This document shows positions 1-38,746 of a stretch of DNA of 38,746 nucleotides, in pieces. The translations under genes and the position numbers were made by a program. Where the stretch lies: the IMG/VR virus record IMGVR_UViG_2740892229_000013; one strand, 5' to 3'. Under the pieces are notes generated by a model. The model ran no database searches, was not told the origin of the DNA, and saw nothing but the letters and a program-made list of their open reading frames with translations. Numbering within the stretch: the first letter of the stretch is position 1; each line of letters opens with the position of its first letter. This DNA comes from a virus. Lineage: Duplodnaviria > Heunggongvirae > Uroviricota > Caudoviricetes.

Positions 1-49
1 ATGTTATTACCCGATCTCGATGGAAGTTATTGAGTGATCTCCTTTCATG

Positions 50-420
50 AAAATACGCAATTACCCAAACAGCGAAGAAACACCTGAACCACTGAAACCC
101 CAACGAAGCCTGTTACCGCAAGGATTCTCTCAATCCCAAAAGACACGAAACAGAACAATCACGGGAAACGCCATTACCCAATACACGAATAACTACAAAA
201 GCCCTTCACACTCCAGACAAACAACTCAAACACAATAACGAAAGGATTCGCCCACCTGCCATTACTCCATACACGGAGAAGAACAATCACCAAAACGACG
301 AGAACACCCCATAGAAGAACCACCGCAAAACTAACGAAACCACATACACCGACAGAGAAAACAACACACCCAATTCACCAACAGAAATAGTCGCCGTATA
401 GAACGTTCTGGAAGGAGTGA
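50..420. other. A/C-rich, T-depleted low-complexity non-coding segment with degenerate internal repeats
   Basis: Plus strand is almost only A and C over about 370 nt; repeated motifs ACACGnnnnAGAACAATCAC (143-162, 271-290) and GCCATTACnCnATACACG (170-187, 258-275); no credible ORF. Confidence 0.5.
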
Positions 421-598
421 GCATTAACGCCTATAGAGAGGTTGAGACAGATAAAACACGAAGAAAACACAACATGTATAGCGAAGAAGCCAGGTATGTA
501 TAAGTGGAGAGGGAAGGAGGGGTGTCGCCTCCTTTTTCGTATTTATTCAACTCCTGATTTTATCCCCCGTAACACCCCTACGGTCAGCCTTCGGTCCA

Positions 599-746
599 TA
601 CAGGGAAAAGGCTGCATCCCGCTACAGAAACGGCTGGGTTGCCTTCGGGGAACGGCTGGAGGTTTTCAGGGAAACGGTCGAGTTGCCTGTGTGGATTTCG
701 GGAGAAGGCTCGATGCCGGTTCAGGAACGGTGGCGTACCGGTATAG
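599..746 (+). repeat. Array of about 6 direct repeats, core TCRGGGAAACGGCTG, spaced 20-32 bp (iteron-like)
   Basis: Copies begin near 599, 623, 643, 665, 697, 721; read directly from sequence. Confidence 0.6.
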
Positions 747-1092
747 CGAGAGGGAGAGTTGCGGCTACCCACCTGTAATGTGCGGGAAGAAGAGAGGCGC
801 TCACGTAGGCGGACTTGCTTACCGCTGGATTCCCTCTGAATGCCCAGCTACAGCGTAATTGTGCCAGACAGCCAACGGGTCACAATCGATTTCAGTAGGT
901 TTTCGGGGAGAGGATTATTCTGCCCACCAGCCACTTTCGGCCACTAAATCAGAATAATGTAAAAAGTGTACTCGGTACTGAACCTGAAAACTCACTGCCA
1001 AAACCACATTCACCGGAATAAAATCCTTTTTCGCCTGTGCGTTATTGCGATAATAACACCATCAAGAAAACATGTTGTTTAAGGATTGCTTT

Positions 1093-1422
1093 ATGTTTGC
1101 AAATATCGACATCAACCAAATCAAGAAATTAACTCAAAAAGAGTTTGATCAGTTTTATGAGTTAGAAGGTTGGTCTTCCACTCTGATCAATTCGCGGTGG
1201 GTGCTTGAGCTGATGACTCGTGATGACGCACCTGCTTTGATGATTTGCGACATGGGTGAAGATGCTGACTTTATGGATATGAGCGAATTTTGTGTGGACA
1301 CATACAACCGCAGCCAGAAGTACTACTTCACATGCGATAGCGAAAATGACGTGATTTCTAAGGTCTATCTTCACCTCGTCCAGCATTGGGACGTTCAGGA
1401 GTTTCTTGAGGTATTCGCGTAA
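1093..1422 (+). CDS. hypothetical early protein (about 110 aa)
   Basis: ORF track 1072..1422; AAGGA at 1081-1085 favours ATG 1093; alternative start 1072. Confidence 0.5.
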   Translation: MFANIDINQIKKLTQKEFDQFYELEGWSSTLINSRWVLELMTRDDAPALMICDMGEDADFMDMSEFCVDTYNRSQKYYFTCDSENDVISKVYLHLVQHWDVQEFLEVFA

Positions 1423-1551
1423 TCCCAACCAAAGCCAGCATTGCTGGCTTAATTTCTCTATAGCCGCTGGGAGGAACCTGCATATCGATCATGCACCTGA
1501 TCATTATGCTTTGTAGCCGTTTTCTTACTGGTATTATTTACGCCATTTAGA

Positions 1552-1564
1552 AAACAAGTTGTTT
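1552..1564. promoter_or_regulatory. 13-bp palindrome AAACAAGTTGTTT (candidate operator)
   Basis: Perfect 6+1+6 inverted repeat just upstream of RBS of gene 1576; identical copy at 12362-12374. Confidence 0.45.
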
Positions 1565-1575
1565 ACGGAGTTGTG

Positions 1576-1887
1576 ATGAAAAAATCATTGGTTCTTGGTC
1601 TGGACAAAGACCAGAAGAGAAAAGAGAAGCCTGCACTGGTTGCTCAATTAACTTTGCTAGACATCGTTGCCAATGGAACCTCTATTCGTCTGTTCCGTGA
1701 AACAGCGGTGTCTTTCGATAAAAACACCTTTACTCGTTATGTAATGAATGTTCGTCGCCAGCGTGGAAAAGGCTGGATGGCATTTCAAAGAATGTGGCCG
1801 GAACATCAGCTCGAACTGGCTTTGATGGAAGTTAACCGCGTGGCCCAGCAAGAAATTCAGAGAGCATCAGTGATGGCAATAGCCTGA
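1576..1887 (+). CDS. hypothetical early protein (103 aa)
   Basis: ORF track 1573..1887; GGAG 1567-1570 then ATG 1576; followed by terminator. Confidence 0.5.
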   Translation: MKKSLVLGLDKDQKRKEKPALVAQLTLLDIVANGTSIRLFRETAVSFDKNTFTRYVMNVRRQRGKGWMAFQRMWPEHQLELALMEVNRVAQQEIQRASVMAIA

Positions 1888-1921
1888 TAATGTGCAAGTG
1901 GTAATTAGTCGACAGTACGAC

Positions 1922-1949
1922 AGCCCCGCCATCCTTACGGGGCTTTTTT
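1922..1949 (+). terminator. rho-independent terminator
   Basis: GCCCCG (1923-1928) / CGGGGC (1938-1943) stem followed by TTTTTT. Confidence 0.7.
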
Positions 1950-1954
1950 GTATT

Positions 1955-1970
1955 GTAAGTACATACTTAC
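1955..1970. promoter_or_regulatory. palindrome GTAAGTACATACTTAC (AGTAAGTA-family site)
   Basis: Perfect inverted repeat GTAAGT/ACTTAC between terminator and gene 2014. Confidence 0.45.
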
Positions 1971-2013
1971 GATCATAGAATAGAAAAATAACCAAGACAC
2001 TACGGAGAGTGAA

Positions 2014-2409
2014 ATGACCGTTAAACGCGAAAAACTGACAGTTGATGTTTACTATGCCTCTGAAACCGCCGAAGGTAAGAATGTGGCAAAAATCACCGTT
2101 GTTACGTACAACACCGAAACTGGTGCCGAAGTCCAGGCCAGTACGATCGTGCGTAAAGGTGATGCCTCCGGCGGCGAGTACGCGACTCAATACCAGTCCA
2201 TTCTCGATGCAACTGACCCGCTGCTGCTGAAAATCGAGAACTACTTCCGCCAGGTTGATGAAGAGGTGTTTGAAACCATGATGAATATGGTTAACACCGT
2301 ATTCGCCTCCAGCCTGAACACCAGCACCACCTGGATTGGCCAGTACGGTCTGCGCATTACCTCTGGCATTCCTGCCGACACCTTAATCCCTGAAAGCGTA
2401 TTCGCTTAA
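2014..2409 (+). CDS. hypothetical early protein (131 aa)
   Basis: ORF with RBS ACGGAGAG 2002-2009; followed by terminator. Confidence 0.55.
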   Translation: MTVKREKLTVDVYYASETAEGKNVAKITVVTYNTETGAEVQASTIVRKGDASGGEYATQYQSILDATDPLLLKIENYFRQVDEEVFETMMNMVNTVFASSLNTSTTWIGQYGLRITSGIPADTLIPESVFA

Positions 2410-2418
2410 TCCTCTTTA

Positions 2419-2447
2419 AATGGCGCGCAAACCGCGCCATTTTATTA
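2419..2447 (+). terminator. rho-independent terminator
   Basis: AATGGCGCG (2419-2427) / CGCGCCATT (2433-2441) 9-bp stem then T-rich tail. Confidence 0.7.
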
Positions 2448-2455
2448 TGCCCGAT

Positions 2456-2466
2456 AACAATTTGTT
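2456..2466. promoter_or_regulatory. palindrome AACAATTTGTT (candidate operator)
   Basis: 5+1+5 inverted repeat upstream of gene 2527. Confidence 0.4.
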
Positions 2467-2526
2467 TTCTGCCTTATCTGATTTGTGAAAATGATTTCAC
2501 TGAAGCAACTTAATAAGGAAACCATC

Positions 2527-2901
2527 ATGGGACTTGATATCTATATCGAGACACAGCCTAAAAACGATCTGAATAACGAGGCATCCAGAAAGCAGGTTGC
2601 TTACTTCCGTAAGTTCAATGCGCTCGTTGGGTGGATGGAGCGCAACGTAGGTGAAGTCGAAAATTGTGAGCTTTTAGAATTAACGATGAATGACATTTGT
2701 CTTCTGAAAGCTCATTTGATGCACATAAACGAAAGCAATTGCGAAGAGTACTTGCCTACTCGGGAAGGTTTTTTCTTCGGCAGTCAGGAGTACGACGAAG
2801 GTTACTGGCATGACGTGGATAAGCTGAAAAAACTTGTGGAAGACCTGATCAGGAACCACGACTTTCACAATAACAGACTGACCTTCTGCGCCTGGTGGTA
2901 A
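2527..2901 (+). CDS. hypothetical early protein (about 124 aa)
   Basis: ORF track 2485..2901; AAGGA 2515-2519 favours ATG 2527. Confidence 0.5.
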   Translation: MGLDIYIETQPKNDLNNEASRKQVAYFRKFNALVGWMERNVGEVENCELLELTMNDICLLKAHLMHINESNCEEYLPTREGFFFGSQEYDEGYWHDVDKLKKLVEDLIRNHDFHNNRLTFCAWW

Positions 2902-2903
2902 AT

Positions 2904-3047
2904 ATGGGCGATTTCAAGAAACGCCTGAAGGAAAGAGCCGAGATGGTCAGAAAGCAAAACGCCTCTTCTGTCATCAGATACGCAAGGCAGTTTAGTCGCA
3001 ACAACAAATCAGTTGAGGAAAAGATCCTTAGCGTAATCGGTCGATAA
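2904..3047 (+). CDS. possible small basic protein (47 aa), not in ORF track
   Basis: ATG 2904 to TAA 3045-3047, K/R-rich; weak RBS; followed by hairpin 3051-3078. Confidence 0.25.
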   Translation: MGDFKKRLKERAEMVRKQNASSVIRYARQFSRNNKSVEEKILSVIGR

Positions 3048-3177
3048 TTATTAAGGCCATCAGCATTGGTGGCCTTAAATGACCATCCTGTTTCCCGCAG
3101 GCTAAAAACACCAACCTCTTACCTCCAGGCAACCGACAAACCCACCTGTTCCCGTCCGGCTACCGCAACTTTCCACT

Positions 3178-3204
3178 TTGACGCCTTATTCGTACAACGA
3201 TAAT
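3178..3204 (+). promoter_or_regulatory. candidate sigma70-like promoter (TTGACG, 15 nt spacer, GATAAT)
   Basis: -35-like 3178-3183 and -10-like 3199-3204 upstream of gene 3252; spacer shorter than optimal. Confidence 0.35.
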
Positions 3205-3219
3205 TAACACAAACAAGAA

Positions 3220-3230
3220 AACAATTTGTT
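3220..3230. promoter_or_regulatory. palindrome AACAATTTGTT (candidate operator)
   Basis: Same 11-mer as 2456-2466, upstream of gene 3252. Confidence 0.4.
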
Positions 3231-3251
3231 ATTTACGATAAGGAATTAATC

Positions 3252-3734
3252 ATGAATTTTATCGCTACTGTAAACGCACCCGCACATGGCAATATCGCTG
3301 TAACGTTCTCTGACATTGAAAAACGAGTACTTGGTGCATGGCGCGACAATGAGACGGTAGAACTGTCAGCACAAGAAAAATGCATTATTGCACGCGACAT
3401 CATTGGCAATCGTCGTTACTCGCGGGTATTTGAGAAAGCGTATGTGGTAAATTCTGGATTCGGAACGTTCGTCTTTCCGGTGCGCTCCGGGCGATTCTGC
3501 CAGTCCAAGCTGATTGAGTTCGCTACGCAGATTTCTGTCTGGATTAAAACTCAATCGTCGTTCAAATTTTCCGACGATGAAGCAGTATCGCAGGGGATGC
3601 GGATCGCCAACAATGCAATTAAATGCAAAAACATTACGTATACCGCTGGCGTTGATACATGGAAACTGTTTTGCGCTAACTTTATGCTGAATGTATACGC
3701 AAGCAACCGCATCCACATCCTTGATGGCGTGTAA
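3252..3734 (+). CDS. hypothetical early protein (160 aa)
   Basis: ORF with AAGGA RBS 3240-3244; terminator follows. Confidence 0.55.
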   Translation: MNFIATVNAPAHGNIAVTFSDIEKRVLGAWRDNETVELSAQEKCIIARDIIGNRRYSRVFEKAYVVNSGFGTFVFPVRSGRFCQSKLIEFATQISVWIKTQSSFKFSDDEAVSQGMRIANNAIKCKNITYTAGVDTWKLFCANFMLNVYASNRIHILDGV

Positions 3735-3736
3735 CT

Positions 3737-3768
3737 GAGAAGAGGGCCAGAAACGGCCCTTTCTCTAT
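3737..3768 (+). terminator. rho-independent terminator (imperfect stem)
   Basis: AGAGGGCC / GGCCCT stem with T-rich tail immediately after stop of gene 3252..3734. Confidence 0.55.
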
Positions 3769-3782
3769 AGCCACCAGCTGCC

Positions 3783-3946
3783 GCAGGGAAATTTTCAGAA
3801 ACGGCGAGGAACGTATTCGTGAGCCGACGGGGAACGGCCAGGATTTTTTCGGGAAACGGCTGCATTCGCCTTTGTGTAGAAAAAACATCGGGAAGCTGGT
3901 GGAATCCAACCAGCGGTTGTCGGACAGGTGAGCGGGGAAAATCATG
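3783..3946 (+). repeat. Second cluster of TTTTCRGGGAAACGGC-type direct repeats (iteron-like)
   Basis: Copies near 3783, 3795, 3826, 3848, 3887, 3930; same core as array at 599-746. Confidence 0.55.
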
Positions 3947-4272
3947 ATGACTTTCGTCGCCTGAGACATCCAGATTTCTTTCGTAGCGTAATCACATATG
4001 TGATTAAGTGGTGTGATTATGTGAAAAATCACGCGCACATAATACGCGAGCGGATACGGAACAAAACAAAATGCCGATCCGCGCCGACAATTAAACGCGG
4101 ATCACATAGCAAGAATAAAAGCCAATGATTAACCATACACCATAACGCAATATAACGCGATTTAAGCGCGTTAATGCGCTAAGTAATGGGTATGTACTGG
4201 TAAGGATATAGAAGCGCGTCTATGGCGTTATTTTGGCGCTTATTTTTATGTTGTTGGCTTGAGTCAAAGACA

Positions 4273-4297
4273 ATAAAAAAAGCGCCATCATTGGCGC
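4273..4297 (-). terminator. terminator for leftward transcription
   Basis: Palindrome GCGCCATCATTGGCGC (4282-4297); on minus strand hairpin is followed by TTTTTTT. Confidence 0.55.
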
Positions 4298-4327
4298 GTT
4301 ATGGTGGAAGTATTGGAAACGAAAAAA

Positions 4328-4344
4328 GCGCCCATAGTGGGCGC
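4328..4344. terminator. 17-bp palindrome GCGCCCATAGTGGGCGC, hairpin/terminator-like, copy 1
   Basis: Perfect 7-3-7 inverted repeat flanked by A-run and T-rich tract; identical copy at 4824-4840. Confidence 0.5.
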
Positions 4345-4350
4345 TCGATT

Positions 4351-4581
4351 TTATTTATGTAGACTGATTTCAAATCCCATTTCTACAAACGCTTTTAACA
4401 TTAAAAATATATCAGCGTCGTTCACGTCTGCTTTTTTTCGCTCCTGGTCGCTCAATAAGTCAATTTTGCGCGTCGTTTCATCTATAAGCTCGACTGCGCG
4501 CCCAGCGTAACCAGCGATCCCAGCGATGCGATTAACATAATATTCGTTATGGACGTTAACGCCAGCGATAAGAACAAACAT
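4351..4581 (-). CDS. hypothetical small protein (76 aa) in AT-rich island
   Basis: ORF with AAGGAGC RBS 6 nt upstream of ATG on minus strand. Confidence 0.45.
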   Translation of the reverse strand: MFVLIAGVNVHNEYYVNRIAGIAGYAGRAVELIDETTRKIDLLSDQERKKADVNDADIFLMLKAFVEMGFEISLHK

Positions 4582-4601
4582 GATTAAGCTCCTTAAAAAA
4601 A

Positions 4602-4805
4602 TTAAATAGAATTTTGAAGTTTTCCGATTAATGCGCTTAAACGTAAGTATTCACGTTTGCGCTTGCAATCTCGCTTGCTGTTAAGCAAATCAGAAAACGT
4701 AAAATTTAATTGGTCGCGTTGCGCGATTAAATCATCGATTAATTCCAGTTTATAAGCGCGATACTTTGCGCGATATTCCGCGCGGATCTTGTCATAGCTG
4801 ACCAT
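4602..4805 (-). CDS. hypothetical small protein (about 67 aa)
   Basis: ORF track 4602..4850; AAAGGAGC RBS favours internal ATG at 4805; upstream part of tracked ORF is the palindrome. Confidence 0.4.
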   Translation of the reverse strand: MVSYDKIRAEYRAKYRAYKLELIDDLIAQRDQLNFTFSDLLNSKRDCKRKREYLRLSALIGKLQNSI

Positions 4806-4823
4806 TTTCAAAGCTCCTTTAAA

Positions 4824-4840
4824 GCGCCCATAGTGGGCGC
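4824..4840. promoter_or_regulatory. 17-bp palindrome GCGCCCATAGTGGGCGC, copy 2
   Basis: Identical to 4328-4344; lies between co-directional minus-strand genes. Confidence 0.5.
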
Positions 4841-4853
4841 TTGATTCCATTAA

Positions 4854-5504
4854 TTACGCTTTGAAAGCATCAGCTAAATAATTGTAGAAATCATTTTTAA
4901 TGAAGCGATATTGCTGAGTACCAGCTTTCGCACTCCCAGCTCCTTTGACTTTTTCAACAAGTCCAAGACGTTCGCAAAGATTGATCAACTGGTTGGCTTG
5001 AGTATAGCCAGCGTCCAATTTAATTTCACACGCTTTTTTAGCTTCATTCATTAAATCGAAAACAGCGCCATTGGTGAACGTGTCGATCTCGTCGTTAATC
5101 ATATCGATTAAAGCGAATACACGAGATCCTGACATATCAGCGATGGAATAAACGCATTTACCAGATTTAATTGATTTAACCAGATAAACCAGTTTTTCCA
5201 GAGAATAACTATTAGTCATTGCATCACGGAAAAATACTTCTGGCGCTTGTTTGCTTGCTTTAATCGCATAGTAGAAAACAGAGCATAATTTTTCGTCTTC
5301 TACTGCGTTTACGACGTTGTTGATGAAGTAAGCAAGTTTAGTGGTCGCAGCTTGCATATTTGCTTTGTCTGCTTTAGTGTGCGTACCATTTTTATAATGT
5401 TCGTTATATGTTTGAGTTGCCAGATCTGCTTTATCGCGCAGCTCGTCGGATACAATAGATGCAGCTTCAATGATGGACTTTTTAGAAATGATAATGTTAG
5501 CCAT
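4854..5504 (-). CDS. hypothetical protein (216 aa), AT-rich island
   Basis: ORF with AAGGAAA RBS; no recognisable catalytic motif by eye. Confidence 0.5.
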   Translation of the reverse strand: MANIIISKKSIIEAASIVSDELRDKADLATQTYNEHYKNGTHTKADKANMQAATTKLAYFINNVVNAVEDEKLCSVFYYAIKASKQAPEVFFRDAMTNSYSLEKLVYLVKSIKSGKCVYSIADMSGSRVFALIDMINDEIDTFTNGAVFDLMNEAKKACEIKLDAGYTQANQLINLCERLGLVEKVKGAGSAKAGTQQYRFIKNDFYNYLADAFKA

Positions 5505-5744
5505 GATAATTTTTCCTTATGTAAATTTAAAATTTATTGTCGTTAGCGTCTTCGCTTTCGACGAGTTCAATTATCGATACGCGAAAAAAGATTGCAAGTG
5601 TTTTTTTTAAATTTTTTGCAGGGATGAAAGTCCTAGAAATAAAAGCGAGATCGTCGAAGGTGTTCCCTAAATAAATAATCGATTCCGGCTTTCGACCTTA
5701 TATATATTTAGGTTATTTGATTTGTAGATATAAAGAAGTGATGT

Positions 5745-5775
5745 GAAAAATAATAACCGGACTTAGCCGGTTATT
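5745..5775 (-). terminator. terminator of minus-strand helicase operon
   Basis: AATAACCGG (5752-5760) / CCGGTTATT (5767-5775) stem; T-run follows on minus strand. Confidence 0.6.
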
Positions 5776-5787
5776 AACCTTATAGAT

Positions 5788-6096
5788 TTATTGAACAGAC
5801 TCTACAGCCTTACGATTGGTGTCAAATAGCGCATCAACGAACTGTGCCGATGACTCGCTAGATTCGCAATCCAACATTGCCCGTTCTTCATTTGCCACTT
5901 TCTTACACAGTTCCACATTCTCACCTATCGCTTTTCCTGCTTTTACGGCTGCCGAAAATTGATACATGCAAACTGATACATTCTGAGACGTTGAGCACAC
6001 GTCATTCATCAGCGACTGAATGACAGGCTTATAGTCCATTGCATTTGCCGCAACTGAGCAAAGTAAAAATAATGGTGGTAACAATATCGATTTCAT
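5788..6096 (-). CDS. small secreted/periplasmic protein (102 aa) with N-terminal signal peptide
   Basis: N-terminus MKSILLPPLFLLCSVAANA looks like a Sec signal peptide; 4 Cys in mature part; start 3 nt after upstream stop. Confidence 0.55.
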   Translation of the reverse strand: MKSILLPPLFLLCSVAANAMDYKPVIQSLMNDVCSTSQNVSVCMYQFSAAVKAGKAIGENVELCKKVANEERAMLDCESSESSAQFVDALFDTNRKAVESVQ

Positions 6097-6099
6097 AAC

Positions 6100-6624
6100 T
6101 CAAAAAGGCAAAATTCGTTCAACCCAATCGAACAAAACAACTATTTTTCTACCGTTCTCGACACGTAGTGTAACCTGACAAGCATCTGCGCCTGCTGACA
6201 CCCCCTCAATTTCACGGCCATCCGCCATGTACACCCTTATAGATTTGTTTGCTTTGTAGGCTTGGTTGCAAATTGCAAAAAAATCGCGGCGTGATGGCCG
6301 ATTATCGACATAATCAGGGTGAACTGTTAGTCGACCTTTGAAATCGTGAGCGATACTGTCAACCACACCTGATTCAATTGTACTAATGCGTTCAAGTGGG
6401 AGCCTTATACGATTTTCTTTGTCAAAAGGGGCTGGGCAAAGGTCAACTTTGTTACGAGATGGCATGAGGCCATAAACGTACATGCAAAACGCCTGGCCAT
6501 CTTCGAGAGTGACCCTTACAGGAATTTGTTCTCTGCGCCAGAACATCAGTAGTTTTTCAACGTTAGTGTAATCTCGCGGCCAGAGTTCAGCTTGGATACC
6601 GTAGGTAATATCTTTGGTTGTCAT
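6100..6624 (-). CDS. hypothetical protein (about 174 aa)
   Basis: ORF track 6100..6702; ATG 6624 begins 4 nt after lipoprotein stop (coupled), so upstream extension rejected. Confidence 0.5.
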   Translation of the reverse strand: MTTKDITYGIQAELWPRDYTNVEKLLMFWRREQIPVRVTLEDGQAFCMYVYGLMPSRNKVDLCPAPFDKENRIRLPLERISTIESGVVDSIAHDFKGRLTVHPDYVDNRPSRRDFFAICNQAYKANKSIRVYMADGREIEGVSAGADACQVTLRVENGRKIVVLFDWVERILPF

Positions 6625-6628
6625 GTCA

Positions 6629-7093
6629 TCACAGAGTTGTTGGCAGAATGTCGATGTCACCAGAATTGCTGGTGAACACCCTGAACGCTTTTGTGTCTCC
6701 ATTCTTCAGAGTCGTTTCTCGCTCTTGACGAGCGGGGTTTAGAGCACATAAACCTGCACCTTCAAGAGATGCACCCACAATTAATTCTCCGGCATTTAAA
6801 TGGAAAGTCGCTTTTTCGCCTGTAGCCAGTTTTGCGACAGTTTCGCCATTGATGAAAATGGAAGCATCACATCCAGCTCCTACAAAACCTGTGTCTCTCA
6901 TTACCACCAACGTAGCTGGCGCTGCGCTTTGATACTTGAACACTTTGGCCTGCGGTGCTGGTTTGGCGTCATGGATTGATATTGGACGTGATTGGCACGC
7001 GGTAAGCATCAACACTGGTAACGTTAGTAGAGGGAGAAGCGAGTATTTCATGTTAGTTTTAGAACAGAAAGTGAACAGTATGGGAGACTTCAT
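6629..7093 (-). CDS. putative lipoprotein (lipobox LTAC)
   Basis: Hydrophobic N-terminus LLPLLTLPVLMLTAC-Q with lipobox; AGGGAGA RBS before ATG 7093; alternative start 7051. Confidence 0.6.
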   Translation of the reverse strand: MKSPILFTFCSKTNMKYSLLPLLTLPVLMLTACQSRPISIHDAKPAPQAKVFKYQSAAPATLVVMRDTGFVGAGCDASIFINGETVAKLATGEKATFHLNAGELIVGASLEGAGLCALNPARQERETTLKNGDTKAFRVFTSNSGDIDILPTTL

Positions 7094-7119
7094 CTTTGTC
7101 TCCCTAATTGATAGCGTGA

Positions 7120-7398
7120 TTATTTTAATCTGCTTAATAGCGTTTCGAGATCTTCCTTTGTCATATTAGAGTTCTCATAGATACGCATGATTTTCTCACG
7201 AGTCTTAGCGGAAGCCCCGACAGAAGATATAACCTTGTCAAAGTCGGCCATTGTCAATTGTTCCAGAATGGTATTAATGACTTCAGCCTTAGACATTTTG
7301 ATATTTTTTTCTTTTAGTTTCACTTGAAACTTTCCAAGTTTGTCATTGGCCTTATCAGACAATGCTACCTGACAGTAAGTTGTTTTCTTTTCACTCAT
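7120..7398 (-). CDS. hypothetical small protein (92 aa), possible DNA-binding
   Basis: ORF begins 2 nt after helicase stop. Confidence 0.45.
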   Translation of the reverse strand: MSEKKTTYCQVALSDKANDKLGKFQVKLKEKNIKMSKAEVINTILEQLTMADFDKVISSVGASAKTREKIMRIYENSNMTKEDLETLLSRLK

Positions 7399-7400
7399 AA

Positions 7401-8960
7401 CTAATCTCGTTTCAGAACTCCAAAATCGAATGCTCCATCAATAGGCAATACACCTTCTGCAAAGCCAGGTGTGGTGTCGATGATGTGTTTTCGCTCATAA
7501 GAGTGAGACAACAGGTATTTGTTGCTAATGTCAATGAAATCAGTGATAAAACACACGTTTGCCTGATTTTTTTTGGCTCGTAAGCCACGACCGACACGCT
7601 GTCTCATTTCAACTTCTGCTTTCCCACCACCAGCAAGAATGACCGCACCAACGCTTGGCACATCAACACCAACATCCAGAATAGTCGAGCCTATTAAAAC
7701 ATCTATTTCACCAGACGCTAAACTGTTCAGCTTTGCTTGCCTTGTCGTCTGGTTAGATTCCCCATAGATGAAATCAACTCTAAGACCTGACTCCTTCATC
7801 ATCTCCATCAGGATTTGCCCGTGGCGTTTAAGACGAACCAGAGTCATGCAGTTGAGTGAATGTTGCTTATAAAGCAATGCCTCGCGCACTATGGCCTCGT
7901 TACGTCCCAAATTATACACGATCCCCAACTGATAAGCCTTTTGGTAGGCGGTGCTCATACCAACTCTAAAATTGAGATGTTTGTTGGCAAGTTCGGCCTT
8001 GATTCTGGCCTCGTCTGGCTTGTAGGCAACTTTATGATAAAGGAAGTACGGCTTTGCCAGAATGCCTCGATCAATCAGGTACTTTTCTGTGACTTTAATT
8101 TCAATTCGCCCGGCCACCGCCATCAGGCGCATGTTGGCTTCCGTCGAATCCTTCATGAACGGCGTGGCTGTAAGCGCCAGACGATAGTCTGCGTTCACAC
8201 ATAATCTGGCGATGTCATAGAAATTTGAGCCTGAAGACTCATGCGCCTCTTCCAGAATAAGAAGAGAGACACTTGAAAGGAAGCGTTTCACCAACTCCCG
8301 ACGTTTGAGGTGGTAGCTTTTCTTATCTGGTGTTGCATCGCGTGGTGGTTCTTCGAGGAAACTTGCAAGAGTTTGAACTGTAGCGACGTTGATATGTCGT
8401 GATACCTGGAACTCACCCGAGCCAATGACTCCAACCTTTTGGTCTTTTAACCACGGTTCGCCATTTTTGGCGCGGTAGTCGATGGATCTCTGGAAGTTTT
8501 CGGCCATTTGAAACATCAGAACAGAGCGGGTTGTTAAAAATAATGTCATTCGACCGATACGTGCAGCTGCTTTGCAGGCAACATTAGATTTCCCGCCACC
8601 AGTAGCGATCTGCGCAATCATCATTCCCTCTCGAACCAGTGTTTCCACAGTCTGATCCTGATACGCATAATCAGGATTGTATGGGAATGGGTTAACCGCC
8701 GGATTTGGTTTTCCAAGCGCCGGGGCTTTGTCTTTGCGGATATGAACACATTTGATGCCCGCCTTGTTCAAGTTCGCCGCTACAGGCTTGGCAAAGCCTG
8801 CAGGGAACGAGTTTTTACTCCAGTTGAACATTGTGCTTGTGCCCTTCCAGTCGCCAGTCTCGACTTCGTAGCTCAACATCTGTTGCACCAGTTGCTTTAC
8901 CTTGTCATCTGCGCCAGAAATAAGCGCATTAACTGCGTTAGATACAATCCGAACAGTCAT
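7401..8960 (-). CDS. SF2 DNA/RNA helicase (DEAH-type)
   Basis: Walker A ATGGGKSN, DEAH-like LILEEAH, motif III LTATP, motif VI QRVGRGLR; strong RBS AAGGAAAGAGG. Confidence 0.85.
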   Translation of the reverse strand: MTVRIVSNAVNALISGADDKVKQLVQQMLSYEVETGDWKGTSTMFNWSKNSFPAGFAKPVAANLNKAGIKCVHIRKDKAPALGKPNPAVNPFPYNPDYAYQDQTVETLVREGMMIAQIATGGGKSNVACKAAARIGRMTLFLTTRSVLMFQMAENFQRSIDYRAKNGEPWLKDQKVGVIGSGEFQVSRHINVATVQTLASFLEEPPRDATPDKKSYHLKRRELVKRFLSSVSLLILEEAHESSGSNFYDIARLCVNADYRLALTATPFMKDSTEANMRLMAVAGRIEIKVTEKYLIDRGILAKPYFLYHKVAYKPDEARIKAELANKHLNFRVGMSTAYQKAYQLGIVYNLGRNEAIVREALLYKQHSLNCMTLVRLKRHGQILMEMMKESGLRVDFIYGESNQTTRQAKLNSLASGEIDVLIGSTILDVGVDVPSVGAVILAGGGKAEVEMRQRVGRGLRAKKNQANVCFITDFIDISNKYLLSHSYERKHIIDTTPGFAEGVLPIDGAFDFGVLKRD

Positions 8961-9042
8961 AAACCTCTTTCCTTAGTGCCTTTTGTATGTTATTTGGCTA
9001 TTATAATAAGTAAGTGATTACTTAGTGGATTGTAGCAATAAA
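8961..9042. promoter_or_regulatory. divergent promoter/operator region
   Basis: Between divergent helicase and ParB operons; contains TATAAT (9002-9007) and palindrome AAGTAAGTGATTACTT (9008-9023). Confidence 0.45.
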
Positions 9043-9726
9043 ATGGATGTAAAAATCACGATTTTGCAGGTTGATGTTGCCAACCTTCGCCCGAATACCT
9101 GGAACACCAATTCGGTTGGTGCGCAGAATTTTGAAAAACTGAAAGGTTCTATCGAAAAATTGGGCTTTTTTAAGCCAATTTTGGCTCGTGAACTTGAAGA
9201 TGGATTTTTTGAAATCCTCGGCGGCGAACATCGCTGGCGTGCCGCTATTGAGCAAGGAATTTCAACGGTTCCAGTGCTTTCTGTGGGCAAAATTAGCGAT
9301 GTCGTAGCTAAACAGATGTCACTGGTGGACAACGAGCGATACGGTGAAGACGACCAAATCGCATTGCAACGCTTCATTGAAGAAATTCAGTCAGAACTTG
9401 ACTATCAACTGTCTGAAATCGCCCCGTATGACGACGAAATCTCGATGGTTTTAGCAAAAGAGGCGGCAATCGACCTTGAAGCACTGGAGGCGTTGTCTCG
9501 TGGTAGTGATGAGCCTGTCGATACCGACAAACGAGAGAAAACCGAACGTGTGGGGGCGGAACATCAGACCATGCGCTTCAAAGTAACTTTCGATGCGTCA
9601 GATCGTGTTGCAGAAACCATAAAAAACATCATCAAAGAGCAGGCTATTAACACCGGTAATGAAATGGAGAACGCTGGTGAGGCTCTGGTGTGGCTGGTCG
9701 ACTACTACTACAAGGAGCGTATGTAA
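9043..9726 (+). CDS. ParB/Srx-like nuclease-domain protein 1 (possible RHH C-terminus)
   Basis: N-terminal ParB-type motif FEILGGEHRWRAAIEQG; ORF track starts GTG 9025, ATG 9043 preferred. Confidence 0.75.
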   Translation: MDVKITILQVDVANLRPNTWNTNSVGAQNFEKLKGSIEKLGFFKPILARELEDGFFEILGGEHRWRAAIEQGISTVPVLSVGKISDVVAKQMSLVDNERYGEDDQIALQRFIEEIQSELDYQLSEIAPYDDEISMVLAKEAAIDLEALEALSRGSDEPVDTDKREKTERVGAEHQTMRFKVTFDASDRVAETIKNIIKEQAINTGNEMENAGEALVWLVDYYYKERM

Positions 9727-10394
9727 TGACCAAAAAGTTTGAAATCGTATATCGCGACCCGGCAGATCTTATTCCCTATGAGATGAATGCCAAAAAGCAT
9801 GATGAACAGCAGATCCGAGATCTAGCCGCAGCCATTAAAAAGCGCGGATTTGACCAGCCAATTACGGTCGATAAGAACGACGTAATTATTACTGGCCACG
9901 GCCGCCGTGAGGCTGCAATTTTTGCTGGACTTGAGCGCGTACCGGTTATTGTTCGCGATGATCTCAGTGATGACGAGGTTCGTGCGAAGCGCCTTGAAGA
10001 TAACCGACTTGCCAGCATTGATTACGATGCAATTAAGCTACAGAAAGAGCTTGAGTCGCTTGTTCTGGACGATATCGAGGTTTTCGGCTTTGAAGAGCGT
10101 GAGTTGAATGTTCTCGTTGGCAGCATGACAGAAGAAATGGACACCGACTCGCTAGTTATCGATCTTGGCGAAGAAACTAAACGACAGAAGGATGAACACA
10201 CCGAGATCAGTCGTGAAGTTGCAGCGGAAGAAGTACGTGTTGTCGACGTATTGGGCTTTAAAACGCTTCCTGCTGGCTCTGCCATTGTTGTTGGTGATTT
10301 GCTTGCCCACATGGAAGAAATGACGGGAGAAAGCGGGGTAGACGCATTTGTGGCATATGCGGAGAAGATCTCTTCCGGGGAGATGGCTGTATGA
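9726..10394 (+). CDS. ParB/Srx-like nuclease-domain protein 2
   Basis: Motif ITGHGRREAAIFAG; ATG overlaps upstream stop (TAATG); ORF track start 9690 rejected. Confidence 0.75.
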   Translation: MTKKFEIVYRDPADLIPYEMNAKKHDEQQIRDLAAAIKKRGFDQPITVDKNDVIITGHGRREAAIFAGLERVPVIVRDDLSDDEVRAKRLEDNRLASIDYDAIKLQKELESLVLDDIEVFGFEERELNVLVGSMTEEMDTDSLVIDLGEETKRQKDEHTEISREVAAEEVRVVDVLGFKTLPAGSAIVVGDLLAHMEEMTGESGVDAFVAYAEKISSGEMAV

Positions 10395-11056
10395 GCAAAT
10401 ACATCATCAACGTATCGTTTCAGACACGCGTAAATAAAACCACGCGCACGTTGGAAATCGCTGAGTCGTTCGGGCTTGGCCTGGACGAAAAAGAGTGGAC
10501 GCTTTACGACAATCTGGAGCTGGAAGTGAAGCAGGGCGATGTGGTGTACATCACCGGCCAATCCGGTTCCGGCAAATCCGTTGTGCTGCGCGAGTTGCAA
10601 CGACAGATGAAGGATGAAGGGCTGTCTGTAGCCTCCATCGATGATTTTACCTTCGATAATGAGGTTAACGTCATCGATCAGTTGGGCAAAACGACCAGCG
10701 ATGCGCTTGGGTTGTTATCTATGGCTGGTCTGAACGATGCATATCTGTTTGTTCGCAAGCCTTCTGAAATGTCAGACGGTCAGAAATATCGTCTCAAGAT
10801 TGCCAAACTGATTGAGTCAGGCGCTAAAGTGTGGGCTGCTGACGAGTTCGGTGCTGTTCTAGACCGTGTAACCGCTCAGGTTGTGGCATCTAACCTCCAG
10901 CGTGCCGCTCGAAAGGTTGGTGCGACGGTAATGGTGGCGACGACTCACGAAGACCTGAAGAACGCGCTGCGCCCGGATATGCAGATCACCAAGCACTACA
11001 AAGAACGCGTGAAGGTGGAATATCACAATGGTAGTCATGATGAGGTTCATTTATGA
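10391..11056 (+). CDS. soluble ABC-type ATPase
   Basis: Walker A GQSGSGKS, ABC signature MSDGQ, Walker B VWAADE, H-loop ATTHED; no TM segments; ATGA overlap with upstream gene. Confidence 0.8.
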   Translation: MSKYIINVSFQTRVNKTTRTLEIAESFGLGLDEKEWTLYDNLELEVKQGDVVYITGQSGSGKSVVLRELQRQMKDEGLSVASIDDFTFDNEVNVIDQLGKTTSDALGLLSMAGLNDAYLFVRKPSEMSDGQKYRLKIAKLIESGAKVWAADEFGAVLDRVTAQVVASNLQRAARKVGATVMVATTHEDLKNALRPDMQITKHYKERVKVEYHNGSHDEVHL

Positions 11057-11943
11057 CGGACATCATCATTAAACGCTACCGCCCTGAAGAGTTTCCGCGT
11101 CATCTGGACTTTCTGGAGCGAATGACTGTCACAAAGGGAACTGTAGAGGACTGGCACGCTCTTAAGTCGCTTCACTACAAAACAGACGGCAAACCTTTCG
11201 CGCCAACTTACTATCGCTGCGAACTTGATGACCGTCTGGTGGGCGTCGTGGTTATGGCTTACCCGAAACTACTGCTGGCACCTCGCCACCGCATGTTTCC
11301 TAAGTTGAAACCAACCACTAATACCACCGTGGCTAACCAGTACTGGGGTCGGTACGTGAATAACAACTTTGCGGTGATCAGTCGCTCAGTTGTGGATACT
11401 CAGTATCGTGGCGTAGGCGTCTCTTATCGAATGATTAACCTGGTTAGCAGGATGCATGACCGGCCAATCATTGAGATCCAGTCCTCGATGAGCAAATACA
11501 ATCCCTTCGCCATGAAAGCAGGGTTTAAGTTCATCCGCCCTGAGCGACCGAAGAGCTATGAAAGTGCACTGCGTGTATTCCAGCGCCATTTCCGTTCCGA
11601 CCCGGGTGATAACGAGGCGATCGTCAAAGAATTGTTCGCAATGAGCGAGTCTCGTCGTCGCCGTGCACTGCGTGATCTGGTGGCGGACTACCACAAGAAC
11701 AGTTCCCTGGCAAAAGCTGGGCGGAATCGTGGCACGACGATTCAGGACATTGCCGACAGTCTGGTGGACGAGGCCAGCATTGTGAAGCTGCTCAAGGACA
11801 TTCACAACCTGAGCTTTACGTCTCCGTTGTATGGTGTGTACCGAAACCCTGACTTTGGCCGTCGACTGCCTGACACGCTGCCACTGCTGGCATTCGACAA
11901 ACAACCTTTGGATAAACCGTTAGAAATTGCTTTACCGGCATAA
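11053..11943 (+). CDS. GNAT-fold acyltransferase-like protein with C-terminal extension
   Basis: QYRGVGVSYRM (acyl-CoA binding-type motif) and NPFAMKAGFKF; ATGA overlap with ABC ATPase gene. Confidence 0.5.
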   Translation: MTDIIIKRYRPEEFPRHLDFLERMTVTKGTVEDWHALKSLHYKTDGKPFAPTYYRCELDDRLVGVVVMAYPKLLLAPRHRMFPKLKPTTNTTVANQYWGRYVNNNFAVISRSVVDTQYRGVGVSYRMINLVSRMHDRPIIEIQSSMSKYNPFAMKAGFKFIRPERPKSYESALRVFQRHFRSDPGDNEAIVKELFAMSESRRRRALRDLVADYHKNSSLAKAGRNRGTTIQDIADSLVDEASIVKLLKDIHNLSFTSPLYGVYRNPDFGRRLPDTLPLLAFDKQPLDKPLEIALPA

Positions 11944-11952
11944 GGATTTGCC

Positions 11953-12219
11953 ATGACGTTAACCGATAAACAAAAGGACATCATCAAAACGCTCAATCTC
12001 GGTTATGAGCGAGGTCATCTACTTGACCTGGACGAATTGCTTGAAGTTTTGCCGTACAAGACAACCAAGCAAAGTATCCAGTTCTCAATTCGCGCTCTGA
12101 TAAAAAAGGGGCTGGTGGAGAAAGGGCATACGCGCCAACGCAGTGACAATCGCTATCACCGCCGAACTCTTGGGTTAACCACTTTAGGTCGAGCCAAAGC
12201 GAAGTTACTGGTGATGTAA
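11953..12219 (+). CDS. small winged-helix-like DNA-binding protein
   Basis: 88 aa, basic C-terminus; AAGGA RBS. Confidence 0.45.
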   Translation: MTLTDKQKDIIKTLNLGYERGHLLDLDELLEVLPYKTTKQSIQFSIRALIKKGLVEKGHTRQRSDNRYHRRTLGLTTLGRAKAKLLVM

Positions 12220-12221
12220 TC

Positions 12222-12397
12222 GGTCTGGGAGCTTATTTAAAGACCTGCATCTGTATATATAAATAATAAGTAACTTATTAAATATATACGGAAGCAGGCT
12301 TCGTAAGACATGCCAGACCTAATTAAACACCCCAGAAAACAAGTTGGTTAGCAGATGCAGTAAACAAGTTGTTTTAGAGCGCATGGACGCGCTCTGT
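12222..12397. promoter_or_regulatory. structured intergenic region upstream of terS (nested inverted repeats, AT-rich palindrome)
   Basis: GGTCTGG 12222-12228 / CCAGACC 12313-12319; CTGCATCTG 12245-12253 / CAGATGCAG 12352-12360; AT palindrome 12253-12289; AAACAAGTTGTTT 12362-12374; AGAGCGC/GCGCTCT 12376-12397. Confidence 0.45.
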
Positions 12398-12414
12398 GTG
12401 TTTTAGAGGGATCT

Positions 12415-13047
12415 ATGACGGTCGAAAAAGACGAGGTAAAAACTCGCCTGACACCAGCGGAGTGGGCCGAAGCTGAAGCCAAATGGACGTCAGGCGAATA
12501 TACACTCTCAAAGCTGGAGGAAGAGTACGGCATTCGTCGTGAAACACTCTCCAGACATTTCAAAAAGCGAGGATTAGAGAAAGGCGCGGACTCTGTTGGG
12601 AAGATGGTTCGTGAGTCTCTTAAATCTGACGCAGAGCTTCGCGCTAAAGTCCGTGCGGAAAAGATAGAAGAACGTCGTACACGTTATGACGGCTGGGCGT
12701 ATGCGTTGGGGCAGATGGTGATGGTCGAAGTCACTACGGCCAAACGTGAGGGTAAGCCTTTAGGGGCGATTGAGGATTCTCTCAAGAGCTTACAGAGAGC
12801 CAGTAATACCCTTGCAAAATGCTTTGAAGTTTCGTCCAAAGCATTGGGCATGGATCATGCGGAAAATGACGAGGAAGAAATTCCGAATCTGGTATTTGGT
12901 GAGCTTACGCCTTCCCAGGTGGCGAAATTACGTCAGGAAGACGACGAGCCTGAAATCATCGATGACGAATTGCTTGAGACGTTGGAAGAAGAAGCTCTAA
13001 GCGAATTTGATGCGACAGATGATGGAAGTGAAGGGGAGGACGAATAA
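12415..13047 (+). CDS. terS: terminase small subunit
   Basis: HTH-like N-terminus, acidic C-terminus, directly upstream of and overlapping terL (TAATG). Confidence 0.6.
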   Translation: MTVEKDEVKTRLTPAEWAEAEAKWTSGEYTLSKLEEEYGIRRETLSRHFKKRGLEKGADSVGKMVRESLKSDAELRAKVRAEKIEERRTRYDGWAYALGQMVMVEVTTAKREGKPLGAIEDSLKSLQRASNTLAKCFEVSSKALGMDHAENDEEEIPNLVFGELTPSQVAKLRQEDDEPEIIDDELLETLEEEALSEFDATDDGSEGEDE

Positions 13048-14303
13048 TGGCAATCCCGTCCTCGCTCAGTCTTGTGCAACTGCATTCTGGACAGATGAAA
13101 GTCTTCCAGTCTCCGCATCGATTTAAAGTTGTTTGTGCTGGTCGACGCTGGGGAAAATCCCGGTTGTCGATCTCCACTATTATTCGTGCGGCGGCAAAGG
13201 AAAAAAAGCAAAGGGTCTGGTATGTCGCTCCTACTTACCAGATGGCTCGCCAGATTTTGTGGGACGATCTACAGGAAGTTCTGCCTCGTAAGTGGGTTAG
13301 GAAAAAGAACGACACCACGATGACAATCGTGTTGAAGAACGGTTCGGAGATCGCCCTCAAAGGTGCTGATAAGCCTGACACTCTGCGCGGCGTAGCGTTG
13401 CATTTTGTAGTGCTTGATGAATTTCAGGATATGAAGGCTGACACTTGGTACAAGGTGTTACGACCTACTCTTTCATCGACACGCGGCGGTGCACTGATCA
13501 TTGGTACGCCAAAAGGCTTCTCGGAATTTCACAAACTGTGGACTATAGGCCAGAACGTAGAGCTGCAAAGAAAGGGACAGTGGAAGAGCTGGCAGTTTGT
13601 AACTGCCGATTCTCCGTTTGTACCTACGGCGGAAATTGAAGCTGCTAAGAACGATATGGACCCCAAATCGTTCGCTCAGGAGTACCTGGCCAGCTTTGAG
13701 AACATGTCCGGGCGCGTTTACTACCCGTTCGATCGTAACGTGCATGTAAAACCGCTTCAGTTCAACCCTCGGTTACCTATATGGGTAGGGCAGGACTTCA
13801 ACATTGACCCGATGTCTTCCGTAATTTTGCAACCTCAGCCAAATGGTGAGCTATGGGCAATTGATGAATTGGTGCTCTTTTCCTCTAACACGGCAGAGGT
13901 TTGTGATGAGCTTGAGAGACGCTTCTGGCGCTGGAAATCACAGATAACGATATTTCCAGATCCGGCAGGTGCTTATCGCCAACATGCTCGCGGGGAGTCT
14001 GACGTCGACATATTCAAAGAGAAGGGATTCTTACGTGTCGATTATTCGAAAAAGCACCCGCCAATTGCGGATCGTGTTAATGCTGTTAACCGAATGCTGA
14101 TGACCGCATCTGGAGATATCCGGCTGTATATCGATCCGAAGTGCAAGCATTTGATTGATTCACTGGAAAAAGTCATCTACAAGCCTGGAACACGAGATAT
14201 GGATAAGACAGGTGGCATTGAGCATAGTGCAGACGCATTGGGCTATCCAGTACATCGTAGGTATCCAGTCAAAAACCGTGTTATTCTTGGTGGTTCTCGA
14301 TAG
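13047..14303 (+). CDS. terL: terminase large subunit
   Basis: Walker A GRRWGKS, Walker B VVLDEF, C-terminal nuclease-type acidic motifs. Confidence 0.9.
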   Translation: MAIPSSLSLVQLHSGQMKVFQSPHRFKVVCAGRRWGKSRLSISTIIRAAAKEKKQRVWYVAPTYQMARQILWDDLQEVLPRKWVRKKNDTTMTIVLKNGSEIALKGADKPDTLRGVALHFVVLDEFQDMKADTWYKVLRPTLSSTRGGALIIGTPKGFSEFHKLWTIGQNVELQRKGQWKSWQFVTADSPFVPTAEIEAAKNDMDPKSFAQEYLASFENMSGRVYYPFDRNVHVKPLQFNPRLPIWVGQDFNIDPMSSVILQPQPNGELWAIDELVLFSSNTAEVCDELERRFWRWKSQITIFPDPAGAYRQHARGESDVDIFKEKGFLRVDYSKKHPPIADRVNAVNRMLMTASGDIRLYIDPKCKHLIDSLEKVIYKPGTRDMDKTGGIEHSADALGYPVHRRYPVKNRVILGGSR

Positions 14304-14329
14304 GTAAGTAATTATCTAAGGTTATTCAA

Positions 14330-15904
14330 ATGGAATTGAACGACAAACAAATTAAGGATCTGGTGGCGCGACGCCACCCGGAATACGAAAAGAAAAAAGA
14401 ACATTGGGACTTCCTCGCCAGCACTTACGCTGGCGGGCGTGGTTGGTTTACAGACAATATCTTTCGTTACTTTAAAGAGGGAGATCAGGAGTTTAAGGAG
14501 CGAGTTGAACGTGCTTATCGCTTCAACCACACTCGTGAGGTGGTAAACCTCATCAACAAATATCTCTTTAAAGAAGACATTCATAGAAATATCGAAGAGG
14601 CACCAGAGCAGATCCGCAATTTCTGGAAACGTGCGACTCGCCAGAATGCCTCTATTGACTCATTTATGGCCGCTATTGATTTGCAGTCGTCTATTTACGG
14701 TCGCATATGGGTTGTTGTCGATAGCACGATGAGTGGTGATGTTGAGTCAGTAGCTGACGAGAAAAAGAAAGATGCTCGCGCCTACGCCTACTGGATTTCA
14801 CCTCAGCAAATGCTGGATGTGGCATGGGACGACGACGGGAATATGTTGTGGGCGTTAATTGTGGAAGTCGCTCGTGATGACGCAGATCCTTTTACTTCTA
14901 CAGGTCAGGAATACCAACGTTATCGTCTGTGGACACAAAACGAGTGGTATCTGTTCCGTGAGGAAGTGAAGAAGGGCGCTGGTGGAGCAGGTCGCCGTCA
15001 GGCAAAAGTTATTTTAGAGGATAGCGGTGAGCATAATCTCGGCGTAGTTCCTGTGTTTCCTGTTGATTGTATTGGAGAAAGTGAATCACCGTATTTCAGC
15101 CCATCGTTGATCGATGATATCGCTTATCTTGATCGTGCGGTTGCAAACTATCTGTCAAACCTTGATGCCATTATTCAGGATCAGACATTTAGCCAGTTGG
15201 CTATACCGGTACAGTCGCTTTTACCTGGTGATGAAAACCACACTAAAGTGCTTGAAATGGGCACAAAGCGAGTCTTCACCTACGATTCTGAAGGTGGAAA
15301 CCAGCCGTTTTATCTGTCACCAGACCCGAAACAAGCTCAGATGATCATCACTACGATTAAGACGGTGATTAACGAAATCTACCATTCAGTTGGTGTAGCT
15401 GGTGAGCGAACGAAGCAGGACAACGCACAGGGAATCGATAACTCATCTGGGGCCGCAAAAATGTATGACTTCCAGCGTGTAAATAGCTTGCTTGTCACAA
15501 AAGCAGAGCGTCTGGAAAGGGCTGAACGCCAAATCATGCTACTGGTTGCGAAATGGATGGGGGTAGATCTGGACGAAGACCACTCTTTAATTGCGTATCC
15601 AGAAAGTTTCGATATTCGTGGCCTTACAGATGAATTTTCTGTTGCCGAGAAACTGTCATTACTTCAGGCACCGGACTCTGTACGTCGTCACCAGATGGAA
15701 ATGCTTATTGAGAAGATTTTCCCGAACATTACTGAGGCGATGAAAAAGGAATTTGATAAAGATCTCTTGAATTTTCCGCCAAAAAATGATCTAAATACCC
15801 TTGAAAATAAGTCAGTACTTACTTATGATCGTGGTGTGGCCCAAGAAAGCGGGCAAGATCAACCCCGAGGGAATGGGGACTCATCTACTCAAGAGAACGA
15901 GTGA
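14330..15904 (+). CDS. portal protein
   Basis: 524 aa, immediately after terL; position and size. Confidence 0.7.
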   Translation: MELNDKQIKDLVARRHPEYEKKKEHWDFLASTYAGGRGWFTDNIFRYFKEGDQEFKERVERAYRFNHTREVVNLINKYLFKEDIHRNIEEAPEQIRNFWKRATRQNASIDSFMAAIDLQSSIYGRIWVVVDSTMSGDVESVADEKKKDARAYAYWISPQQMLDVAWDDDGNMLWALIVEVARDDADPFTSTGQEYQRYRLWTQNEWYLFREEVKKGAGGAGRRQAKVILEDSGEHNLGVVPVFPVDCIGESESPYFSPSLIDDIAYLDRAVANYLSNLDAIIQDQTFSQLAIPVQSLLPGDENHTKVLEMGTKRVFTYDSEGGNQPFYLSPDPKQAQMIITTIKTVINEIYHSVGVAGERTKQDNAQGIDNSSGAAKMYDFQRVNSLLVTKAERLERAERQIMLLVAKWMGVDLDEDHSLIAYPESFDIRGLTDEFSVAEKLSLLQAPDSVRRHQMEMLIEKIFPNITEAMKKEFDKDLLNFPPKNDLNTLENKSVLTYDRGVAQESGQDQPRGNGDSSTQENE

Positions 15905-15925
15905 TAAGTAACAAAGGGAATTTTT

Positions 15926-16813
15926 ATGAAACTGTGGCAAATGCTTTTGGCCCGTCGTGGTCTGATGGATGTTGCTGAAGCGCATGAGCGTGGGGGCGCT
16001 GGCGGTGTAGCTGCTGATAATGAGCAGAGTACACAAGATCCTGACAAGCAGGGTGAACAAAAAGAGCAGCCGAAGGGTGATGACGAATACGCTGGCATGA
16101 CTCATGAAGAGTTACTGGTCGAACTTCGCAAAACCAAGAAAGCTGGTGCTGAACTGCTGAAAGAGAACATGAAGCGCAAAGAGAAAGAGCGCACATTGGC
16201 CGATCAGCTTGCTCAGTACGGTGATATCGACCCGGCGCGTGCTCGCCAGCTTTTAGAAGCTGAACAGGCCGCAGAAAACGCACGTCGTGAGGCGGAGCAA
16301 GCTGAACTGGAGCGTCGTGGTGAGTTCGATGCTGTTAAAAAACAGATGATCGAAGCACACCAGGCAGAGCTGGCACAGCGTGACGAACGTTATGCAGCAC
16401 TGGAAAGTGAAAACGCATCACTGAAATCTCAATTAGTCGAGATGACCGTGGGCGCTTCCTTCAGTAACTCTCTCTTCCTACGTGACAAAGTTCTGATGAC
16501 TCCGGCAAAAGCCCGCGTGATCTACGGTTCTCATTTTGAAGTGGGTGAAGACGGTAGCGTAGTGGGTTATGACAAACCGGCAGGTCATAAAGAACGAGCT
16601 GTTCTGGTTGACGGTGAAGGTAAGCCGTTGCCGTTTGAATCCGCGATTGAACGCATTGTGCGGGCAGATCCGGAAGCTGACGCATTGATGCGTAGCGAAG
16701 CCAAGCAGGGTGTAGGCTCACATTCCAAATCGACCTACACAATATCCCAACCGAAGAACAAGTCGACTATGGATAAGTTGGCCTCCGGTCTGGGGAAAAT
16801 TGGACTTAAGTAA
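15926..16813 (+). CDS. scaffolding protein (coiled-coil, charged)
   Basis: E/A/R/K-rich coiled-coil segment; between portal and capsid gene. Confidence 0.5.
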   Translation: MKLWQMLLARRGLMDVAEAHERGGAGGVAADNEQSTQDPDKQGEQKEQPKGDDEYAGMTHEELLVELRKTKKAGAELLKENMKRKEKERTLADQLAQYGDIDPARARQLLEAEQAAENARREAEQAELERRGEFDAVKKQMIEAHQAELAQRDERYAALESENASLKSQLVEMTVGASFSNSLFLRDKVLMTPAKARVIYGSHFEVGEDGSVVGYDKPAGHKERAVLVDGEGKPLPFESAIERIVRADPEADALMRSEAKQGVGSHSKSTYTISQPKNKSTMDKLASGLGKIGLK

Positions 16814-16838
16814 CATCTAAATCAAAGGGAATTGATAG

Positions 16839-17714
16839 ATGCCATTACTGCGTGAAGAAGCTGAAAAGCTGTCTAACAACGAACTTGAACAGGGCGTGAT
16901 TGAAACCATCATCGATCGCGATGACCTGTTTGCCATCCTGCCTTTTATGAAAATTACTTCAAAGGCATATCTGTACAACCGTGAAAAAACGCTGAGTGAA
17001 GCTACCTTCATCGACGTTAACGACACCATCCCGGAAGGTGCAGCAACCTTCGAAGAATGCGTTGCGAAACTGCGTATTCTGGCTGGTGACGTAGACGTTG
17101 ATAAATTCCTGGCAACCACTATGGCCGACACCAATAACCAGTTGGCTATTCAGGTTCGTCAGAAAGTTAAAGGTCTGGCTCGTGCGTTCCGCCGCAACCT
17201 GATTTTGGGTGACTCCAGCTCCAACAACAAAGCGTTTGACGGCATTCCACGCCTGATGCACGCAGATCAGAAGATCGATATCGCCGGTGCATCTATGACT
17301 TTCTCTATGTTCGACGAACTGGTCGATGCGGTGAAAGATCTTGGTGCTGACTGCATCATGATGCGTTCAGAGCACCTGCGTGCTTATCGTGCGCTGCTGC
17401 GTACAGTAAACGTAGGTCCGTCTGAAATCATGATGGAGAACTTTGGTCGTCCGATGCTGTGTCATAACGGCGTTCCGTTCATCATCAACGACTTCATCCC
17501 GACCGATGCTGGCAAAGCAAGCATCTATTGCCTGCATCTGTCAGAAGAGAACGGCGTTACTGGTCTGTATGGCGGCGATAACGCAGGTATCGTTGTTGAA
17601 AACATTGGTACTGTACAGAACAAAGACGCAGTACGTACCCGTGTGAAGTGGTACTGCTCTCTGGCGAATAAGCACGATAAGGCTATCGCTGCACTGACCA
17701 ATGTAAAAATTTAA
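16839..17714 (+). CDS. major capsid protein
   Basis: 291 aa; follows scaffold; followed by strong terminator. Confidence 0.75.
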   Translation: MPLLREEAEKLSNNELEQGVIETIIDRDDLFAILPFMKITSKAYLYNREKTLSEATFIDVNDTIPEGAATFEECVAKLRILAGDVDVDKFLATTMADTNNQLAIQVRQKVKGLARAFRRNLILGDSSSNNKAFDGIPRLMHADQKIDIAGASMTFSMFDELVDAVKDLGADCIMMRSEHLRAYRALLRTVNVGPSEIMMENFGRPMLCHNGVPFIINDFIPTDAGKASIYCLHLSEENGVTGLYGGDNAGIVVENIGTVQNKDAVRTRVKWYCSLANKHDKAIAALTNVKI

Positions 17715-17724
17715 TCAGTGTGGT

Positions 17725-17740
17725 AGATAAGCAATTATCT
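17725..17740. promoter_or_regulatory. palindrome AGATAAGCAATTATCT
   Basis: Perfect 6+4+6 inverted repeat between capsid stop and terminator. Confidence 0.4.
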
Positions 17741-17747
17741 ATGTTTA

Positions 17748-17775
17748 AGGGTGGGCTATACGCCCACCCTTTTTG
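17748..17775 (+). terminator. rho-independent terminator after major capsid gene
   Basis: GGGTGGGC (17749-17756) / GCCCACCC (17762-17769) then TTTTT. Confidence 0.8.
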
Positions 17776-17787
17776 TAGGAGCAAGAA

Positions 17788-18708
17788 ATGCCAGAACAAA
17801 AGATGAAGATTACGGAAGAGGCATTTTCGGATTTTACGGGGCATATGTGCCGCGCCGGATTTACCAATTCTATCTCCGATGAACCTTTAACCGAGCGGCA
17901 ACAAAGTCAGCTATCTGCTTGTTTGCAGGCGGTTCCCCTCTCCCAATCCGTAAACATAACCCCGGCTTCACCGTCAGTTTTGGTTGGGAAAACTGTTCAA
18001 CTTAGTGCAGGTATTAGTATGGGTAAGAGTGCCAGTTCATTCACTTGGAAGTCAGCTAATGATCAAATTGCAGCCGTTAACGGCACTGGATTAGTAACTG
18101 GTGTAGCACCAGGCAAAGTAAAAATTACTGCAACTGATCAGGAAACCCAGCTTTCCGCGTCAGTGGAAGTCACCGTAAATCCGGTAGCCGTTCAATCCGT
18201 AACGGTAACGCCAGACTCAACCTCTGTTGAGAAAGGGAAATCAGTCAGTCTGAAAGCGAATGTTCAGCCGTCAAATGCGACGAATAAGGCTGTTACCTGG
18301 TCTTCAAAAAATGAAGATAAGGCAACGGTAGACCAGAGCGGGAACGTTACTGGTGTAGAAGTTGGCACTGCGACGATTGAGATCGTTTCCCAAGATGGCA
18401 GCAAAAAGGCAACTGCAACGGTGGAAGTAACTGCGCCTGTTGTGGCTGTTACCGGCGTCGAAATCGACCCAAATAGCACAACCGTTGAGGCAAACAAAAC
18501 TGTTCAGCTGACCGCAAATGTCGAGCCGGCAGGAGCAACAAATAAAACCGTTACTTGGGAATCCCAAAATACCGAGTTTGCAACGGTTGATAGCGAAACC
18601 GGTGTTGTAACTGGCGTTGCGGCTGGTACTGCCACAATCGAGGTTACTACCCAAGATGGTAGCCACAAAGCGACAGCGACCGTAGAAGTCACTGCTGCAC
18701 AGGAATAA
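17788..18708 (+). CDS. Ig-like (Big_2-type) triple-repeat protein, probable capsid decoration
   Basis: Three about 85-aa repeats of pattern VTVTP..KAVTW.S.N...ATVD..G.VTGV..GTATI. Confidence 0.7.
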   Translation: MPEQKMKITEEAFSDFTGHMCRAGFTNSISDEPLTERQQSQLSACLQAVPLSQSVNITPASPSVLVGKTVQLSAGISMGKSASSFTWKSANDQIAAVNGTGLVTGVAPGKVKITATDQETQLSASVEVTVNPVAVQSVTVTPDSTSVEKGKSVSLKANVQPSNATNKAVTWSSKNEDKATVDQSGNVTGVEVGTATIEIVSQDGSKKATATVEVTAPVVAVTGVEIDPNSTTVEANKTVQLTANVEPAGATNKTVTWESQNTEFATVDSETGVVTGVAAGTATIEVTTQDGSHKATATVEVTAAQE

Positions 18709-18752
18709 TCAATATTGGGCGGCGAAAGCCGCCCATGTAGAGAGAAAGCGTT

Positions 18753-19187
18753 ATGAAACCAGCAAAAATTGTTTTATTAGAACCGCAATTTTCCGGTTAT
18801 TCGGGAATGCTGTGTGGCGTTCAGTTCGAGAACGGGGTATCCGTAGCGGAGTTGCCTTTTATCGATCAGCAGAGGATTTGTGCTTCAATGCGAGCGTCAA
18901 CAGTAGAGGGCAAAAATGTTTCTCCGTCTGCCGCATACAGTGATCGTGGTGAATTGACAGCAGACCTGATTACCGAGCCAGCAGCGCCTGACATTGTGCC
19001 AATGAAACGTGGGACACCAGATGAACCGGCCAAACAGATCCAGACTTTCACACGAGAAGAGCTGGAGTCAATTGCAGACAACGAAGGTATTGCCGGTCTA
19101 CGAGTTATTGGTAATCAGGTTGGTGTCAAAGCGAAAGGAATTGTCGAAATGATTGACGGCATCCTGAAAGCACAAGGTGGTGAGTAA
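18753..19187 (+). CDS. hypothetical virion protein
   Basis: ORF with RBS; in head-tail joining region. Confidence 0.45.
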   Translation: MKPAKIVLLEPQFSGYSGMLCGVQFENGVSVAELPFIDQQRICASMRASTVEGKNVSPSAAYSDRGELTADLITEPAAPDIVPMKRGTPDEPAKQIQTFTREELESIADNEGIAGLRVIGNQVGVKAKGIVEMIDGILKAQGGE

Positions 19188-20020
19188 TGGCGCAGATCGA
19201 CTCGTATCGTAGCGGTGAAGCTGTTTCTCTTTCATTTGCCTTCAACGTGCTGGATATCGAATCTGCCACCTACACAGTAAAGGACAGCACCGGGGCTATT
19301 CTCGTTGATGGCGAGCCGCTAGAAATTACCAACGGTCAAATGTCGATTCCGGTTGTCGTGTCGGCTGAATATAACCAGCTCTCTGAGAAAGAGCGAGATC
19401 TGCGGTACGTCATTGTGAAGGCTGTTGCATCGGGCCTGACGCATGAAGAGCGTCAAATGTATGTTCTGCTGAATACTTTTGAACTGTCGATACCAGAACA
19501 GTCGTTTGCAACTGTCGCTGATGCTCAAATGCAGGCGATCGATATGCTGAATGGGGACACTTTGCTGTCGGATGGTGAAGGCTTAATGCGCAAGCGTCTC
19601 ATTGAGGCTACCAGACGAATTAAAACTTTACCGTTCTCAATCCGCAAAATTCTACGTATCGACTTTGACCGATACGATCGCCCTCAAAATATGCTGAATG
19701 TGTATGACATTCCGTGGGGAGCAGATGGAGCGTACCGGCATGATTTAGTCGATTGGGAAAAGATGACGCAGGAGAAGTTTGAAGAGTTCCCTGACTACTT
19801 CAAAGAAGCGTTGATGCTTGCCGTTGTCAACGAAGCGTGTGAGATCGCAAATGGCAATGATGTAGCCGCAGCACGAGAGGATGGCATTTTGTCAGAGTCC
19901 ATCGGTGAAACAACCAACATGTACCGTACCGGTAAAGCTGCAAACGTGCATGTGGCTCGTAGTACCTGGCGCTTGCTGGTCAGTTACATCAACAACCGTA
20001 TGATTGTTCGCCGTGCGTAA
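19187..20020 (+). CDS. hypothetical virion protein (277 aa)
   Basis: ATG overlaps upstream stop (TAATG). Confidence 0.45.
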   Translation: MAQIDSYRSGEAVSLSFAFNVLDIESATYTVKDSTGAILVDGEPLEITNGQMSIPVVVSAEYNQLSEKERDLRYVIVKAVASGLTHEERQMYVLLNTFELSIPEQSFATVADAQMQAIDMLNGDTLLSDGEGLMRKRLIEATRRIKTLPFSIRKILRIDFDRYDRPQNMLNVYDIPWGADGAYRHDLVDWEKMTQEKFEEFPDYFKEALMLAVVNEACEIANGNDVAAAREDGILSESIGETTNMYRTGKAANVHVARSTWRLLVSYINNRMIVRRA

Positions 20021-20099
20021 CGCCAGTCGCATTATTTACTTTTGGTCTAAAGGGTTTTTGGCCAGTAATGAGAGCGACCGACAACAACAGGGAGAGAGC

Positions 20100-20444
20100 A
20101 TGAATATTTCATGGCAAACAGAAATTGCGATCTACCGCTTTGGCGCAAAGAACGTTTACGGTGAGGCGCAATTACAATTCGTCAGGAAGACGAATGTCGG
20201 CGTGGTTAAGTTCGAACAGAGTAATGAGAAATCGTCAGTTCGTGCTGATAGCTCTGGTAGTCGTGGTAAGGCGAGTCTGGAGCTGTTTGATGCTGTGTTA
20301 GTTGTCCCTTTGGAAGCGGCTGTACAACTTGATGATGTACTGATCCTTGAAGGTCAAAAATTAAAGGTGTCCAGTGTTCATCGCCGCTGGGGGCTACGAG
20401 GAAGACCTGGGCATCTTGAAGTAGGGGCGAATATATGGGTCTGA
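20100..20444 (+). CDS. hypothetical head-tail joining protein
   Basis: ORF track 20004..20444; GGGAGAGAG RBS favours ATG 20100. Confidence 0.4.
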   Translation: MNISWQTEIAIYRFGAKNVYGEAQLQFVRKTNVGVVKFEQSNEKSSVRADSSGSRGKASLELFDAVLVVPLEAAVQLDDVLILEGQKLKVSSVHRRWGLRGRPGHLEVGANIWV

Positions 20445-20908
20445 AATACGATGCGCATCAGTTCAAACGTGCGGGGAATAGACTCAACAACAGCCAGAAA
20501 GCATTTAAGCGATATCTTATTCGGGACATGGAAAAGCTGGCGCGTTTGGTTGAGCGTCTCAGCCGTGCAATGGCCCCGCTGGAAACCGGATCTCTGGAGA
20601 CAGCCATCTTTGCCAGGGTGATTAAAGAAGGTTATTCAGGGCTGCGTATTGAGCTTTCTGTGTCTGGAGCAAAACCACGTCAGGGGCATCCGGGCGTAGA
20701 AGTAGGTGACTATGCTAAGTACATGGAGCTGGGTAAATACCGACTCGGTTATCTTTCTCGAATGAAGAACGTGACAAACCCACCAATTGCCGGTGTTAAA
20801 CCCCGTGTTGGGCCACACTTTCTGGAAAGAGCGGTGGAAATTAGCGAGAAGCAGTTCTCAGAAGCGATTCTTGAGGCTGCCAGAAAAGCCGGATTTACGA
20901 GAGGTTAA
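20435..20908 (+). CDS. hypothetical head-tail joining protein
   Basis: Overlaps upstream gene end; position. Confidence 0.45.
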   Translation: MGLKYDAHQFKRAGNRLNNSQKAFKRYLIRDMEKLARLVERLSRAMAPLETGSLETAIFARVIKEGYSGLRIELSVSGAKPRQGHPGVEVGDYAKYMELGKYRLGYLSRMKNVTNPPIAGVKPRVGPHFLERAVEISEKQFSEAILEAARKAGFTRG

Positions 20909-20909
20909 T

Positions 20910-21293
20910 GTGTTTATTGAAGCGTTTGCAAGTTTGATGCAGAAGGCAAAGATTGGCACGGTCGGGACTGACATTTTCTGTCACTACTTGCCTGCCAATG
21001 TGAAATCTGGCGTCCTGCTTATTAACCCAAATACCGGTATCAGCATCGATCATGAGCTACAGGGCTTTTATCTCGAATCATTCACAATCATTGTGCGTGG
21101 TTCGTCAATTACTACGACGGTTGAGAAAGCCAATAAAATCATTGAGATGTTTCCAGTAGAGGAAACGGAATCTGGTGGTGTTTATTTTCGACTTGTACGA
21201 CCGATGGCGATGCCAATCATTTATCCCAAAAATGATGGGGCATTAATAGAAGCAGGCATTCCTGTTGAATTTGCTGGCTATTTATTGAATTAA
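20910..21293 (+). CDS. hypothetical tail completion/terminator-like protein (GTG start)
   Basis: ORF track 20787..21293 overlaps upstream gene by 122 nt; GAGAGG RBS supports GTG 20910, 2 nt after upstream stop. Confidence 0.4.
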   Translation: MFIEAFASLMQKAKIGTVGTDIFCHYLPANVKSGVLLINPNTGISIDHELQGFYLESFTIIVRGSSITTTVEKANKIIEMFPVEETESGGVYFRLVRPMAMPIIYPKNDGALIEAGIPVEFAGYLLN

Positions 21294-21299
21294 CTCAAT

Positions 21300-21319
21300 T
21301 AGTAAGTATATACTTACTA
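21300..21319. promoter_or_regulatory. 20-bp perfect palindrome TAGTAAGTATATACTTACTA
   Basis: Upstream of major tail gene. Confidence 0.5.
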
Positions 21320-21367
21320 TTAGCGCAATGAATGCGTAGAATTAACGGAAAAAGGAGTTTTCCATCA

Positions 21368-22114
21368 ATGTCTAATACCCATGTAAAAAACATCAAACTT
21401 GGTGCCTGTAAGGTGTCGTTTGGTGGTGTGGATTTGGGTTACACCAAAGGTGGTGTTCAGGTTGAAGTAGCCACTGAAACGCTGAAAGTCACCGTCGATC
21501 AGTTGGGGCAGACCGTAATTTCCGAATTAGTTCAGGGGCGCAACATTACCATCACCGCGCCTCTGGCTGAGTCTGTACTCCAAAACATGGTTGACCTGAT
21601 GCCTGGTTCTACTCTGAGCGAAGATGACAACTCTGTCACGATCACATCTGCACAGGGCGTTAACCTGATTGATGTGGCGAAGGAGCTGGTTCTGACTCCG
21701 CAGGACACCACCGACTATGTGTTGACCATCCCGAAAGCGGCAACCGCGGGCAACTTCACTATGACCTACCAGTCTGATGATGTTCGTGTGTTCTCTGTTC
21801 AGTTCAGCGCATACCCTGATGACGAAGGCGTTCTGGGAAGAATGAGCGGCCCTAAACCGGTAAAAACTGTGTCGATCGCACCGGAATCTCCAACCGTAAA
21901 AGCTGGAGAAACTGTGCAACTGACAGCCGAAATCACTCCAGCTGATGCCGCAGACAAAACCGGTGTTTGGGAATCCGAAGACCAGGAAAAGGCCACGGTA
22001 GATCAAACGGGTCTGGTACGTGGTGTGGCGCAGGGTTCTACAAATATCTCCTTCACCAGCAATAGCGGTGGTAAGAAGGCAACTAAATCAGTAACGATTA
22101 ACCCCGCAGATTAA
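21368..22114 (+). CDS. major tail protein with C-terminal Ig-like domain
   Basis: ORF track 21332..22114; GGAG RBS favours ATG 21368; C-terminal Big_2-like segment; terminator follows. Confidence 0.7.
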   Translation: MSNTHVKNIKLGACKVSFGGVDLGYTKGGVQVEVATETLKVTVDQLGQTVISELVQGRNITITAPLAESVLQNMVDLMPGSTLSEDDNSVTITSAQGVNLIDVAKELVLTPQDTTDYVLTIPKAATAGNFTMTYQSDDVRVFSVQFSAYPDDEGVLGRMSGPKPVKTVSIAPESPTVKAGETVQLTAEITPADAADKTGVWESEDQEKATVDQTGLVRGVAQGSTNISFTSNSGGKKATKSVTINPAD

Positions 22115-22127
22115 TCAGTAATTAAGC

Positions 22128-22156
22128 AGAGGCTCAGGATGGGCCTCTCTTTTAAA
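22128..22156 (+). terminator. rho-independent terminator after major tail gene
   Basis: AGAGGC / GCCTCT stem then CTTTT. Confidence 0.55.
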
Positions 22157-22169
22157 AGGATTTTAACCA

Positions 22170-22487
22170 ATGACCAAATTACTCGATCTCGATTCCATTC
22201 TGCCTCCGAAGAAACGCATCAAATTTGGCGGTCAGGAATATCCCATCGTTGAAATGACGGTAGGTCTGTTCGTTTCCATCAAGCAGATGGAAGGTAAAGA
22301 TCTCATGAACATGTCTCCTGTTGAGCAAGTGACAGCTTATGCAGATCTGGTTCGTAAGGTTATCCCTTCAGTACCTGACGAAGTTCTTGAAAAACTGACT
22401 GTTCCGCAACTCCAGCAGATCTTCACCTTCGCTATGGAAGTGATTGATGAAGAAAACGAAAAAGCGGCTGGCGAAGGGGCAAAGTAA
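22170..22487 (+). CDS. tail assembly chaperone (G-like)
   Basis: 105 aa acidic protein directly upstream of tape measure gene. Confidence 0.6.
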   Translation: MTKLLDLDSILPPKKRIKFGGQEYPIVEMTVGLFVSIKQMEGKDLMNMSPVEQVTAYADLVRKVIPSVPDEVLEKLTVPQLQQIFTFAMEVIDEENEKAAGEGAK

Positions 22488-22837
22488 TTTCCCGCGATGA
22501 ATCCGGGACAAGGACCGTCTCAATAGATCTCGGATTCTATTTCAGTCGTGTAGTTGCTCACTACGCCGTGTCGCCATTAGAGCTACTGAACGTTCCTCTC
22601 ACGATGTTCTGGATGCTCAGTCGCAATATAGACCGTCTGCGTGCGGAAGAGGATGTCCGCAACTTACAAGTCGCTCGTGCGTCCCAGGCGGATGGCGAGG
22701 CTGTGAAGGCGTTCATGGAGGGTTTGCAACTCAGGATTGGAAGACCAGTCGTAACAGATAAAGTCTACGATCCAAGCCAGGATAAGGCAGACCCTGACGC
22801 CAAAGAGCAACTGATGCAAATATTTGGCAGAGGATGA
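22451..22837 (+). CDS. -1 frame extension (T-like) of tail assembly chaperone, predicted programmed frameshift product
   Basis: -1 frame is open from 22451 to TGA 22835-22837 and overlaps the last 12 codons of G; candidate slip site GAAAAAG 22458-22464. Confidence 0.4.
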   Translation, partial: RKRKSGWRRGKVISRDESGTRTVSIDLGFYFSRVVAHYAVSPLELLNVPLTMFWMLSRNIDRLRAEEDVRNLQVARASQADGEAVKAFMEGLQLRIGRPVVTDKVYDPSQDKADPDAKEQLMQIFGRG

Positions 22838-22844
22838 CAAGGGA

Positions 22845-25800
22845 ATGTCACAAAACGTAGAGTTTATCCTGTCGCTGGAAGACAAACAGTTTACAGCGTC
22901 AATCGATCGTGCGGGGAAACTGCTTACTCGATTTGGTGAGCAGGTAACAAAGCCTGCTCAAAAAATCCAAACCTTTGAACGCTCTTTGGGTTCGGTCGCC
23001 CGTATCATTGGCGTTCTGGAAAGCAAGCTCGATTCTACGGCAGATAAACTACAGGATGTAGCTGCCGGTTTTGAGCTTGCTTCAGATGCTACGCGTAAAA
23101 TGCGTGGCAACATCACCAGCCTCAATTCTGGTCTTAAAGCCCTGATTGAGCGCGTCGATACGACAACTTCTTCAGTAGATAAACTCACCGCGTCATTGCG
23201 TAAAGTGCAATCAGAGCTAAATGATTTCTCTGATTGGGCGACCTATGCAAGCAAAAGCGCAAGCCGCTTTGGTACGGAGGTCAAAGAAGCCTCTGTGTCC
23301 GTGAGTGGCATGAATACGCGCCTTAATACCACGACGAAGCGACTCAGTAATTGGGGTGTCACAACGAGTCAGGCTGCCGAGGGACTGAAAAAGGTTCGTG
23401 AGCAGATGGACGAAGTTATCGGACGTCAGCAACTGATTAGCAAGCCGGTACGCGTTCGTACATCTGGAAGTGGCGATGGTGGTAGCGGGCGGCGTAGCGG
23501 CGCTTCTGGCCATAGCGGTAAAAGTAACGAAGGAGGTATGTTCTCTGGCCTTCGTGGCAACATTTTCCTGCTTGGCGAGATCGGAGATGCAGCCAGAACG
23601 GTTACTGACATCATGTTTGGGTGGCAGAAGCCTATTGTTGAAGCTGCGGCCGAAATGGAACGTATGCGGGTGATGCTTCGAGGGTTGAATAAGGAGAAGT
23701 CCAACCCGGGCCAGGCTGCCGCTGATGATATGAAGTACATCGTAGACATGGCTCAAAATGCGCCGTTCGCGATGCAGGCGTTAACAGACTCCTTCGTGAA
23801 GTTTCGTTCTGCTGGCTTAGATCCAACCGATGGTTCTCTGAAGGCGCTGGTGGACTCCGTTGCTCGTTTTGGTGGTGATAGTGAGCTGTTGAAACGTGCG
23901 GCTGTGGCCGTTCAGCAGATGTCCGGTAAGGGCGTTGTGTCAATGGAAGAGCTACGTCAGCAATTAGGTGAAGCCGTTCCTAACGCGATGCAGGCAATGG
24001 CAGACGCCGCAGGCATCACTATGGGGGAACTGACTAAAGCCGTTGCCAGCGGTACGGTTGAGGCAAAACAGGCGTTGTCTCTGATGTTTGTTGGTCTGCG
24101 TGCGGAGAATGAGAACGCAGCGAAAGACATGATGCAAACCTACACAGGTGCGCTGGCGCAACTTCAGACGTCATTCACGTTATTTGCTGATCGGGTTGGT
24201 CAGGCCGGATATCTGGATTCTCTATCGAAGGGGATGAAAGAACTGGCTTCAATCATGAATAGCGCCGAAGGGATTTCGTTTGCCAATTCTTTAGGTTCGG
24301 GGTTAACAACGGCAATCGATGGGTTGCGTCAGCTTGCTCAATGGTTAGCAAAGAACCAAGAGCTGGTAATTAATCTCGGTAAGGTCGTGGCCGCGATGGT
24401 TGCGTTCAAACTGATGCGAGCAGGGATCATGGGGGTAGTTGGCGCAGGCAGCCAGATGGTTAGCACCTTTGCCACGATGGCGACAGCCATACAGACTCCA
24501 TTTAACCTCGGCGCTACAGCAGTAACCCGATTCAATCGTGCGGCACGTATGGGGCTGGCTCCGATCCCCTCTCTTATTTTCGCCATCCGTGGGGCGATTA
24601 CGGGGCTTAAAGGCGCTTTTGCTGGATTAACGGCGTTCATTGCAGCAAACCCTATAGGGGCAGCATTTACAGTTGCCACTGTAGCTGTTGCTGGCCTAAT
24701 CACGTACATGACCATGCTCCGCAGCGAAACTTCAAAGGTCGTTGACGAGATTAGGAAAATACCAGAGGCGATGACAGCGGCCAAACGAGCACAGATGGCC
24801 GATCGCGCAGAAAAGCTCGAAAAGCAGATTCTCGCTGATCAACGAGCATTAAAAAATGGTGAGGGCGTTAATTACGTATCTAACTCTGCCGGTGTTATTA
24901 CTCACAAAGAGTCGAAGGCTGACATCGAAGCACGCCTGAAAAAAAATCAGGAAGAGTATCAAAAGATAACCGGCACGATAGCTCTTGGTGACGGCGCTGT
25001 AGCAAAGCGTTTGGCTAAAGAGGCTGCCGAATCTCAGATTGAGAAAATTCGAGCGGAAAACCAGATTTTCGCGGCAACATTCGTGAAAGCCCGGCAGGAG
25101 GCTCTGGATAAGATCCAGAAAATCAATGATGACGGTTCACTTTCAGATGACGAAAAGAACAAGCTATTGGCACCGTTACGTGAAACGGTAAACAAAAGCT
25201 ATCTGGAGCCTGCGCAAAAACTGGTTGATTCACTTTCTTCTCGTAAGAATGCGACCGAGAAGCAAATCGCGACTCTTAATGATCAGCTTGAAAAAGCCAA
25301 AAAGGATGGAAATACCGAGCAGATCCAGAAACTGCAAGGCAGTATTCGTGGTTATCAGGAGCATTTGGAAGCCGTTGCTCAGGAGCTGACTCAGGCAGAG
25401 TTCGAGAGAGATAACGCGGCCAAAACTGGTAAGGGCGTAATGTCAAACCAGGGGACTGTTCTTGGGTTAGGTACAACTGATAAAGCTGCTCAGAAGGCGC
25501 TGGCGCAATATATGCGAAACCAGATGGATTCTGCGACTTATCAACGTACTTTGCCTGACGGCACTCCGATGATGGACTTCGAAGGTAAGCCGATTATTGG
25601 GCCTAAACAACTCAAGACGCAGCTTAATTTGCAGAAAGCATCCAGCGCCAGCTCTCTGGAGAAAATGAGCGATGAAGAGCGTGCCGCAGCCATTGCTGCA
25701 CTGACTAAAGCTCGTGAACAGGATGCAGCAGCTGCCGAGAAAGCAGCCCAACGATCAGCTAACGCCTCGCAGCGTGCGGCCAAGAAGGAACAGGCAGCGC

Positions 25801-27398
25801 AACAGAAACTGGCAGCCGGATACCAGAAGGCTCTGGACAAAGCCGATCAGCTTATGGGGCAAATGGGTGAAAGCTCTAAGGCTACGGTATCGTTTGATCA
25901 GTCTCTTCGCGATACAACGAAATCGCTGACAGATTTGGCTAATGCGGTTCCTAACGAGTTCATCACTCAAGAGATGATCGACAAGGCGAAAAAACGTCTT
26001 GAAGACCTCAAAAATGCGACACCTGAATATCGCGAGATGTTTAATCGCCGCAATGTTGAGCAGATGATCTCCACTTGGGCACCGGAGGCGGATTCCATTA
26101 TTAGTGCTGGCTATACGCCGTCTCGCGAAGATAAAGTTGCTGATTTCGAAGACACCTACAACCGCAATCTCAAAGCGTTGATAGAACTTCGTGATAAGGC
26201 GTCTGATCCTAAAGTTGTGGCGCTTTATACAAAGAAAATCAATCAACTGATTGCTGCTGGCAATACCGCGCTTATTAAAGAGACGGGGACTGCGACGCAG
26301 AAGTTGGCACTGGAATACGAAAACTTGGCAGAGCAGATCGAAAGCACCTGGACTGATTTGTTTAGTGGCTTAACTGATGTCCTGACTGATTTCGTTATTA
26401 ACGGGAAGATGAGCTTCTCCAGCCTATCTCAGTCCATTTTGAAAGATATCACCAATATGGTCGTGAAGTCGCAAATCACGCTGCCTCTAATGAACATGTT
26501 GGGGATGGGAACCACCGCAGCTGGTAGTTCACAGAGTGGCAATTTGCTCACTGGAGTTGCTTCTGCCGTTGCCAATCAAGGTGTACGAATGGGCAACACT
26601 GTTAATGGCGACAAGTCGGTAGGAGAAGCCACGAAGGAGACGTCCAGTTCGGTAACTGGATTGGGGCAAACAACACAGCAGACCACCAGCGCAATTGGCA
26701 CAGCAACAAATGCGATTGGTAGCTGGGTATCGGGGCTATTTGATAGCACCGAAGCCAAAGATGCCGAGACAAAAGCCGTGAAGGACTCCATCTTCTCGAT
26801 GCAGAACCTCAGCTCTGTTACCGGCGCGCTGTCTGCCGCGTTTGCAATGCTTGGAGCTAATGCTTCCGGCTCTGGTAATAAGTGGTTGAGTTTTGGAGCA
26901 ACGGTTGCATCTGGTCTTGTTTCAGCTTGGGCTGGCGGTGGTTTCGACAGCTTGACATCAAGCTCTGCTAAAACCGCAACCAGCAGTGTGGCTGACGGAA
27001 CTAAAGGCATTCCTGCAATCCCGAAGTTTGCAAATGGAGGAATATTCGGAAAAGACGGCGTGATCCCGCTCCGGGCATACCAGAAAGGCGGTATTGCTAA
27101 CTCGCCTCAATTAGCGTTGTTTGGGGAAGGTTCTATGAATGAGGCGTATGTTCCATTGCCTGATGGCCGAACAATCCCTGTAACGCTCAGTACCGATGGT
27201 ATGAGTGGAGGCGGAAATGTTCTTTCTCCTGTATCAATTGAGATCAACGTCCATAGTGACGGTAGCACAACTGAATCCGGCGATACAGAAAGCATATGGA
27301 ACAATGCCGCTCAACGGATGAAAGCAATCGCGCTTGAGACTATCGCTCAAGAGAAACGCCCTGGCGGATCACTCAACCCAAACACTCAACGTAACTAA
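22845..27398 (+). CDS. tape measure protein
   Basis: About 1517 aa, coiled-coil and Gly/Ala-rich hydrophobic segments; GAGGA RBS; ORF track start 22824 is TTG. Confidence 0.9.
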   Translation: MSQNVEFILSLEDKQFTASIDRAGKLLTRFGEQVTKPAQKIQTFERSLGSVARIIGVLESKLDSTADKLQDVAAGFELASDATRKMRGNITSLNSGLKALIERVDTTTSSVDKLTASLRKVQSELNDFSDWATYASKSASRFGTEVKEASVSVSGMNTRLNTTTKRLSNWGVTTSQAAEGLKKVREQMDEVIGRQQLISKPVRVRTSGSGDGGSGRRSGASGHSGKSNEGGMFSGLRGNIFLLGEIGDAARTVTDIMFGWQKPIVEAAAEMERMRVMLRGLNKEKSNPGQAAADDMKYIVDMAQNAPFAMQALTDSFVKFRSAGLDPTDGSLKALVDSVARFGGDSELLKRAAVAVQQMSGKGVVSMEELRQQLGEAVPNAMQAMADAAGITMGELTKAVASGTVEAKQALSLMFVGLRAENENAAKDMMQTYTGALAQLQTSFTLFADRVGQAGYLDSLSKGMKELASIMNSAEGISFANSLGSGLTTAIDGLRQLAQWLAKNQELVINLGKVVAAMVAFKLMRAGIMGVVGAGSQMVSTFATMATAIQTPFNLGATAVTRFNRAARMGLAPIPSLIFAIRGAITGLKGAFAGLTAFIAANPIGAAFTVATVAVAGLITYMTMLRSETSKVVDEIRKIPEAMTAAKRAQMADRAEKLEKQILADQRALKNGEGVNYVSNSAGVITHKESKADIEARLKKNQEEYQKITGTIALGDGAVAKRLAKEAAESQIEKIRAENQIFAATFVKARQEALDKIQKINDDGSLSDDEKNKLLAPLRETVNKSYLEPAQKLVDSLSSRKNATEKQIATLNDQLEKAKKDGNTEQIQKLQGSIRGYQEHLEAVAQELTQAEFERDNAAKTGKGVMSNQGTVLGLGTTDKAAQKALAQYMRNQMDSATYQRTLPDGTPMMDFEGKPIIGPKQLKTQLNLQKASSASSLEKMSDEERAAAIAALTKAREQDAAAAEKAAQRSANASQRAAKKEQAAQQKLAAGYQKALDKADQLMGQMGESSKATVSFDQSLRDTTKSLTDLANAVPNEFITQEMIDKAKKRLEDLKNATPEYREMFNRRNVEQMISTWAPEADSIISAGYTPSREDKVADFEDTYNRNLKALIELRDKASDPKVVALYTKKINQLIAAGNTALIKETGTATQKLALEYENLAEQIESTWTDLFSGLTDVLTDFVINGKMSFSSLSQSILKDITNMVVKSQITLPLMNMLGMGTTAAGSSQSGNLLTGVASAVANQGVRMGNTVNGDKSVGEATKETSSSVTGLGQTTQQTTSAIGTATNAIGSWVSGLFDSTEAKDAETKAVKDSIFSMQNLSSVTGALSAAFAMLGANASGSGNKWLSFGATVASGLVSAWAGGGFDSLTSSSAKTATSSVADGTKGIPAIPKFANGGIFGKDGVIPLRAYQKGGIANSPQLALFGEGSMNEAYVPLPDGRTIPVTLSTDGMSGGGNVLSPVSIEINVHSDGSTTESGDTESIWNNAAQRMKAIALETIAQEKRPGGSLNPNTQRN

Positions 27399-27403
27399 CT
27401 ATC

Positions 27404-27440
27404 GACTGCCCCGACCGGGGCAGTCTCACAAGGATGTGAG
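27404..27440 (+). promoter_or_regulatory. stem-loop plus RBS-sequestering inverted repeat upstream of gpM-like gene
   Basis: GACTGCCCC/GGGGCAGTC (27404-27425) and CTCACA-AGGA-TGTGAG (27425-27440) enclosing the Shine-Dalgarno. Confidence 0.4.
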
Positions 27441-27776
27441 ATGGAAAGACAAACGTTTAATTGGTATCCAGATTACGAATCTGAAAAAAGCGTAAAACCG
27501 AATGTAACTGTACTTAATTTTGGTGATGACTACGAGCAGCGACAGGCTCAAGGTCTTAATCGTATTAAAGAAGAATGGTCGTTAACCTTTACCAGATCAT
27601 ACAACGAAATTAATGCAATCGATGACTTCCTGACTGAGCGATCAGGCGTTGAATCGTTCTATTGGGTTAATCCAAGAGGCAAGCAGATTGTAGTTGTATG
27701 TGACAGTCATACGGTCAAGCGATATCAGGGGTACTGTGTCTTAACTGCTACATTCAGACAAGTATTTGAGGCTTAA
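27441..27776 (+). CDS. minor tail protein M-like
   Basis: 111 aa; FGDDYEQR..GLN pattern resembles lambda gpM (from memory); synteny before L-K-I-J. Confidence 0.8.
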   Translation: MERQTFNWYPDYESEKSVKPNVTVLNFGDDYEQRQAQGLNRIKEEWSLTFTRSYNEINAIDDFLTERSGVESFYWVNPRGKQIVVVCDSHTVKRYQGYCVLTATFRQVFEA

Positions 27777-27858
27777 GTATCTGGATAAGTAAGTACTAAT
27801 TTACTATCATTGTGGCGCTGACAGGATGTTAGCGCTTACTTATTTTAAGGATGAAACA

Positions 27859-28557
27859 ATGGGAATTAAAGCTGATATTCAGAGCTTATCTCCCTCTGCA
27901 CTCATTGAGTTGTTCGTATTGGATATGTCGAACACAACTTCAGGGGGGAAGCTATTCTTCCACGCCGGAACAAACGAACTGATGCAACCGGTCGTCTGGC
28001 AAGGAGTGACATACGAGCCGTGGCCAATCAAAGCATCAGGCTTTGACAAAACTGGCCAGGGAACGTTGCCACGTCCAAAAATTCAGGTATCGAACTTTGC
28101 CGGAACCGTCTCTGCGGAAGTTCAGGCGAACGACGATCTTGTTGGCTGCCGCATTATTCGCAAGATGACGCTGGCTCGCTTCCTCGATGCCGTTAATTTT
28201 AAAGACGGCAACCCAACAGCAGATCCAAACCAACATTTCCCGGATGAAATGTGGTTTATCGAACAGAAAACTCTCGAAACTCATCAGGTTGTCGAGTTTG
28301 AATTGTCCAGTGTGTTCGATTTGATGGGGGTGCAACTGCCGTATCGTCAGATCATTAAAAACACCTGCCCGTGGAAATACCGAGGGCCAGAATGCGGCTA
28401 TACCGGTCCATATTTCGACAAAAATAACCAGCAGACGTCTATGTCTGGTGCTGATTACTGCACAAAACGTTATGACGCCTGTAATGCGCGTCGGAATTAT
28501 TTTGCCGACGGTGTGATCCATTTTGGCGGATTTATTGGAGCTACGCGGTATGGGTAA
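27859..28557 (+). CDS. minor tail protein L-like
   Basis: Motifs VWQGVTYEPWPI, RFLDAVNFKDGNPTADP, CPWKYRGPECGYTGP match lambda gpL pattern (from memory); ORF track start 27826 rejected for RBS. Confidence 0.9.
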   Translation: MGIKADIQSLSPSALIELFVLDMSNTTSGGKLFFHAGTNELMQPVVWQGVTYEPWPIKASGFDKTGQGTLPRPKIQVSNFAGTVSAEVQANDDLVGCRIIRKMTLARFLDAVNFKDGNPTADPNQHFPDEMWFIEQKTLETHQVVEFELSSVFDLMGVQLPYRQIIKNTCPWKYRGPECGYTGPYFDKNNQQTSMSGADYCTKRYDACNARRNYFADGVIHFGGFIGATRYG

Positions 28558-29347
28558 TAAAGCAATCCCTGAGCTTGGCTCTGACGTTATGCAGCAAATC
28601 TATCTCTGCGCCATAAATCGCTACCCTAATGAAGCGTGTGGCTTTCTGGTTAGAACTAATGGCGACAAATATCGCTTTATGGAAGCGCGGAATGTTTCGG
28701 AGAACCCGCAGAACACTTTTGTAATGCACGTTGACGACATTATGGCGGCAGAGGATGCGGGTGATGTTATCGCAATCTGGCATTCACATACTGATGAATC
28801 AGCAGAAGCATCTGATGCCGATCGTGCAGGCTGCGAAGCGACGGAAGTTCCGTGGATGATTCTGGCTATTCGCAAGAATGTTGAGGGAGATGCCCCTTTC
28901 CATTTTAGCGAGATGAATGTGATCACTCCTGATGGTTTCGAAATGCCATACCTGGGCAGACCGTATGTATTTGGCGTATTTGATTGCTGGATGTTGTGTC
29001 GGGACTATTTGAAGCGTGAGTTTAACGTCGAACTAAACCCGAACGCACACCTGCATATTCCATCGTGGTACACCGGCGATAACGACATTCTCGATCAGAA
29101 CTACCGAAACGAAGGATTGGTACGGCTTGCGCCCGGAACAGAACCTCAACGTGGGGACGTCTTCTTTATCCAATACGGGAAAATGCCTGACCACTGCGCG
29201 GTTTATATCGGCGATGGAATGATTCTTCATCACCAGATCGACCGCCTAAGTTGTCGTGCTTATTACGGCGGAATGTATCAGAAACATACGACGCATCACT
29301 TGCGTCACAGAGACTTGCTCAAGGGAGATGAGACGTGTCTGAGTTAG
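28550..29347 (+). CDS. tail tip assembly protein K-like (JAMM/MPN + NlpC/P60)
   Basis: HSHTDESAEASDAD metal-binding-type motif; Cys in FDCWMLCRDY; GGAG RBS; overlaps L stop. Confidence 0.85.
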   Translation: MGNKAIPELGSDVMQQIYLCAINRYPNEACGFLVRTNGDKYRFMEARNVSENPQNTFVMHVDDIMAAEDAGDVIAIWHSHTDESAEASDADRAGCEATEVPWMILAIRKNVEGDAPFHFSEMNVITPDGFEMPYLGRPYVFGVFDCWMLCRDYLKREFNVELNPNAHLHIPSWYTGDNDILDQNYRNEGLVRLAPGTEPQRGDVFFIQYGKMPDHCAVYIGDGMILHHQIDRLSCRAYYGGMYQKHTTHHLRHRDLLKGDETCLS

Positions 29348-29925
29348 TTCATGTGCAGCTTGGCGGCCCTATGGCCAAACATTTTGGCCGCCACTGGCAT
29401 CTAAAGGTGCGTAATACAAAACAGGCTCTGGATTTAATTGAGGCCAACAAGCCTGGGTTTAAAGCATGGATGAAGCGCAATATCAAAACCTATGACAGAT
29501 ACCACATCCAGATCACCAATAAACAGGGCCACAAGTGGTCTGTGGACGAGAGTGAATATCAGATGATGGGGCAGTCTGACAATATTGCAAAAATCCGCAT
29601 TACCCCTGTTCCGCGAGGAAGTGGTGGATCTGCTTTTGGATGGTTTCAGACGGTTGTTGGAGCAGTATTAATGGTTGCCTCGATATGGGTGCCCGCTCTT
29701 GCGCCTCTCGGTTTGTCACTGATGATGGGCGGTATAGCGCAAATCATATCTCCGCAAGCCACTAACGAAAGTGTGAGGCAGGCGGATAACTCGAACTCTT
29801 ATTACTTTGATGGACCTCAAAACACAACAAACCAGGGGAACCCTGTACAGCTTATCTATGGCGAGGAAATTTTAGTTGGCTCACAGGTCGTGAGTTCTTC
29901 TATCACCATCGACCAGCTTATGTAA
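29335..29925 (+). CDS. tail tip assembly protein I-like
   Basis: Position between K-like and J-like; hydrophobic central segment; GTG start with AGGGAGA RBS. Confidence 0.75.
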   Translation: MSELVHVQLGGPMAKHFGRHWHLKVRNTKQALDLIEANKPGFKAWMKRNIKTYDRYHIQITNKQGHKWSVDESEYQMMGQSDNIAKIRITPVPRGSGGSAFGWFQTVVGAVLMVASIWVPALAPLGLSLMMGGIAQIISPQATNESVRQADNSNSYYFDGPQNTTNQGNPVQLIYGEEILVGSQVVSSSITIDQLM

Positions 29926-29942
29926 TCAAGGATTTTTTGGAC

Positions 29943-32900
29943 ATGGAACAGTTCAAGAAGAAAAAATTACCGCTTCTTATTGCCGGTGCTGGTGGCAAGA
30001 AAAGTAAAAGCTCCAGCCGTACCCCGGTTGAAGCTGATGATACTGTCAATTCTCGTGCTATGGCAGCCATCCTCGACCTTCTTGGCGAGGGGGTTATCGG
30101 TGGCCTGGTAAATGGCGCAAAGTCGATCTTCATCGACGATTTACCGATCTTGAATGAAGATGGCTCTTCCAACTTCAGCGGTATTACATGGGATTTTCGT
30201 GACGGCTCACAAGATCAGACGCCAATGGCTGGTTTTGATTTTGTCGAAACGCCTAAGTCCGTAAATATTCAGCTTAAAAAAACACACGACGTTACGGTTT
30301 CAATCGATAACGATGAAGCTGATCGCGTTCGTGTCATCATGAAATTCCCCTCTTTACGTAGCGTTGATAAAAGCTCTGGCGATACAAATGGCACTACGGT
30401 GAAGTACAAATTCCAGATCGCCAACGCAGACGCAACATTTTCTGATGTAGTGGCAGAAGGTGAGAAAAGCGTTGATATCACGCTAACGGCAAAGAAAACC
30501 GGCGTGTATTACCGTAGCTATGAGCTGAAACTGCCTAAGCCTGGTCGTGCATACAAGGTTAGGGTGATTCGTCTTACAGATGATAATAGTAGCCAGTACC
30601 TCTACAACGACACATGGGTTGATTCCATCGGTGAGATTGTCGACACGCCAATGAACTACCCTAACTCTGCTCTTGTTGGCTTGAAGGTCAATTCAGAGCA
30701 GTTTGGTAGCACAATGCCTTCCCGTTCGTATTTGGTGCGCGGTATCAAAATCCGAGTACCGTCAAACTACAACGAATACACCAATACTTATGTCGGCGTA
30801 TGGGACGGTACTTTTAAGCTGTTGTCTTCTTCAAACCCTGCGTGGATTCTCTACGATTTGCTTACCAATACTCGGTATGGTCTTGGGCAATTTGTGTCGG
30901 AATCCATGATTGACCTCGGCCAGCTCTACCAGATTGGTCGATATTGTGACGAAGAGGTCGATGATGGCTTTGGGGGTAAAGAGAAACGCTTTGCAATCAA
31001 TACGCAGATCACCAGTCGACAAGACGCATACCGATTAATTCAGGATATTGCCGGTGCATTCCGCGGCATGGTGTTTTGGGCTGGTGGCATGGTTAACATC
31101 ATGCAGGATAGCCCATCAGATCCGGTAATGATGTTTACCAACTCCAACGTCAAAGATGGACTGTTTACCTATAAAGGTTCTGCGCGTAAAGATCGCCCAT
31201 CCGTTGCGCTCGTAACCTACAACAACAAGGAGGACGGTTATAAGCAAAACATCGAGTACGTTGAAGATCAGGACGCAATGCGCCGTTATGGTGAGCTTAA
31301 AACAGAAGTCGTAGCATTTGGGTGTACAAGCCGAGGCCAGGCTCACCGAGTAGGTTTGTGGCTTTTGTATACCGCCAGAATGGAGTCGGATGTAATTACA
31401 TTTACTGCCGGCTTAGACGCCTCATTTCTGATGCCTGGTGAAACCGTTCTGATTCAGAACAAATATCGTGCAGGTAAACGTAACTCCGGTCGAATTGTGG
31501 AGTTTGCCAAAAACAGCATCACTCTCGATGCGCCTGTGTCGTTAGCTAAAAGCGGCAGCTTTATTCGGATATTGAATCAGGAAGGCAAAATCGTTGAACG
31601 CGATGTTCTTGAAACTGGCGAAAACATAACAAAGGTTACGTTTTCAAAAGCCCTGTCGTCAGCGGAAACGCCTGTTTTGAACGGTGTCTGGACAATTACA
31701 GAACCAGATCTCGAACCTATGCGCGTTCGCATCGTTAACATCGCGCAGGGGGAAACGCCGGGTAGCTTTGACATCACCGCTGTTGAGAACAATCCGTCTA
31801 AATATGAGGCAATCGACAATGGTGCAACGCTGATCCCGCAGAATACGACGGTATTGGACCCGACTTACTCCAAGCCATCTAATTTGCAAATCACTGAAGG
31901 GACTTATCTCTCAAGCCCGGGCAACCTGTCAGTAAAACTGACTGCAACATGGGAAGGGAAATCTCCAGAGTATTGGATCAGTTGGCGACGTTCTGATGAA
32001 AACAATGTATCGAACTGGCAATCGGCGCGTGTAACCGAAGAGCAATACGAAATCGTTAATGTCGCGGAGAATGGACGCTACGACTTCCAACTGTATGCGG
32101 TTTCATTCAACGGTAAAAAAACAGAGATTATCAGTACCGTTTATCAGGTGTTGGGCACAATGACACCGCCGGATGCCCCAACGTCATTAACGGCCGTTGG
32201 AGACTATCGTAATGTGATACTGAATTGGGTTAATCCAGATTCGGTAGACCTTGATCACATTAATGTTTACGCATCCCAGACCAACAATCTGGATACGGCG
32301 AAACTGATCGCAGAGTCTGCAAGCACCACCTTTACACATGCTGGTCTTGGGGATAGCGAAACGTGGTATTACTGGGTTCGAGCATCGAACAAGCGAGGTA
32401 TGTTAAGCCCTCCGAACTCAAACTTGGGTACAGAGGCGACAACTCGCGATGTACTGTCGTTCCTGGCTGGCAAAATTACATCTTCCGAGCTTGGTCAGGC
32501 TCTGCTTGAGGACATCAACAGCAAAGCCTCTCAAGAAGCAGTTGACGAGTTAAATGAGCATATCAACCAGAGCGTCGAATCTTTGGAGGGGGCGGTAAAC
32601 GACGTTAAGGAAGATATAGCTGAATTAGATAAGCAGTTCAGCGATAACCTCGCGGATTTTGAAATAAAATTCAACGAGCGTAGCGATGCTTTGGAGAACG
32701 CACAAACCGAGCTTAAAGGTGAGGTTTCGGCAACGATCGACAAGGTCAATGAAGCGTTTGAAAAAATTGATGCTACTGATGCTGCAATTGTTGAAATCGA
32801 AAACACCGTATCTGAACACGATAAAGCTCTCGCTAATACAGTCGAGGCAATAAAGGCTGCAAGAGATGAAGCGGCGGCTCTTATTGCTAAGGAAAGCGAG

Positions 32901-34568
32901 GCTCGTGTTGAAGGCGATGCTGCAAACGCTAAACAACTGGAAGTGTTGCAGTCAACGGTAGAGGAAAGCTCCGCTGCCGTTGAAGAAATGAAAAAGACGG
33001 TTGCAGAGGTCGATCGTGCCAGTGCAGAACTGACTACGAACATTGAGGCGTTAGCCAAAACAAATATTGACCTGGCTCTTCGTCAAGATGAAGACCAGCA
33101 CAAGCAGATGGTCAATAACGCGAAGATCGCAACAACACAGAAAACCTTTGCTGATGATATGTCTGCAATGGCCACGAAGGTTGAGGAAATTCGCGTAGAA
33201 ATTGGCGAAGACATTAAGGCCAGTATTCTGGAAGAGTCCACCGCTCGTGCCGATGGCGATGAAGCGTTGGCAAAGCGTGTCACTCAGCTGCAATCTAAGT
33301 TTGAAGGAGATATCAGCTCGGCGATTAGTACAGAGCAGGAGGCTCGTACATCTGCCGATGAAGCTCTGACGACACAGATCACTCAGCTTGAGTCGAAAGT
33401 AAGCAACGATATCGTCGCAGCTATTAAGGAAGAGCAAGAAGCCCGAGCAACGGAAGATTCGGCTCTGGCAAGCCAGATCACCCAACTTCAGGCAAAGGTT
33501 GACGGTGATATATCCGCTGCCATCACTCAGGAGCAGGAGGCCAGAGCAAGTGCTGACCAGGCGCTCTCACGAGAAATTAACAGCCTGCGAGCACAAACCG
33601 GAACTGATATTGCCGCAGCGGTTGCTGTAGAGACAAAGGCAAGGACTGATGCCGATAGTGCATTGTCCACTCAGATTACGTCTCTTACAGCAAAAGCTAA
33701 TGATCTCGAGGCATCTCTTGCCAGAGAAACAACGGCTCGTGCTGATGGTGATACCGCTTTAACAAAAGAGGTTTCAAGTTTAAAAGCACAGACAGCGAAA
33801 GATATTAGTGCGGCCGTTGCAGTTGAAACGCAGGCTCGAACTGATGCTGACTCGGCGTTGTCGTCTCAGATCACCAAGCTGACCTCTCAATACAAAGAGG
33901 ATATTAAAGCGGCTGTAGCAACCGAAACGAAAACGCGTACAGAGCAAGATGCTGCATTGGCGACTCAAATCACAAACTTAGAGTCTCAAACGGCAGCCAA
34001 CATTTCCGCGGCGGTAACAACTGAAACGACAGCGAGAACGCAGGCAGATAATGCTCTGAGTGGGCGAATCGATACTCTGAAAGCAGAGGTGGATGGAAAT
34101 ACCGCGACAATTCAACAGCAGGCAACAGCTATTGCTGATACCAACAAAAAAGTGTCAACCGCGTGGACGTTGAAAATGGAAACTTCAACGAGCGGAGGGC
34201 AGAAGTATGTTGCTGGTATTGCGCTTGGTATCGACACCACTGGCCTTTCTCAGTTTTTGGTGCAGGCTGACAGGTTTGGTTTGGTCAACTCTGTTAACGG
34301 GAAGATCACCACGCCATTTGTTATCGAAAACAGTATCGCCTATATGAATGGTGCGTATATCAAGGATGGCACAATCACCAATGCAAAAGTAGGCGATCTG
34401 CAATCTACCAATTTTGTTAGCGGTAGATCTGGATGGCGGTTCGGCAAAAATGGAACGCTTGAGATCAACGGTAATAGCGGGGGTAATGGGCGACTGGTCA
34501 TAAATGGTCAGCGGATTGACGTTTATGACGATAACAACGTCCTACGAGTAAGAATTGGCCTTCTGTAA
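29943..34568 (+). CDS. tail tip/host-specificity protein J-like with inserted coiled-coil repeat region
   Basis: Conserved J-like blocks PNSALVGLKVNSEQFGS, AFGCTSRGQAHRVGLWLL, KYVAGIALGIDTTGLSQFLVQADRFGLVN; AAGGA RBS; ORF track start 29937 is TTG. Confidence 0.9.
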   Translation: MEQFKKKKLPLLIAGAGGKKSKSSSRTPVEADDTVNSRAMAAILDLLGEGVIGGLVNGAKSIFIDDLPILNEDGSSNFSGITWDFRDGSQDQTPMAGFDFVETPKSVNIQLKKTHDVTVSIDNDEADRVRVIMKFPSLRSVDKSSGDTNGTTVKYKFQIANADATFSDVVAEGEKSVDITLTAKKTGVYYRSYELKLPKPGRAYKVRVIRLTDDNSSQYLYNDTWVDSIGEIVDTPMNYPNSALVGLKVNSEQFGSTMPSRSYLVRGIKIRVPSNYNEYTNTYVGVWDGTFKLLSSSNPAWILYDLLTNTRYGLGQFVSESMIDLGQLYQIGRYCDEEVDDGFGGKEKRFAINTQITSRQDAYRLIQDIAGAFRGMVFWAGGMVNIMQDSPSDPVMMFTNSNVKDGLFTYKGSARKDRPSVALVTYNNKEDGYKQNIEYVEDQDAMRRYGELKTEVVAFGCTSRGQAHRVGLWLLYTARMESDVITFTAGLDASFLMPGETVLIQNKYRAGKRNSGRIVEFAKNSITLDAPVSLAKSGSFIRILNQEGKIVERDVLETGENITKVTFSKALSSAETPVLNGVWTITEPDLEPMRVRIVNIAQGETPGSFDITAVENNPSKYEAIDNGATLIPQNTTVLDPTYSKPSNLQITEGTYLSSPGNLSVKLTATWEGKSPEYWISWRRSDENNVSNWQSARVTEEQYEIVNVAENGRYDFQLYAVSFNGKKTEIISTVYQVLGTMTPPDAPTSLTAVGDYRNVILNWVNPDSVDLDHINVYASQTNNLDTAKLIAESASTTFTHAGLGDSETWYYWVRASNKRGMLSPPNSNLGTEATTRDVLSFLAGKITSSELGQALLEDINSKASQEAVDELNEHINQSVESLEGAVNDVKEDIAELDKQFSDNLADFEIKFNERSDALENAQTELKGEVSATIDKVNEAFEKIDATDAAIVEIENTVSEHDKALANTVEAIKAARDEAAALIAKESEARVEGDAANAKQLEVLQSTVEESSAAVEEMKKTVAEVDRASAELTTNIEALAKTNIDLALRQDEDQHKQMVNNAKIATTQKTFADDMSAMATKVEEIRVEIGEDIKASILEESTARADGDEALAKRVTQLQSKFEGDISSAISTEQEARTSADEALTTQITQLESKVSNDIVAAIKEEQEARATEDSALASQITQLQAKVDGDISAAITQEQEARASADQALSREINSLRAQTGTDIAAAVAVETKARTDADSALSTQITSLTAKANDLEASLARETTARADGDTALTKEVSSLKAQTAKDISAAVAVETQARTDADSALSSQITKLTSQYKEDIKAAVATETKTRTEQDAALATQITNLESQTAANISAAVTTETTARTQADNALSGRIDTLKAEVDGNTATIQQQATAIADTNKKVSTAWTLKMETSTSGGQKYVAGIALGIDTTGLSQFLVQADRFGLVNSVNGKITTPFVIENSIAYMNGAYIKDGTITNAKVGDLQSTNFVSGRSGWRFGKNGTLEINGNSGGNGRLVINGQRIDVYDDNNVLRVRIGLL
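33240..34100 (+). repeat. about 9 tandem 33-aa (99-bp) coiled-coil repeats within J-like gene
   Basis: Repeated pattern DISAA..EQEAR..AD.AL..QIT.L..K. Confidence 0.7.
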
Positions 34569-34598
34569 TGTAGAAAAAAATATTTATATCGGTAAAAA

Positions 34599-34616
34599 TA
34601 AGTAGGTACATACTTA
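34599..34616. promoter_or_regulatory. palindrome TAAGTAGGTACATACTTA
   Basis: TAAGTA/TACTTA inverted repeat upstream of fibre gene, followed by hairpin GGTGGGC/GCCCACC 34619-34639. Confidence 0.45.
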
Positions 34617-34660
34617 ATGGTGGGCAAGGATAGCCCACCAAATCAAGGAGCATATTCAAC

Positions 34661-35623
34661 ATGTGGTACAGGGAAGGTACTATCACATTTACACAGGGCA
34701 GCAATACTCTGGTTGGGGCAGGGACAGCCTGGAACGTAACAGCTAATGGTGTGTTGCCGGGGATGATCGTCATTGGCCCCGACAATAAGCTGTATGAGAT
34801 CAAGCGCGTAACCAGTGATACGAACATTGTTCTCTCAGAACCTTATACCGGCGAAACTCAGTCTGAAGTTCCGTGCCGAATCATTACGACCTATGAAGGC
34901 GACTTAACACAGTTTAGCGCGCGCTTTACAGCACTAATGTCGCGTATGTCGGCTGATTCCAAGTCCATGCGCAGTTGGTTGACTGCTCTGGATGAGGTGA
35001 CAATCGAGCGTGAAGACGGTACAGAAGTGACCGTTAAGCCGCTAATGCAGATCGTCAACGAGCACAACGAAAACGTTGAGTGGTATAAAAATAACACTGA
35101 CGCGATTGATGCTGCTGGCGACAAAGCTCGTGAGGCGGCGGCCAGTGCTGCCGCAGCAGCAGAAAGCGCCAATATCGCTGGAGAAAAAGCCTCTCAAGCG
35201 TCTCAAAGTGCATCCGCTGCAGAGTCCTCAAAAAGCGCGGCGGCCACCAGTGCCGGTGCCGCGAAAACGTCTGAAACGAATGCTGCAGCGTCACAAAAAT
35301 CTGCAGCCACTTCTGCATCCACCGCGACCACGAAAGCGTCAGAAGCTGCCACCTCAGCCCGGGATGCGGCGGCCTCAAAAGAGGCAGCGAAATCATCAGA
35401 AACGAGCGCAGCCTCGAGCGCCAGTAATGCCGCTTCCTCGGCAACGGCGGCAGGAAATTCCGCGAAGGCGGCAAAAACGTCCGAGACGAACGCCAGGTCT
35501 TCTGAAACGGCAGCGGGACAGAGCGCCTCGGCTGCGGCAGGCTCAAAAACAGCGGCTGCGTCGTCTGCCAGTGCAGCGTCAACAAGTGCCGGGCAGGCCT
35601 CAGCCAGTGCCACCGCCGCCGGA
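34661..35623 (+). CDS. tail fibre protein with Stf-like Ala/Ser-rich central repeats, 3-prime end lost at N gap
   Basis: AAGGAG RBS; unique N-terminal about 150 aa then Ala/Ser/Thr-rich repeats nearly identical at DNA level to 36548-36815 and 36826-37170; runs into gap at 35624. Confidence 0.65.
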
Positions 35624-35633
35624 NNNNNNNNNN
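35624..35633. other. run of 10 N (assembly/scaffold gap 1)
   Basis: Literal n characters; reading frame and gene identity change across it. Confidence 0.95.
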
Positions 35634-35708
35634 GTCGCTTATGAAGGCTCCGGCAGTGGTGACTGGCGCACTGACGGGTTCATCGTGGGTGTTGGTTATA
35701 AATTCTGA
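35634..35708 (+). pseudogene. lom: 3-prime remnant of lom-like outer-membrane protein gene (last 24 codons)
   Basis: Encodes VAYEGSGSGDWRTDGFIVGVGYKF-stop, matching the lambda Lom C-terminus as I recall it; no upstream part present. Confidence 0.7.
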
Positions 35709-35734
35709 TTAGCCAGGTAACACAGTGTTATGAC

Positions 35735-35761
35735 AGCCCGCCGGTTCAGGCGGGCTTTTTT
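35735..35761 (+). terminator. rho-independent terminator
   Basis: AGCCCGCC (35735-35742) / GGCGGGCT (35749-35756) then TTTTT. Confidence 0.75.
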
Positions 35762-35772
35762 GTGGGGTGAAT

Positions 35773-38746
35773 ATGGCAGTAAAAATTTCAGGTGTACTGA
35801 AAGACGGCACAGGAAAACCGGTACAGAACTGCACAATCCAGCTGAAAGCAAAACGTAACAGTACCACGGTGGTGGTGAACACGCTGGCATCTGAAAATCC
35901 GGATGAAGCCGGGCGTTACAGTATGGACGTTGAGTACGGTCAGTACAGCGTTATTCTGTTGGTGGAAGGATTCCCGCCGTCACATGCCGGGACCATCACA
36001 GTGTATGAAGATTCCCGACCCGGTACGCTGAATGATTTTCTCGGTGCCATGACGGAGGATGATGCCCGTCCGGAGGCACTGCGCCGTTTTGAACTGATGG
36101 TGGAAGAGGTGGCGCGTAACGCGTCCGCGGTGGCACAGAACACGGCAGCCGCGAAGAAGTCAGCCAGCGATGCCGGCACATCAGCCCGTGAGGCGGCAAC
36201 CCATGCGACTGATGCTGCAGGCTCAGCACGTGCAGCCAGCACATCAGCCGGGCAGGCCGCGACGTCGGCTCAGTCAGCGTCTTCCAGCGCAGGAACGGCA
36301 TCAACAAAGGCTACTGAAGCATCAAAAAGTGCTGCCGCTGCAGAGTCCTCAAAAAGCGCGGCGGCCACCAGTNNNNNNNNNNCGCAGCCAGCACGTCAGC
36401 CGGACAGGCCGCGTCGTCGGCTCAGTCAGCGACTTCCAGCGCAGGAACGGCATCAACAAAGGCCACTGAAGCATCAAAAAGTGCTGCCGCTGCAGAGTCC
36501 TCAAAAAGCGCGGCAGCTACCAGTGCCAGTGCCGCGAAAACGTCAGAAACGAATGCGGCAGCGTCACAACAATCAGCAGCCACTTCTGCATCCACCGCGA
36601 CTACGAAAGCGTCAGAAGCTGCCACCTCAGCCCGGGATGCGGCGGCTTCAAAAGAGGCGGCAAAATCATCAGAAACGAACGCATCCTCGAGCGCCAGTAG
36701 CGCAGCTTCCTCGGCAACAGCGGCAGGAAATTCCGCGAAGGCGGCAAAAACGTCAGAGACGAACGCCAGGTCTTCTGAAACGGCAGCGGGACAGAGCGCC
36801 TCGGCTGCGGCAGGCNNNNNNNNNNGGCAGCGTCACAAAAATCTGCAGCCACTTCTGCATCCACCGCGACCACAAAGGCGTCAGAAGCTGCCATCTCAGC
36901 CCGGGATGCGGCGGCCTCAAAAGAGGCAGCGAAATCATCAGAAACGAACGCATCATCAAGTGCCAGTAGTGCAGCTTCCTCGGCAACGGCGGCAGCAAAT
37001 TCTGCGAAGGCGGCAAAAACGTCCGAGACGAACGCCAAGGCTTCTGAAACGGCAGCGGGACAGAGCGCCTCAGCTGCGGCAGGCTCAAAAACAGCGGCTG
37101 CATTATCTGCCAGTGCCGCGTCAACAAGTGCCGGGCAGGCCTCAGCCAGTGCCACCGCCGCCGGAAAATCGGCAGAAAGTGCTGCATCGTCTGCTTCAAC
37201 AGCCACAACGAATGCTGGCGAAGCCGCTGTACAGGCCAGCGCAGCAGCGAGGTCAGCTTCCGCAGCGAAGACATCCGAGACGAACGCGAAAGCGTCGGAA
37301 ACCAGCGCAGAATCCTCAAAAACGGCAGCGGCATCGTCCGCCAGTTCGGCGGCGTCATCGGCATCATCGGCGTCTGCTTCAAAAGATGAGGCGACCAGAC
37401 AGGCGTCAGCAGCGAAGAGCAGCGCCACGACGGCATCCACGAAAGCAACAGAGGCGGCAGGCAGTGCGACGGCGGCAGCACAGAGCAAAAGTACGGCGGA
37501 ATCCGCGGCAACGCGCGCCGAGACAGCGGCAAAACGGGCAGAGGATATTGCATCCGTCGTGGCGCTTGAGGATGCGAGCACGACGAAAAAGGGGGTAGTA
37601 CAGCTCAGCAGTGCGACCAACAGTACGTCTGAAACGCTGGCGGCAACGCCAAAGGCAGTAAAATCAGCCTATGACAATGCAGAGAAACGTCTGCAGAAAG
37701 ACCAGAACGGCGCTGATATACCCGACAAGGACCGCTTCCTGAGTAACATTAATGTTTACAGCAAAGGTGAAGTGGATCAGAAAAAGGGGATGCGATACGT
37801 TGTGGTAAATGCCCCGGCGGGTGTCCAGGAAGGTAAATATTATCCGTTAGTGATAAAAAGGAATGACAGCCATCGGGCATCCCGCGTTGTCATTTCAACG
37901 CCAAGTCGCTCAGCTAATCACAGAATGAATAATTGTGAGTTTAATGGTTTTGTTTGCGCAGGCGGCTGGACGGACCGGGGTAGCTATGCCTGTGGTATGT
38001 TCTGGGCTTATTCAACATCGGAACGCGCTATTCATTCCATTCTGATGAGTAATAAAGGCGATACCGTAGACAGCGTATTCTATATAGAAGGTGGGGCATT
38101 TCCCGTAGAGGTCTTTTTAGAAGAAGGTCTCTCCGTTACTGCACCTGCTTCTGATTATATTGTTGCTGAAACGACTTATAAATTTGGCGCAACTGATCCT
38201 TATTCTGAATCAGTTGCGGTAAATTTAATTTTAGATTTTAAACAAGGTAATGGATTTTATAGTTCATATCCTGTTTTGAGTAAGTCAGACATTAGCGGGA
38301 ATAAGATTTACGCTAATGATGAAGTTATTGTCCGTAGTCAGAACGCGTTAAGGATGATTGCAGGTGATTACGGTGTCATATGGCGAAATGATGGAGCAAA
38401 TACTTACTTGCTCATGACTGATAAAGGCGACCAGTACGGTGGCTGGAACGGTCTTCGACCATTTGCAGTAAATAACGCAACAGGTGAAGTGACGATCAAT
38501 ACACCACTTAATTCTCCTAAGGGGATTAAGGGAAATTCTGATACAGCTACGAAACTTCAGACAGCAATAAAAATATCTGGTGTTTCGTTTGATGGTTCTA
38601 CTGATATCACTTTAACCGCTGCGCATGTTGCTGCTTTTGCCAGAAGAGCAACGGATACGTATGCCGATGCGGATGGGGGCGTTCCATGGAATGCCGAATC
38701 AGGCGCTTACAATGTCACCCGCTCTGGCGACAGCTATATTCTGGTT
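35773..38746 (+). CDS. stf: lambda Stf-like side tail fibre, interrupted by two N gaps, 3-prime partial
   Basis: N-terminus MAVKISGVLKDGTGKPVQNCTIQLKAKRNSTTVVVN matches lambda Stf as recalled; frame 1 to 36372, frame 0 for 36384-36815, frame 2 from 36827 to window end with no stop. Confidence 0.8.
36373..36382. other. run of 10 N (assembly/scaffold gap 2)
   Basis: Literal n characters; flanks are about 93 percent identical redundant copies. Confidence 0.95.
36816..36825. other. run of 10 N (assembly/scaffold gap 3)
   Basis: Literal n characters; sequence after gap restarts about 270 bp upstream in the repeat unit. Confidence 0.95.

Follow-up and report, generated by a model that had tools for sequence, protein, structure and literature searches.

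Two conserved arrays of GGrAAmGG repeats bracket a small-gene operon in SSU5/pHCM2-type phage-plasmids

A 38,746-nt stretch of viral DNA (hereafter the window) carries two arrays of GGGAAACGG-type sites: array 1, which is non-coding and has six of them, and a partner array 3.2 kb off. The repeats are real, conserved, non-coding and specific. We infer that they act at the DNA level, most probably as arrays of protein-binding sites (the four readings of this kind taken together). The function that we favour would be related to replication and distinct from that of RepA (probability of roughly 0.4), with an architectural or regulatory role, action as RNA, and partition or tethering following in that order. 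The initial annotation had suggested either replication-origin iterons or regulator-binding sites; either may hold, the second no less than the first.

SSU5/pHCM2-like phage-plasmids are common in clinical Enterobacteriaceae and carry resistance genes, and the only replicon annotated on them is the RepA plasmid replicon. A conserved pair of arrays distinct from the RepA iterons is an unstudied control point. Among its possible roles are those of a lytic origin, of a determinant of copy number or incompatibility, and of a boundary to an early or cargo operon; the function of the arrays, once known, would help in typing these elements, predicting their incompatibility, and engineering or curing them.

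RESULTS

The window and its two arrays

The window comes from a phage-plasmid of the SSU5/pHCM2 type. From base 55 onward it matches Escherichia phage-plasmids of that type (97% identity to Cyrano and 98% to CMS-2020a); plasmid NZ_CP027358.1 is 100% identical to it over positions 400-1100, and a single blastn search found the array-1 region in 718 PLSDB plasmids. Array 1 is located in an intergenic stretch of 1-1.5 kb with a small-gene operon downstream. The features referred to below are as follows:

442..858, plus strand: ORF of 138 aa overlapping array 1; not a gene
511..538, plus strand: conserved hairpin, 60 nt ahead of array 1; in the E. coli lineage it resembles a terminator
545..573, plus strand: bipartite block ATTCAAs-N12-14-CyCCCGTAAC, directly upstream of array 1
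600..734, plus strand: array 1, made of six direct repeats whose 16-mers are at 600, 622, 644, 666, 697 and 719
1072..3734, plus strand: small-gene operon between the two arrays (116, 104, 131, 138, 50 and 160 aa)
3744..3863, plus strand: array 2, with the motif and orientation of array 1; strong units at 3793-3808, 3826-3841 and 3848-3863
4854..5504, minus strand: 216-aa candidate binder (PHROG 1513); its N-terminal helices are long and its C-terminal domain is winged-helix-like
6100..6702, minus strand: FljA-family protein (Pfam E = 2.5e-84, full-length, with a weak Hfq-like C-terminus)

The six units of array 1 lie on the same strand and follow the consensus yCrGGrAAmGGCTG, with a unit core of GGrAAmGG(C/T)(T/C)G and successive spacings of 22, 22, 22, 31 and 22 bp. 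Across the window we counted 15 matches to GGGAAACGGCTG with at most two mismatches, where 2.9 ± 1.7 would be expected, a number that not one of 100 shuffles reached; four of the 15 (at 603, 625, 647 and 669) succeed each other in exact 22-bp steps. Anchoring on A[AC]GG brought in two further degenerate units, giving anchors at 608, 630, 652, 674, 705 and 727. Six direct copies of a degenerate motif, about two helical turns apart, are what the initial annotation had described, and its unit starts (599, 623, 643, 665, 697 and 721) prove correct to 1-2 nt.

The second cluster that it had placed at 3783-3946 is also real. Array 2 gave position-weight-matrix matches at 3793, 3826 and 3848 together with partial copies at ~3785 and ~3808; the units within 3785-3863 are spaced by about 11, 11, 22 and 22 bp. 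One motif copy (CAGAAACGGCC) falls within the terminator hairpin of the operon at 3744-3759, where it occupies the loop and the 3' arm. Most sites in the arrays are two or three helical turns apart and would thus lie on one face of the helix. When the whole of pHCM2 (106.5 kb) was scanned with the position weight matrix, motif clusters appeared only at the two homologous loci, at 70.9 and 74.5 kb, all on one strand. No earlier description of these repeats was found in the searchable literature.

Ten Chi sequences (GCTGGTGG) were counted in the window against 0.9 expected (among them 924, 3771 and 7627 on the minus strand and 3895 and 12111 on the plus strand). The copies beside the two arrays, at 924 and 3771, are also found in relatives.

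Conservation of the arrays among relatives

Both arrays are kept in every relative examined, a set that spans elements of E. coli, Klebsiella, Salmonella, Enterobacter and Citrobacter and a Logan metagenome lineage with proteins ~51% identical. We aligned diverse relatives in sets of 8 and 17 (E. coli, Salmonella SSU5 and pHCM2, Citrobacter, Enterobacter, Klebsiella and IMG/VR contigs) and found that spacers drift while cores stay, mean column conservation being 0.89 for cores versus 0.75 for spacers (Mann-Whitney p = 2e-7). Each of 48 distinct relatives has 4-7 array-1 units; the 22-bp spacing was counted 162 times and the 31-bp spacing 32 times, and these counts are not independent, the sequences being related. 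Exactly one 22-nt unit is missing in two relatives, as clean unit deletions. Array 2 is as conserved as array 1; it is kept in the eight lineages of alignment A3 and in L114, which diverges most among the relatives found (its 160-aa protein has 51% identity). In L114 GGGAAACGG is present in both arrays with spacings of 36, 28, 24 and 34. Since the motif is kept there at irregular distances, it is the constrained feature, whereas the 22-bp phasing is typical and not universal, and helical phasing is not obligatory.

Every lineage has a different set of genes between the arrays, and the bracketed region thus behaves as a cargo hotspot. A plasmid-only derivative of 62 kb (L117, E. albertii p3RM15113) has lost its virion genes and retains both arrays; a RelE/ParE toxin-antitoxin pair is inserted between them (19504-20026). 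Retention of the module in this derivative, together with the variable genes between the arrays, fits a maintenance or boundary element and not a virion function.

The genes of the bracketed operon are called early-type. Searches of Pfam, NCBIfam, PADLOC and PDB sequences returned no function for its small proteins or for the neighbouring ones, and its 160-aa and 104-aa proteins are only 53-80% identical. The palindrome AAACAAnTTGTTT precedes each main operon gene. The palindrome AAGAAAACAAnTTGTTT has 13 occurrences against 0.9 expected, just upstream of the start codons of several operons (window 1064, 1548, 2451, 3215, 6131, 12333 and 12358; in pHCM2 upstream of parA, L009 ~35220), and is probably either an operator at which a global phage-plasmid regulator binds or a promoter element specific to the phage.

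A proposed replication-related binding array distinct from RepA

We propose that arrays 1 and 2 are clusters of GGrAAmGG sites, in one orientation, for a single sequence-specific protein that would be encoded by SSU5/pHCM2-type phage-plasmids or be common to their hosts. Several copies of the protein would load side by side on one helix face, and the early small-gene operon would come to be flanked by a nucleoprotein complex at either end. The arrays would then serve as an iteron-type cis element apart from the RepA origin, either as a secondary or lytic origin or as a replication-control site. By analogy with incC/incA or ori/crr, the two could pair. The likeliest binder would be the conserved 216-aa winged-helix protein encoded near array 2.

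This proposal draws on motif clustering far above chance with exact 22-bp spacing, on cores preserved across genera and in the Logan lineage while spacers diverge, on the two-locus, one-strand distribution in pHCM2, on the recurrence of the 22- and 31-bp steps with 4-7 units and clean unit deletions, and on retention of the module in the plasmid-only derivative. It also draws on the lack of an RNA family or fold signal, on the position of array 1 outside the operon mRNA in the Cyrano lysogen (see below), on the winged-helix protein encoded ~1 kb from array 2, and on the 22-bp repeats with almost this core that form origins in unrelated prophages. Against it stand the irregular spacing in L114, the absence of replication genes and DnaA boxes near the arrays, an uninformative GC skew, the floor-level expression of the 216-aa gene in lysogens, and the indirect nature of the link between protein and sites.

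The RepA origin itself lies elsewhere. In pHCM2, repA (104,758-105,813) has iterons on both sides (104.2-106.3 kb) of the type wAACCACTrTAGAGAG / AACCACTGTAGAGAG with 21-bp spacing. They are ~30 kb from the arrays and unrelated in sequence to GGrAAmGG, so the array is not the plasmid origin. The earlier suggestion of an iteron or regulator array is sustained in that the repeats are non-coding and uniformly oriented, with cores better conserved than spacers, 22/31-bp spacing in most lineages, no detectable RNA structure and next to no transcription in a lysogen, but they are not iterons of the known initiator RepA. The pHCM2 RepA iteron core CTATAGAG has three copies in the window, at 431 (plus), 1456 (minus) and 3763 (minus), against 0.5 expected; all are in the first 3.8 kb, and two immediately follow terminator hairpins.

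As in iteron origins, direct repeats recur at about two helical turns (22 bp dominant in 48 relatives, irregular in L114). However, they do not accompany a Rep of their own: no initiator, helicase loader or replication gene stands beside the array, and the phage primase, helicase and polymerase are tens of kb away. No DnaA box (up to one mismatch) was found within 2 kb of either array. The only A+T-rich stretch near array 1 is ~20 bp long (541-563, 74% A+T), and past array 2, at a distance of 200-400 bp, comes an A+T-rich zone that includes a GATC pair. The GC skew of pHCM2 is monotonic and driven by gene orientation; it gives no origin signal and, following gene orientation as it does, is uninformative on this point.

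Iteron clusters of theta-replicating plasmids and plasmid prophages offer the closest comparison. P1 incC/incA, F incB/incC, the R6K gamma 22-bp iterons and RepFIB have same-orientation direct repeats spaced by ~22 bp; like the arrays, such clusters may lie as a pair a few kb apart with genes between them, and they combine conserved cores with variable spacers and a variable number of units. Unlike them, the arrays have no rep gene between or beside them and no DnaA boxes, the element's own RepA uses another iteron, and the conserved core covers only ~9-12 of the 22 bp. P4 ori and crr, SPP1 oriL/oriR, and EBV oriP FR and DS likewise place the sites of one protein in two separated clusters, an analogy of layout only, with no sequence or protein homology found.

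A scan of the collection for three phased GGNAANGG units recovered unrelated prophages (L091, L095 and L105) with 22-bp repeats CCGAATGGAAACGGC inside a replication-initiation-O-like gene, followed by a GATC/A+T-rich stretch. Thus, a motif and spacing of this type do serve as iterons elsewhere. The core of these lambda-type origins, GGAAACGG, is nearly identical to the array core and the period is also 22 bp; their repeats are inside the initiator coding sequence, whereas those of SSU5-type elements are intergenic, and the likeness may be coincidental. In the window the array is non-coding, and no O-like homologue was found: an O-like initiator was rejected after tblastn with two O-like proteins gave nothing in the window or pHCM2, and hhalign detected no profile similarity between the 216-aa protein and an O-like protein. 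Transposon ends with Tn7/Mu-type 22-bp sites were also rejected, the arrays being direct and not inverted, with no transposase.

The element is described as working like an iteron or centromere-type binding array without being a member of a named family, because the defining tests for iteron origins, centromeres and RNA sponges fail. A bolder and rather unlikely extension is that the two GGrAAmGG arrays and the dedicated coiled-coil/winged-helix family of the 216-aa protein (PHROG 1513) form a second, previously unrecognised cis-acting system, RepA-independent and bracketing a swappable cargo operon, that would serve as a lytic origin or would switch replication/segregation between the plasmid and phage modes of life.

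Candidate binding proteins

The 216-aa protein is unusually well conserved (82-87% identity across genera, against the 53-80% of the two operon proteins), and its gene is ~1 kb from array 2. In its AF2 model (pLDDT 82) residues 130-201 fold as H-E-H-H-E-E, and Foldseek matched the model to the Orc1/Cdc6 WH domain, MukE/F, PadR/LmrR, TubR and RTP (E 0.008-0.15). Its invariant residues are Y167-T-Q-x-N-Q-L ... E-R-L-G; that an invariant putative recognition helix parallels an invariant array motif is suggestive, not proof. From the fold, conservation and location of this protein we infer that it is the likeliest array binder. Its gene is at the expression floor in Cyrano lysogens (PMC9928086 S1 Table), which fits a lytic role but deprives the arrays of a binder in the plasmid state.

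Other nearby candidates for DNA or RNA binding are the FljA-family protein and two ParB_N proteins (9025-10394). The FljA family is known for translational repression of fliC mRNA, and FljA as repressor of phase-1 flagellin. The FljA-family gene is present in all lineages, including those of non-flagellated Klebsiella; it is expressed in Cyrano lysogens and rises in macrophages (PMC9928086 S1 Table). After the adjacent ParB_N proteins (233 and 234 aa) comes an ABC-type ATPase (221 aa), all within 9025-11056, and this trio, divergent from a DEAD/ResIII helicase (7401-8960), occurs in all lineages.

Possible looping or regulation of the bracketed operon

The best-surviving alternative, still an unlikely one, is that a protein bound to both arrays loops, insulates or silences the 3-kb early operon, keeping it off in lysogeny or timing it, with no role in replication. 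The layout speaks for this: the arrays bracket the operon in every lineage, array 2 begins at the operon terminator, the cargo between the arrays is variable (with the toxin-antitoxin insertion in one plasmid), and operon expression in Cyrano is condition-dependent. However, each gene has its own operator-like palindrome AAACAAnTTGTTT, which recurs at other promoters, that of parA in pHCM2 among them; depending on the lineage, the first promoter is ~300 to ~500 bp from array 1; and no regulator has been tied to the motif.

RNA-level reading and the transcription of the array region

Somewhat less probable again is that the motifs work in a leader or trailer transcript, where the FljA-family protein (6100-6702) or host CsrA would bind them and control termination, stability or translation, or itself be titrated. 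Several features favour this. Every unit is oriented with operon transcription, the operon's terminator owes its loop and 3' arm to one motif copy, and a covarying hairpin specific to the plus strand lies upstream of array 1, with a strong promoter (TTGACG-17-TTATAC) further upstream in relatives. The FljA-family gene is retained even where flagella are lacking and is expressed in lysogens, array 2 shares 12 nt with the E. coli fliC leader, and the irregular spacing in L114 suits RNA better than phased DNA.

In the hairpin at 511-538, AU/GC and UA/GC pairs covary among 17 relatives and four positions are mostly G-U; with several G-U pairs, it folds only as plus-strand RNA. The T-run after it is found in the E. 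coli lineage only. The bipartite block at 545-573 consists of invariant columns in alignments A1 and A2, has a spacer of 74% A+T and is present in L079/L083 and L114; it may be promoter-like, bind a protein or offer a short stretch for unwinding.

Further upstream, window 55-420 is noncoding, with an A/C-rich, G/T-poor plus strand (GC skew ~-0.45, AT skew +0.5 to +0.68) and at least six copies of GCCATTACYC. In relatives the stretch extends upstream (L003 5370-6000, L004 5240-5900) and begins at the sigma70-like promoter mentioned above (L003 ~5332), ~770 nt from the hairpin at 511-538. Possibly this is an unstructured leader or ncRNA, and its composition would be ideal for Rho loading. In unrelated E. 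coli phages (PhiR12 group), the tail-fibre-assembly genes have a 3' end identical to approximately the first 59 bases of the window (1-59); these bases are absent from Cyrano at the junction, which indicates a mosaic joint at the start of the A/C-rich region.

Published RNA-seq of E. coli LF82, which carries the close relative Cyrano as a lysogen, argues against the RNA-level reading. Over five conditions CYRAN_104 (window ~498-902) has log2(5+FPKM) values of 2.6-4.7, the floor being 2.32, while CYRAN_105 and CYRAN_111, the first and last operon genes, reach 7.4-7.8 (PMC9928086 S1 Table). With CYRAN_104 near the floor while the operon is on, array 1 lies outside the operon mRNA in the plasmid state, as far as these lysogen data go.

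Folding likewise gave no signal. Single-sequence folds of both strands in three lineages yielded no stable structure over the array (z-scores versus shuffles of -1.3 and -0.4 for the two window strands, -0.4 for pHCM2 and +1.7 for L114), and RNAalifold on 17 sequences gave a weak consensus of -18.9 kcal/mol with a covariation term of -1.4. Rfam produced no match over either array at the gathering score or at E <= 10, CsrB/Rsm-type families included. A structured or protein-sponge ncRNA class was rejected on the lack of an Rfam family and a fold and on the near-floor level of the array-1 interval in the lysogen.

CsrA needs GGA. The conserved positions of the motif are AA-N-GG, not GGA, and some units have no GGA; its density (7 in 135 nt) is not above the expectation from composition, and a CsrA sponge was rejected.

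For fliC, 5' leaders from 16 species were compared. Window 3821-3834 and the E. coli leader (L116 243-254) share a 12-nt identity, TGAGCCGACGGG, which is not significant in an unbiased scan; ACGGCGA, 13 nt upstream of TGAGCCGACGGG, is also common to array 2 and this leader, and Enterobacter-type elements and Enterobacter fliC both read CCGAAGGG where E. coli has TGAGCCGACGGG. Despite the 12-nt identity and the lineage-matched C/A difference, the unbiased local-alignment scan put the likeness at chance level (array 2 scored 24 versus 26 for the best off-target, and other lineages showed none), and the FljA/fliC link was rejected.

Possible partition or tethering

Of slightly lower standing still, and doubtful, is a centromere-like or tethering function in the manner of parC1/parC2, tubC or EBV FR, by which the sites would hold or segregate a low-copy plasmid prophage. 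R1 parC, pB171 parC1/parC2 and pBtoxis tubC resemble the arrays in their short direct repeats, arranged in two blocks flanking an operon. Two direct-repeat clusters flank genes here as well, the centromere-binding TubR is among the Foldseek winged-helix matches, two ParB_N proteins are encoded at 9025-10394, and the module is retained in the plasmid-only derivative; a TubR-like winged-helix binder would, on the predicted fold, be structurally compatible with the arrays. Unlike plasmid centromeres, however, the arrays neither adjoin nor flank an operon for a partition NTPase and a centromere-binding protein: the flanked genes encode products of 50-160 aa with no cognate NTPase between or beside the arrays, and the neighbouring ATPase is ABC-type, not ParA-type. 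The ParA-type ATPase operon is 35-40 kb away, and in pHCM2 the region upstream of it is free of the motif.

Improbable readings: extra RepA iterons and coding potential

That the arrays are extra iterons of RepA (IncFIB/rep_cluster_488), serving as a remote copy-number control locus, is very improbable. Their ~22-bp spacing is in favour, and second iteron clusters are often present on iteron plasmids; however, the RepA iterons wAACCACTrTAGAGAG share nothing with GGrAAmGG, and sequence comparison largely refutes the idea.

The least probable reading of all, with next to no chance, is that the region encodes a protein (ORF 442-858) and the repeats a repetitive peptide: the frame is open in the E. 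coli and Salmonella lineages and two GenBank phage records annotate ORFs there (CYRAN_104 in Cyrano, SSU5_109 in SSU5), yet stops interrupt each of the three plus frames in the Klebsiella lineage, the 22-nt unit deletions shift the reading frame, no plus or minus frame is open across all lineages, Pfam and PHROG gave no match, PGAP called no gene over array 1 in any RefSeq plasmid examined, and conservation tracks the 22-nt DNA unit, not codons. The two annotated ORFs are best treated as spurious. The initial annotation was right that 442-858 looks non-coding, and the frame is not preserved among homologues; it erred in calling this the sole overlapping ORF, as a 62-aa minus-strand ORF (584-772), its frame not conserved, also overlaps array 1.

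Other repeats in the window

The 600-bp non-coding region beyond array 2 is 83% conserved and full of bidirectional terminators. Downstream of array 2 a conserved GATC pair (GCGGATCAC) is found (window 4070-4260, L004 10090-10180, L114 6730-6810), followed by an A+T-rich block of 8-10-bp repeats, TAAAACGC / TATAACGC / CTAAACTG, with ten tandem units in L114; these make up a second repeat family, different from the array motif. At the other end of the window, positions 36555-37084 hold a 269-bp tandem duplication (two copies, 88% match) in an Ala/Ser-rich, tail-fibre-like coding region.

Follow-up and report, generated by a model that had tools for sequence, protein, structure and literature searches.

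What does a palindrome do that recurs ahead of putative early genes and of terS in a phage-plasmid, and what reads it? The stretch of DNA analysed here (38,746 nucleotides, hereafter the window) is a fragment of an SSU5-type phage-plasmid and shares 97.9% identity with Escherichia phage CMS-2020a. Phage-plasmids of this type are common in clinical Enterobacteriaceae, and no work was found that describes the circuit deciding between lytic growth and life as a plasmid. A cis-element on 15-20 transcription units is a direct handle on that circuit and defines a regulon; it can serve as bait in a regulator pull-down and points to promoter mutants. No description of the motif was found in the literature searched, and none of the curated covariance models of Rfam matched it. 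Comparisons were made with the complete relative SSU5, Cyrano (LF82 lysogen RNA), the lineages L201-L203 and L205, and pMT1.

Distribution of the palindrome

The core of the motif is the 13-base palindrome AAACAA-N-TTGTTT, with 6-1-6 symmetry. A sequence-only reading of the window had reported six sites, and a re-scan recovered all of them where they had been placed. The identical 13-mer AAACAAGTTGTTT lies at 1552-1564 and 12362-12374, and the variants are AACAATTTGTT at 2456-2466 and 3220-3230 and AACAAGTTGGTT at 12338-12349. The remaining site, given as AACATGTT at 1069-1076, is real but had been drawn too short; it is a 13-mer with one mismatch, AAACATGTTGTTT, at 1068-1080. The motif forms a family separate from the TAAGTA...TACTTA palindromes, as had been proposed. 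Exact matches to AACAANTTGTT number four in the window against 0.09 expected, and none of 100 shuffles reached four. When up to two mismatches were allowed, 13 strand-matches to the 13-mer were obtained against 1.81 expected; these are the six sites and one further match within a gene (6135-6147), which is probably due to chance. The same scan found no site between 12.4 and 38.7 kb of the window.

The conserved unit is longer than the palindrome and is oriented. It is the 17-mer AGAAAACAAnTTGTTTA, whose AGAA flank tracks the direction of the downstream gene and faces the promoter in every case. The 17-mer ends 10-60 nt ahead of the start codon, essentially the spacing first noted; the distances at the six sites are 11, 10, 56, 19, 64 and 39 nt.

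A genome-wide scan, the check suggested with the first reading, gave extreme enrichment upstream of genes. All 13 exact copies in SSU5 are intergenic (0.1 expected genome-wide and about 0.06 in intergenic DNA, which makes up 11.6% of that genome), as are 22 of the 26 one-mismatch copies (3.7 and about 0.9 expected). Fifteen of 20 oriented sites are centred 19-92 nt ahead of a same-strand start codon. The genes that follow include those annotated as parA-like, dnaB-like, nrdB, a DNA methyltransferase and a 'porphyrin biosynthesis protein', which we read as cobT-like. The site therefore marks a genome-wide regulon. It is indeed common to the terS/packaging leader and the block of small genes at 1-4 kb, the presumed early genes of the sequence-only reading, but it is not restricted to them. 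In a divergent lineage, an unbiased count ranked AAACAA-N1-TTGTTT as the top palindrome, with 11 copies in 40 kb. The motif is identical in L201-L203, L205 and pMT1, and it is unchanged in lineages whose proteins have fallen to about 35% identity. The motif thus recurs at many promoters of the replicon far more often than chance predicts, with its copies concentrated in intergenic DNA.

Register of the sites to predicted promoters

The 17-mer usually begins 10 nt past a GATAAT-like -10 hexamer and would therefore span about +5 to +21 of a start predicted from that hexamer. Site 1, AGAAAACATGTTGTTTA (1065-1081, plus strand), ends 11 nt before the ATG at 1093 and lies exactly 10 nt downstream of GATAAT (1049-1054), the -10 hexamer of a putative promoter. 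Site 2, AGAAAACAAGTTGTTTA (1549-1565, plus strand), is a perfect 17-mer that ends 10 nt before the ATG at 1576, with TATTAT (1532-1537) 11 nt upstream. At this locus GCTTTGTAGCC, TATTAT and the 17-mer are unchanged in five genomes, as read off the listed sites, the formal alignment having taken in two relatives only. Site 4, AGAAAACAATTTGTTAT (3216-3232, plus strand), ends 19 nt before the ATG at 3252 and is preceded by TTGACG (3178-3183) and GATAAT (3199-3204). Here five genomes share CGATAATTA and AAAACAAnTTGTT without change although their flanks have diverged, so that the -10 hexamer and the AAAACAAnTTGTT core stand out as a phylogenetic footprint. In SSU5, a stringent -10-like hexamer ends 8-11 nt upstream of the motif at 9 of 19 sites, at six of these by exactly 10 nt, against a background of 0.011 per position. 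A simple sigma-70 scan called none of these promoters, because their -35 boxes and the spacing of these are sub-optimal.

Site 3 is arranged differently. Its palindrome stands as first described, but the copy is inverted and lies upstream of the -10 hexamer of its own predicted promoter instead of in a leader. It reads ATAACAATTTGTTTTCT on the plus strand (2454-2470, site on the minus strand), lies about 14 nt past the terminator of the upstream gene and precedes a GAAAAT -10-like hexamer (2487-2492) by about 16 nt, which places its centre at about -38 of the predicted promoter for the gene starting at 2527. The same arrangement is found at SSU5 positions 85608, 88325 and 93668. At three non-orthologous promoters a second, inverted copy lies exactly 51 bp upstream, and further copies adjoin the terminator of the preceding gene.

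Two copies are found in the terS leader. Site 5, AGAAAACAAGTTGGTTA (12334-12350, plus strand), begins 10 nt past CCTAAT (12318-12323), and site 6, AGTAAACAAGTTGTTTT (12359-12375, plus strand), is centred 25 bp further downstream, a spacing that is out of helical phase. Site 6 directly abuts a terminator-like hairpin, AGAGCGC-ATGGAC-GCGCTCT followed by GTGTGTTTT (12375-12405, plus strand), which lies between it and the terS ATG (12415). The stem is kept in relatives through changes on both sides (GGCGC/GCGCC, GGTGC/GCACC).

Together these elements form a cassette in the order: optional inverted copy at about -38, (G/A)CCTT box, 11 nt, GATAAT-type -10 hexamer, 10 nt, 17-mer, 0-30 nt, Shine-Dalgarno sequence and ATG. 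Part of this uniformity could come from common descent of duplicated promoters. Taken further, the block would need no dedicated trans-acting factor; it would be an intrinsic part of a duplicated promoter-leader cassette, such as an A/C-rich initial transcribed region or a translation-enhancing leader, and would look like a regulon merely through copying. Conservation does run past the palindrome, to the (G/A)CCTT in the spacer, AAnnCCAAnA between the -10 hexamer and the site, and the AGAA flank, and the leaders are unstructured and A-rich. However, the core is invariant where the cassette flanks diverge across lineages, inverted copies lie upstream of promoters, and a function in the leader alone has no need of symmetry. 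The symmetry is nevertheless nearly always kept, the TTGTTTA partner being present at 13 of 15 exact AGAAAACAA half-sites in SSU5. We regard this explanation as very improbable.

Expression in the lysogen and the proposed DNA operator

Cyrano genes headed by the motif are at background RNA level in the lysogen. In the LF82 lysogen RNA, the motif-headed Cyrano genes CYRAN_101, 105, 106, 108, 110, 111 and 1 gave values of 6-25 against a background of 9.8, whereas their motif-free neighbours 98, 99, 102, 109 and 117 gave 57-148. The palindromy of the site, its position and the silence of the genes downstream make the label 'operator' a reasonable inference.

The reading that we prefer, at about an even chance of being correct, is that the motif acts as an operator in double-stranded DNA, read by a symmetric regulator that the phage encodes. 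The dyad symmetry is consistent with a dimeric DNA binder. The RNA hairpin that the motif could form is marginal (-0.7 kcal/mol, no more stable than those of shuffled sequences) and the leaders lack structure, so that a dimer reading double-stranded DNA accounts better for the symmetry. The enrichment, the retained palindromic partner, the fixed register to the -10 hexamer with a variable distance to the ribosome-binding site, the copies placed outside the leader RNA of the following gene, the footprint and the silence in the lysogen are points on the same side. Bound to the 6-1-6 palindrome at about +8 to +20, a dimeric phage regulator would prevent promoter clearance by RNA polymerase at these sigma-70-type promoters. 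The inverted copy at -38, 51 bp or about five helical turns away, would cover the -35 region and add a further block, possibly a cooperative one. At terS, the two leader copies 25 bp apart and the terminator-like hairpin would block read-through into the packaging/structural operon. In this way a single protein could keep 15-20 scattered transcription units switched off jointly. What the data show are the sites, their statistics, their register to -10-like hexamers, their conservation and the low RNA of the genes behind them in a lysogen; the transcription starts, the binding and repression by a protein and the choice of that protein are inferred from these, and some features do not fit well. 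The oriented AGAA flank is not predicted by a purely symmetric DNA site, nor is the more frequent departure of the right half of the site from consensus (about 7 against 2 for the left, in a manual count over the listed SSU5 sites). The miss by the sigma-70 scan, the spacing in the terS leader and the possible duplication of cassettes also count against a DNA operator.

Such an operator would be analogous to those of the P1 C1 and RK2 KorB networks. In P1, C1 acts at one short operator found at many scattered plasmid-prophage promoters, and the one repressor silences many units including replication functions. The motif resembles this system in being short and repeated at scattered promoters of a plasmid-prophage. 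It differs in that the P1 operator is an asymmetric 17-mer, ATTGCTCTAATAAATTT, without sequence resemblance to the 6-1-6 palindrome, and in that the SSU5-type site is also found in the packaging-operon leader. RK2 OB is a 13-bp 6-1-6 palindrome, TTTAGC-S-GCTAAA, with about 12 copies across the replicon, some centred near -39/-40, and its reader is the ParB-family protein KorB. The motif shares this geometry with the KorB (with KorA) system, and two ParB-N-domain proteins are encoded in the window; the sequence is different, and most copies here lie downstream of the -10 hexamer, at about +14. In a direct comparison, the motif matched neither of the consensus sequences ATTGCTCTAATAAATTT (C1) and TTTAGCSGCTAAA (OB). 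Judged by sequence, the motif is an analogue of the P1 C1 operator and RK2 OB and not a member of either. The lac system likewise has its main operator, O1, in the initial transcribed region, centred at +11, and an auxiliary operator upstream on roughly the same helical face; lac, however, is a single operon with a longer operator, and the separation here is just 51 bp.

The FljA-family protein as a candidate RNA-level binder

The sites might instead be read as RNA. The window encodes a 174-aa FljA-family protein (6100-6624, minus strand) with predicted tandem Sm/Hfq-like domains, which matches Pfam Flag1_repress over the entire profile (E 2.5e-84). In Salmonella, FljA prevents translation of fliC mRNA (Bonifield & Hughes 2003; Yamamoto & Kutsukake 2006, both as reported in papers that cite them). 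By analogy, the phage protein would bind the A-rich and U-rich halves of the motif just 5' of the ribosome-binding site, and the translation block would destabilise some 15-20 phage mRNAs. The predicted tandem Sm-like fold supports a general binding of single-stranded nucleic acid. Gene-proximal sites are gene-oriented and fall within the predicted transcribed leaders, and about 15 of 20 SSU5 sites fit this arrangement. RNA of the FljA-like gene is present in the lysogen (log2 7-8 under four of five conditions).

A search of 50,697 phage records found full-length copies of the gene in SSU5-like records only (12 of 14 matches), the other two matches being short and partial, in fragment records. 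It is present in 835 PLSDB plasmids, among them 345 of Klebsiella, 62 of Yersinia (Y. pestis pMT1) and a contig of about 107 kb from S. Typhi which we take to be pHCM2. The Klebsiella and Yersinia (pMT1) hosts are non-motile, and host flagellin is therefore unlikely as the conserved target.

Several observations speak against RNA as the target. Single-stranded RNA gives the exact 6-1-6 mirror symmetry nothing to do, and neither the copies at -38 nor those beside upstream terminators can sit in the leader RNA of the following gene, the one to be regulated. The distance to the ribosome-binding site varies from 0 to 30 nt while that to the -10 hexamer is fixed. The weight matrix built from the phage sites found no match in fliC 5'UTR leaders, and CAAGUUGU, an 8-mer common to the motif and the fliC leader, lies in a loop that is variable between FljA-bearing genera. 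Klebsiella lineage L205 has an identical DNA motif, yet its FljA-like protein shows only 36% identity and an altered N-terminal motif that is invariant elsewhere. The likeness to FljA and the fliC 5'UTR is one of a full-length homologue and of sites in predicted 5' leaders near the ribosome-binding site, whereas the phage motif is palindromic, multi-copy and partly outside leaders. Were RNA the target, T4 RegA would be a parallel, a single phage protein that uses a short AU-rich site close to the ribosome-binding site to repress many phage mRNAs; RegA sites, however, overlap the start codon and are non-palindromic, and the protein fold is unrelated. We consider this reading unlikely. Equally doubtful is its evolutionary counterpart, that the phage-plasmid family as a whole recruited the fold of a flagellar phase-variation repressor, in the form of the FljA-like tandem-Sm protein, to silence the translation of about 20 of its own mRNAs across the regulon and kept it in non-flagellated Klebsiella and Y. 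pestis. Even then, the DNA palindrome could also serve a second, DNA-binding regulator. If the FljA-like Sm protein does bind, the FljA family would have a general function beyond flagellar phase variation.

Candidate DNA binders

For a DNA operator, a lysogen-expressed candidate is a 92-aa protein with a possible ribbon-helix-helix-like sequence pattern (7120-7398, minus strand), the homologue of the well-expressed CYRAN_117. Two candidate regulators of the region, this one and the FljA-like protein, occur in every relative examined and are clearly expressed in the lysogen. Both, however, are only about 35% identical between lineages in which the motif is identical, while the well-conserved candidates are at background in the lysogen, and this discrepancy counts against a DNA operator.

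The well-conserved candidates are an 88-aa probable winged-helix protein (11953-12219, plus strand) and two ParB-N-domain proteins of KorB type (9043-10394, plus strand). The 88-aa protein is the most conserved candidate DNA binder, 78% identical where the FljA-like protein is 36%, and each ParB-like protein is 66% identical in the divergent lineage. One of these, made in lytic growth, might act as a switch protein in place of a lysogenic repressor; by binding the sites as DNA it would turn off the early and middle units and control when the late operon is entered. The functional analogue would be phi29 p4, which represses early promoters and activates late promoters. Their conservation fits an invariant motif, the 88-aa gene directly precedes the terS leader with its two copies, and RK2 provides a ParB-family precedent in KorB, which reads its palindrome at dispersed sites. 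The winged-helix matches of the 88-aa protein are weak (Sta1, Lrs14 and the LexA N-terminus at E 0.0025-0.05, RosR at E about 1), and all fold assignments are below threshold. With the 88-aa gene and the ParB-like pair at lysogen background, such a switch cannot explain the low RNA of motif-headed genes unless their promoters are intrinsically weak. The silence of the ParB-like genes in the lysogen is a further difference from the RK2 KorB system, and a link between them and the site would be conjectural. We hold a lytic-phase role of this kind to be quite improbable. The operon that carries the 88-aa and ParB-like genes is itself headed by the other palindrome family.

Distribution of the motif in the window and in SSU5

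Database matches to the first 8 kb were to Escherichia phage CMS-2020a (97.9% identity over 99% of the length) and further to Cyrano, PhiR41_1, SSU5 and Klebsiella relatives. These are all phage records of roughly 84-120 kb, and the window is accordingly a 38.7-kb piece of an SSU5-type phage-plasmid. Small single-gene units form a block at 1-4 kb and are followed by a minus-strand operon encoding a helicase, a 92-aa protein, a lipoprotein and an FljA-like protein. Genes for two ParB-like proteins, for ATPases and for an 88-aa protein come next, with terS, terL and the structural genes last.

The palindrome AAACAA-N-TTGTTT and its variants were found at every place where the sequence-only reading had put them. 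When up to two mismatches to the 13-mer were allowed, six physical sites were obtained (1065-1081, 1549-1565, 2454-2470, 3216-3232, 12334-12350 and 12359-12375, as 17-mers), together with one likely chance match inside a gene at 6135; 1.81 strand-matches were expected. The repeat is far above chance: in AACANNTTGTT-type counts four copies of AACAANTTGTT are present against 0.09 expected, and none of 100 shuffles reached four. The element AACATGTT at 1069-1076 is correctly located; rather than a shorter variant, it is the same 13-mer with one mismatch. No motif-like sequence was detected by the window scan in the 26 kb of structural genes.

A genome-wide scan on the SSU5 annotation established that the motif is enriched upstream of genes. 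All 13 exact copies of AACAANTTGTT are intergenic (0.1 expected genome-wide), intergenic DNA being 11.6% of the genome. Allowing one mismatch gives 26 copies, of which 22 fall between genes; the expectation is 3.7 for the whole genome and 0.9 for its intergenic part. Of 20 oriented sites, 15 are centred 19-92 nt upstream of a same-strand start codon, one minus-strand gene being among them. The genes behind the motif are annotated as terS, parA-like, dnaB-like helicase, 'porphyrin biosynthesis protein' (cobT-like by our reading), nrdB and DNA methyltransferase, and about eight further ones are small and of unknown function. The proposal of an operator shared by early genes and packaging is thus upheld for the site common to terS and the small genes but not for its restriction to them, since in SSU5 the regulon is genome-wide; the observation itself is confirmed and its interpretation supported in part. 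Full-text literature searches returned no description of the motif or of SSU5-type regulation, and an Rfam search gave no match.

The motif is part of a predicted promoter-leader cassette

The complete CMS-2020a and SSU5 genomes were scanned to define the motif unit, which in full is AGAAAACAAnTTGTTTA. The start of gene-proximal copies usually follows a -10-like hexamer, most commonly GATAAT, by 10 nt (8-11). Of 19 SSU5 sites, 9 show a stringent -10-like hexamer within these four positions, and for 6 of the 9 the distance is exactly 10 nt; the background rate is 0.011 per position. With a transcription start about 7 nt past the hexamer, the palindrome would span about +8 to +20. Conservation extends to the stretch between hexamer and site (AAnnCCAAnA) and to a (G/A)CCTT box that lies 11 nt upstream of the hexamer. 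The spacing between site and Shine-Dalgarno sequence is variable, at 0 to about 30 nt.

A second, inverted copy is present at several promoters. At two-site promoters it is centred exactly 51 bp upstream of the first (SSU5 88325/88376 and 93668/93719; CMS-2020a 31986/32037), which would place it near -38. The site at 2454-2470 is such an upstream inverted copy, whose promoter has lost the downstream partner. Directly before three upstream copies lies the terminator stem of the preceding gene.

The core of the first site (1068-1080) reads AACATGTTGTT in the window and AACAACATGTT in the 97.9% identical CMS-2020a. The latter is the reverse complement of the former, with three adjacent changes, as would be expected of a template-switch (quasi-palindrome) mutation. 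The SSU5 counterpart at 92170 is AACAACGTGTT.

In the terS leader the last two sites (12334-12350 and 12359-12375) are 25 bp apart, and a TAAGTA...TACTTA-family palindrome is located about 85 nt upstream of them. A terminator-like hairpin, AGAGCGC...GCGCTCT followed by GTGTGTTTT (12375-12405), comes directly after the second site and before the terS ribosome-binding site. This arrangement of two sites and a hairpin is conserved in SSU5 and the Yersinia pestis plasmid pMT1. More distant relatives have changes on both sides of the stem that preserve it (GGCGC/GCGCC, GGTGC/GCACC), which suggests a selected terminator or attenuator ahead of the packaging operon.

Conservation of the motif in SSU5-type elements

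Motif and cassette are unchanged in pMT1 and in three more distant relatives (L201-L203), whose FljA-like proteins are 53-57% identical to that of the window. In L205, a divergent Klebsiella lineage with the same gene order and an FljA-like protein of 36% identity, AAACAA-N1-TTGTTT ranks first in an unbiased palindrome count with 11 copies in 40 kb. When five orthologous promoters were aligned, CGATAATTA and AAAACAAnTTGTT were invariant, the central base was free and the flanks diverged. Of 120 IMG/VR loci with the exact 17-mer, 78 are SSU5-like; as the other 42 are single, chance-level matches, the motif is specific to the SSU5-type lineage, and that remainder therefore offers no independent lineage for a co-occurrence comparison. 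Co-occurrence tests across IMG/VR, pMT1, L201-L203 and L205 did not discriminate between the candidate binders, all of which pMT1 retains.

In L203 the 88-aa protein gene and terS are separated by an inserted AbiJ/Abi_C-type gene (3151-3167 and 3277-4170). It has its own AACAA cassette, divergent from terS, and this accessory defence gene thus appears to be plugged into the motif regulon.

Possible recognition at the DNA or the RNA level

The motif has, in our judgement, about an even chance of being a DNA operator of a regulon-wide regulator. Double-stranded DNA is favoured as the level of recognition because exact symmetry is retained (of 15 exact left halves in SSU5, 13 have the right half), because the spacing is constant relative to the -10 hexamer and not to the ribosome-binding site, and because some copies are located upstream of their own promoter. 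As RNA, in addition, the hairpin reaches only -0.7 kcal/mol, a value that shuffles equal, and the leaders lack structure; with z-scores about 0, a stable RNA hairpin or leader structure was rejected.

The main alternative, in which the FljA-like Sm protein would read the motif as an RNA operator, is rather unlikely. All gene-proximal copies do fall within the predicted leader, their flank being oriented with transcription, the right half deviates from consensus more often than the left (counted over SSU5 sites), and a full-length FljA homologue is encoded by the phage-plasmid itself. FljA reportedly prevents translation of fliC mRNA, a finding that other papers attribute to Bonifield and Hughes in 2003 and to Yamamoto and Kutsukake in 2006. 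However, a 21-nt weight matrix built from the phage sites gives fliC leaders no score, and CAAGUUGU, common to the motif and fliC, lies in a loop that is variable between FljA-bearing genera. The FljA-like protein, including its otherwise invariant N-terminal motif, is also strongly diverged where the motif is identical. The fliC 5'UTR of Salmonella and Citrobacter shares CAAGTTGT with the motif, but as a sister site it is unscored by the matrix and variable between genera, and the likeness was treated as coincidence.

The FljA-family protein (6100-6624, minus strand), a predicted tandem Sm/Hfq-like protein, is present in all complete SSU5-type genomes and divergent relatives examined. In the set of 50,697 phage records only SSU5-like ones carry the full-length gene, two other matches being short, partial and in fragment records; it is found in 835 PLSDB plasmids, 345 from Klebsiella and 62 from Yersinia, Y. 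pestis pMT1 included. Because the Klebsiella and Yersinia hosts in question are non-motile, host flagellin is an unlikely conserved target. No function of the family has been described outside flagellar phase variation.

Probable repression in the lysogen and candidate binders

In the published RNA-seq table of LF82, a Cyrano lysogen, motif genes have values of 6-25 against a background of 9.8 and neighbours without the motif 57-148. This one dataset points to active repression or rapid RNA decay of motif genes in the lysogen, which fits better than intrinsically dead promoters given their GATAAT-grade -10 hexamers and some TTGACG-type -35 boxes.

Candidate binders were compared by identity between the window and L205 and by RNA level in the LF82 lysogen. 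The 92-aa ribbon-helix-helix-like protein (7120-7398, minus strand; 35% identity) is expressed (RNA 114), as is the FljA-like protein (36%; RNA 18 in overnight LB, log2 7-8 in four of five conditions). RNA is at background for the 88-aa winged-helix-like protein (11953-12219, plus strand; 78%) and for both ParB-like proteins (9043-10394, plus strand; 66% each). For neither the 92-aa nor the 88-aa protein does a fold assignment reach threshold. The AlphaFold model of the former has a pLDDT of 50, and its hhalign alignment with CopG is correctly in register yet reaches only E 0.04; hhalign gave no match to Mnt, nor did Pfam and NCBIfam searches match the protein. CYRAN_45, an HTH protein which the authors of the LF82 paper regard as the putative master repressor, is an unlikely binder: it lacks an SSU5 homologue though SSU5 has the full motif set, and its own intergenic region is without the motif. 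Host factors (IHF, Fis, CRP/FNR, LexA, KdgR, LysR-type) were rejected as readers, the motif fitting none of their known consensus sequences.

The closest analogues are the dispersed operator networks of plasmid-like elements, P1 C1 and RK2 KorB. P1 C1 has many scattered operators; RK2 KorB, a ParB-family protein, reads a 6-1-6 palindrome of 13 bp that recurs about 12 times, in some cases near -39. The motif differs from both operators in sequence and is therefore considered an analogue, not a member, of these systems.

Other sequence elements of the window

Palindromes of the family TAAGTA-N(1-8)-TACTTA occur at 1957-1968, 9008-9023, about 12262-12274, 21304-21315 and 34600-34615, and in SSU5 at 9069, 21939, 38180, 41775 and 55701. 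They begin immediately after a TAnAAT-like hexamer and would thus overlap the transcription start. The family heads the divergent helicase/ParB operons and the gene starting at 2014, is seen at two internal points of the tail operon, and (as GTAAGT-N4-ACTTAC) is the second most frequent palindrome of L205. The family appears to form a promoter or operator class of its own.

Unrelated E. coli phages (PhiR12 group, vB_EcoS-783R2) match the first 59-60 nt at 100% identity in their tail-fibre-assembly or host-envelope genes, and SSU5-type homology begins at about 55-60. Positions 1-60 are read as a mosaic junction, which replaced the promoter that relatives have upstream of an A/C-rich region. This T-poor region (55-400; A 43%, C 32%, G 13%, T 12% over 346 nt) is without a convincing ORF, is accompanied by a terminator-like hairpin at 511-538, and in SSU5, L202 and L203 is preceded by one or two AACAA palindrome copies. 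It may be a non-coding RNA; an Rfam search of the stretch gave no match. A role as RNA decoy with motif half-sites was rejected, as half-sites are not enriched relative to dinucleotide shuffles.

Iteron-like direct repeats G(A/G)AA(A/C)GG(C/T), all on one strand with 22-bp periodicity, form two clusters on either side of the small-gene block: 605-731 (at 605, 627, 649, 671 and then 724) and 3798-3860 (at 3798, 3831 and 3853). They could be binding sites of a replication or partition protein.

Follow-up and report, generated by a model that had tools for sequence, protein, structure and literature searches.

The window, a stretch of 38,746 nucleotides, belongs to an SSU5-like phage-plasmid and is about 99% identical to the E. 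coli phages Cyrano and CMS-2020a. Hundreds of plasmids from Klebsiella, E. coli and Enterobacter belong to the SSU5-like phage-plasmids, as do Salmonella Typhi pHCM2 and Yersinia pestis pMT1; PLSDB has about 800 records. Clinical isolates often hold such phage-plasmids, with resistance genes (PMC9600943), and SSU5 itself is a virulent phage in at least one published account (PMC5427195). The gene boundaries of the window carry a repeated palindrome, the unit of which is a pair of hexamers, TA(A/G)GTA and TAC(T/C)TA, separated by 2 bp (a 14-mer) or 6 bp (an 18-mer), with flanks in a 4-bp phase that lengthen it to about 22 bp. The consensus across relatives is TARGTA-N2/6-TACYTA. A symmetric 22-bp matrix (TARR TAAG TA NN TA CTTA YYTA; cut-off score at least 12) finds 10 sites in the window, eight strong and two weak:

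1952-1973 (core 1956-1969), ATTGTAAGTACATACTTACGAT, score 20.7; 3' of the terminator hairpin 1924-1949, overlapping the promoter-like TTGTAA-17-TAGAAT (1953-1981); kept in Cyrano, SSU5 and Klebsiella.
9003-9024, ATAATAAGTAAGTGATTACTTA, score 19.8; in the 85-bp divergent gap that separates the minus-strand gene of a UvsW-like helicase (start 8960) from the first ParB-like gene, on the plus strand (start 9046), 22 nt 5' of the latter; -10 candidates are TATTAT at 8999-9004 (plus strand) and TATAAT at 9005-9000 (minus strand); present at this junction in all relatives, including Morganella, Xenorhabdus and Photobacterium.
12256-12288, AATAAGTAACTTATT, weak variant with spacing 1, scores 13.0 and 11.4; between the gene of an 88-aa winged-helix protein and terS.
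14297-14318, TCGATAGGTAAGTAATTATCTA, score 20.0; overlaps the stop codon of terL, with the portal start codon 12 nt further; present at this junction in all relatives (for example ATAGGTATTTAAATACCTAT in Morganella).
15804-15825, AAAATAAGTCAGTACTTACTTA, score 23.2; inside the portal gene at its 3' end, occupying the spacer of TTGAAA-17-TATGAT (15801-15829), which is the top sigma-70 match (10/12) in positions 1-20000 of the window; the same sequence in Cyrano and SSU5, one position different in Klebsiella.
17724-17745, TAGATAAGCAATTATCTATGTT, score 18.8; between the stop codon of the major capsid gene and an intrinsic terminator at 17749-17774 found by a terminator scan; orthologues are TAGGTAAGTAATTATCTA in SSU5 and TAGGTAAGTACTTACCTA in Klebsiella.
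21299-21320, TAGTAAGTATATACTTACTA, score 23.9, a perfect 20-bp palindrome (21300-21319); 5' of a tail protein gene (start 21369), overlapping TTGAAT-18-TATACT; followed by a covarying 5-bp hairpin at 21323-21337 with compensatory stem changes (GCGCA/TGCGT, GCACC/GGTGC, GTGTC/GACAC).
27782-27803, TGGATAAGTAAGTACTAATTTA, score 20.8; between minor tail genes M and L, overlapping TGGATA-17-TATCAT (27782-27810), with a hairpin 3' of it at 27812-27839 (-14.7 kcal/mol); the Klebsiella orthologue is a perfect 22-mer, TAGATAAGTAAGTACTTATCTA.
27825-27846, weak second match, score 13.4.
34595-34616, AAAATAAGTAGGTACATACTTA, score 21.3; between a tail J-like gene and the tail fibre gene, with orthologues in Cyrano and SSU5 and a covarying hairpin 3' of it at 34618-34640 (-15.5 kcal/mol).

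All eight sequences quoted in the first-pass annotation lie where it placed them, and the sites that it listed are real, though it overlooked the strong site 15804-15825. The copies at 14303 and 27786, which it called partial, are in fact full sites, and those given as starting at 9008 and 34599 are better described as 14-mers (9011-9024 and 34603-34616) with an extra upstream TAAG. The weakest site, 12265-12279 (13.0), has the deviant spacing AAGT-A-ACTT, as in the AAGTnACTT box of phage P1. It forms the apex of a 55-nt hairpin at 12244-12298 (-25.7 kcal/mol, z = -7.2) that has paralogous copies at other genomic places, and it probably belongs to a different composite element.

Shuffling, proposed in the first-pass annotation as the control, places the motif beyond chance: TAAGTA-N0-8-TACTTA occurs four times in the window and in none of 100 dinucleotide-preserving shuffles. 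Allowing at most one mismatch, TAAGTANNTACTTA has 8 matches against 0.07 expected, and the matrix finds 0.3 sites per 108 kb of Markov-shuffled sequence. Spacings between the paired hexamers are enriched at 2, 6 and 10 bp only. Intergenic DNA makes up 7.5% of the window, yet holds nine of the ten matrix sites (binomial P = 7e-10). Since sites are absent from most of the long AT-rich gaps of the accessory region (1-4350), the motif is no general property of AT-rich spacers. The palindromes are also ruled out as intrinsic terminators, being AT-rich, without a T tract, and folding only weakly as RNA (5-9-bp stems of merely -2.7 to -7.5 kcal/mol); true intrinsic terminators adjoin some of the sites, at 1924-1949 and 17749-17774.

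The number of matrix sites is 29-31 per genome in Cyrano, SSU5 and Klebsiella pJN2-26, where 0.3 would be expected. In Cyrano, 30 of 31 are intergenic, nearly all of them between plus-strand genes, with three at divergent junctions adjoining minus-strand genes. They precede replication, recombination and nucleotide-metabolism genes as well as structural ones, and none precedes the Cyrano maintenance genes repA, parA, kacT or minD. The sites lie at gene boundaries, where some overlap stop codons and some are 3-17 nt from the next start codon. The placement at operon starts that was originally described holds for only part of the sites; site 17724, which lies between the capsid stop codon and an intrinsic terminator, departs from it. 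Orthologous sites are retained in SSU5 (24/26) and Klebsiella (20/21), with a core identity of 0.86 against 0.69-0.76 in the flanks, and the virulent SSU5 has perfect sites among those it retains. The half-site TA(A/G)GTA is kept at the same gene junctions in the Morganella, Xenorhabdus and Photobacterium relatives, and TAGGTA-N6-TACCTA palindromes are kept at the same three junctions in relatives whose ParB is merely 42-46% identical. In IMG/VR, the exact 18-mer occurs in contigs of the SSU5-like family only.

The sites overlap sigma-70-like promoters that point in the direction of the genes. Among promoter-like matches, 5 of 18 on the plus strand overlap a site, compared with 0 of 12 on the minus strand, and of 86 sites, 64 have their higher best promoter score in the gene direction and 22 in the opposite one (means 9.6 versus 7.8). 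The register of the site varies, from the promoter spacer to the -10 element or +1, and the -10-like hexamer starts at +16 to +20, +1 to +12, -5 and also +29 relative to the core. In the largest class, the site is centred about -22 to -25 from a -10-like hexamer, and several of the overlapping promoters carry good -35 and -10 hexamers. A register that shifts in this way, on promoters close to consensus, is typical of repressors, and an operator would explain it better than a fixed class of promoters would. The first-pass annotation had read the palindromes as regulator sites or phage promoters; the general idea is still the best explanation, while the variable -10 register disfavours the fixed promoter class.

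We give roughly an even chance to the reading that a phage-encoded DNA-binding regulator with two-fold symmetry uses the palindromes as its operators, most likely to repress lytic units. The direction of regulation is inferred, and that such a protein binds here is what we infer from the conservation of the arm sequence itself over about 30 sites per genome, the retention of sites at orthologous junctions across genera while the flanks diverge, the overlap with forward-facing sigma-70-like promoters, and hairpins that are too weak for structural action. Sites on sigma-70-type promoters would then head about 30 plus-strand lytic transcription units, nine of them in the window. In the plasmid-prophage state the candidate repressor would occupy the promoter spacer, the -10 element or the start site, and RNA polymerase would be blocked; at sites adjoining gene ends or terminators, read-through may be blocked too. 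Were the protein lost or inactivated, the entire lytic programme would be freed in one step.

As to which protein would bind, the foremost candidate, though a tentative one, is the Xre-type repressor adjoining the integrase, which lies outside the window (Cyrano CYRAN_45). The gene has a promoter to itself, TTTACA-17-TAATAT, and directly after this comes (G/A)GTAAGYACTTACC, a sequence conserved in Cyrano, Klebsiella and Yersinia pMT1. The recognition helix of the protein is conserved as well. Virtually every plasmid-state member has the repressor (865 PLSDB records versus 798 with the 88-aa gene, with matching per-genus counts), whereas SSU5 lacks it. Three further candidates are encoded in the window:

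7120-7398, minus strand, a 92-aa protein conserved throughout the family.
9046-9726, plus strand, a ParB/Spo0J-like protein (Pfam ParB_N, E = 3e-13).
11953-12219, plus strand, an 88-aa MarR-like winged-helix protein (AlphaFold2 pLDDT 83).

The 92-aa and 88-aa proteins are each a doubtful choice, the ParB-like protein is a slightly poorer one, and the rest of the probability goes to some other protein. The first two had been proposed as regulators in the original description, and both remain candidates, no better supported than the Xre-type repressor or the ParB-like protein. The 88-aa protein had been called a winged-helix protein from its sequence, and AlphaFold2 and Foldseek agree in predicting a MarR-like winged-helix fold, with Foldseek matches to MepR and MarR at TM 0.7-0.78. 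Its recognition helix is near-invariant in distant relatives, and its gene is the last of a ParB-ParB-ATPase-ATPase operon, directly 5' of terS. The Cyrano orthologue of the 92-aa protein is expressed at about 12-fold over the prophage background in the lysogen (expression table, PMC9928086). The AlphaFold2 model of this protein is poor (pLDDT 60) and it has no match among families or in the PDB; a ribbon-helix-helix fold is a tentative reading of its sequence.

Several observations run against a repressor. Direct control of late structural genes, with no visible temporal cascade, would be unusual. The gap between the hexamers is 2 bp at most sites here and 6 bp at the Xre-type repressor's own site and in other lineages, and one rigid helix-turn-helix dimer could not read both. 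SSU5 has perfect sites without the Xre-type repressor, and the sites could serve lytic growth. At site 17724, a promoter just 5' of a terminator makes little sense. Per-gene RNA-seq of the Cyrano lysogen reveals no systematic step at the sites relative to gap-matched controls, and there is no second site by the repressor gene, in the gap between it and the first opposite-strand gene.

It is distinctly less probable, yet worth serious attention, that the palindrome is the recognition element of a phage-specific class of lytic promoters, at which an activator or RNA polymerase factor comparable to P1 Lpa or T4 MotA would recruit the host RNA polymerase. The late promoters of P1 contain AAGTnACTT, a 9-bp palindrome whose centre is at -22 and whose half-site, AAGT/ACTT, is also that of the sites here, and as here this element lies between -35 and -10 and before many genes. 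In each system, one copy separates a small regulator gene from that of the small terminase: LPpac, between lpa and pacA in P1, and site 12268, an exact AAGTAACTT between the small DNA-binding gene and terS. The position of the largest site class relative to its -10-like hexamer, the retention of all the sites in the virulent SSU5 and the copy number, which at about 30 is normal for a promoter class in a 108-kb phage, also fit promoters, and the conserved covarying hairpins directly 3' of the late-region sites would lie at the 5' ends of transcripts. However, the half-sites are separated by 1 bp in P1 and by 4 or 8 bp at the strong sites here, so that only the weak site at 12268-12276 has the P1 spacing. 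P1 late promoters have a TAnnnT -10 element 4 nt after the box in four of the five that were read (9 nt at LPhot) and no -35, whereas here the distance to the -10 element is not fixed and several overlapping promoters have good -35 and -10 hexamers, at which an activator should be needless. Lpa promoters serve late (morphogenesis and lysis) operons only, whereas the sites here also precede early genes; since replication, nucleotide-metabolism and structural regions alike have them, they mark no single temporal class. One site is followed immediately by a terminator, and others leave only 3-17 nt before a start codon. In the window, Cyrano, SSU5 and pJN2-26, tblastn with P1 Lpa as query found no match better than E = 0.97, a result with which a remote homologue is compatible.

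The sites are unlikely to be parS/OB-like loading sites for the ParB-family protein 9046-9726 and its paralogue at 9726-10394, from which a KorB/Noc-like CTP-dependent clamp would silence nearby promoters. ParB-family proteins typically bind 13-16-bp palindromes in many copies, and the sites of RK2 KorB (OB) and KorA (OA) and of Noc are 12-16-bp palindromes, present in 7-70 copies per replicon, through which a ParB-family or small helix-turn-helix protein binds and represses many operons. As in the KorB and Noc systems, a ParB-family gene adjoins a palindromic site, that at 9003-9024, and a site lies directly 5' of the ParB operon in every relative examined. The protein aligns to Spo0J (1vz0, residues 23-171, E = 3e-9) over the N-terminal domain and into the region, up to residue 171, that we take to hold the helix-turn-helix. 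The partition genes proper, ParA and a small protein, are apparently at another locus of the plasmid, which leaves the ParB pair without an assigned role. Nevertheless, TARGTA-N2/6-TACYTA has no half-site in common with parS (TGTTNCACGTGAAACA) or OB (TTTAGCSGCTAAA), and the second paralogue matches in its N-terminal domain only. With 5-9 normalised reads in the lysogen, where the background is about 10, the ParB-like operon is silent, a difference from the KorB and Noc systems; a lysogenic silencer should be expressed. The first ParB is the most divergent protein of its operon (42-46% identity), and the half-site is conserved nonetheless. An extension of the same idea, just as unlikely, is that the palindromes load the ParB-like CTPase pair, possibly together with the winged-helix protein and the operon's two ABC-type ATPases, which are extremely conserved, in a clamp that silences or times the lytic genome; on that view, a phage would have taken over a DNA clamp of the partition type to be the master switch of its life cycle.

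Even less probable is a role without a dedicated regulator, as processing or pausing hairpins, boundaries for modular recombination of the kind seen in T4 PeSL cassettes, or sites for an RcsB-like or other host factor. Each site can form a 5-9-bp hairpin, but these are weak, it is the sequence and not the pairing that is conserved, and an Rfam search gave no match to the sites. Their position at gene boundaries, in some cases over stop codons, would suit such a role, but they are kept at orthologous junctions and do not mark mosaic breakpoints. The outer TAAG...CTTA with its 6-bp gap outlines the RcsB box (TAAGAATATTCTTA), the consensus of which is TN(G/A)GA-N4-TC(T/C)NA. The RcsB box was rejected because its most conserved positions are the core GA/TC, which is GT/AC here; the motif is, moreover, kept in the Photobacterium relative, and we know of no Rcs system outside Enterobacterales. 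Chance can be dismissed, since even though both the motif and the intergenic regions are AT-rich, such a reading is refuted by the shuffles, the excess over expectation (31 per genome against 0.3), the restricted spacing, the mostly site-free accessory gaps and the retention across genera.

Other phages offer parallels. Mycobacteriophages of cluster O and cluster K, which are siphoviruses, have tens of copies of a conserved short intergenic repeat, with dyad symmetry in cluster O and in the form of start-associated sequences in cluster K; we know of no function for either, and they differ from the sites here in host phylum and sequence. The closest analogues appear to be the C1 operators of P1 and the stoperators of cluster A mycobacteriophages. 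In the C1 network, as proposed here, one repressor silences an enterobacterial plasmid prophage via many dispersed operators, and the P1 record has C1 operators over sigma-70 promoters (for example Ossb, Olpa, OpmgT and Oc1). The C1 operators are, however, asymmetric 17-mers unrelated in sequence to the sites here, and the late genes of P1 are controlled by Lpa, not directly by C1. Stoperators, which are bound by an L5 gp71-type repressor, share with the sites here the presence of more than 20 copies of one short sequence across the genome. Mycobacteriophage D29 has lost the repressor and kept the stoperators; SSU5, which lacks the Xre-type repressor and keeps the sites, parallels it. D29 is, at least in one account, a lytic deletion derivative of a temperate parent (PMC5712189). 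Stoperators lie in promoters and short intergenic spaces, in both early and late regions (PMC9283540), and the same pattern is found here, with 29-31 copies per genome and, in Cyrano, all but one of 31 in intergenic DNA. Stoperators are asymmetric 13-mers, oriented along transcription and bound by a monomer, whereas the sites here have two-fold symmetry (as in the perfect palindrome at 21300-21319), measure 14-22 bp and belong to an enterobacterial phage-plasmid.

No description of the control of the switch between plasmid life and lysis in SSU5-like phage-plasmids was found in the literature searched, and a regulatory circuit built on TAAGTA..TACTTA sites appears not to have been described previously. 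One conserved operator at about 30 lytic promoters would constitute a concrete regulon and predicts the transcription units, and the motif defines the cis-elements for a pull-down of the regulator. Read as operators, the sites also suggest a reason for the virulence of SSU5, in which the repressor module is missing. The pattern of one repressor with many dispersed sites would then extend beyond P1 and the cluster A mycobacteriophages to a third, unrelated group.

The palindromes in the window are a real, strongly non-random and deeply conserved cis-regulatory element. Every palindrome quoted in the first-pass annotation is found at its coordinates, and in the shuffling control named there TAAGTA-N0-8-TACTTA occurs four times in the window and not once in 100 dinucleotide-preserving shuffles. 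When one mismatch is allowed, the 14-mer TAAGTANNTACTTA has 8 hits in the window and 14 in the closely related E. coli phage Cyrano, against 0.07 expected in each case. Alignment of the Cyrano hits gives the consensus TARR-TAAG-TA-NN-TA-CTTA-YYTA, in which the flanks prolong the pattern in 4-base steps, and TARG-Nk-CYTA is enriched at k = 2, 6 and 10 only. A symmetric 22-bp matrix, refined on Cyrano and SSU5 and used at a score of at least 12, finds 10 sites in the window, 31 in Cyrano, 29 in SSU5 and 29 in Klebsiella phage pJN2-26, compared with 0.3 in Markov-shuffled Cyrano. The matrix recovers the six main palindromes listed at first sight, with 12265-12279 only as a weak variant, and the two copies then described as partial (14303 and 27786). 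It also adds a strong site at 15804-15825, within the 3′ end of the portal gene, which the list had missed.

The gene layout of the window, read off the Cyrano annotation, is as follows.

1-4350: accessory region
up to 8960, minus strand: gene block with the UvsW-like helicase gene last
9046-12219: operon of two ParB-like genes, two ABC-type ATPase genes and the gene for an 88-aa protein
after 12219: terminase, head and tail genes through the tail fibre

Nine of the ten sites are intergenic, though intergenic DNA makes up 7.5% of the window (P = 7e-10), and the majority of the long AT-rich gaps in the accessory region are free of sites. Some other features of the layout deserve mention. The proteins of the ABC-type ATPase gene pair (10391-11943), which lies beside the two ParB-like genes, are 96-99% identical among Cyrano, SSU5 and the Klebsiella phage; in the Morganella, Xenorhabdus and Photobacterium relatives the identity is 64-81% for the first and 49-79% for the second, to which the Cyrano annotation assigns an acetyltransferase-like part. 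Both are better conserved than the capsid and terminase proteins. The tail-fibre region contains three runs of exactly 10 N (35624-35633, 36373-36382 and 36816-36825), and region 35000-38746 has a G+C content of 0.56-0.59, against 0.37-0.52 elsewhere in the window, with a strong AT skew; this part of the window may have been masked, joined by scaffolding or acquired from another genome. The phase-1 flagellin repressor FljA has a close homologue (Pfam Flag1_repress, E = 1e-80) in Cyrano, SSU5 and the Klebsiella phage, which suggests possible interference of the phage-plasmid with host flagellin expression.

Cyrano 100780-101301, minus strand: FljA homologue, corresponding to about 4700-5200 of the window, where the window departs from Cyrano

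The sites are retained across genomes: of 26 Cyrano sites with a projected position in SSU5, 24 are present there, and in the Klebsiella phage 20 of 21 are. Identity is 86% over the 14-bp core, compared with 69-76% over flanks that include coding 3′ ends. The site between terL and the portal gene takes the form TAGGTAAGTAATTATCTA, TAGGTAAGTGCTTACCTA or TAAGTAAGTACTTACCTA, so that the arms vary and the motif persists. The exact 18-mer TAGGTAAGTACTTACCTA occurs in 31 IMG/VR stretches, each from the SSU5-like family. In the Morganella, Xenorhabdus and Photobacterium relatives, whose ParB is merely 42-46% identical, palindromes persist at the helicase/ParB junction, the terL/portal junction and the portal 3′ end, in the form TAGGTA-N6-TACCTA (for example ATAGGTATTTAAATACCTAT). 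Based on the arms conserved across lineages, the constant element is the hexamer TA(A/G)GTA in inverted pairs, with a spacing of 2 bp at most sites of the window, Cyrano and SSU5 lineage and 6 bp in the other lineages.

A fixed tie of the sites to stop codons or gene ends was rejected for want of a constant register: the previous stop codon lies -2 to 167 nt away and the next start codon 3 to 166 nt away. A constant promoter geometry was likewise rejected. Outside the motif, no -10 hexamer keeps a constant distance from the sites; the only constant hexamer peaks, at offsets 6 and 10, appear on both strands and come from the motif’s own TA steps. The top match of a consensus promoter scan over the first 20 kb is TTGAAA-17-TATGAT at 15801-15829, with a palindrome in its spacer. 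This match falls within the coding part of the portal gene, some 100 nt before the next gene, and is nearly identical across the four genomes compared (the Klebsiella -10 is TATCAT); it may be an internal promoter that serves the scaffold and capsid genes. Promoter matches overlap sites in 5 of 18 cases on the plus strand and in 0 of 12 on the minus strand, including the following.

1953-1981, plus strand: promoter match overlapping a site
21285-21314, plus strand: promoter match overlapping a site
27782-27810, plus strand: promoter match overlapping a site
27818-27846, plus strand: promoter match overlapping a site

For 86 sites from three genomes, the top sigma-70-type score within 45 nt favours the orientation of the genes in 64 cases and the reverse orientation in 22; the mean scores in the two orientations are 9.6 and 7.8. 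The -10 most commonly starts at +16 to +20 relative to the core, which places the palindrome in the spacer; in other classes it starts at +1 to +12, with the palindrome over the -10, or at -5, with the palindrome at the start site. Sites only 3-17 nt from a start codon are thus explained by a promoter upstream of the palindrome or overlapping it. Near-consensus promoters combined with a symmetric site at variable positions have the look of repressor operators.

The foremost alternative, that the sites act in positive control or define a promoter class of the phage, is rather unlikely. The earlier suggestion of a promoter element holds in that sites overlap gene-directed promoter matches; site 17724, which is flanked by the capsid stop codon and a terminator at 17749-17774, speaks against reading every site as a simple promoter. 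A second terminator, at 1924-1949, lies just ahead of site 1952. Activator sites require a fixed register, and the variable position of the -10 argues against this rival. The late promoters of phage P1 look similar. Their annotated boxes (AAGTGACTA, AAGTGATTT, AAGTTACTT or ATGTGACTT) share the half-site AAGT/ACTT with the window sites, and in P1 pacA is immediately preceded by the activator gene lpa, much as terS in the window is by the 88-aa gene, with AAGTAACTT in between. In four of the five P1 late promoters read, TAnnnT follows after a 4-nt gap, which is longer in LPhot, whereas the window sites differ in spacing and have no fixed gap. The P1 promoters also lack a -35 and serve late genes only, neither of which holds for the window sites, and a tblastn search of the window, Cyrano, SSU5 and pJN2-26 for an Lpa homologue was negative. 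Since these other defining features fail, the P1 late promoters are a resemblance and not the family of the window sites. A third reading, a KorB-like ParB system, is improbable, even though the operon encoding the candidate ParB/Spo0J-like protein (9046-9726) begins at site 9003. Action as RNA finds little favour, as the sites fold weakly (-2.7 to -7.5 kcal/mol), an Rfam search of the window gives no match, and the conserved feature is the arm sequence, not the pairing.

Distinct hairpins do occur nearby. Directly 3′ of three late-region palindromes, hairpins with no clear U tract (21323-21337, 27812-27839 and 34618-34640) precede the ribosome-binding sites of tail genes. Compensatory changes among the window, SSU5 and Klebsiella, such as GCGCA/TGCGT, GCACC/GGTGC and GTGTC/GACAC, occur in the stems, and the second hairpin has a conserved loop, ACAGGATGT; the hairpins may stabilise 5′ ends or mark places of processing. 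A composite element (12222-12330) separates the 88-aa gene from terS and consists of GTCTGGGAG, a 55-nt hairpin (12244-12298) with a G+C clamp and an AT-rich apex (-25.7 kcal/mol, z = -7.2), and several inverted CCCAGAC/CCAGA repeats. Paralogues are found in Cyrano (78060-78200 and near 31176), SSU5 (78277-78440) and pJN2-26 (15246-15400, 38508-38620 and 74823-74900). There are about three copies a genome, and the SSU5 and Cyrano GenBank records both start in the middle of the copy adjoining terS. Its role could lie in packaging, as a pac or terminase-binding site, in replication, as a lytic origin, or in late control.

If the sites are operators, four proteins are candidates to bind them, one being the ParB/Spo0J-like protein named above. 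The Xre-type repressor (CYRAN_45 in Cyrano, encoded outside the window) adjoins the integrase, is expressed in the Cyrano lysogen, and is carried by essentially all plasmid-state family members but not by SSU5. Alleles only 39-66% identical share a conserved recognition helix, and in Cyrano, Klebsiella and pMT1 the promoter of the repressor gene itself, TTTACA-17-TAATAT, has (G/A)GTAAGYACTTACC immediately after it. The 6-bp spacing of this site, against 2 bp at most sites of the lineage, counts against the repressor, as does the lack of a second site between the repressor gene and its opposite-strand neighbour. In the repressor/integrase intergenic region, the repressor promoter with its palindrome is the only clearly conserved block between Cyrano and the Klebsiella phage, and pMT1 retains this promoter and palindrome too.

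Cyrano 42575-42640: conserved promoter and palindrome block
pJN2-26 90469-90530: conserved promoter and palindrome block
pMT1, positions 340-600 of the stretch compared: conserved promoter and palindrome block

The side facing the first opposite-strand gene is not conserved, so the main lytic operator of the repressor may be lineage-specific or elsewhere. The 92-aa protein (7120-7398) is conserved in all relatives, and its Cyrano orthologue is expressed 12-fold above background in the lysogen (RNA-seq table of PMC9928086). On our own reading of its sequence it may have a ribbon-helix-helix fold; the AlphaFold2 model is poor (pLDDT 60), and a PDB profile search gave no ribbon-helix-helix match. 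The 88-aa protein (11953-12219), noted from the outset as a winged-helix protein, is indeed predicted to be MarR-like; its recognition helix is near-invariant, and its operon is silent in the same lysogen data. Searches with the 88-aa and 92-aa proteins return homologues in SSU5-like family members only, and 30 conserved hypothetical Cyrano proteins, scanned against Pfam, show no other DNA-binding domains.

Expression in the LF82 (Cyrano) lysogen was taken from the per-gene table S1 of PMC9928086. Steps at site junctions do not differ significantly from those at gap-matched controls (junctions with no site and a gap of at least 40 nt) in any of five conditions, and a drop at sites seen in one condition disappeared once the control was gap-matched. 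Striking individual steps at sites include upward ones in macrophage samples, ahead of the tail protein gene, gene 56 and gene 60, and a 6-log2 drop after gene 30.

SSU5 is described as virulent in PMC5427195. Comparison of SSU5 42596-42761 with Cyrano 39269-43137 reveals that SSU5 lacks the entire segment with the integrase, the Xre-type repressor and their neighbours, which about 800 plasmid-state relatives carry. Absence of this segment would be a simple reason for the virulence of SSU5.

The motif appears to be new, as no earlier description was found in the searchable literature on SSU5, pHCM2 and phage-plasmids; the kind of element is known from the P1 C1 operators and the stoperators of cluster A mycobacteriophages (PMC9283540), with which this putative operator network is comparable. 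Judged from sequence, the sites may well be multi-copy operators at which a phage-encoded symmetric regulator would occupy many sigma-70-type promoters of lytic genes, and its likeliest mode would be to repress these genes in the plasmid-prophage state.

Follow-up and report, generated by a model that had tools for sequence, protein, structure and literature searches.

A conserved noncoding interval (positions 3735-4350) at the convergent gene junction of an SSU5/pHCM2/pMT1-family phage-plasmid contains an array of GGRAACGG repeats, with one rightward terminator on one side and two leftward terminators on the other. Array and terminators are very probably functional, the array as a set of protein-binding DNA sites that share one helical face. 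The reading that we favor, at a probability of roughly 0.35, is that this array and its paralogue upstream form a cis-acting or control site (origin or replication control) of a second, phage-mode replication; a transcriptional control array is nearly as likely. The analysis defines a short, strongly conserved and experimentally tractable cis element composed of two paralogous phased arrays, for which a second origin and a regulatory hub are the alternatives, and separates the part under selection from ordinary terminators and a drifting spacer. Phage-plasmids of the SSU5/pHCM2/pMT1 type are common in clinical Enterobacteriaceae and include the backbones of Y. pestis pMT1 and S. Typhi pHCM2, and the searchable literature offers no description of their phage-mode replication or of the control of their lysogeny switch.

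A Conserved Noncoding Junction between Convergent Transcription Units

The window, which here means the whole 38,746-nucleotide stretch of viral DNA analyzed (IMG/VR record IMGVR_UViG_2740892229_000013), matches the E. coli plasmid NZ_CP027358.1 at 100% and phage PhiR41_1 at 97%. At its interval 3735-4350, which is noncoding and conserved, an early-gene cassette that runs rightward meets a leftward-running regulatory/helicase operon. The 784 PLSDB plasmids that carry this interval come from Escherichia, Klebsiella, Enterobacter, Salmonella, Citrobacter and Yersinia pestis; its length in them stays within about 590-650 bp, and PGAP almost never annotates a gene there. Conservation was assessed in 16 representative sequences (alignment), 11 genomes (spacing), nine relatives (ORF) and two divergent relatives.

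The frame of ORF 3928..4128 is kept in none of the nine relatives; its boundaries differ in every one of them, and the indels are not multiples of 3. These data bear out the first-pass annotation of this DNA, which described the region between the convergent units (3770-4350) as gene free. The comparison with related phages that it proposed, of repeats against ORF, finds the repeats conserved and no coding frame maintained across 3928..4128, so the conserved frame that it named as counting against its reading is not there. All of the sequence elements that it listed are present where it placed them. A tRNA/tmRNA scan gave no match, a sigma-70 promoter scan of 2800-5000 returned no site, and manual inspection found no convincing promoter within the interval. 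The searchable literature on SSU5/pHCM2/pMT1 origins, iterons and lysogeny and on PhiR41_1 contains nothing on this interval.

Intrinsic Terminators Account for Most of the Palindromes

The terminator-like features of the interval are as follows.

3738..3766, plus strand: terminator t1, GGGCC-AGAAAC-GGCCC then TTTCTCT, which ends the rightward 160-aa early gene (3252-3734)
4208..4252, plus strand: putative second plus-strand terminator, GCGC...GCGCTTATTTTT, listed by a consensus scan
4272..4306, minus strand: leftward terminator 2 (hairpin 4282-4297), GCGCCA-loop-TGGCGC then a minus-strand T-run
4318..4350, minus strand: leftward terminator 1, potentially bidirectional (hairpin 4326-4346), AGCGCCCACTATGGGCGCT then TTTTTT

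Most of the palindromes in the interval are ordinary intrinsic terminators. The t1 hairpin, in a block with a mean pairwise identity of 0.84, folds at -15.2 kcal/mol (z -3.67), and its stem carries a compensatory change among relatives (GGGCC/GGCCC versus GGGGC/GCCCC). Leftward terminator 1, located directly after the stop codon of a 76-aa gene (4351-4581), folds at -15.5 kcal/mol (z -4.09) and is invariant in stem and loop in 16/16 sequences, with a block identity of 0.94. The stem of leftward terminator 2 (-10.7 kcal/mol, z -3.67) is likewise invariant, while its loop occurs in reverse-complement versions among relatives (ATCATT/AATGAT, AACAAT/ATTGTT). The GC-rich hairpins, T-runs on the proper strands, favorable energies and compensatory stem change are those of intrinsic terminators between convergent operons, and the data show that the convergent units are insulated by one terminator for rightward and two for leftward transcription. 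This agrees with the earlier statements that the plus-strand genes end at 3734 with a terminator (hairpin plus T-tract, 3738-3766) and the minus-strand genes at 4351 with tandem hairpins (4326-4346 and 4282-4297).

Unlike ordinary intrinsic terminators, however, the 4326-4346 hairpin is family-invariant in both stem and loop and is duplicated at 4822-4842, where it lacks a T-run. Its invariance and duplication hint at a possible sequence-specific role besides termination. The block 4208..4252 is not supported as a stable plus-strand terminator hairpin, given a folding energy of only -8.4 kcal/mol (z -0.24). It is the left arm of an AT-rich inverted repeat (4234-4259/4262-4287), and GGCGCTTATTTTT within it is nearly invariant.

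Two Paralogous Repeat Arrays Phased to the DNA Helix

The repeats form two arrays on the plus strand, with inverted motif copies between them.

598..745, plus strand: array 1, four exact 22-bp tandem units at 598, 620, 642 and 664 and two further sites at about 700 and at 723-730
3085..3150, minus strand: inverted motif copies GCGGGAAACAGG (core 3088-3096) and CGGACGGGAACAGG (around 3137-3150), upstream of the promoter of the 160-aa gene
3783..3866, plus strand: array 2 core, five same-strand GGRAAC(G/C)G-type sites (U1 to U5)
3786-3794, plus strand: U1, GGGAAATTT
3796-3804, plus strand: U2, CAGAAACGG, a conserved unit without GGA
3807-3814, plus strand: U3, AGGAACGT
3829-3837, plus strand: U4, GGGGAACGG
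3851-3859, plus strand: U5, GGGAAACGG
3867..3942, plus strand: degenerate tail of array 2, containing GCCTTTGTGTAG, U6 and U7; identity 0.71
3890-3899, plus strand: U6, GGGAAGCTGG, which reads CGGGAGAAGCC in relatives
3934-3942, plus strand: U7, GGGGAAAAT

A second repeat cluster had been claimed at 3783-3946, and its clustering is not random. RGRAACGG has 11 matches on the plus strand of the window where about 3 are expected, and these include two groups of four matches within 130 bp, compared with a maximum of two in 300 Markov simulations. Equivalent core positions of U1 to U5 lie 10, 10, 23 and 22 bp apart, and the sites therefore fall on one face of the DNA helix. The 12-mer TGAGCCGACGGG lies inside the array at 3820-3831. 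Local alignment of array 1 with array 2 scores 54, compared with 24.5 +/- 3.3 for shuffles, and the degenerate tail is paralogous to the array 1 stretch GCCTGTGTGG...CGGGAGAAGG. As judged from such alignment, array 2 together with its upstream terminator is shown to be a paralogue of the 22-bp tandem array 3.2 kb upstream, which has its own terminator just in front (510-545, -13.4 kcal/mol, z -2.4). Both arrays are located 20-50 bp behind these terminators, in the transcribed orientation.

In the related 108-kb genome of PhiR41_1 the motif clusters at these two loci only. That genome has no iteron-like arrays besides these two and the RepA iterons; a genome-wide 8-mer scan finds noncoding iteron-like clusters solely at the RepA iterons and at this array. 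The same scan picked up two other minor clusters, which are inside annotated coding genes. When 2.9 million viral contigs were scanned for two motif copies 22 bp apart, essentially this family alone was recovered. An unrelated phage (L113) has an 11-bp-phased array beside an AAA_25 helicase gene; because that helicase has no homologue in the present element, the match was set aside as a possible convergence. A variant array, GGGGAAAGG, is found at locus L089.

The spacing of the sites is conserved. In 11 genomes array 2 shows a site spacing of 33/22 or 23+10/22 bp, and array 1 contains four to seven copies spaced 21-22 bp, with the 22-bp spacing kept in most relatives; the exact spacing of array 1 could be the result of mere tandem duplication. 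The array 2 core is retained in 16/16 representatives and in the two divergent relatives. Its identity is 0.79, compared with 0.59 at codon position 3 of the neighboring gene, and the arrays evolve as slowly as codon positions 1-2 of the adjacent gene (0.83-0.87). The two-cluster layout persists even in relatives in which the neighboring protein is only 53-62% identical. By these sequence comparisons, both arrays are shown to be under purifying selection. We consider it very improbable that nothing beyond the terminators is functional here, with the repeats a relic of duplication or ORF 3928..4128 a real gene. A central spacer close to neutrality and the absence of array 1 from pMT1-like elements (Y. 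pestis pMT1 keeps array 2 but has no array 1 within 4 kb) would fit such a reading. However, the excess of array identity over that at synonymous-like positions argues against it, as does a spacing and copy layout kept across Escherichia, Klebsiella, Enterobacter, Citrobacter, Salmonella and Yersinia elements and in the more distant relatives, and the real-gene variant is contradicted by the lack of conservation of the ORF.

A Drifting Spacer that Keeps Its Length and Phasing

Three features lie to the right of array 2, none assigned to a strand.

3906..4130: central spacer, fast-evolving, with a mean pairwise identity of 0.62-0.65 and many indels that are not multiples of 3
4141-4180: four tandem ~10-bp units, ATAACGCAAT, ATAACGCGAT, TTAAGCGCGT and TAATGCGCTA, of the form WTAAsGCGnT
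4183-4197: conserved box GTAATGGGTATGTAC, kept in 16/16 sequences

The alignment shows that roughly 300 bp to the right of array 2, including the AT-rich GCGC part, drift almost neutrally, with length and a 10-bp AT/GCG phasing maintained. The lineage of the window has replaced sequence within the central spacer, which harbors a lineage-specific 18-bp palindrome (TAATCACATATGTGATTA, 3989-4006) and an inverted repeat (GATCCGCG...CGCGGATC, 4076-4103); the short conserved islands left in it are CCATCCAGAT and ACGCGAGCG. The phased stretch ranks at the 99.8th percentile of the window for 10-bp S/W periodicity, a signal that is not unique there, and the divergent relatives have an analogous 10-bp GCG/AT phasing. 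The in-phase AT/GC alternation at 4141..4197 suggests bendable or curved DNA.

The description of 4130-4260 as AT rich and packed with GCGC-cored inverted repeats stands in part. This stretch is 39.7% GC (window mean 47.8%), which places it at the ninth percentile of 131-bp windows, so that it is only mildly AT rich, and it is close to neutral. Nowhere else in the window are GCGC/CGCG tetramers so dense (18 per 350 bp versus 2.8 +/- 2.7), but they are better described as the four tandem ~10-bp units than as packed inverted repeats.

The Arrays as a Putative Site of Phage-Mode Replication

An iteron origin is recognized by three or more direct repeats that recur about every two helical turns, and both arrays contain such repeats (22 bp in array 1; 10, 10, 23 and 22 bp in array 2). 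We infer that the repeats are putative iteron-type sites and that the phage-plasmid encodes the sequence-specific DNA-binding protein that would occupy them. Like P1 oriR/incA, F ori2, the R6K gamma ori and lambda ori, the interval shows direct repeats, four to seven per array, that recur about every 22 bp, with a 9-11 bp core and variable spacers; there is also a second array at a distance and mildly AT-rich phased DNA nearby. In contrast to these origins, it has no adjacent Rep or O-type gene and no DnaA or IHF sites, and any AT-rich unwinding element would lie away from the repeats rather than abut them. Indeed, no gene of an initiator or Rep family adjoins the interval, which contains no DnaA box within one mismatch and no IHF consensus, and its two GATC sites are no excess over the approximately 2.6 expected. 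DnaA, IHF and GATC sites are not obligatory for phage lytic origins. The nearest AT-rich DNA (4130-4260), weakly conserved, is about 230 bp from the array and contains the four tandem ~10-bp units. The cumulative GC skew of the whole element is monotonic and uninformative, since it follows gene orientation.

The plasmid (prophage) origin is located elsewhere. In PhiR41_1 it lies at 103.9-105.7 kb and comprises repA, at least 13 ACCGCTGACAGCATA iterons that flank this gene and a cluster of GGATC, followed downstream by an incA-like array with the same consensus, about 35 kb from the interval; thus, the element's genuine copy of a P1-like oriR/repA/incA region is a different locus with a different iteron. 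The RepA iteron is absent from the window, its sole match (38063, three mismatches) being at chance level. That the interval itself is the plasmid origin or a RepA iteron/incA locus was therefore rejected as next to impossible, given the distance to repA/oriR, the missing iteron and the unrelated motifs; nothing speaks for it but the array's general likeness to iterons. The first-pass view that the layout is origin-like consequently holds only in part. A noncoding, conserved interval with an iteron-like array on an 11/22-bp phase and a paralogous array speaks for it; a plasmid origin elsewhere, the missing DnaA, IHF and GATC signal, the lack of an adjacent initiator and the distance of the AT-rich part speak against it. 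From this mixed evidence, with a phased array on one side and no initiator or host-factor sites on the other, origin function is possible.

The closest precedents are systems with two clusters. In satellite phage P4, ori and crr are two iteron clusters 4.5 kb apart that are both bound by the alpha protein, and distant R6K origins are activated by looping. By analogy, the present element would resemble P4 ori/crr and R6K in having two clusters of the same motif a few kilobases apart with genes between them, although, unlike in P4, no alpha-like primase-helicase adjoins the arrays. In the phage-mode replication model the arrays would act as a replication site or control distinct from the RepA/oriR plasmid origin, and looping or handcuffing, known from P4 ori-crr, R6K and P1 oriR-incA, could couple the two. 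Wrapping or melting might take place in the phased, bendable, mildly AT-rich DNA to the right of array 2, and transcription may be kept off the array site by the terminators.

The arrays could instead have no role in replication, the phased repeats being operators (for repression, silencing or a roadblock) of a regulator encoded by the phage-plasmid that controls the early cassette (1072-3734) or reinforces termination. This is a possible, tentative reading. Small early genes, each with a conserved promoter of its own (CGATAAT -10), make up the cassette between the arrays, and the 160-aa gene has a conserved promoter (TTGACG 3178, GATAAT 3199) preceded by the inverted motif copies, of which the first, with its surrounding CA-rich sequence, is kept in most relatives. 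The position of both arrays close behind terminators fits this reading too, and potential regulators, a winged-helix protein and an FljA homologue, are encoded nearby. Immunity repressors with phased direct repeats and distal flanking sites include P2 C and 186 CI, the latter with FL and FR. The arrays resemble these operators in having repeats about two helical turns apart, distal clusters flanking an early region and a regulator gene nearby. However, they do not lie over the early promoters, where the operator-like site is a different one, a palindrome (AAACAAnTTGTTT), and they are 3.2 kb rather than about 300 bp apart, a long separation for operator cooperation. Moreover, array 2 has neither a downstream plus-strand gene nor a recognizable promoter. 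Terminator-proximal arrays in the transcribed orientation would also fit a transcript-level element or a roadblock.

Other cis-acting DNA sites are quite improbable. Phased direct repeats are typical of centromeres and of terminase small-subunit sites, and a strong gyrase-wrapping site would go well with the 10-bp AT/GC phasing and a position between convergent units. The centromere-binding protein TubR is, in addition, among the fold matches of the winged-helix protein. However, PhiR41_1 has a 222-aa ParA, pMT1 uses a ParAB of the P1 type that has a parS of its own (PMC7602700), and tens of kilobases separate the par loci from the array. Because partition systems differ among family members while the array stays conserved, the centromere was rejected. 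A packaging (pac) site is disfavored by terminase genes about 10 kb away, and a gyrase site by the periodicity signal, which recurs elsewhere in the window.

Candidate Partner Proteins and Recognition as DNA or RNA

Two products of the leftward genes are candidates for binding the array.

4854..5504, minus strand: 216-aa protein whose C terminus forms a winged helix; its gene is the first in the leftward operon ending at the interval
6100..6702, minus strand: FljA homologue ('repressor of phase-1 flagellin' family; Pfam PF03614, E = 2.5e-84; phrog_1444)

The 216-aa protein is one candidate DNA-binding partner. Its fold is that of a generic winged helix only, with no informative viral structural match, and it resembles MarR-type dimers. 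Such dimers usually bind palindromes. This resemblance, together with the palindromic site at the early promoters, suggests that the 216-aa protein may not bind the array. The 160-aa neighbor was rejected as the array binder; its AF2 model is confident, but it has no PDB neighbor and no DNA-binding fold. The alternative candidate is the FljA homologue, which also has a weak Hfq-like match. All relatives encode it, including those of nonflagellate hosts, and its gene keeps its synteny with the interval throughout. Flagella are absent from Klebsiella and Y. pestis, and FljA reportedly binds the fliC leader.

The FljA homologue makes it conceivable that the weak-tailed terminators are read through into the arrays and that an FljA-like protein binds the resulting RNA, by analogy with FljA on the fliC mRNA leader, the arrays serving as a multisite decoy or as a control of 3' extensions; we regard this as unlikely. 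Besides the invariable synteny, resemblances to fliC leaders favor it. The 12-mer TGAGCCGACGGG followed by a GAAC-containing stretch is common to the E. coli fliC 5'UTR (GAACGG here, GGAAACCC in fliC), the Enterobacter-type fliC leader GAAGCCGAAGGGTGGAAACCC resembles the Enterobacter/Klebsiella-type array unit GGAACCGAAGGGAAACGGCC, and the central unit can form (G)CCG[RRGGGRAA]CGG(C), comparable to the Salmonella leader hairpin ACGG[UGAGAAA]CCGU. Both arrays are, moreover, sense oriented behind terminators with interrupted T-tracts. Against it, sites spaced by multiples of 11 bp make no particular sense in an RNA, the hairpin can form in only a single unit of each array, the scan for promoters found none, and Y. 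pestis RNA-seq tables place pMT1 sRNAs at other loci only; the 12-mer match itself is post hoc, with a chance probability of roughly 0.005. Neither structure nor covariation was detected. Rfam returned no family at the gathering threshold and only chance-level matches at E <= 5, RNAalifold found no covariation beyond the terminators (terms of -2.48 on the plus strand and +1.04 on the minus strand), and single-sequence folds of array RNA are no better than those of shuffles (z +1.39 and -0.97). The arrays are like CsrB/RsmZ-type protein-sponge RNAs in having many GGA-containing repeats within about 120 nt, but differ from them in having no Rfam match, promoter or hairpin-loop presentation, a unit without GGA (CAGAAACGG) and a fold similar to that of shuffled sequence.

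A related proposal, which we regard as doubtful, is that the GGRAACGG arrays are the native nucleic-acid targets of the phage-plasmids' FljA-family regulator and that the FljA-fliC recognition of Salmonella is a domesticated offshoot. The likeness to the FljA/fliC mRNA leader system of Salmonella phase variation lies in the clear FljA-family protein of the element and in the central array unit, with its shared 12-mer and the GGAAAC-type purine-rich loop motif of enterobacterial fliC leaders. In contrast to the fliC leader, the array has many copies with the phasing of a DNA site and lies outside any 5'UTR. If the proposal is correct, the arrays would act as multisite decoys or roadblocks that set the free level of the regulator or insulate the early cassette.

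Identity of the Element and Conservation of the Interval

The region 3000–5000 is ~97% identical to Escherichia phages CMS-2020a, PhiR41_1, and Cyrano, with more distant matches to Klebsiella and Salmonella SSU5-type phages, and the interval between the rightward 160-aa early gene and the leftward operon (3735–4350) matches E. coli plasmid NZ_CP027358.1 at 100% identity. At the sequence level, these phage and plasmid matches identify the element as an SSU5/pHCM2/pMT1-family phage-plasmid (window position = PhiR41_1 position − 31389). The interval is carried by 784 PLSDB plasmids from Klebsiella, Escherichia, Enterobacter, Yersinia pestis, Salmonella, Citrobacter, and Cronobacter, and its length stays at ~590–650 bp. 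That it is gene-free, as previously proposed, is borne out: ORF 3928..4128 lacks conservation among relatives, and in eight plasmids PGAP left the homologous interval without a gene call.

Features of the interval, the upstream array, and the early-gene leaders
598–745: array 1, four exact 22-bp tandem units and two further copies
1054–1079, 1538–1563, 2453–2466, 3205–3230: operator-like AAACAAnTTGTTT sites
3738–3766 (+): t1, terminator hairpin after the 160-aa gene (3252–3734); −15.2 kcal/mol, z −3.7
3786, 3796, 3807, 3829, 3851: array 2 cores, equivalent-core spacing 10, 10, 23, 22 bp
3890, 3934: array 2 degenerate copies
4282–4297 (−): second leftward terminator, in tandem, behind the operon end at 4351; z −3.7
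4326–4346 (−): leftward terminator behind the operon end at 4351; z −4.1

The terminators noted at both transcription-unit ends are present, and a compensatory change in the t1 stem is seen in relatives. A putative second rightward terminator (4208–4252) is unsupported (z −0.24). In an alignment of 16 representative sequences, <95% identical to one another, mean pairwise identity was 0.84 in t1, 0.79 in the array, and 0.62–0.65 across the central 300 bp; the two leftward terminators had 0.79 and 0.94. For comparison, the adjacent gene gave 0.83, 0.87, and 0.59 at its first, second, and third codon positions. Measured against these codon-position values, the block identities indicate that the array and terminators are under purifying selection and that change in the central part, AT-rich/palindrome segment included, is close to neutral, with the exception of short islands and a 10–11-bp AT/GC phasing. 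This phasing lies at the 99.8th percentile of the window and is at least equally strong in two relatives. Hence, in the comparison with related phages suggested by the first-pass annotation, the repeats are kept and the ORF is not. The features described there are confirmed as a whole, the AT-rich stretch with GCGC-cored palindromes among them: GCGC/CGCG tetramers reach the window's highest density in the interval, arranged as four tandem ~10-bp units (4141–4180), and the AT-richness is modest (39.7% GC, 9th percentile).

The high GCGC/CGCG density also reaches into the small leftward genes (4441–4850), for example as tandem GCGCGATACTnn units at ~4757–4785. Hairpin AAAGCGCCCATAGTGGGCGCT, the leftward terminator at 4326–4346, recurs without a T-run behind it at 4822–4842, between the 216-aa and 67-aa genes; its stem and loop are invariant in 16/16 relatives, more constancy than is usual in an ordinary terminator. 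The stem of terminator 4282–4297 and its homologues (alignment A2 of relatives, columns 613–630) is likewise invariant, while the loop occurs in reverse-complement versions (ATCATT/AATGAT, AACAAT/ATTGTT), as if flipped repeatedly.

Two Paralogous, Helically Phased Repeat Arrays

The GGGAAACGG repeat cluster reported earlier is real: RGRAACGG has 11 plus-strand matches in the window versus ~3 expected, with two groups of four within 130 bp, and 300 simulations gave no group larger than two. Arrays 1 and 2 are paralogous, including their preceding terminators. Across 11 genomes, intervals of 21–22 bp in array 1 and 33/22 or 23+10/22 bp in array 2 are all multiples of one helical turn. In the 108-kb PhiR41_1 genome, motif clusters occur at these two loci only, and a genome-wide scan for iteron-like 8-mer clusters returned the RepA iterons and array 2 only, besides two minor clusters inside annotated coding genes. 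Divergent relatives (neighboring protein 53–62% identical) retain both clusters, 3.7–3.9 kb apart in the same orientation; in pMT1-like elements, array 1 was not found within 4 kb. Two inverted motif copies also lie upstream of the 160-aa gene's promoter.

The 11-bp-multiple spacing favors recognition on one face of duplex DNA. On the RNA side, Rfam gave no match, covariation was absent on either strand, and array RNA folded no better than shuffled sequence; in a Y. pestis RNA-seq catalogue, pMT1 sRNAs map to other loci only (PMC3770706).

In most relatives, a copy of the 13-mer CCACCAGCTGCCG (window 3771–3783) is present on either side of the 160-aa gene (alignments A4 and A2; locus positions ~3925 and ~4520), the upstream copy being lost in the window lineage, and array 1 is followed, at ~935, by the similar GCCCACCAGCC. 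An unrelated GC-rich viral contig (IMGVR_UViG_3300046714_000194, locus L113:1500–1700) has at least seven GGGAAACGG-like copies in 11-bp phase, directly downstream of a gene for an AAA_25 (RepA-like helicase) protein with a winged-helix-like C terminus; the SSU5-type element encodes no homologue of this protein.

Possible Roles in Replication or Transcriptional Control

The description that best fits the interval is a set of terminators together with an iteron-like array that is conserved, phased, and putatively protein binding and has a paralogue upstream. The origin reading of the first-pass annotation is supported in part, in form though not in function: scanning the interval revealed no DnaA box, IHF site, or GATC excess, no Rep-family gene is adjacent, and the plasmid origin lies elsewhere, with repA and its iterons at PhiR41_1 103.9–105.7 kb. 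There, five iterons plus a GGATC cluster precede repA and nine follow it (consensus ACCGCTGACAGCATA); none occurs in the window. GC skew was uninformative on the origin. The iteron-like array geometry and the presence of a second array resemble P1 oriR/incA, R6K, and P4 ori-crr. The plasmid and lytic origins of P1 are separate, and by analogy a large element encoding its own Pol III alpha subunit, primase, and helicases, as this one does, might possess a second, phage-mode origin. An origin or replication-control role is thus plausible, and a phage-mode origin or such control is our leading guess (probability roughly 0.35). Close behind it, as a tentative alternative, the array may serve in transcriptional control or as a roadblock. 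Searches of the accessible literature yielded no account of this cis element.

Two products encoded nearby are candidate binding partners of the array. The 216-aa winged-helix product of the leftward operon (4854..5504, −) could equally bind elsewhere, at the operator-like palindrome AAACAAnTTGTTT in the leaders of four early genes. The alternative candidate is a homologue of FljA, the "repressor of phase-1 flagellin" (PF03614, E = 2.5e-84; 6100–6702, −), which is syntenic in every relative, elements of nonflagellate hosts included; its C terminus has a weak Hfq-like match. FljA binds the fliC mRNA leader and thereby represses fliC. The E. coli fliC leader (locus L094) contains TGAGCCGACGGGTGGAAACCC, compared with TGAGCCGACGGGGAACGG at window 3820–3837; the 12-mer TGAGCCGACGGG (3820–3831) is common to both and is followed by a GAAC-containing stretch, GAACGG in the window and GGAAACCC in fliC. 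Enterobacter-type fliC leaders (GAAGCCGAAGGGTGGAAACCC) similarly resemble the Enterobacter/Klebsiella-lineage array unit (GGAACCGAAGGGAAACGGCC), and the Salmonella leader hairpin ACGG[UGAGAAA]CCGU resembles (G)CCG[UAGGGAAA]CGG(C) in Salmonella elements. The leader match was found post hoc, and the array as an FljA target is a speculative and improbable reading of these sequence likenesses. Arrays of other lineages show a parallel similarity to the leader type of their own hosts.

Neighboring Early and Leftward Genes

Four rightward early genes carry palindrome AAACAAnTTGTTT in their 5′ leaders, between a conserved promoter (−10 element CGATAAT) and the ribosome-binding site, which it closely precedes; by sequence, it appears to be an operator that these genes share. 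A CGATAAT −10 element is also found ahead of the leftward 216-aa gene (~5570). Long CA-rich, G-poor noncoding plus-strand tracts occupy 1–470, upstream of array 1, and 3085–3175, upstream of the 160-aa gene promoter; the small ORFs annotated in them in PhiR41_1 are unconvincing.

At 4602–4850, a mechanical 82-aa ORF probably starts at 4805, behind an AAGGAG ribosome-binding site, giving 67 aa, in agreement with a PHROG match (residues 16–82) and the PhiR41_1 annotation. Its database name, "MIT family metal ion transporter CorA," is apparently a misannotation, the product being a small coiled-coil protein. Conservation is very high (85% column identity) across 5505–5800, ahead of the 216-aa gene; this stretch contains a pair of TATAAGGGTRAT...CCG direct repeats, the terminator of the FljA gene, and the leader hairpin ATCG-AA-AGCG-AACA-CGCT-AA-CGAT. 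The lowest-GC segment of the window (27.5%) lies at ~5486.

Follow-up and report, generated by a model that had tools for sequence, protein, structure and literature searches.

The locus lies in a window of 38,746 nucleotides, by which we mean the whole stretch of DNA analysed from this caudoviricete virus record (IMGVR_UViG_2740892229_000013). This stretch comes from an SSU5/pHCM2/pMT1-type phage-plasmid (814 plasmid records matched); positions 3700-6100 are 100% identical to NZ_CP027358.1, and the full plasmid is 110 kb in size. Three genes, g3, g2 and g1 in reading order, all sit on the minus strand, together with two copies of a hairpin that we call T1, a related hairpin, T2, and a set of conserved elements upstream of g3 (Table 1). 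A preliminary description of this DNA had placed the three reading frames exactly, and it had correctly located the palindrome GCGCCCATAGTGGGCGC, which occurs twice in the window (4328-4344 and 4824-4840), as well as the related GCGCCATCATTGGCGC at 4282-4297. It also had the identical palindromes bracketing all three genes. Instead, the pair flanks only g2 and g1; g3 is situated upstream of the first copy.

Table 1. Features of the locus, from the terminator of the preceding gene to the predicted end of the operon.
Feature	Position	Strand	Description
Terminator hairpin of preceding gene	5751-5776	-	TAATAACCGGCTAAGTCCGGTTATTA then TTTTT; upstream limit of g3 transcription unit; terminator scan
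Three conserved upstream blocks	5627-5707	-	ATATATAAGG at 5696-5707; TTTATTTAGGGAACACCTTCGA at about 5654-5675; ATTTCTAGGACTTT at 5627-5640
Sigma-70-type promoter P_g3	5570-5597	-	TTGCAA, 16 nt, GATAAT, preceded by A-rich tract; promoter scan
g3 5' leader and RBS	5505-5563	-	Leader C-G/A-TCGAAAGCGAAGACGCTAACGA conserved (alignment A2); RBS TAAGGA
g3	4854-5504	-	216 aa, PHROG 1513; N-terminal helical bundle, C-terminal winged-helix-like domain
T1, internal copy	4824-4840	-	GCGCCCACUAUGGGCGC on transcript, then UUUAAAGGAG, the RBS of g2; no U-tract; -15.1 kcal/mol
g2	4602-4805	-	67-aa basic helical protein, PHROG 6145
g1	4351-4581	-	76-aa acidic protein, ferredoxin-like alpha+beta fold, PHROG 1585
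Tandem repeat in g1	4496-4525	-	9-bp unit encoding IAG-IAG-YAG tripeptide repeat; repeat family D3
T1, terminal copy, with U6 tract	4322-4344	-	First strong intrinsic terminator of operon (predicted, terminator scan); -15.5 kcal/mol
T2, with U7 tract	4275-4297	-	GCGCCAAUGAUGGCGC; second, tandem predicted terminator, related to T1; -10.7 kcal/mol

The region is indeed an AT-rich island, as had been claimed. GC content between 4130 and 5780 is 38.1%, compared to 47.8% for the whole window; a value this low is reached by only 0.4% of 1651-bp windows, and the window minimum falls here. The lowest-GC ORF is g3 itself (GC 0.381, GC3 0.350; mean 0.476 and standard deviation 0.041 over the 35 ORFs of at least 100 aa), and g2 (38.7%) and g1 (41.1%) are below the window mean yet close to the 38.1% of this adjoining core gene. 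The low GC content, together with the repeated hairpins, had been read as a mark of horizontal acquisition. However, g3 has a GC content of 38-41.5% in all relatives, against 46-52% in the neighbouring genes, and because its AT-richness is common to all of them it is no sign of recent transfer. What stands out as a compositional island may thus be a core gene of long standing and not recent cargo.

Carried by 815 PLSDB records and by 12/12 phage records, g3 is under purifying selection (dN/dS 0.05-0.13), as are g1 and g2. Its family is very narrow: an exhaustive profile search of 1.84 billion proteins gave 23 representatives and no annotated relative, and PDB sequence searches with g3 alone and with a g3 profile found no match. 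A fold test found the C-terminal domain to be winged-helix-like, with a three-helix bundle and a beta-hairpin wing. Residues T168, Q169, N171, Q172 and R179 of the putative recognition helix and the lysines of the wing are invariant, but the domain is net acidic (pI 5.0). We infer that g3 is probably a nucleic-acid-binding regulator.

Upstream of g3, the terminator of the preceding gene is kept in the aligned enterobacterial and Yersinia relatives, and Pectobacterium has another terminator in its place (alignment A2). The three upstream blocks, which are candidate regulator-binding sites, show little or no variation across 8 diverse relatives, one of them Pectobacterium, whose g3 protein is only 35-39% identical. 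At the position of P_g3, Pectobacterium has TTGAAA, 16 nt and TATTAT (alignment A2). Blocks B and C of the three each occur a single time in the window and in the 110-kb plasmid, and the leader motif of g3 is also unique in the plasmid. In a search for shared operators, the g3 promoter blocks recurred nowhere else in the window or the full plasmid, and therefore no regulon can be defined.

Scans of all three genes against Pfam, NCBIfam and PADLOC returned nothing significant, and PHROGs assigned them to function-unknown families only, plus a spurious transporter label. This label, CorA/MIT metal ion transporter, is attached to g2 in SSU5 and to PHROG 6145. A CorA/MIT transporter is about 300 aa long, carries a GMN motif and has its two transmembrane helices at the C-terminus. 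By comparison, g2 has 67 aa, a maximum 19-residue hydropathy of 0.06, no GMN motif and no match to Pfam CorA, and the label is an annotation artefact. In the window, g1 directly follows g2 in a fused unit, joined at TAATTTTTTTAAGGAGCTTAATCATG without an intervening hairpin; its tripeptide repeat is present in 1-4 copies among homologues (alignment A3). A promoter scan found no promoter-like site between the internal hairpin and the cassette ATG, a spacer of 17-22 nt in 68/75 unique regions that is taken up by the RBS. The synonymous divergence of g2 (dN/dS 0.04-0.13) tracks that of g3, and g2 is a cassette that diverged in step with it. By contrast, dS is about 0.2 in g1 where it is 0.8-1.0 in the adjoining g3, and g1 is a horizontally exchanged cassette. 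All three families are confined to SSU5-like elements, so no outside donor is visible.

Read on the coding strand, the hairpins follow one another in the order T1, T1, T2, 6-16 nt past the stop codons of g3 and g1, and the window has no GCGCC..GGCGC hairpin besides these three. Chance would give 0.04 matches to the T1 17-mer, and the observed number was reached in 0/100 shuffles. The direct repeat is longer than the palindrome, extending over 34 nt at 88% identity (4325-4358 / 4821-4854), and the T1 and T2 stems have stability z-scores of -2.8 to -3.5 against shuffles. The suggestion that these hairpins are termination or processing signals is supported: all are stable coding-strand stem-loops, and the last two, which lie 48 nt apart, carry T-runs and have the stem and U-tract of predicted intrinsic (Rho-independent) terminators. 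The internal copy lacks the U-tract; its 3' tail is UUUAAAGG, and the terminator scan called no terminator there. Relatives display the same dichotomy, with T-runs of 1-4 at 75/75 internal T1 copies and of 5-7 at 85/87 terminal ones. Despite the loss of the U-tract, internal copies keep a perfect stem. At four loci (L091-L094), the T2 position is occupied by a further copy of T1.

An Rfam scan of positions 3000-7500 at a permissive threshold gave chance-level matches only, all far under the gathering scores. Downstream of T2, an inspection by eye for an sRNA promoter came upon TTGACT at 4263-4268, which has no acceptable -10 element and is not conserved. A hairpin at 4075-4104 is likewise not conserved in relatives, and a conserved sRNA there is thus unsupported. 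Repeats of GCCGTTTC are present at 3750-3860.

Among 93 classifiable loci, the number of T1 copies equals the number of cassette units plus one. Empty slots have 1 T1 (11 loci as scored, 12 after re-reading L089), and single cassettes have 2 (53 loci, or 55 after re-reading L034 and L066), as do fused g2+g1 or g2+g1' units (20 loci). Three copies accompany g1'-T1-g1 (2 loci); g2'-T1-T1 was found at 4 loci, plus one locus (L095) with two copies. In the arrays at L033 and L037 there is one separator per cassette, and the four cassette types (g1, g1', g2 and g2') share the same 17-mer boundary while the adjacent spacers differ. Cassettes also differ by host: E. coli elements have g1 with or without g2, those of Enterobacter g2, and those of Yersinia and S. 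Typhi g1'. Empty slots with a single T1 occur in Cronobacter, Buttiauxella and others, and Pectobacterium has g3 and one different terminator. From this distribution, g1 and g2 are accessory cassettes in one slot directly after g3, a core gene. The earlier proposal of a horizontally acquired cassette thus describes g1 and g2, which are present or absent and exchanged among relatives, but not g3, which is in every relative examined. Composition does differ from that of the window, and conservation is split between a universal g3 and variable g1 and g2.

We think it likely that the locus is one minus-strand phage-plasmid operon, composed of core gene g3 and a T1-delimited slot for promoter-less cassettes in which the hairpin serves as the recombination block. 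The conserved P_g3, with its own upstream sites, would drive g3. In the minimal state, T1 with its U-tract after the g3 stop codon, and then T2, would end the operon; most relatives instead have two T1 copies with one or two cassettes that lack a promoter (g2, g1 and paralogues) between them. Since internal T1 has no U-tract, we propose that transcription from P_g3 reads through into the cassettes, where the hairpin could act as an intercistronic stem-loop, either an attenuator or an RNA stabiliser. The terminal T1 and T2, with full U-tracts, would finish the transcript. As a short block of identity, T1 would let recombination between elements or copies add, remove or swap cassettes.

The operon would act in lytic growth. 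In LB cultures of a Cyrano lysogen, the homologues of g1 (CYRAN_112) and g3 (CYRAN_113) have log2(5+FPKM) values of 2.32-2.78 (PMC9928086 S1 Table), corresponding to 0 FPKM for CYRAN_112 and about 0-2 FPKM for CYRAN_113, in one lysogen of a relative, not the exact element of the window (PMC9928086). Neither is among the 13 Cyrano genes that are at least 5-fold above background (PMC9928086). Because the operon is off in this lysogen, it is most likely active in lytic growth.

A refinement compatible with this operon would make it an anti-defence or host-takeover unit resembling acr-aca operons, with g3 as the HTH-type regulator of a strong early promoter and g1 and g2 as effectors against host-specific defences. 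The combination of a single conserved winged-helix-like protein and variable small ones of 67-76 aa, of which one is acidic and one basic, within the same operon fits such a role, as do the fast cassette turnover, the silence in lysogeny and the cis-elements dedicated to the g3 promoter. Cassette type also largely tracks host genus, but this correlation may reflect lineage alone. However, no similarity to known Aca, Acr or anti-defence families emerged from Pfam, NCBIfam, PADLOC or PHROGs, the gene order is opposite to that of typical acr-aca operons, and g2 diverges in parallel with g3, as expected of a resident partner. To our knowledge, g3, with 216 aa and a large N-terminal domain, is also unlike known Aca proteins, which counts against this role. 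We regard it as unlikely.

The case for exchange at the hairpins comes from close relatives. Different cassette states are found on g3 backbones that are 96-99% identical, and identity steps coincide with the upstream T1 in L011 and with T1/T2 in L005; recombination specifically at T1 is what we infer from these alignments. Alternatively, the hairpin might merely be duplicated and have no part in recombination, the cassettes having brought or later evolved their terminator copies, with exchange through ordinary homologous recombination within conserved flanking sequence (g3 and the intergenic region). Those flanks are long and conserved, and the high-identity tract in L011 runs on for about 200 nt beyond T2, as such exchange would allow. 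Against it are the 17-mer boundary common to four cassette types with differing adjacent spacers, the N+1 rule and the separators in two-cassette arrays, the internal copies that keep a perfect stem with the U-tract gone, and the identity steps at the hairpins themselves. We give flank recombination as the sole explanation little credence, and we continue to favour the operon with T1 as its recombination block.

A dedicated mobile system, in which the hairpins are ends or targets for site-specific or single-strand transposition (integron attC-like, IS200/IS605- or REP/RAYT-type), would suit a palindrome that delimits each cassette unit identically, separates the members of arrays, undergoes loop inversions indicative of activity as DNA and recurs as an identical 22-mer in two unrelated phage contigs, but it is very hard to reconcile with the presence of T1 at this locus only in the 110-kb element, with the 77/79 hairpin-bearing IMG/VR contigs that have the hairpin here, with the lack of a recombinase adjoining the slot (NZ_CP027358.1 has a single integrase, about 57 kb from it) and with a perfect 17-nt palindrome lacking a GTTRRRY core or the size of attC. 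Loop inversions are recurrent in the T1 palindrome among relatives. Taking the operon further, T1 could act as the core of a cassette-capture site that needs no integrase and is specific to SSU5-type phage-plasmids. The palindrome would extrude or fold in single-stranded DNA, as the loop inversions suggest, and promote template switching or short-homology recombination, stacking promoter-less genes behind g3, which would control their early-lytic burst; the cargo, g1, g1', g2 and g2', would be host-specific anti-defence or takeover proteins. We offer this extension as a speculation that is improbable as a whole.

A reading along the initial lines, in which all three genes are one recently acquired AT-rich moron with its own signals that gives the lysogen a new property, draws on the window GC minimum, the strong terminators at the end of the region and products of no assignable function, and it now deserves next to no weight given a g3 that is universal in the group and AT-rich everywhere, identical hairpins that exclude g3, cassettes without promoters and families seen only in SSU5-like elements. 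Moreover, with essentially no transcription of the homologues of g3 and g1 in the Cyrano lysogen, the unit does not resemble a prophage-expressed moron. We conclude that the region is probably a core operon of the lytic phase with a cassette slot and with hairpins at its recombination joints, and not a recently acquired three-gene moron.

Phage-plasmids of the SSU5/pHCM2/pMT1 type are often found in clinical Klebsiella, E. coli, Enterobacter, Salmonella Typhi and Yersinia pestis, and a function is known for only a minority of their non-structural genes. The locus offers a simple, countable case of small-gene gain and loss, with one hairpin, N+1 copies and an internal U-tract that is lost. It marks out g3, g1/g1' and g2/g2' as three narrow families in one putative functional unit, and it sets right a transporter label that databases have propagated. 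If the small proteins are host-specific effectors, cassette typing of the slot could inform host range. Our literature search found no paper with the hairpin sequence or an account of the slot, and a preprint on heteroresistance phage-plasmids concerns an unrelated family.

Several known systems share parts of this anatomy. As in acr-aca operons, a conserved HTH-type protein is combined with variable small proteins in one putative transcript from a strong regulated promoter; unlike in those operons, there is no homology to known Aca or Acr proteins and the gene order is reversed. The stable GC stems of T1 and T2, with U6 and U7 directly past the last stop codon, resemble tandem Rho-independent terminators, but an extra T1 without a U-tract lies inside the operon and copy number follows the cassettes. 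The moron concept was developed by Hendrix and colleagues for lambdoid and other temperate phages, and in its classical form such a gene brings a promoter of its own and is active in the prophage. Under the operational definition as used in PMC9928086, g1 and g2 are moron-like in being present or absent among relatives at the same position and in the predicted intrinsic terminator at their end. Their composition is off the average, but it is close to that of the core gene g3 beside them. They differ in having no promoter and in the silence of g1 in the Cyrano lysogen, and g3 is not optional. Integron attC sites are imperfect palindromes with R''/R' GTTRRRY cores that work with an integron integrase (PMC9892861, a study of phage integrons that does not have the slot as its subject), whereas T1 is perfect over its 17 nt, has no GTTRRRY and has no integrase near it.

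The promoter-early stem-loop (PeSL) cassettes of T4-type phages are also instructive (Arbiol et al. 2010, PMC2839356; Comeau et al. 2014, PMC4122927). PeSLs are composite promoter and terminator motifs that virulent myoviruses have in many places within hyperplastic regions, and recombination between the repeats is their proposed mechanism (PMC2839356, PMC4122927). At our locus, too, a short repeat with a terminator stem-loop flanks small function-unknown genes, and where close relatives differ by an insertion, deletion or replacement, the change falls at the repeats, as seen in the N+1 rule, the 96-99% identical g3 backbones and the identity steps. Unlike a PeSL, the repeat here is a bare hairpin of 17-21 nt with no strong early sigma-70 promoter, and T1 is found solely in the slot that follows a single core gene instead of being dispersed. 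Its internal copies have no U-tract, so that the cassettes would be read through, and the host element is a temperate phage-plasmid.

The AT-richness reported in the preliminary description is borne out by calculation: the region has 38.1% GC compared with 47.8% for the window and forms the window's GC minimum, and g3 (216 aa) has the lowest GC among the 35 ORFs of at least 100 aa. The two identical 17-bp palindromes (T1) and the related 16-bp palindrome (T2) also lie exactly where that description placed them. With stabilities of -15.1, -15.5 and -10.7 kcal/mol, respectively, they are the only hairpins of their type in the window and in the whole 110-kb plasmid that carries the same sequence. 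The three genes share the minus strand, in the order g3-T1-g2-g1-T1, and the identical pair therefore brackets g2 and g1 (67 and 76 aa), not all three genes as originally described.

Features of the operon and its surroundings (window positions)
Feature	Position	Strand	Remark
g3	5504 to 4854	-	after promoter
T1, internal copy	4840 to 4824	-	between g3 and g2
g2	4805 to 4602	-	after internal T1
g1	4581 to 4351	-	after g2
Tandem repeat in g1	4496-4525		9-bp unit
T1, terminal copy	4344 to 4328	-	with U6
T2	4297 to 4282	-	with U7
Conserved motif	4183-4197		GTACATACCCATTAC
Perfect 16-bp palindrome	3990-4005		AATCACATATGTGATT, this lineage
Gene-free stretch	3770-4280		about 500 bp
Repeat block	3750-3860	-	GCCGTTTC three times exactly, GCCGTTCC once, in about 110 bp
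102-aa gene	5788-6096	-	second accessory gene
FljA homologue	6100-6702	-	full length
92-aa ORF	7120-7398	-	upstream of helicase
Opposite compositional outlier	35000-37500		spans ORFs 34661-35644 and 35773-36969

By sequence match, the region resembles Escherichia phages CMS-2020a (96%), PhiR41_1 (94%) and Cyrano (92%), Salmonella phage SSU5 (83%) and Klebsiella phage-plasmids. Positions 3700-6100 are 100% identical to the 110,001-bp E. coli plasmid NZ_CP027358.1 and match 814 PLSDB plasmids, including Yersinia pestis pMT1 and Salmonella Typhi pHCM2. On these matches, the window is a piece of an SSU5-type phage-plasmid.

Within this group, g3 is not acquired cargo, as had been supposed, but a core gene that is AT-rich everywhere. 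A tblastn search found it in 815 PLSDB records, compared with 517 for g2 and 373 for g1 or its paralogue g1', and in 12 of 12 SSU5-like phage records. Its homologues (53-96% identical) reside almost exclusively on contigs of about 103-113 kb from E. coli, Klebsiella, Salmonella, Enterobacter, Citrobacter, Cronobacter, Serratia and Buttiauxella, and just 23 family members came out of an exhaustive profile search across 1.84 billion representatives. The GC content of g3 is 38-41.5% in every relative versus 46-52% for its neighbours (33% within a 36% GC locus in Pectobacterium), so that low GC is a long-standing property of the gene. Its dN/dS is 0.05-0.13. In an AF2 model (pLDDT 84, pTM 0.76), the N-terminal part forms a helical bundle and the C-terminal part a winged-helix-like domain. 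The wing lysines and putative recognition helix of this domain are invariant, but the domain is net acidic; g3 is a putative DNA-binding protein.

Presence and absence in relatives separated the three genes: g1 and g2 vary as expected of a cassette, whereas g3 is in all of them. Nine annotated relatives showed four states of the slot, the position just after g3: g2 plus g1 (window, PhiR41_1), g2 only (SSU5, E. ludwigii, pF132_1), g1 or the 50%-identical g1' only (pB16KP0177-3, Cyrano, pMT1, pHCM2) and no small gene (Cronobacter). After fetching 85 additional loci, we classified 93 overall. Empty slots have one T1 (11 loci scored, 12 once L089 was re-read), and single cassettes have two (53 loci, 55 once L034, with a frameshifted g1, and L066, with a 4-nt loop, were re-read), as do fused g2+g1 or g2+g1' pairs (20 loci). 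Three copies accompany g1'-T1-g1 (2 loci) and g2'-T1-T1, where T1 replaces T2 (4 loci; a fifth, L095, has two copies); g2' encodes a 67-aa divergent form of g2, 38% identical to it (E = 1e-8). The rule is that T1 copy number equals cassette units plus one. In a distant relative (g3 49% identical), three T1 copies stand in tandem and the cassette is absent (L137 1494-1603, spaced 44 nt), and in L091-L094 T1 occupies the T2 position. These all-T1 tandem terminators suggest either gene conversion among the hairpins or an origin of T2 from T1 by divergence. In Pectobacterium, g3 is followed by a single unrelated terminator. The frameshift in L034 (IMG/VR contig 2740892439_000007) lies in an A7/A8 run (GAGCGAAAAAAAGC) and leaves a truncated 52-aa product, suggesting that some lineages can do without the cassette or can turn it off.

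Several observations point to exchange at the hairpins. Differing cassette states occur on g3 backbones that are 96-99% identical in nucleotide sequence. In three loci (L005, L011 and L060), g3 has a dS of 0.8-1.0 relative to the window and the adjoining g1 about 0.2; g2, unlike g1, diverges in step with g3. Identity of L011 to the window jumps from about 65-88% to 97-100% directly past the upstream T1, and the high-identity tract covering g1 in L005 stops at T1/T2. The T1 stem is invariant in nearly all copies (L053 has two with point substitutions), while the adjacent spacers vary. Its 3-nt loop reads CTA in 141 copies and is exactly inverted to TAG in 20 of 177; one locus pairs a TCA copy with a TGA copy. 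TAG loops are equally distributed over first and later copies and occur in unrelated lineages (L001, L004, L018, L020, L027, L031, L035, L050 and L081 among them). Such flips are the expected product of template switching or inversion at a palindrome. They suggest that one or the other has recurred at T1, and indicate that the DNA hairpin is active. Not every joint arose there: the window's g2-g1 joint has no hairpin and carries a short AAGGAGCTT repeat at both ribosome-binding sites. We conclude that the mobility unit is one or two small genes flanked by hairpins; the mobile cassette first proposed survives in this form, and the AT-rich three-gene block is not the unit.

T1 with its T-tract also recurs as an identical 22-mer in two contigs of an unrelated phage type (L097 12915-12936; L170 about 1469-1490), where it closes an ORF of about 65 aa beside baseplate-like genes. 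An exact match of this length far exceeds chance for the collection, and reflects either terminators shared among phages or a common host-derived terminator.

The cassette's own RNA signals, also part of the preliminary description, are real. Across 83 unique regions, the uninterrupted T-run after the stem is 1-4 nt and never longer at internal T1 (n = 75), and 5-7 nt in 85 of 87 terminal copies. Internal T1 retains a perfect stem and has lost canonical terminator status. The distance from internal T1 to the cassette ATG, 17-22 nt in 68 of 75, fits a ribosome-binding site and is too short for a promoter; the cassettes must therefore be transcribed through the internal hairpin from P_g3, the promoter upstream of g3. 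The 283-bp region holding it is alignable in all relatives, including Pectobacterium, where the g3 protein is 35-39% identical. It contains three conserved blocks, an A-rich tract, a conserved leader, a ribosome-binding site and the candidate P_g3 (TTGCAA, 16 nt, GATAAT; TTGAAA, 16 nt, TATTAT in Pectobacterium). No further copy of blocks B and C or of the leader motif exists in the 110-kb element.

In LF82 transcriptomes, the Cyrano homologues of g3 (CYRAN_113) and g1 (CYRAN_112) sit at the detection floor in LB, with log2(5+FPKM) of 2.78/2.32 and 2.32/2.32, and after 6 h of macrophage infection increase only up to structural-gene level (PMC9928086). Neither is among the 13 Cyrano genes at least 5-fold over background (PMC9928086). 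The operon is therefore off in the lysogen, in one relative and few conditions, which argues for a lytic-cycle role. With promoterless cassettes and silent Cyrano homologues, the operon is not a prophage-expressed moron.

Both small-protein families are confined to SSU5-like elements and under purifying selection. The g2 product is basic (pI 9.7) and helical, with neither a hydrophobic segment nor a GMN motif. Its SSU5 counterpart SSU5_119 (L002 5123-5326) and PHROG 6145 bear the spurious label 'MIT family metal ion transporter CorA', which has propagated to the PHROG category 'moron, auxiliary metabolic gene and host takeover'; lacking a transmembrane segment and the motif, g2 was rejected as CorA/MIT. 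The g1 product is acidic (pI 5.2), and its single confident model is ferredoxin-like (beta-alpha-beta-beta-alpha-alpha-beta) with generic matches only. A repeat in g1 encodes IAG-IAG-YAG and is present in 1-4 copies among homologues (proteins of 70, 73, 76 or 79 aa); it is therefore a variable-number repeat.

The surroundings hold further features. The distance from the last T1 to the 160-aa gene is conserved (558-643 bp) and includes about 500 bp with no gene annotated in any relative, no Rfam match and no local hairpin conserved in relatives; it may serve as an origin or operator region or encode an unrecognised RNA. Just past the 160-aa gene's terminator, the repeat block is among the most conserved intergenic parts over 79 unique relatives. 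Repeats of its GCCGTTTC type have only two other copies in the 110-kb plasmid, and the block looks like an iteron-like array of candidate binding sites. The 102-aa product has five cysteines and a signal peptide of Sec type; in the window, pHCM2 and pF132_1 its gene is an insertion that separates the FljA-like gene from a conserved terminator, and it is missing from SSU5, pMT1, Cyrano and others. The FljA-like protein is homologous to the phase-1 flagellin repressor (Pfam PF03614, E = 2.5e-84), also gives a weak match of Hfq-like type and might influence host flagellin expression. Among the relatives examined, those from enterobacteria and Yersinia keep its gene beside the operon, and the Cyrano homologue (CYRAN_114) is transcribed in the lysogen. 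The 92-aa ORF is also AT-rich (35.8% GC), and its homologue CYRAN_117, unlike the g3 operon, is 12-fold over background there. Adjoining the large tail protein gene, the opposite outlier reaches 55-62% GC with a strong AT skew (up to 0.42).

Our literature search found no paper naming hairpin T1 or the slot, which exemplifies phage genome plasticity akin to already known kinds. T1 does not have the features of integron attC sites, and the cassettes depart from the classical moron definition on promoter and on prophage expression. The architecture would be compatible with an acr-aca-like function. The nearest described analogue is the PeSL cassette of T4-type phages, in which small ORFs are flanked by repeated promoter-plus-stem-loop motifs that bring about shuffling (PMC2839356, PMC4122927). 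Unlike those, the repeat here has no promoter, serves one slot only and belongs to a temperate phage-plasmid.

What the first reader, a model, noticed from the sequence alone, without database searches (positions are those of the whole stretch)
5788..7398. Lipoprotein and signal-peptide protein co-transcribed with the replicative helicase
Downstream of the helicase, and coupled by 2-4 nt stop-start spacings, lie a small possible DNA-binding protein, a lipoprotein (lipobox LTAC), a 174-aa unknown and a secreted Cys-containing protein, ending at a terminator (5745-5775). Envelope-targeted proteins in an early operon are typical of superinfection-exclusion or receptor-masking functions. No holin or endolysin is adjacent, and the lipoprotein lacks a C-terminal membrane segment, so a spanin role is unlikely.
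Basis: partly seen in the sequence, partly recalled or inferred. Interest (0 to 1): 0.5.

Follow-up and report, generated by a model that had tools for sequence, protein, structure and literature searches.

The report
Exported proteins flanking a phage-plasmid FljA gene

Summary
Three details need correcting. The helicase is an SF2 DEAD/ResIII enzyme, not a replicative type. One of the four gene junctions is 26 nt, not 2-4 nt. The "174-aa unknown" is a full-length FljA-family protein (Pfam PF03614, E 1.5e-84; 34% identical to Salmonella FljA), predicted to be two Hfq/Sm-like domains.

The window is an SSU5-type phage-plasmid, 98.9% identical to Escherichia phage CMS-2020a. In 11 related elements, helicase, p92, the FljA-like gene and p216 are fixed. 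The positions on either side of the FljA-like gene hold changing cargo, nearly always exported proteins.

The lipoprotein belongs to a large family of ~140-aa lipoproteins, most of whose examined members are phage- or prophage-borne. In six lambda-like phage and prophage lineages it sits between tail genes K and I, beside J. In a Vibrio phage it follows the cI repressor.

Published RNA-seq of the relative Cyrano shows this locus transcribed in the plasmid state. Superinfection exclusion or receptor masking is therefore plausible (about 0.4) but rests on association only. A spanin role is very unlikely. The FljA-like target is probably not only fliC.

The finding is modestly interesting: a new member of a known kind.

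The parts
7401..8960 (-). SF2 helicase (519 aa), first gene of the unit; not a replicative (DnaB-type) helicase
   Evidence: Pfam ResIII 1.1e-14, DEAD 1.9e-14, Helicase_C 6e-13; PHROG 16 'DNA helicase' 4.9e-93. It is 91-99% identical across 11 SSU5-type loci. The Cyrano homologue CYRAN_118 is transcribed in lysogens.
7120..7398 (-). p92, a conserved 92-aa protein of unknown function, 2 nt downstream of the helicase stop
   Evidence: PHROG 1466 (unknown function) 5.3e-46. There are no significant Pfam, NCBIfam or PDB hits. It is present in all 11 related loci. The Cyrano homologue CYRAN_117 is expressed 12-fold above background in lysogens.
7094..7119 (-). 26-nt spacer with a GGGAGA Shine-Dalgarno sequence; lacks the hairpin found here in SSU5, Kluyvera and pMT1
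   Evidence: Sequence and gap. Alignment with relatives. SSU5 has a terminator-like site at L001 5054-5029.
6629..7093 (-). Lipoprotein precursor (154 aa from 7093, or 140 aa from the conserved start at 7051). Lipobox LTAC, Cys codon at 6995-6997, Gln at +2 (outer-membrane sorting by the +2 rule), mature part 121 aa and all-beta
   Evidence: Lipobox and hydrophobic core. PHROG 890 'lipoprotein' 1.2e-51. The family has 932 cluster representatives at E <= 1e-3. The lipobox Cys is invariant. The AF2 model is all-beta but low confidence.
6100..6624 (-). FljA-family protein (174 aa), predicted tandem Sm/Hfq-like RNA-binding repressor; the conserved core gene of the locus
5788..6096 (-). Periplasmic protein precursor (102 aa). 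Sec signal peptide is residues 1-19 (6096-6040); the mature 83 aa has four invariant Cys
   Evidence: N-terminal features. PHROG 9536 (unknown function) 5.8e-55 on residues 20-102. Alignment with homologues. It occurs in 259 PLSDB plasmids.
5745..5776 (-). Intrinsic terminator: 10-bp stem, 6-nt loop, T run
   Evidence: Terminator scan. RNA fold -12.6 kcal/mol, z -3.0.

Best explanation
Shown:
- The region is the distal part of a transcription unit of an SSU5-type phage-plasmid. Its order is SF2 helicase, p92, [variable slot], FljA-family protein, [variable slot], terminator.
- Helicase, p92 and the FljA-like gene are fixed in every relative examined.
- The two exported proteins are accessory cargo sitting in the two variable slots.

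Inferred:
- The lipoprotein is exported by Sec, lipidated at Cys33 and sorted to the outer membrane (Gln at +2).
- There, in cells carrying the plasmid, it interferes with adsorption or DNA entry of incoming phages that use the same surface route. It may also stop released progeny being wasted on debris. This is how T5 Llp, phi80/N15 Cor and the mEpimmI Lpp lipoproteins work.
- The 83-aa two-disulfide periplasmic protein is a second, independently exchangeable envelope factor of unknown partner.
- The FljA-like protein is a tandem Sm-fold RNA-binding translational repressor. Its target is probably not, or not only, host fliC mRNA.
For: Architecture and conservation:
- Local tblastn across 11 SSU5-type loci.
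- PLSDB counts: FljA-like 835 plasmids, lipoprotein 421, sec102 259.

Export signals:
-.

Slot cargo is nearly always exported:
- A divergent homologue of the same lipoprotein family lies on the opposite strand in Klebsiella (hhalign 99.8%, E 1.6e-27).
- Cyrano has an unrelated 266-aa lipoprotein in the slot.
- L007 and L021 have Sec-signal proteins of 196 and 118 aa.
- L011 has a distant 100-aa homologue of sec102 with the same four Cys.

Genomic association of the lipoprotein family:
- It sits between K and I, beside J, in mEp390, Fostie, P. aeruginosa vB_Pae_CF53a, Pseudomonas phiAH14a, Pseudomonas prophages and a Klebsiella N15-like linear plasmid.
- It follows the tape measure gene in HK639.
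- It follows the cI-like repressor in Vibrio phage P2.

Precedent:
- Lipoproteins encoded in tail clusters of mEpimmI phages were shown experimentally to exclude phages in a receptor-matched way (PMC11893012).

Expression:
- In E. coli LF82 carrying Cyrano, CYRAN_118, 117, 115 and 114 reach log2 FPKM 7-9.9 in growing or intramacrophage bacteria.
- The neighbouring ParB-like and ABC genes are at 2.3-4.6 (PMC9928086 S1 Table).

FljA identity and fold:
-.
Against: - No experiment tests exclusion for this family. None was found in the searched literature.
- In this window the gene lies 23 kb from J, not beside it.
- Cyrano has the same J/fibre type (96% identity) but a different slot lipoprotein, so no coupling to receptor specificity is visible.
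- Expression data come from a relative whose slot lipoprotein is not homologous. Part of the signal could come from spontaneously induced cells.
- A host-benefit role, such as serum resistance, fits the same facts.
Confidence: 0.42

Rival explanations
1. Lysogenic conversion for the benefit of the host rather than phage exclusion. The lipoprotein and the periplasmic protein alter envelope properties such as serum or complement resistance, adhesion or stress tolerance, as lambda Bor, Lom and TraT-type proteins do. This helps the plasmid-bearing cell in the gut or in macrophages.
For: - The locus is transcribed in the plasmid state. In Cyrano the slot lipoprotein and the FljA-like gene rise about 8-20-fold from overnight LB to growth in medium or macrophages.
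- The cassette is common in clinical and animal E. coli: 84 of 5426 complete genomes, always on a plasmid.
- The element carries other conversion-type genes, including a Lom remnant next to the tail fibres.
Against: - Family members are placed next to tail-tip genes in many phages of unrelated hosts (Pseudomonas, Vibrio, Klebsiella, E. coli). This fits a phage-directed role better than a niche-specific virulence role.
- There is no similarity to Bor, Iss or TraT in the Pfam or PDB searches.
Confidence: 0.2
2. The three genes form one functional module modelled on fljB-fljA. The FljA-like RNA-binding protein silences translation of a host surface-protein mRNA (flagellin or another receptor). 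The co-expressed exported proteins replace or mask that surface structure. Exclusion, for example of flagellotropic phages, would then come mainly from the repressor.
For: - Canonical FljA is co-transcribed downstream of a surface protein gene and blocks fliC mRNA translation (PMC2652032).
- In phage-plasmids the FljA-like gene is always flanked by genes for exported proteins.
- The stop-start gaps either side of it are 4 and 3 nt.
- Its predicted fold is Hfq-like.
Against: - The gene is conserved under purifying selection in elements from Klebsiella (345 plasmids) and Yersinia pestis (62), hosts that are known to make no flagella.
- E. coli LF82 transcribes the Cyrano allele yet makes long FliC filaments and is motile.
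- The window has no fliC-leader-like sequence above chance.
- There is no flagellin gene in the locus.
Confidence: 0.15
3. The FljA-like protein regulates the phage-plasmid's own mRNAs (for example lytic or maintenance genes). The flanking exported proteins are unrelated hitch-hiking morons that merely use a permissive insertion site.
For: - FljA-like is a core gene of the SSU5 group whatever the host. Among phages it is found only in this group (14 of 14 records).
- The flanking cargo is swapped freely and can even be inverted.
- Cargo type is uncoupled from J type.
Against: - The cargo is biased towards exported proteins, which a neutral insertion site would not predict.
- No target has been identified.
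Confidence: 0.18
4. The lipoprotein is the outer-membrane spanin of a lysis system encoded elsewhere.
For: It is a phage-encoded outer-membrane lipoprotein with conserved periplasmic Cys residues.
Against: - There is no holin, endolysin or i-spanin in the flanks.
- The mature domain is 121 aa and beta-rich, not short and proline-rich.
- Homologues sit in tail modules or after cI, never in lysis cassettes, in the nine contexts examined.
- The Cyrano slot lipoprotein, a different and non-homologous protein, is transcribed in lysogens.
- The gene is absent from many functional SSU5-type phages such as Cyrano.
Confidence: 0.03

Closest known systems
Salmonella FljA (phase-1 flagellin repressor, Pfam PF03614)
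   Same: Full-length homology (34% identity, E 2e-37), the same length, and shared motifs YG..AE.WPRDY, PSRRDFF.IC and DWV.RI. It is also the last or near-last gene of a small operon downstream of a gene for a surface protein.
   Different: No flagellin gene or invertase is nearby. It is a core gene of SSU5-type phage-plasmids, including those in non-flagellate hosts. A lysogen that transcribes a 78%-identical allele is still flagellate. Its target is unknown.
Phage T5 Llp, phi80/N15/HK022 Cor, and mEpimmI Lpp exclusion lipoproteins
   Same: Small phage-encoded outer-membrane lipoproteins. Homologues of the window protein occupy the same kind of position, next to tail-tip or receptor-binding genes. 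They are expressed from the resident phage.
   Different: No sequence or detectable fold homology. The mature domain is larger (121 aa). In this window the gene lies next to fljA-like, not next to J. No exclusion phenotype has been shown.
Lambda-type morons (Bor, Lom) and HK97 gp15
   Same: Accessory envelope proteins inserted in otherwise conserved phage operons. They are variable between relatives and expressed in lysogens.
   Different: No homology. The window shows no promoter signal of its own above chance level.
Hfq / Sm-like proteins
   Different: It has two Sm-like units in one chain, with no sequence similarity between the halves and none to Hfq beyond a weak Pfam hit (E 7e-4). Whether it forms a ring is unknown.
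Pfam DUF2846 lipoproteins
   Same: Weak profile similarity over about 50 residues, and the same general type (small beta-rich lipoprotein).
   Different: The score is below the gathering threshold (17.8 against 34.3 bits). Only 9 of 47 family members hit DUF2846 at all.

Membership tests
FljA / Flag1_repress (PF03614) | Full-length match to the family profile above the curated threshold | tested here: met
   282.4 bits against a cutoff of 24; residues 5-171 match profile positions 1-170 of 170.
FljA / Flag1_repress (PF03614) | Significant similarity to an experimentally characterised FljA | tested here: met
   34% identity, E 2e-37, to FljA of a hin-fljB-fljA locus (L008). 35% identity to the linear-plasmid FljA encoded next to a flagellin gene.
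FljA / Flag1_repress (PF03614) | Encoded downstream of a phase-2 flagellin gene (fljBA operon) | tested here: not met
   No flagellin gene was found in the window locus or in any of the 11 related phage-plasmid loci.
FljA / Flag1_repress (PF03614) | Binds the fliC mRNA leader and blocks its translation | not testable with these tools
   Only indirect evidence is available. The predicted fold is Hfq-like. Against this role, the gene is conserved in Klebsiella and Y. pestis plasmids, and LF82, which transcribes the Cyrano allele, is flagellate.
Bacterial lipoprotein (Lgt/Lsp substrate) | Signal peptide ending in a lipobox [LVI][ASTVI][GAS]C | tested here: met
   LTAC at residues 30-33. The hydrophobic core has a maximum Kyte-Doolittle score of 2.27, and Lys residues lie in the n-region.
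Bacterial lipoprotein (Lgt/Lsp substrate) | Lipobox Cys conserved in homologues | tested here: met
   The Cys is invariant in 47 sequences at 29-60% identity and in 13 close homologues.
Bacterial lipoprotein (Lgt/Lsp substrate) | Actual lipidation and outer-membrane location | not testable with these tools
   Gln at +2 (not Asp) predicts Lol-dependent outer-membrane sorting under the E. coli +2 rule. This is an inference only.
Llp/Cor-type superinfection-exclusion lipoproteins | Homology to Llp or Cor | tested here: not met
   The profile search of the PDB matches only the signal peptide of T5 Llp (8a60_B, E 0.1). There are no Pfam or PADLOC-type names.
Llp/Cor-type superinfection-exclusion lipoproteins | Gene adjacent to the receptor-binding or tail-tip gene | tested here: inconclusive
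   Not met in this window: the gene is at 6.6-7.1 kb and J is at 29.9-34.6 kb. Met for homologues in six other phage or prophage lineages.
Llp/Cor-type superinfection-exclusion lipoproteins | Exclusion of phages that use the cognate receptor | not testable with these tools
   No experiment was found for this family. The mEpimmI Lpp precedent is analogous, not homologous.
o-spanin (Rz1-like) | Gene embedded in, overlapping or adjacent to an i-spanin gene within a lysis cassette | tested here: not met
   The neighbours are p92 and the FljA-like gene. No lysis families were found in the flanks.
o-spanin (Rz1-like) | Short, proline-rich mature peptide | tested here: not met
   The mature part is 121 aa and is predicted to have nine beta strands.
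DUF2846 (PF11008) | Score above the gathering threshold | tested here: not met
   17.8-18.1 bits against a threshold of 34.3.
Sec-exported periplasmic protein (102-aa ORF) | n-h-c signal peptide with an AxA cleavage site, kept in homologues while the sequence drifts | tested here: met
   ANA|M in the window and VSA|M in homologues. The mature part is 66-67% identical and all four Cys are invariant.
Replicative helicase (DnaB family) | DnaB/RecA-type hexameric helicase domains | tested here: not met
   Only SF2 families match: ResIII, DEAD, Helicase_C and XPB/UvsW-like.
SSU5-type phage-plasmid | Nucleotide identity and synteny with SSU5, pHCM2 and pMT1 relatives | tested here: met
   98.9% identity to CMS-2020a and 79% to SSU5. 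Gene order is conserved in 11 loci. All 218 E. coli matches are on plasmids.

The most novel reading that the evidence does not exclude
The FljA-like gene and its two flanking cargo slots may form a surface-remodelling module specific to SSU5-type phage-plasmids. In this reading a tandem-Sm RNA-binding protein, recruited from the flagellar phase-variation system, post-transcriptionally silences a host or phage mRNA other than fliC. Interchangeable lipoproteins and periplasmic proteins loaded next to it would mask or replace envelope structures. This would be a new class of lysogeny-expressed, RNA-level exclusion or conversion system.
Probability: 0.15. Interest if true: 0.65.

Novelty: new member of a known kind. 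Interest (0 to 1): 0.38.

Why it matters
SSU5-type phage-plasmids are widespread in clinical Enterobacterales. Matches to this locus occur in 215 of 5426 complete E. coli genomes, 84 of them with the near-complete cassette. The group also includes pHCM2 of S. Typhi and pMT1 of Y. pestis.

If the lipoprotein family is an exclusion factor, it would add a large, uncharacterised family (over 900 sequence clusters) to the few known phage receptor-masking lipoproteins. That matters for choosing phages for therapy against strains that carry these plasmids.

If the FljA-like protein has a target other than fliC, it would show a flagellar phase-variation regulator reused as a phage post-transcriptional regulator. 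It would also give the FljA family a structural explanation, namely tandem Sm domains.

As it stands, the locus is a well-populated, already annotated set of genes without functional data.

Tried and rejected
- **PDB sequence searches.** Searches for the FljA-like family, the lipoprotein family and p92 found no meaningful relatives. The only matches were to signal peptides, including T5 Llp.
- **DUF2846 membership.** The match is below threshold and seen in only 9 of 47 members.
- **fliC-leader-like target in the window.** The only hit was a 15-nt identity inside p92 (7283-7269). Shuffled queries reach the same score and the match is not conserved in SSU5.
- **Internal repeat in the FljA-like sequence.** The two halves show no similarity above shuffles. 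The duplication is visible only in the predicted structure.
- **Genome-contig scan for FljA relatives.** It returned only five loci, all phage-plasmid-like.
- **Literature on FljA in phage-plasmids, and on an FljA Sm fold.** Nothing was found. Yamamoto and Kutsukake 2006 (PMC1347349) is not held.
- **Pfam on the alternative slot cargo.** No families matched, apart from one weak BiPBP_C hit.
- **Spanin role.** Considered and rejected; see the rival explanations.
- **Promoter in front of the lipoprotein gene.** A site at 7148-7119 matches 9 of 12 hexamer positions, but such sites are no more frequent than in shuffles, so no claim is made.
Full report
**What the window is**

The region 5500-9000 is 98.9% identical over its full length to Escherichia phage CMS-2020a (107.6 kb). 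It is 79% identical to Salmonella phage SSU5. The cassette matches 215 of 5426 complete E. coli genomes, and 84 of those cover at least 80% of it. Every match is on a plasmid of about 100-120 kb and none is chromosomal. All four small proteins exist with exactly these sequences in public databases, each on roughly 840 to over 1000 contigs of E. coli and Shigella sonnei. The window is therefore part of a common SSU5-type phage-plasmid.

**Checking the observation**

The minus strand carries five genes:

| Gene | Coordinates | Length |
|---|---|---|
| Helicase | 7401-8960 | 519 aa |
| p92 | 7120-7398 | 92 aa |
| Lipoprotein precursor | 6629-7093 | 154 aa |
| 174-aa ORF | 6100-6624 | 174 aa |
| 102-aa ORF | 5788-6096 | 102 aa |

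- The terminator is real. It has a 10-bp stem at 5776-5751 followed by a T run, at -12.6 kcal/mol and z = -3.0 against shuffles.
- The lipoprotein has a hydrophobic core and the lipobox LTAC, with Cys33 and Gln at +2. It has no other membrane segment.
- The upstream ATG at 7093 has a good GGGAGA Shine-Dalgarno sequence. Most homologues start at the equivalent of M15 (7051). Either start gives the same mature protein.
- The 102-aa protein has a typical Sec signal, MKSILLPPLFLLCSVAANA|MDYKP. In homologues the signal sequence drifts but stays hydrophobic with an AxA site. The mature 83 residues are 66-67% identical and all four Cys are invariant.
- No lysis family was found in the flanking ORFs.

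- The helicase is an SF2 enzyme (ResIII, DEAD, Helicase_C; called UvsW in Cyrano). It is not a DnaB-type replicative helicase.
- Nothing supports DNA binding by p92. By eye its strand-helix-helix pattern would fit a ribbon-helix-helix protein, but that is inference only.
- The '174-aa unknown' is a known family, described next.

**The central gene is an FljA homologue**

- The 174-aa protein matches Pfam PF03614 ('repressor of phase-1 flagellin') end to end, at E 1.5e-84 and 282 bits against a cutoff of 24.
- I recovered a genuine hin-fljB-fljA locus from a Salmonella plasmid. The window protein is 34% identical to that FljA over its whole length, E 2e-37.
- It is 35% identical to the FljA encoded next to a flagellin gene on a Salmonella linear plasmid.
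- FljA-type proteins prevent translation of fliC mRNA (PMC2652032, citing Bonifield and Hughes 2003 and Yamamoto and Kutsukake 2006).
- No solved structure is related by sequence.
- An AlphaFold2 model (pLDDT 74, pTM 0.73) has two consecutive units, each a helix followed by five strands.
- The two halves share no detectable sequence similarity.
- I found no paper linking FljA to an Sm fold.

**Distribution of the FljA-like gene**

- tblastn finds it in 835 PLSDB plasmids: Klebsiella 345, Escherichia 229, Enterobacter 92, Yersinia 62 (pMT1) and Salmonella 60. Of these, 797 are non-mobilizable, and the listed examples are mostly about 105-115 kb.
- Among phage records it occurs only in SSU5-type phages and two small fragments.
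- dN/dS is 0.09-0.13, including between a Klebsiella and a Y. pestis copy.
- Klebsiella pneumoniae and Y. pestis are known not to make flagella, so repression of fliC cannot be the whole function.
- A second argument comes from E. coli LF82. It carries the phage-plasmid Cyrano (FljA-like 78% identical) and transcribes that gene. LF82 nevertheless makes long FliC filaments and is motile (PMC10809763).
- A search of the window for a fliC-leader-like sequence gave only a chance-level 15-nt match.

**Anatomy of the locus across relatives**

Local tblastn on 11 SSU5-type loci shows that helicase, p92, FljA-like and the downstream p216 are always present and in the same order. The loci are SSU5, Cyrano, pMT1 (two copies), AnCo3, two Kluyvera, Buttiauxella, two Klebsiella and one contig labelled a Bacillota MAG; a third Klebsiella locus (L021) was added later for the slot-cargo analysis.

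The space between p92 and FljA-like, and the space after FljA-like, are variable:
- The window-type lipoprotein is in 7 of the 11 loci.
- Klebsiella pY9645-105 has a 25%-identical member of the same family on the opposite strand (hhalign 99.8%, E 1.6e-27).
- Cyrano has an unrelated 266-aa lipoprotein (LTGC, Asp at +2) on the opposite strand.
- L007 has a 196-aa Sec-signal protein abutting the FljA-like start.
- L021 has a 118-aa Sec-signal protein.
- Some loci add cytoplasmic proteins of 179-199 aa without Pfam matches.
- The 102-aa protein is found after FljA-like in the window, in Klebsiella L010 and in AnCo3. It is absent from SSU5 and pMT1.
- L011 has a 100-aa protein in that place with a signal peptide and the same four Cys (25% identity).

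PLSDB counts agree with this picture: FljA-like 835 plasmids, lipoprotein 421 and sec102 259. The exported proteins are thus exchangeable cargo around a fixed fljA-like gene.

**Is the unit co-transcribed with the helicase?**

In SSU5 the only terminator-like site in the region lies exactly between p92 and the lipoprotein gene. It has an 11-bp stem and a T run. Kluyvera has the same hairpin, and pMT1 has one with compensatory changes. The window has lost it. Read-through from the helicase is therefore plausible in this element, but it is not a general property of the group.

In Cyrano, transcript level falls more than 10-fold from p92 to the next gene on the strand. That fits a stop after p92 in that element.

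**Timing of expression**

Misson et al. (PMC9928086, S1 Table) give RNA-seq for LF82 carrying Cyrano as a plasmid.

| Gene | Overnight LB (normalised reads) | Growing or intramacrophage (log2 FPKM) |
|---|---|---|
| Helicase | 46 | 7.2-8.4 |
| p92 | 114 | 8.6-9.9 |
| Slot lipoprotein | 28.6 | 7.9-9.4 |
| FljA-like | 18 | 6.9-8.1 |
| ParB-like and ABC neighbours | about 5-9.5 | 2.3-4.6 |

The Cyrano median in overnight LB is 9.8. The authors list p92 (CYRAN_117) as a moron, at 12-fold above background.

The locus is therefore expressed during plasmid carriage, which is what a conversion or exclusion function needs. It is not simply an early lytic operon. There are caveats. The Cyrano slot lipoprotein is not homologous to the window's. 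Some signal may come from spontaneously induced cells.

**The lipoprotein family**

- An exhaustive HMMER search of 1.84 billion cluster representatives found 932 relatives at E <= 1e-3, and 266 at E <= 1e-10. In the best 150 listed, the matches are nearly all about 140 aa and full length.
- In an alignment of 47 of them, the lipobox Cys is invariant and two internal Cys are nearly so.
- Only 9 of the 47 touch DUF2846, and weakly.
- Many named members are from Pseudomonas.

The nine genomic contexts I examined outside the SSU5 group were all in phages, prophages or phage-like plasmids:
- Between the K-like and I-like tail genes, just upstream of J: E. coli phages mEp390 and Fostie, P. aeruginosa vB_Pae_CF53a, Pseudomonas phiAH14a, three Pseudomonas prophage copies, and a Klebsiella N15-like linear plasmid.
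- Directly after the tape measure gene: HK639.
- Directly after the cI-like repressor, on the same strand: Vibrio phage P2.

These are the classic places for exclusion and conversion genes. Unrelated lipoproteins in the tail cluster of mEpimmI coliphages were shown experimentally to exclude phages in a receptor-matched way (PMC11893012).

Three points count against it:
- The window gene is 23 kb from J.
- CMS-2020a and Cyrano share the same J C-terminus and fibre region (96% identity) but carry different slot lipoproteins.
- The structure model is too poor to suggest a partner.

**Conclusion**

The sequence features are real. The locus is best described as the lysogeny-expressed helicase/p92/FljA-like unit of an SSU5-type phage-plasmid, with two cargo slots that here hold an outer-membrane lipoprotein and a periplasmic two-disulfide protein.

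Superinfection exclusion or receptor masking by the lipoprotein is the single most likely function, at about 0.4. Host-benefit conversion, and a joint module with the FljA-like repressor, are serious rivals. A spanin role can be set aside.

The genes are already annotated in SSU5, pMT1 and pHCM2 as 'putative lipoprotein' and 'repressor of phase-1 flagellin'. The finding is therefore a new, uncharacterised member of a known kind rather than something new in kind.

The points I could not find in the literature are:
- the FljA family as a core phage-plasmid gene,
- its tandem Sm-like fold,
- the recurrent position of the lipoprotein family between tail genes K and I.

Noticed in passing
L001 5029-5054 (SSU5); aligned with window 7094-7119: SSU5, Kluyvera and pMT1 have a GC-rich hairpin between p92 and the lipoprotein gene. 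It is terminator-like in SSU5 and carries compensatory changes in pMT1. The window has lost it, so read-through from the helicase may be specific to this lineage.
   Followed up: partly
window 35624-35633, 36373-36382, 36816-36825: Three runs of 10 N lie inside Ala/Ser-rich repetitive tail-fibre genes. The ORFs called there (34661-35644, 35767-36969 and others) are therefore unreliable.
   Followed up: partly
window 35634-35708 (end of ORF 35076-35708): The last 25 residues match the C-terminus of the Ail/Lom outer-membrane protein family (E 2.7e-9), directly after an N run. This looks like a lom-like moron next to the tail fibres, cut by the assembly gap.
   Followed up: partly
window 35185-37600: This high-GC stretch (56-59% GC) is 93-97% identical to the side tail fibre/lom region of many lambdoid and Stx-converting phages. 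That suggests recent exchange of tail-fibre modules between the phage-plasmid and lambdoid prophages.
   Followed up: no
window 7269-7283: There is a 15-nt exact, in-frame identity with fliC codons 3-7 (VINT) inside the p92 gene. Shuffled queries reach the same score and the match is not conserved in SSU5, so it is probably chance.
   Followed up: yes
window 4602-4850 (-): This 82-aa ORF matches PHROG 6145, labelled 'MIT family metal ion transporter' (also the SSU5_119 label). The protein is short, hydrophilic and has no membrane segment, so the label looks wrong.
   Followed up: no
window 9025-11943 (+): Two tandem ParB-like nuclease-domain genes and two ABC-type ATPase genes run divergently from the helicase. 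Their Cyrano homologues are almost silent in lysogens, while the helicase side is expressed.
   Followed up: partly
L002 4344-4943, L021 3267-3806, L007 6573-7112: A homologous cytoplasmic protein of 179-199 aa, with no Pfam match, recurs as extra cargo in the slot between p92 and FljA-like in Cyrano, a Klebsiella plasmid and a metagenomic contig.
   Followed up: no
L007 (JAEWTL010000044.1): A contig labelled 'MAG: Bacillota bacterium' carries an SSU5-type enterobacterial phage-plasmid segment with a 93%-identical helicase. This is probably a binning or contamination error.
   Followed up: no
window 4282-4346: A cluster of strong bidirectional terminator-like hairpins lies downstream of the small genes at 4351-4850. 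It marks the end of the next minus-strand unit.
   Followed up: no
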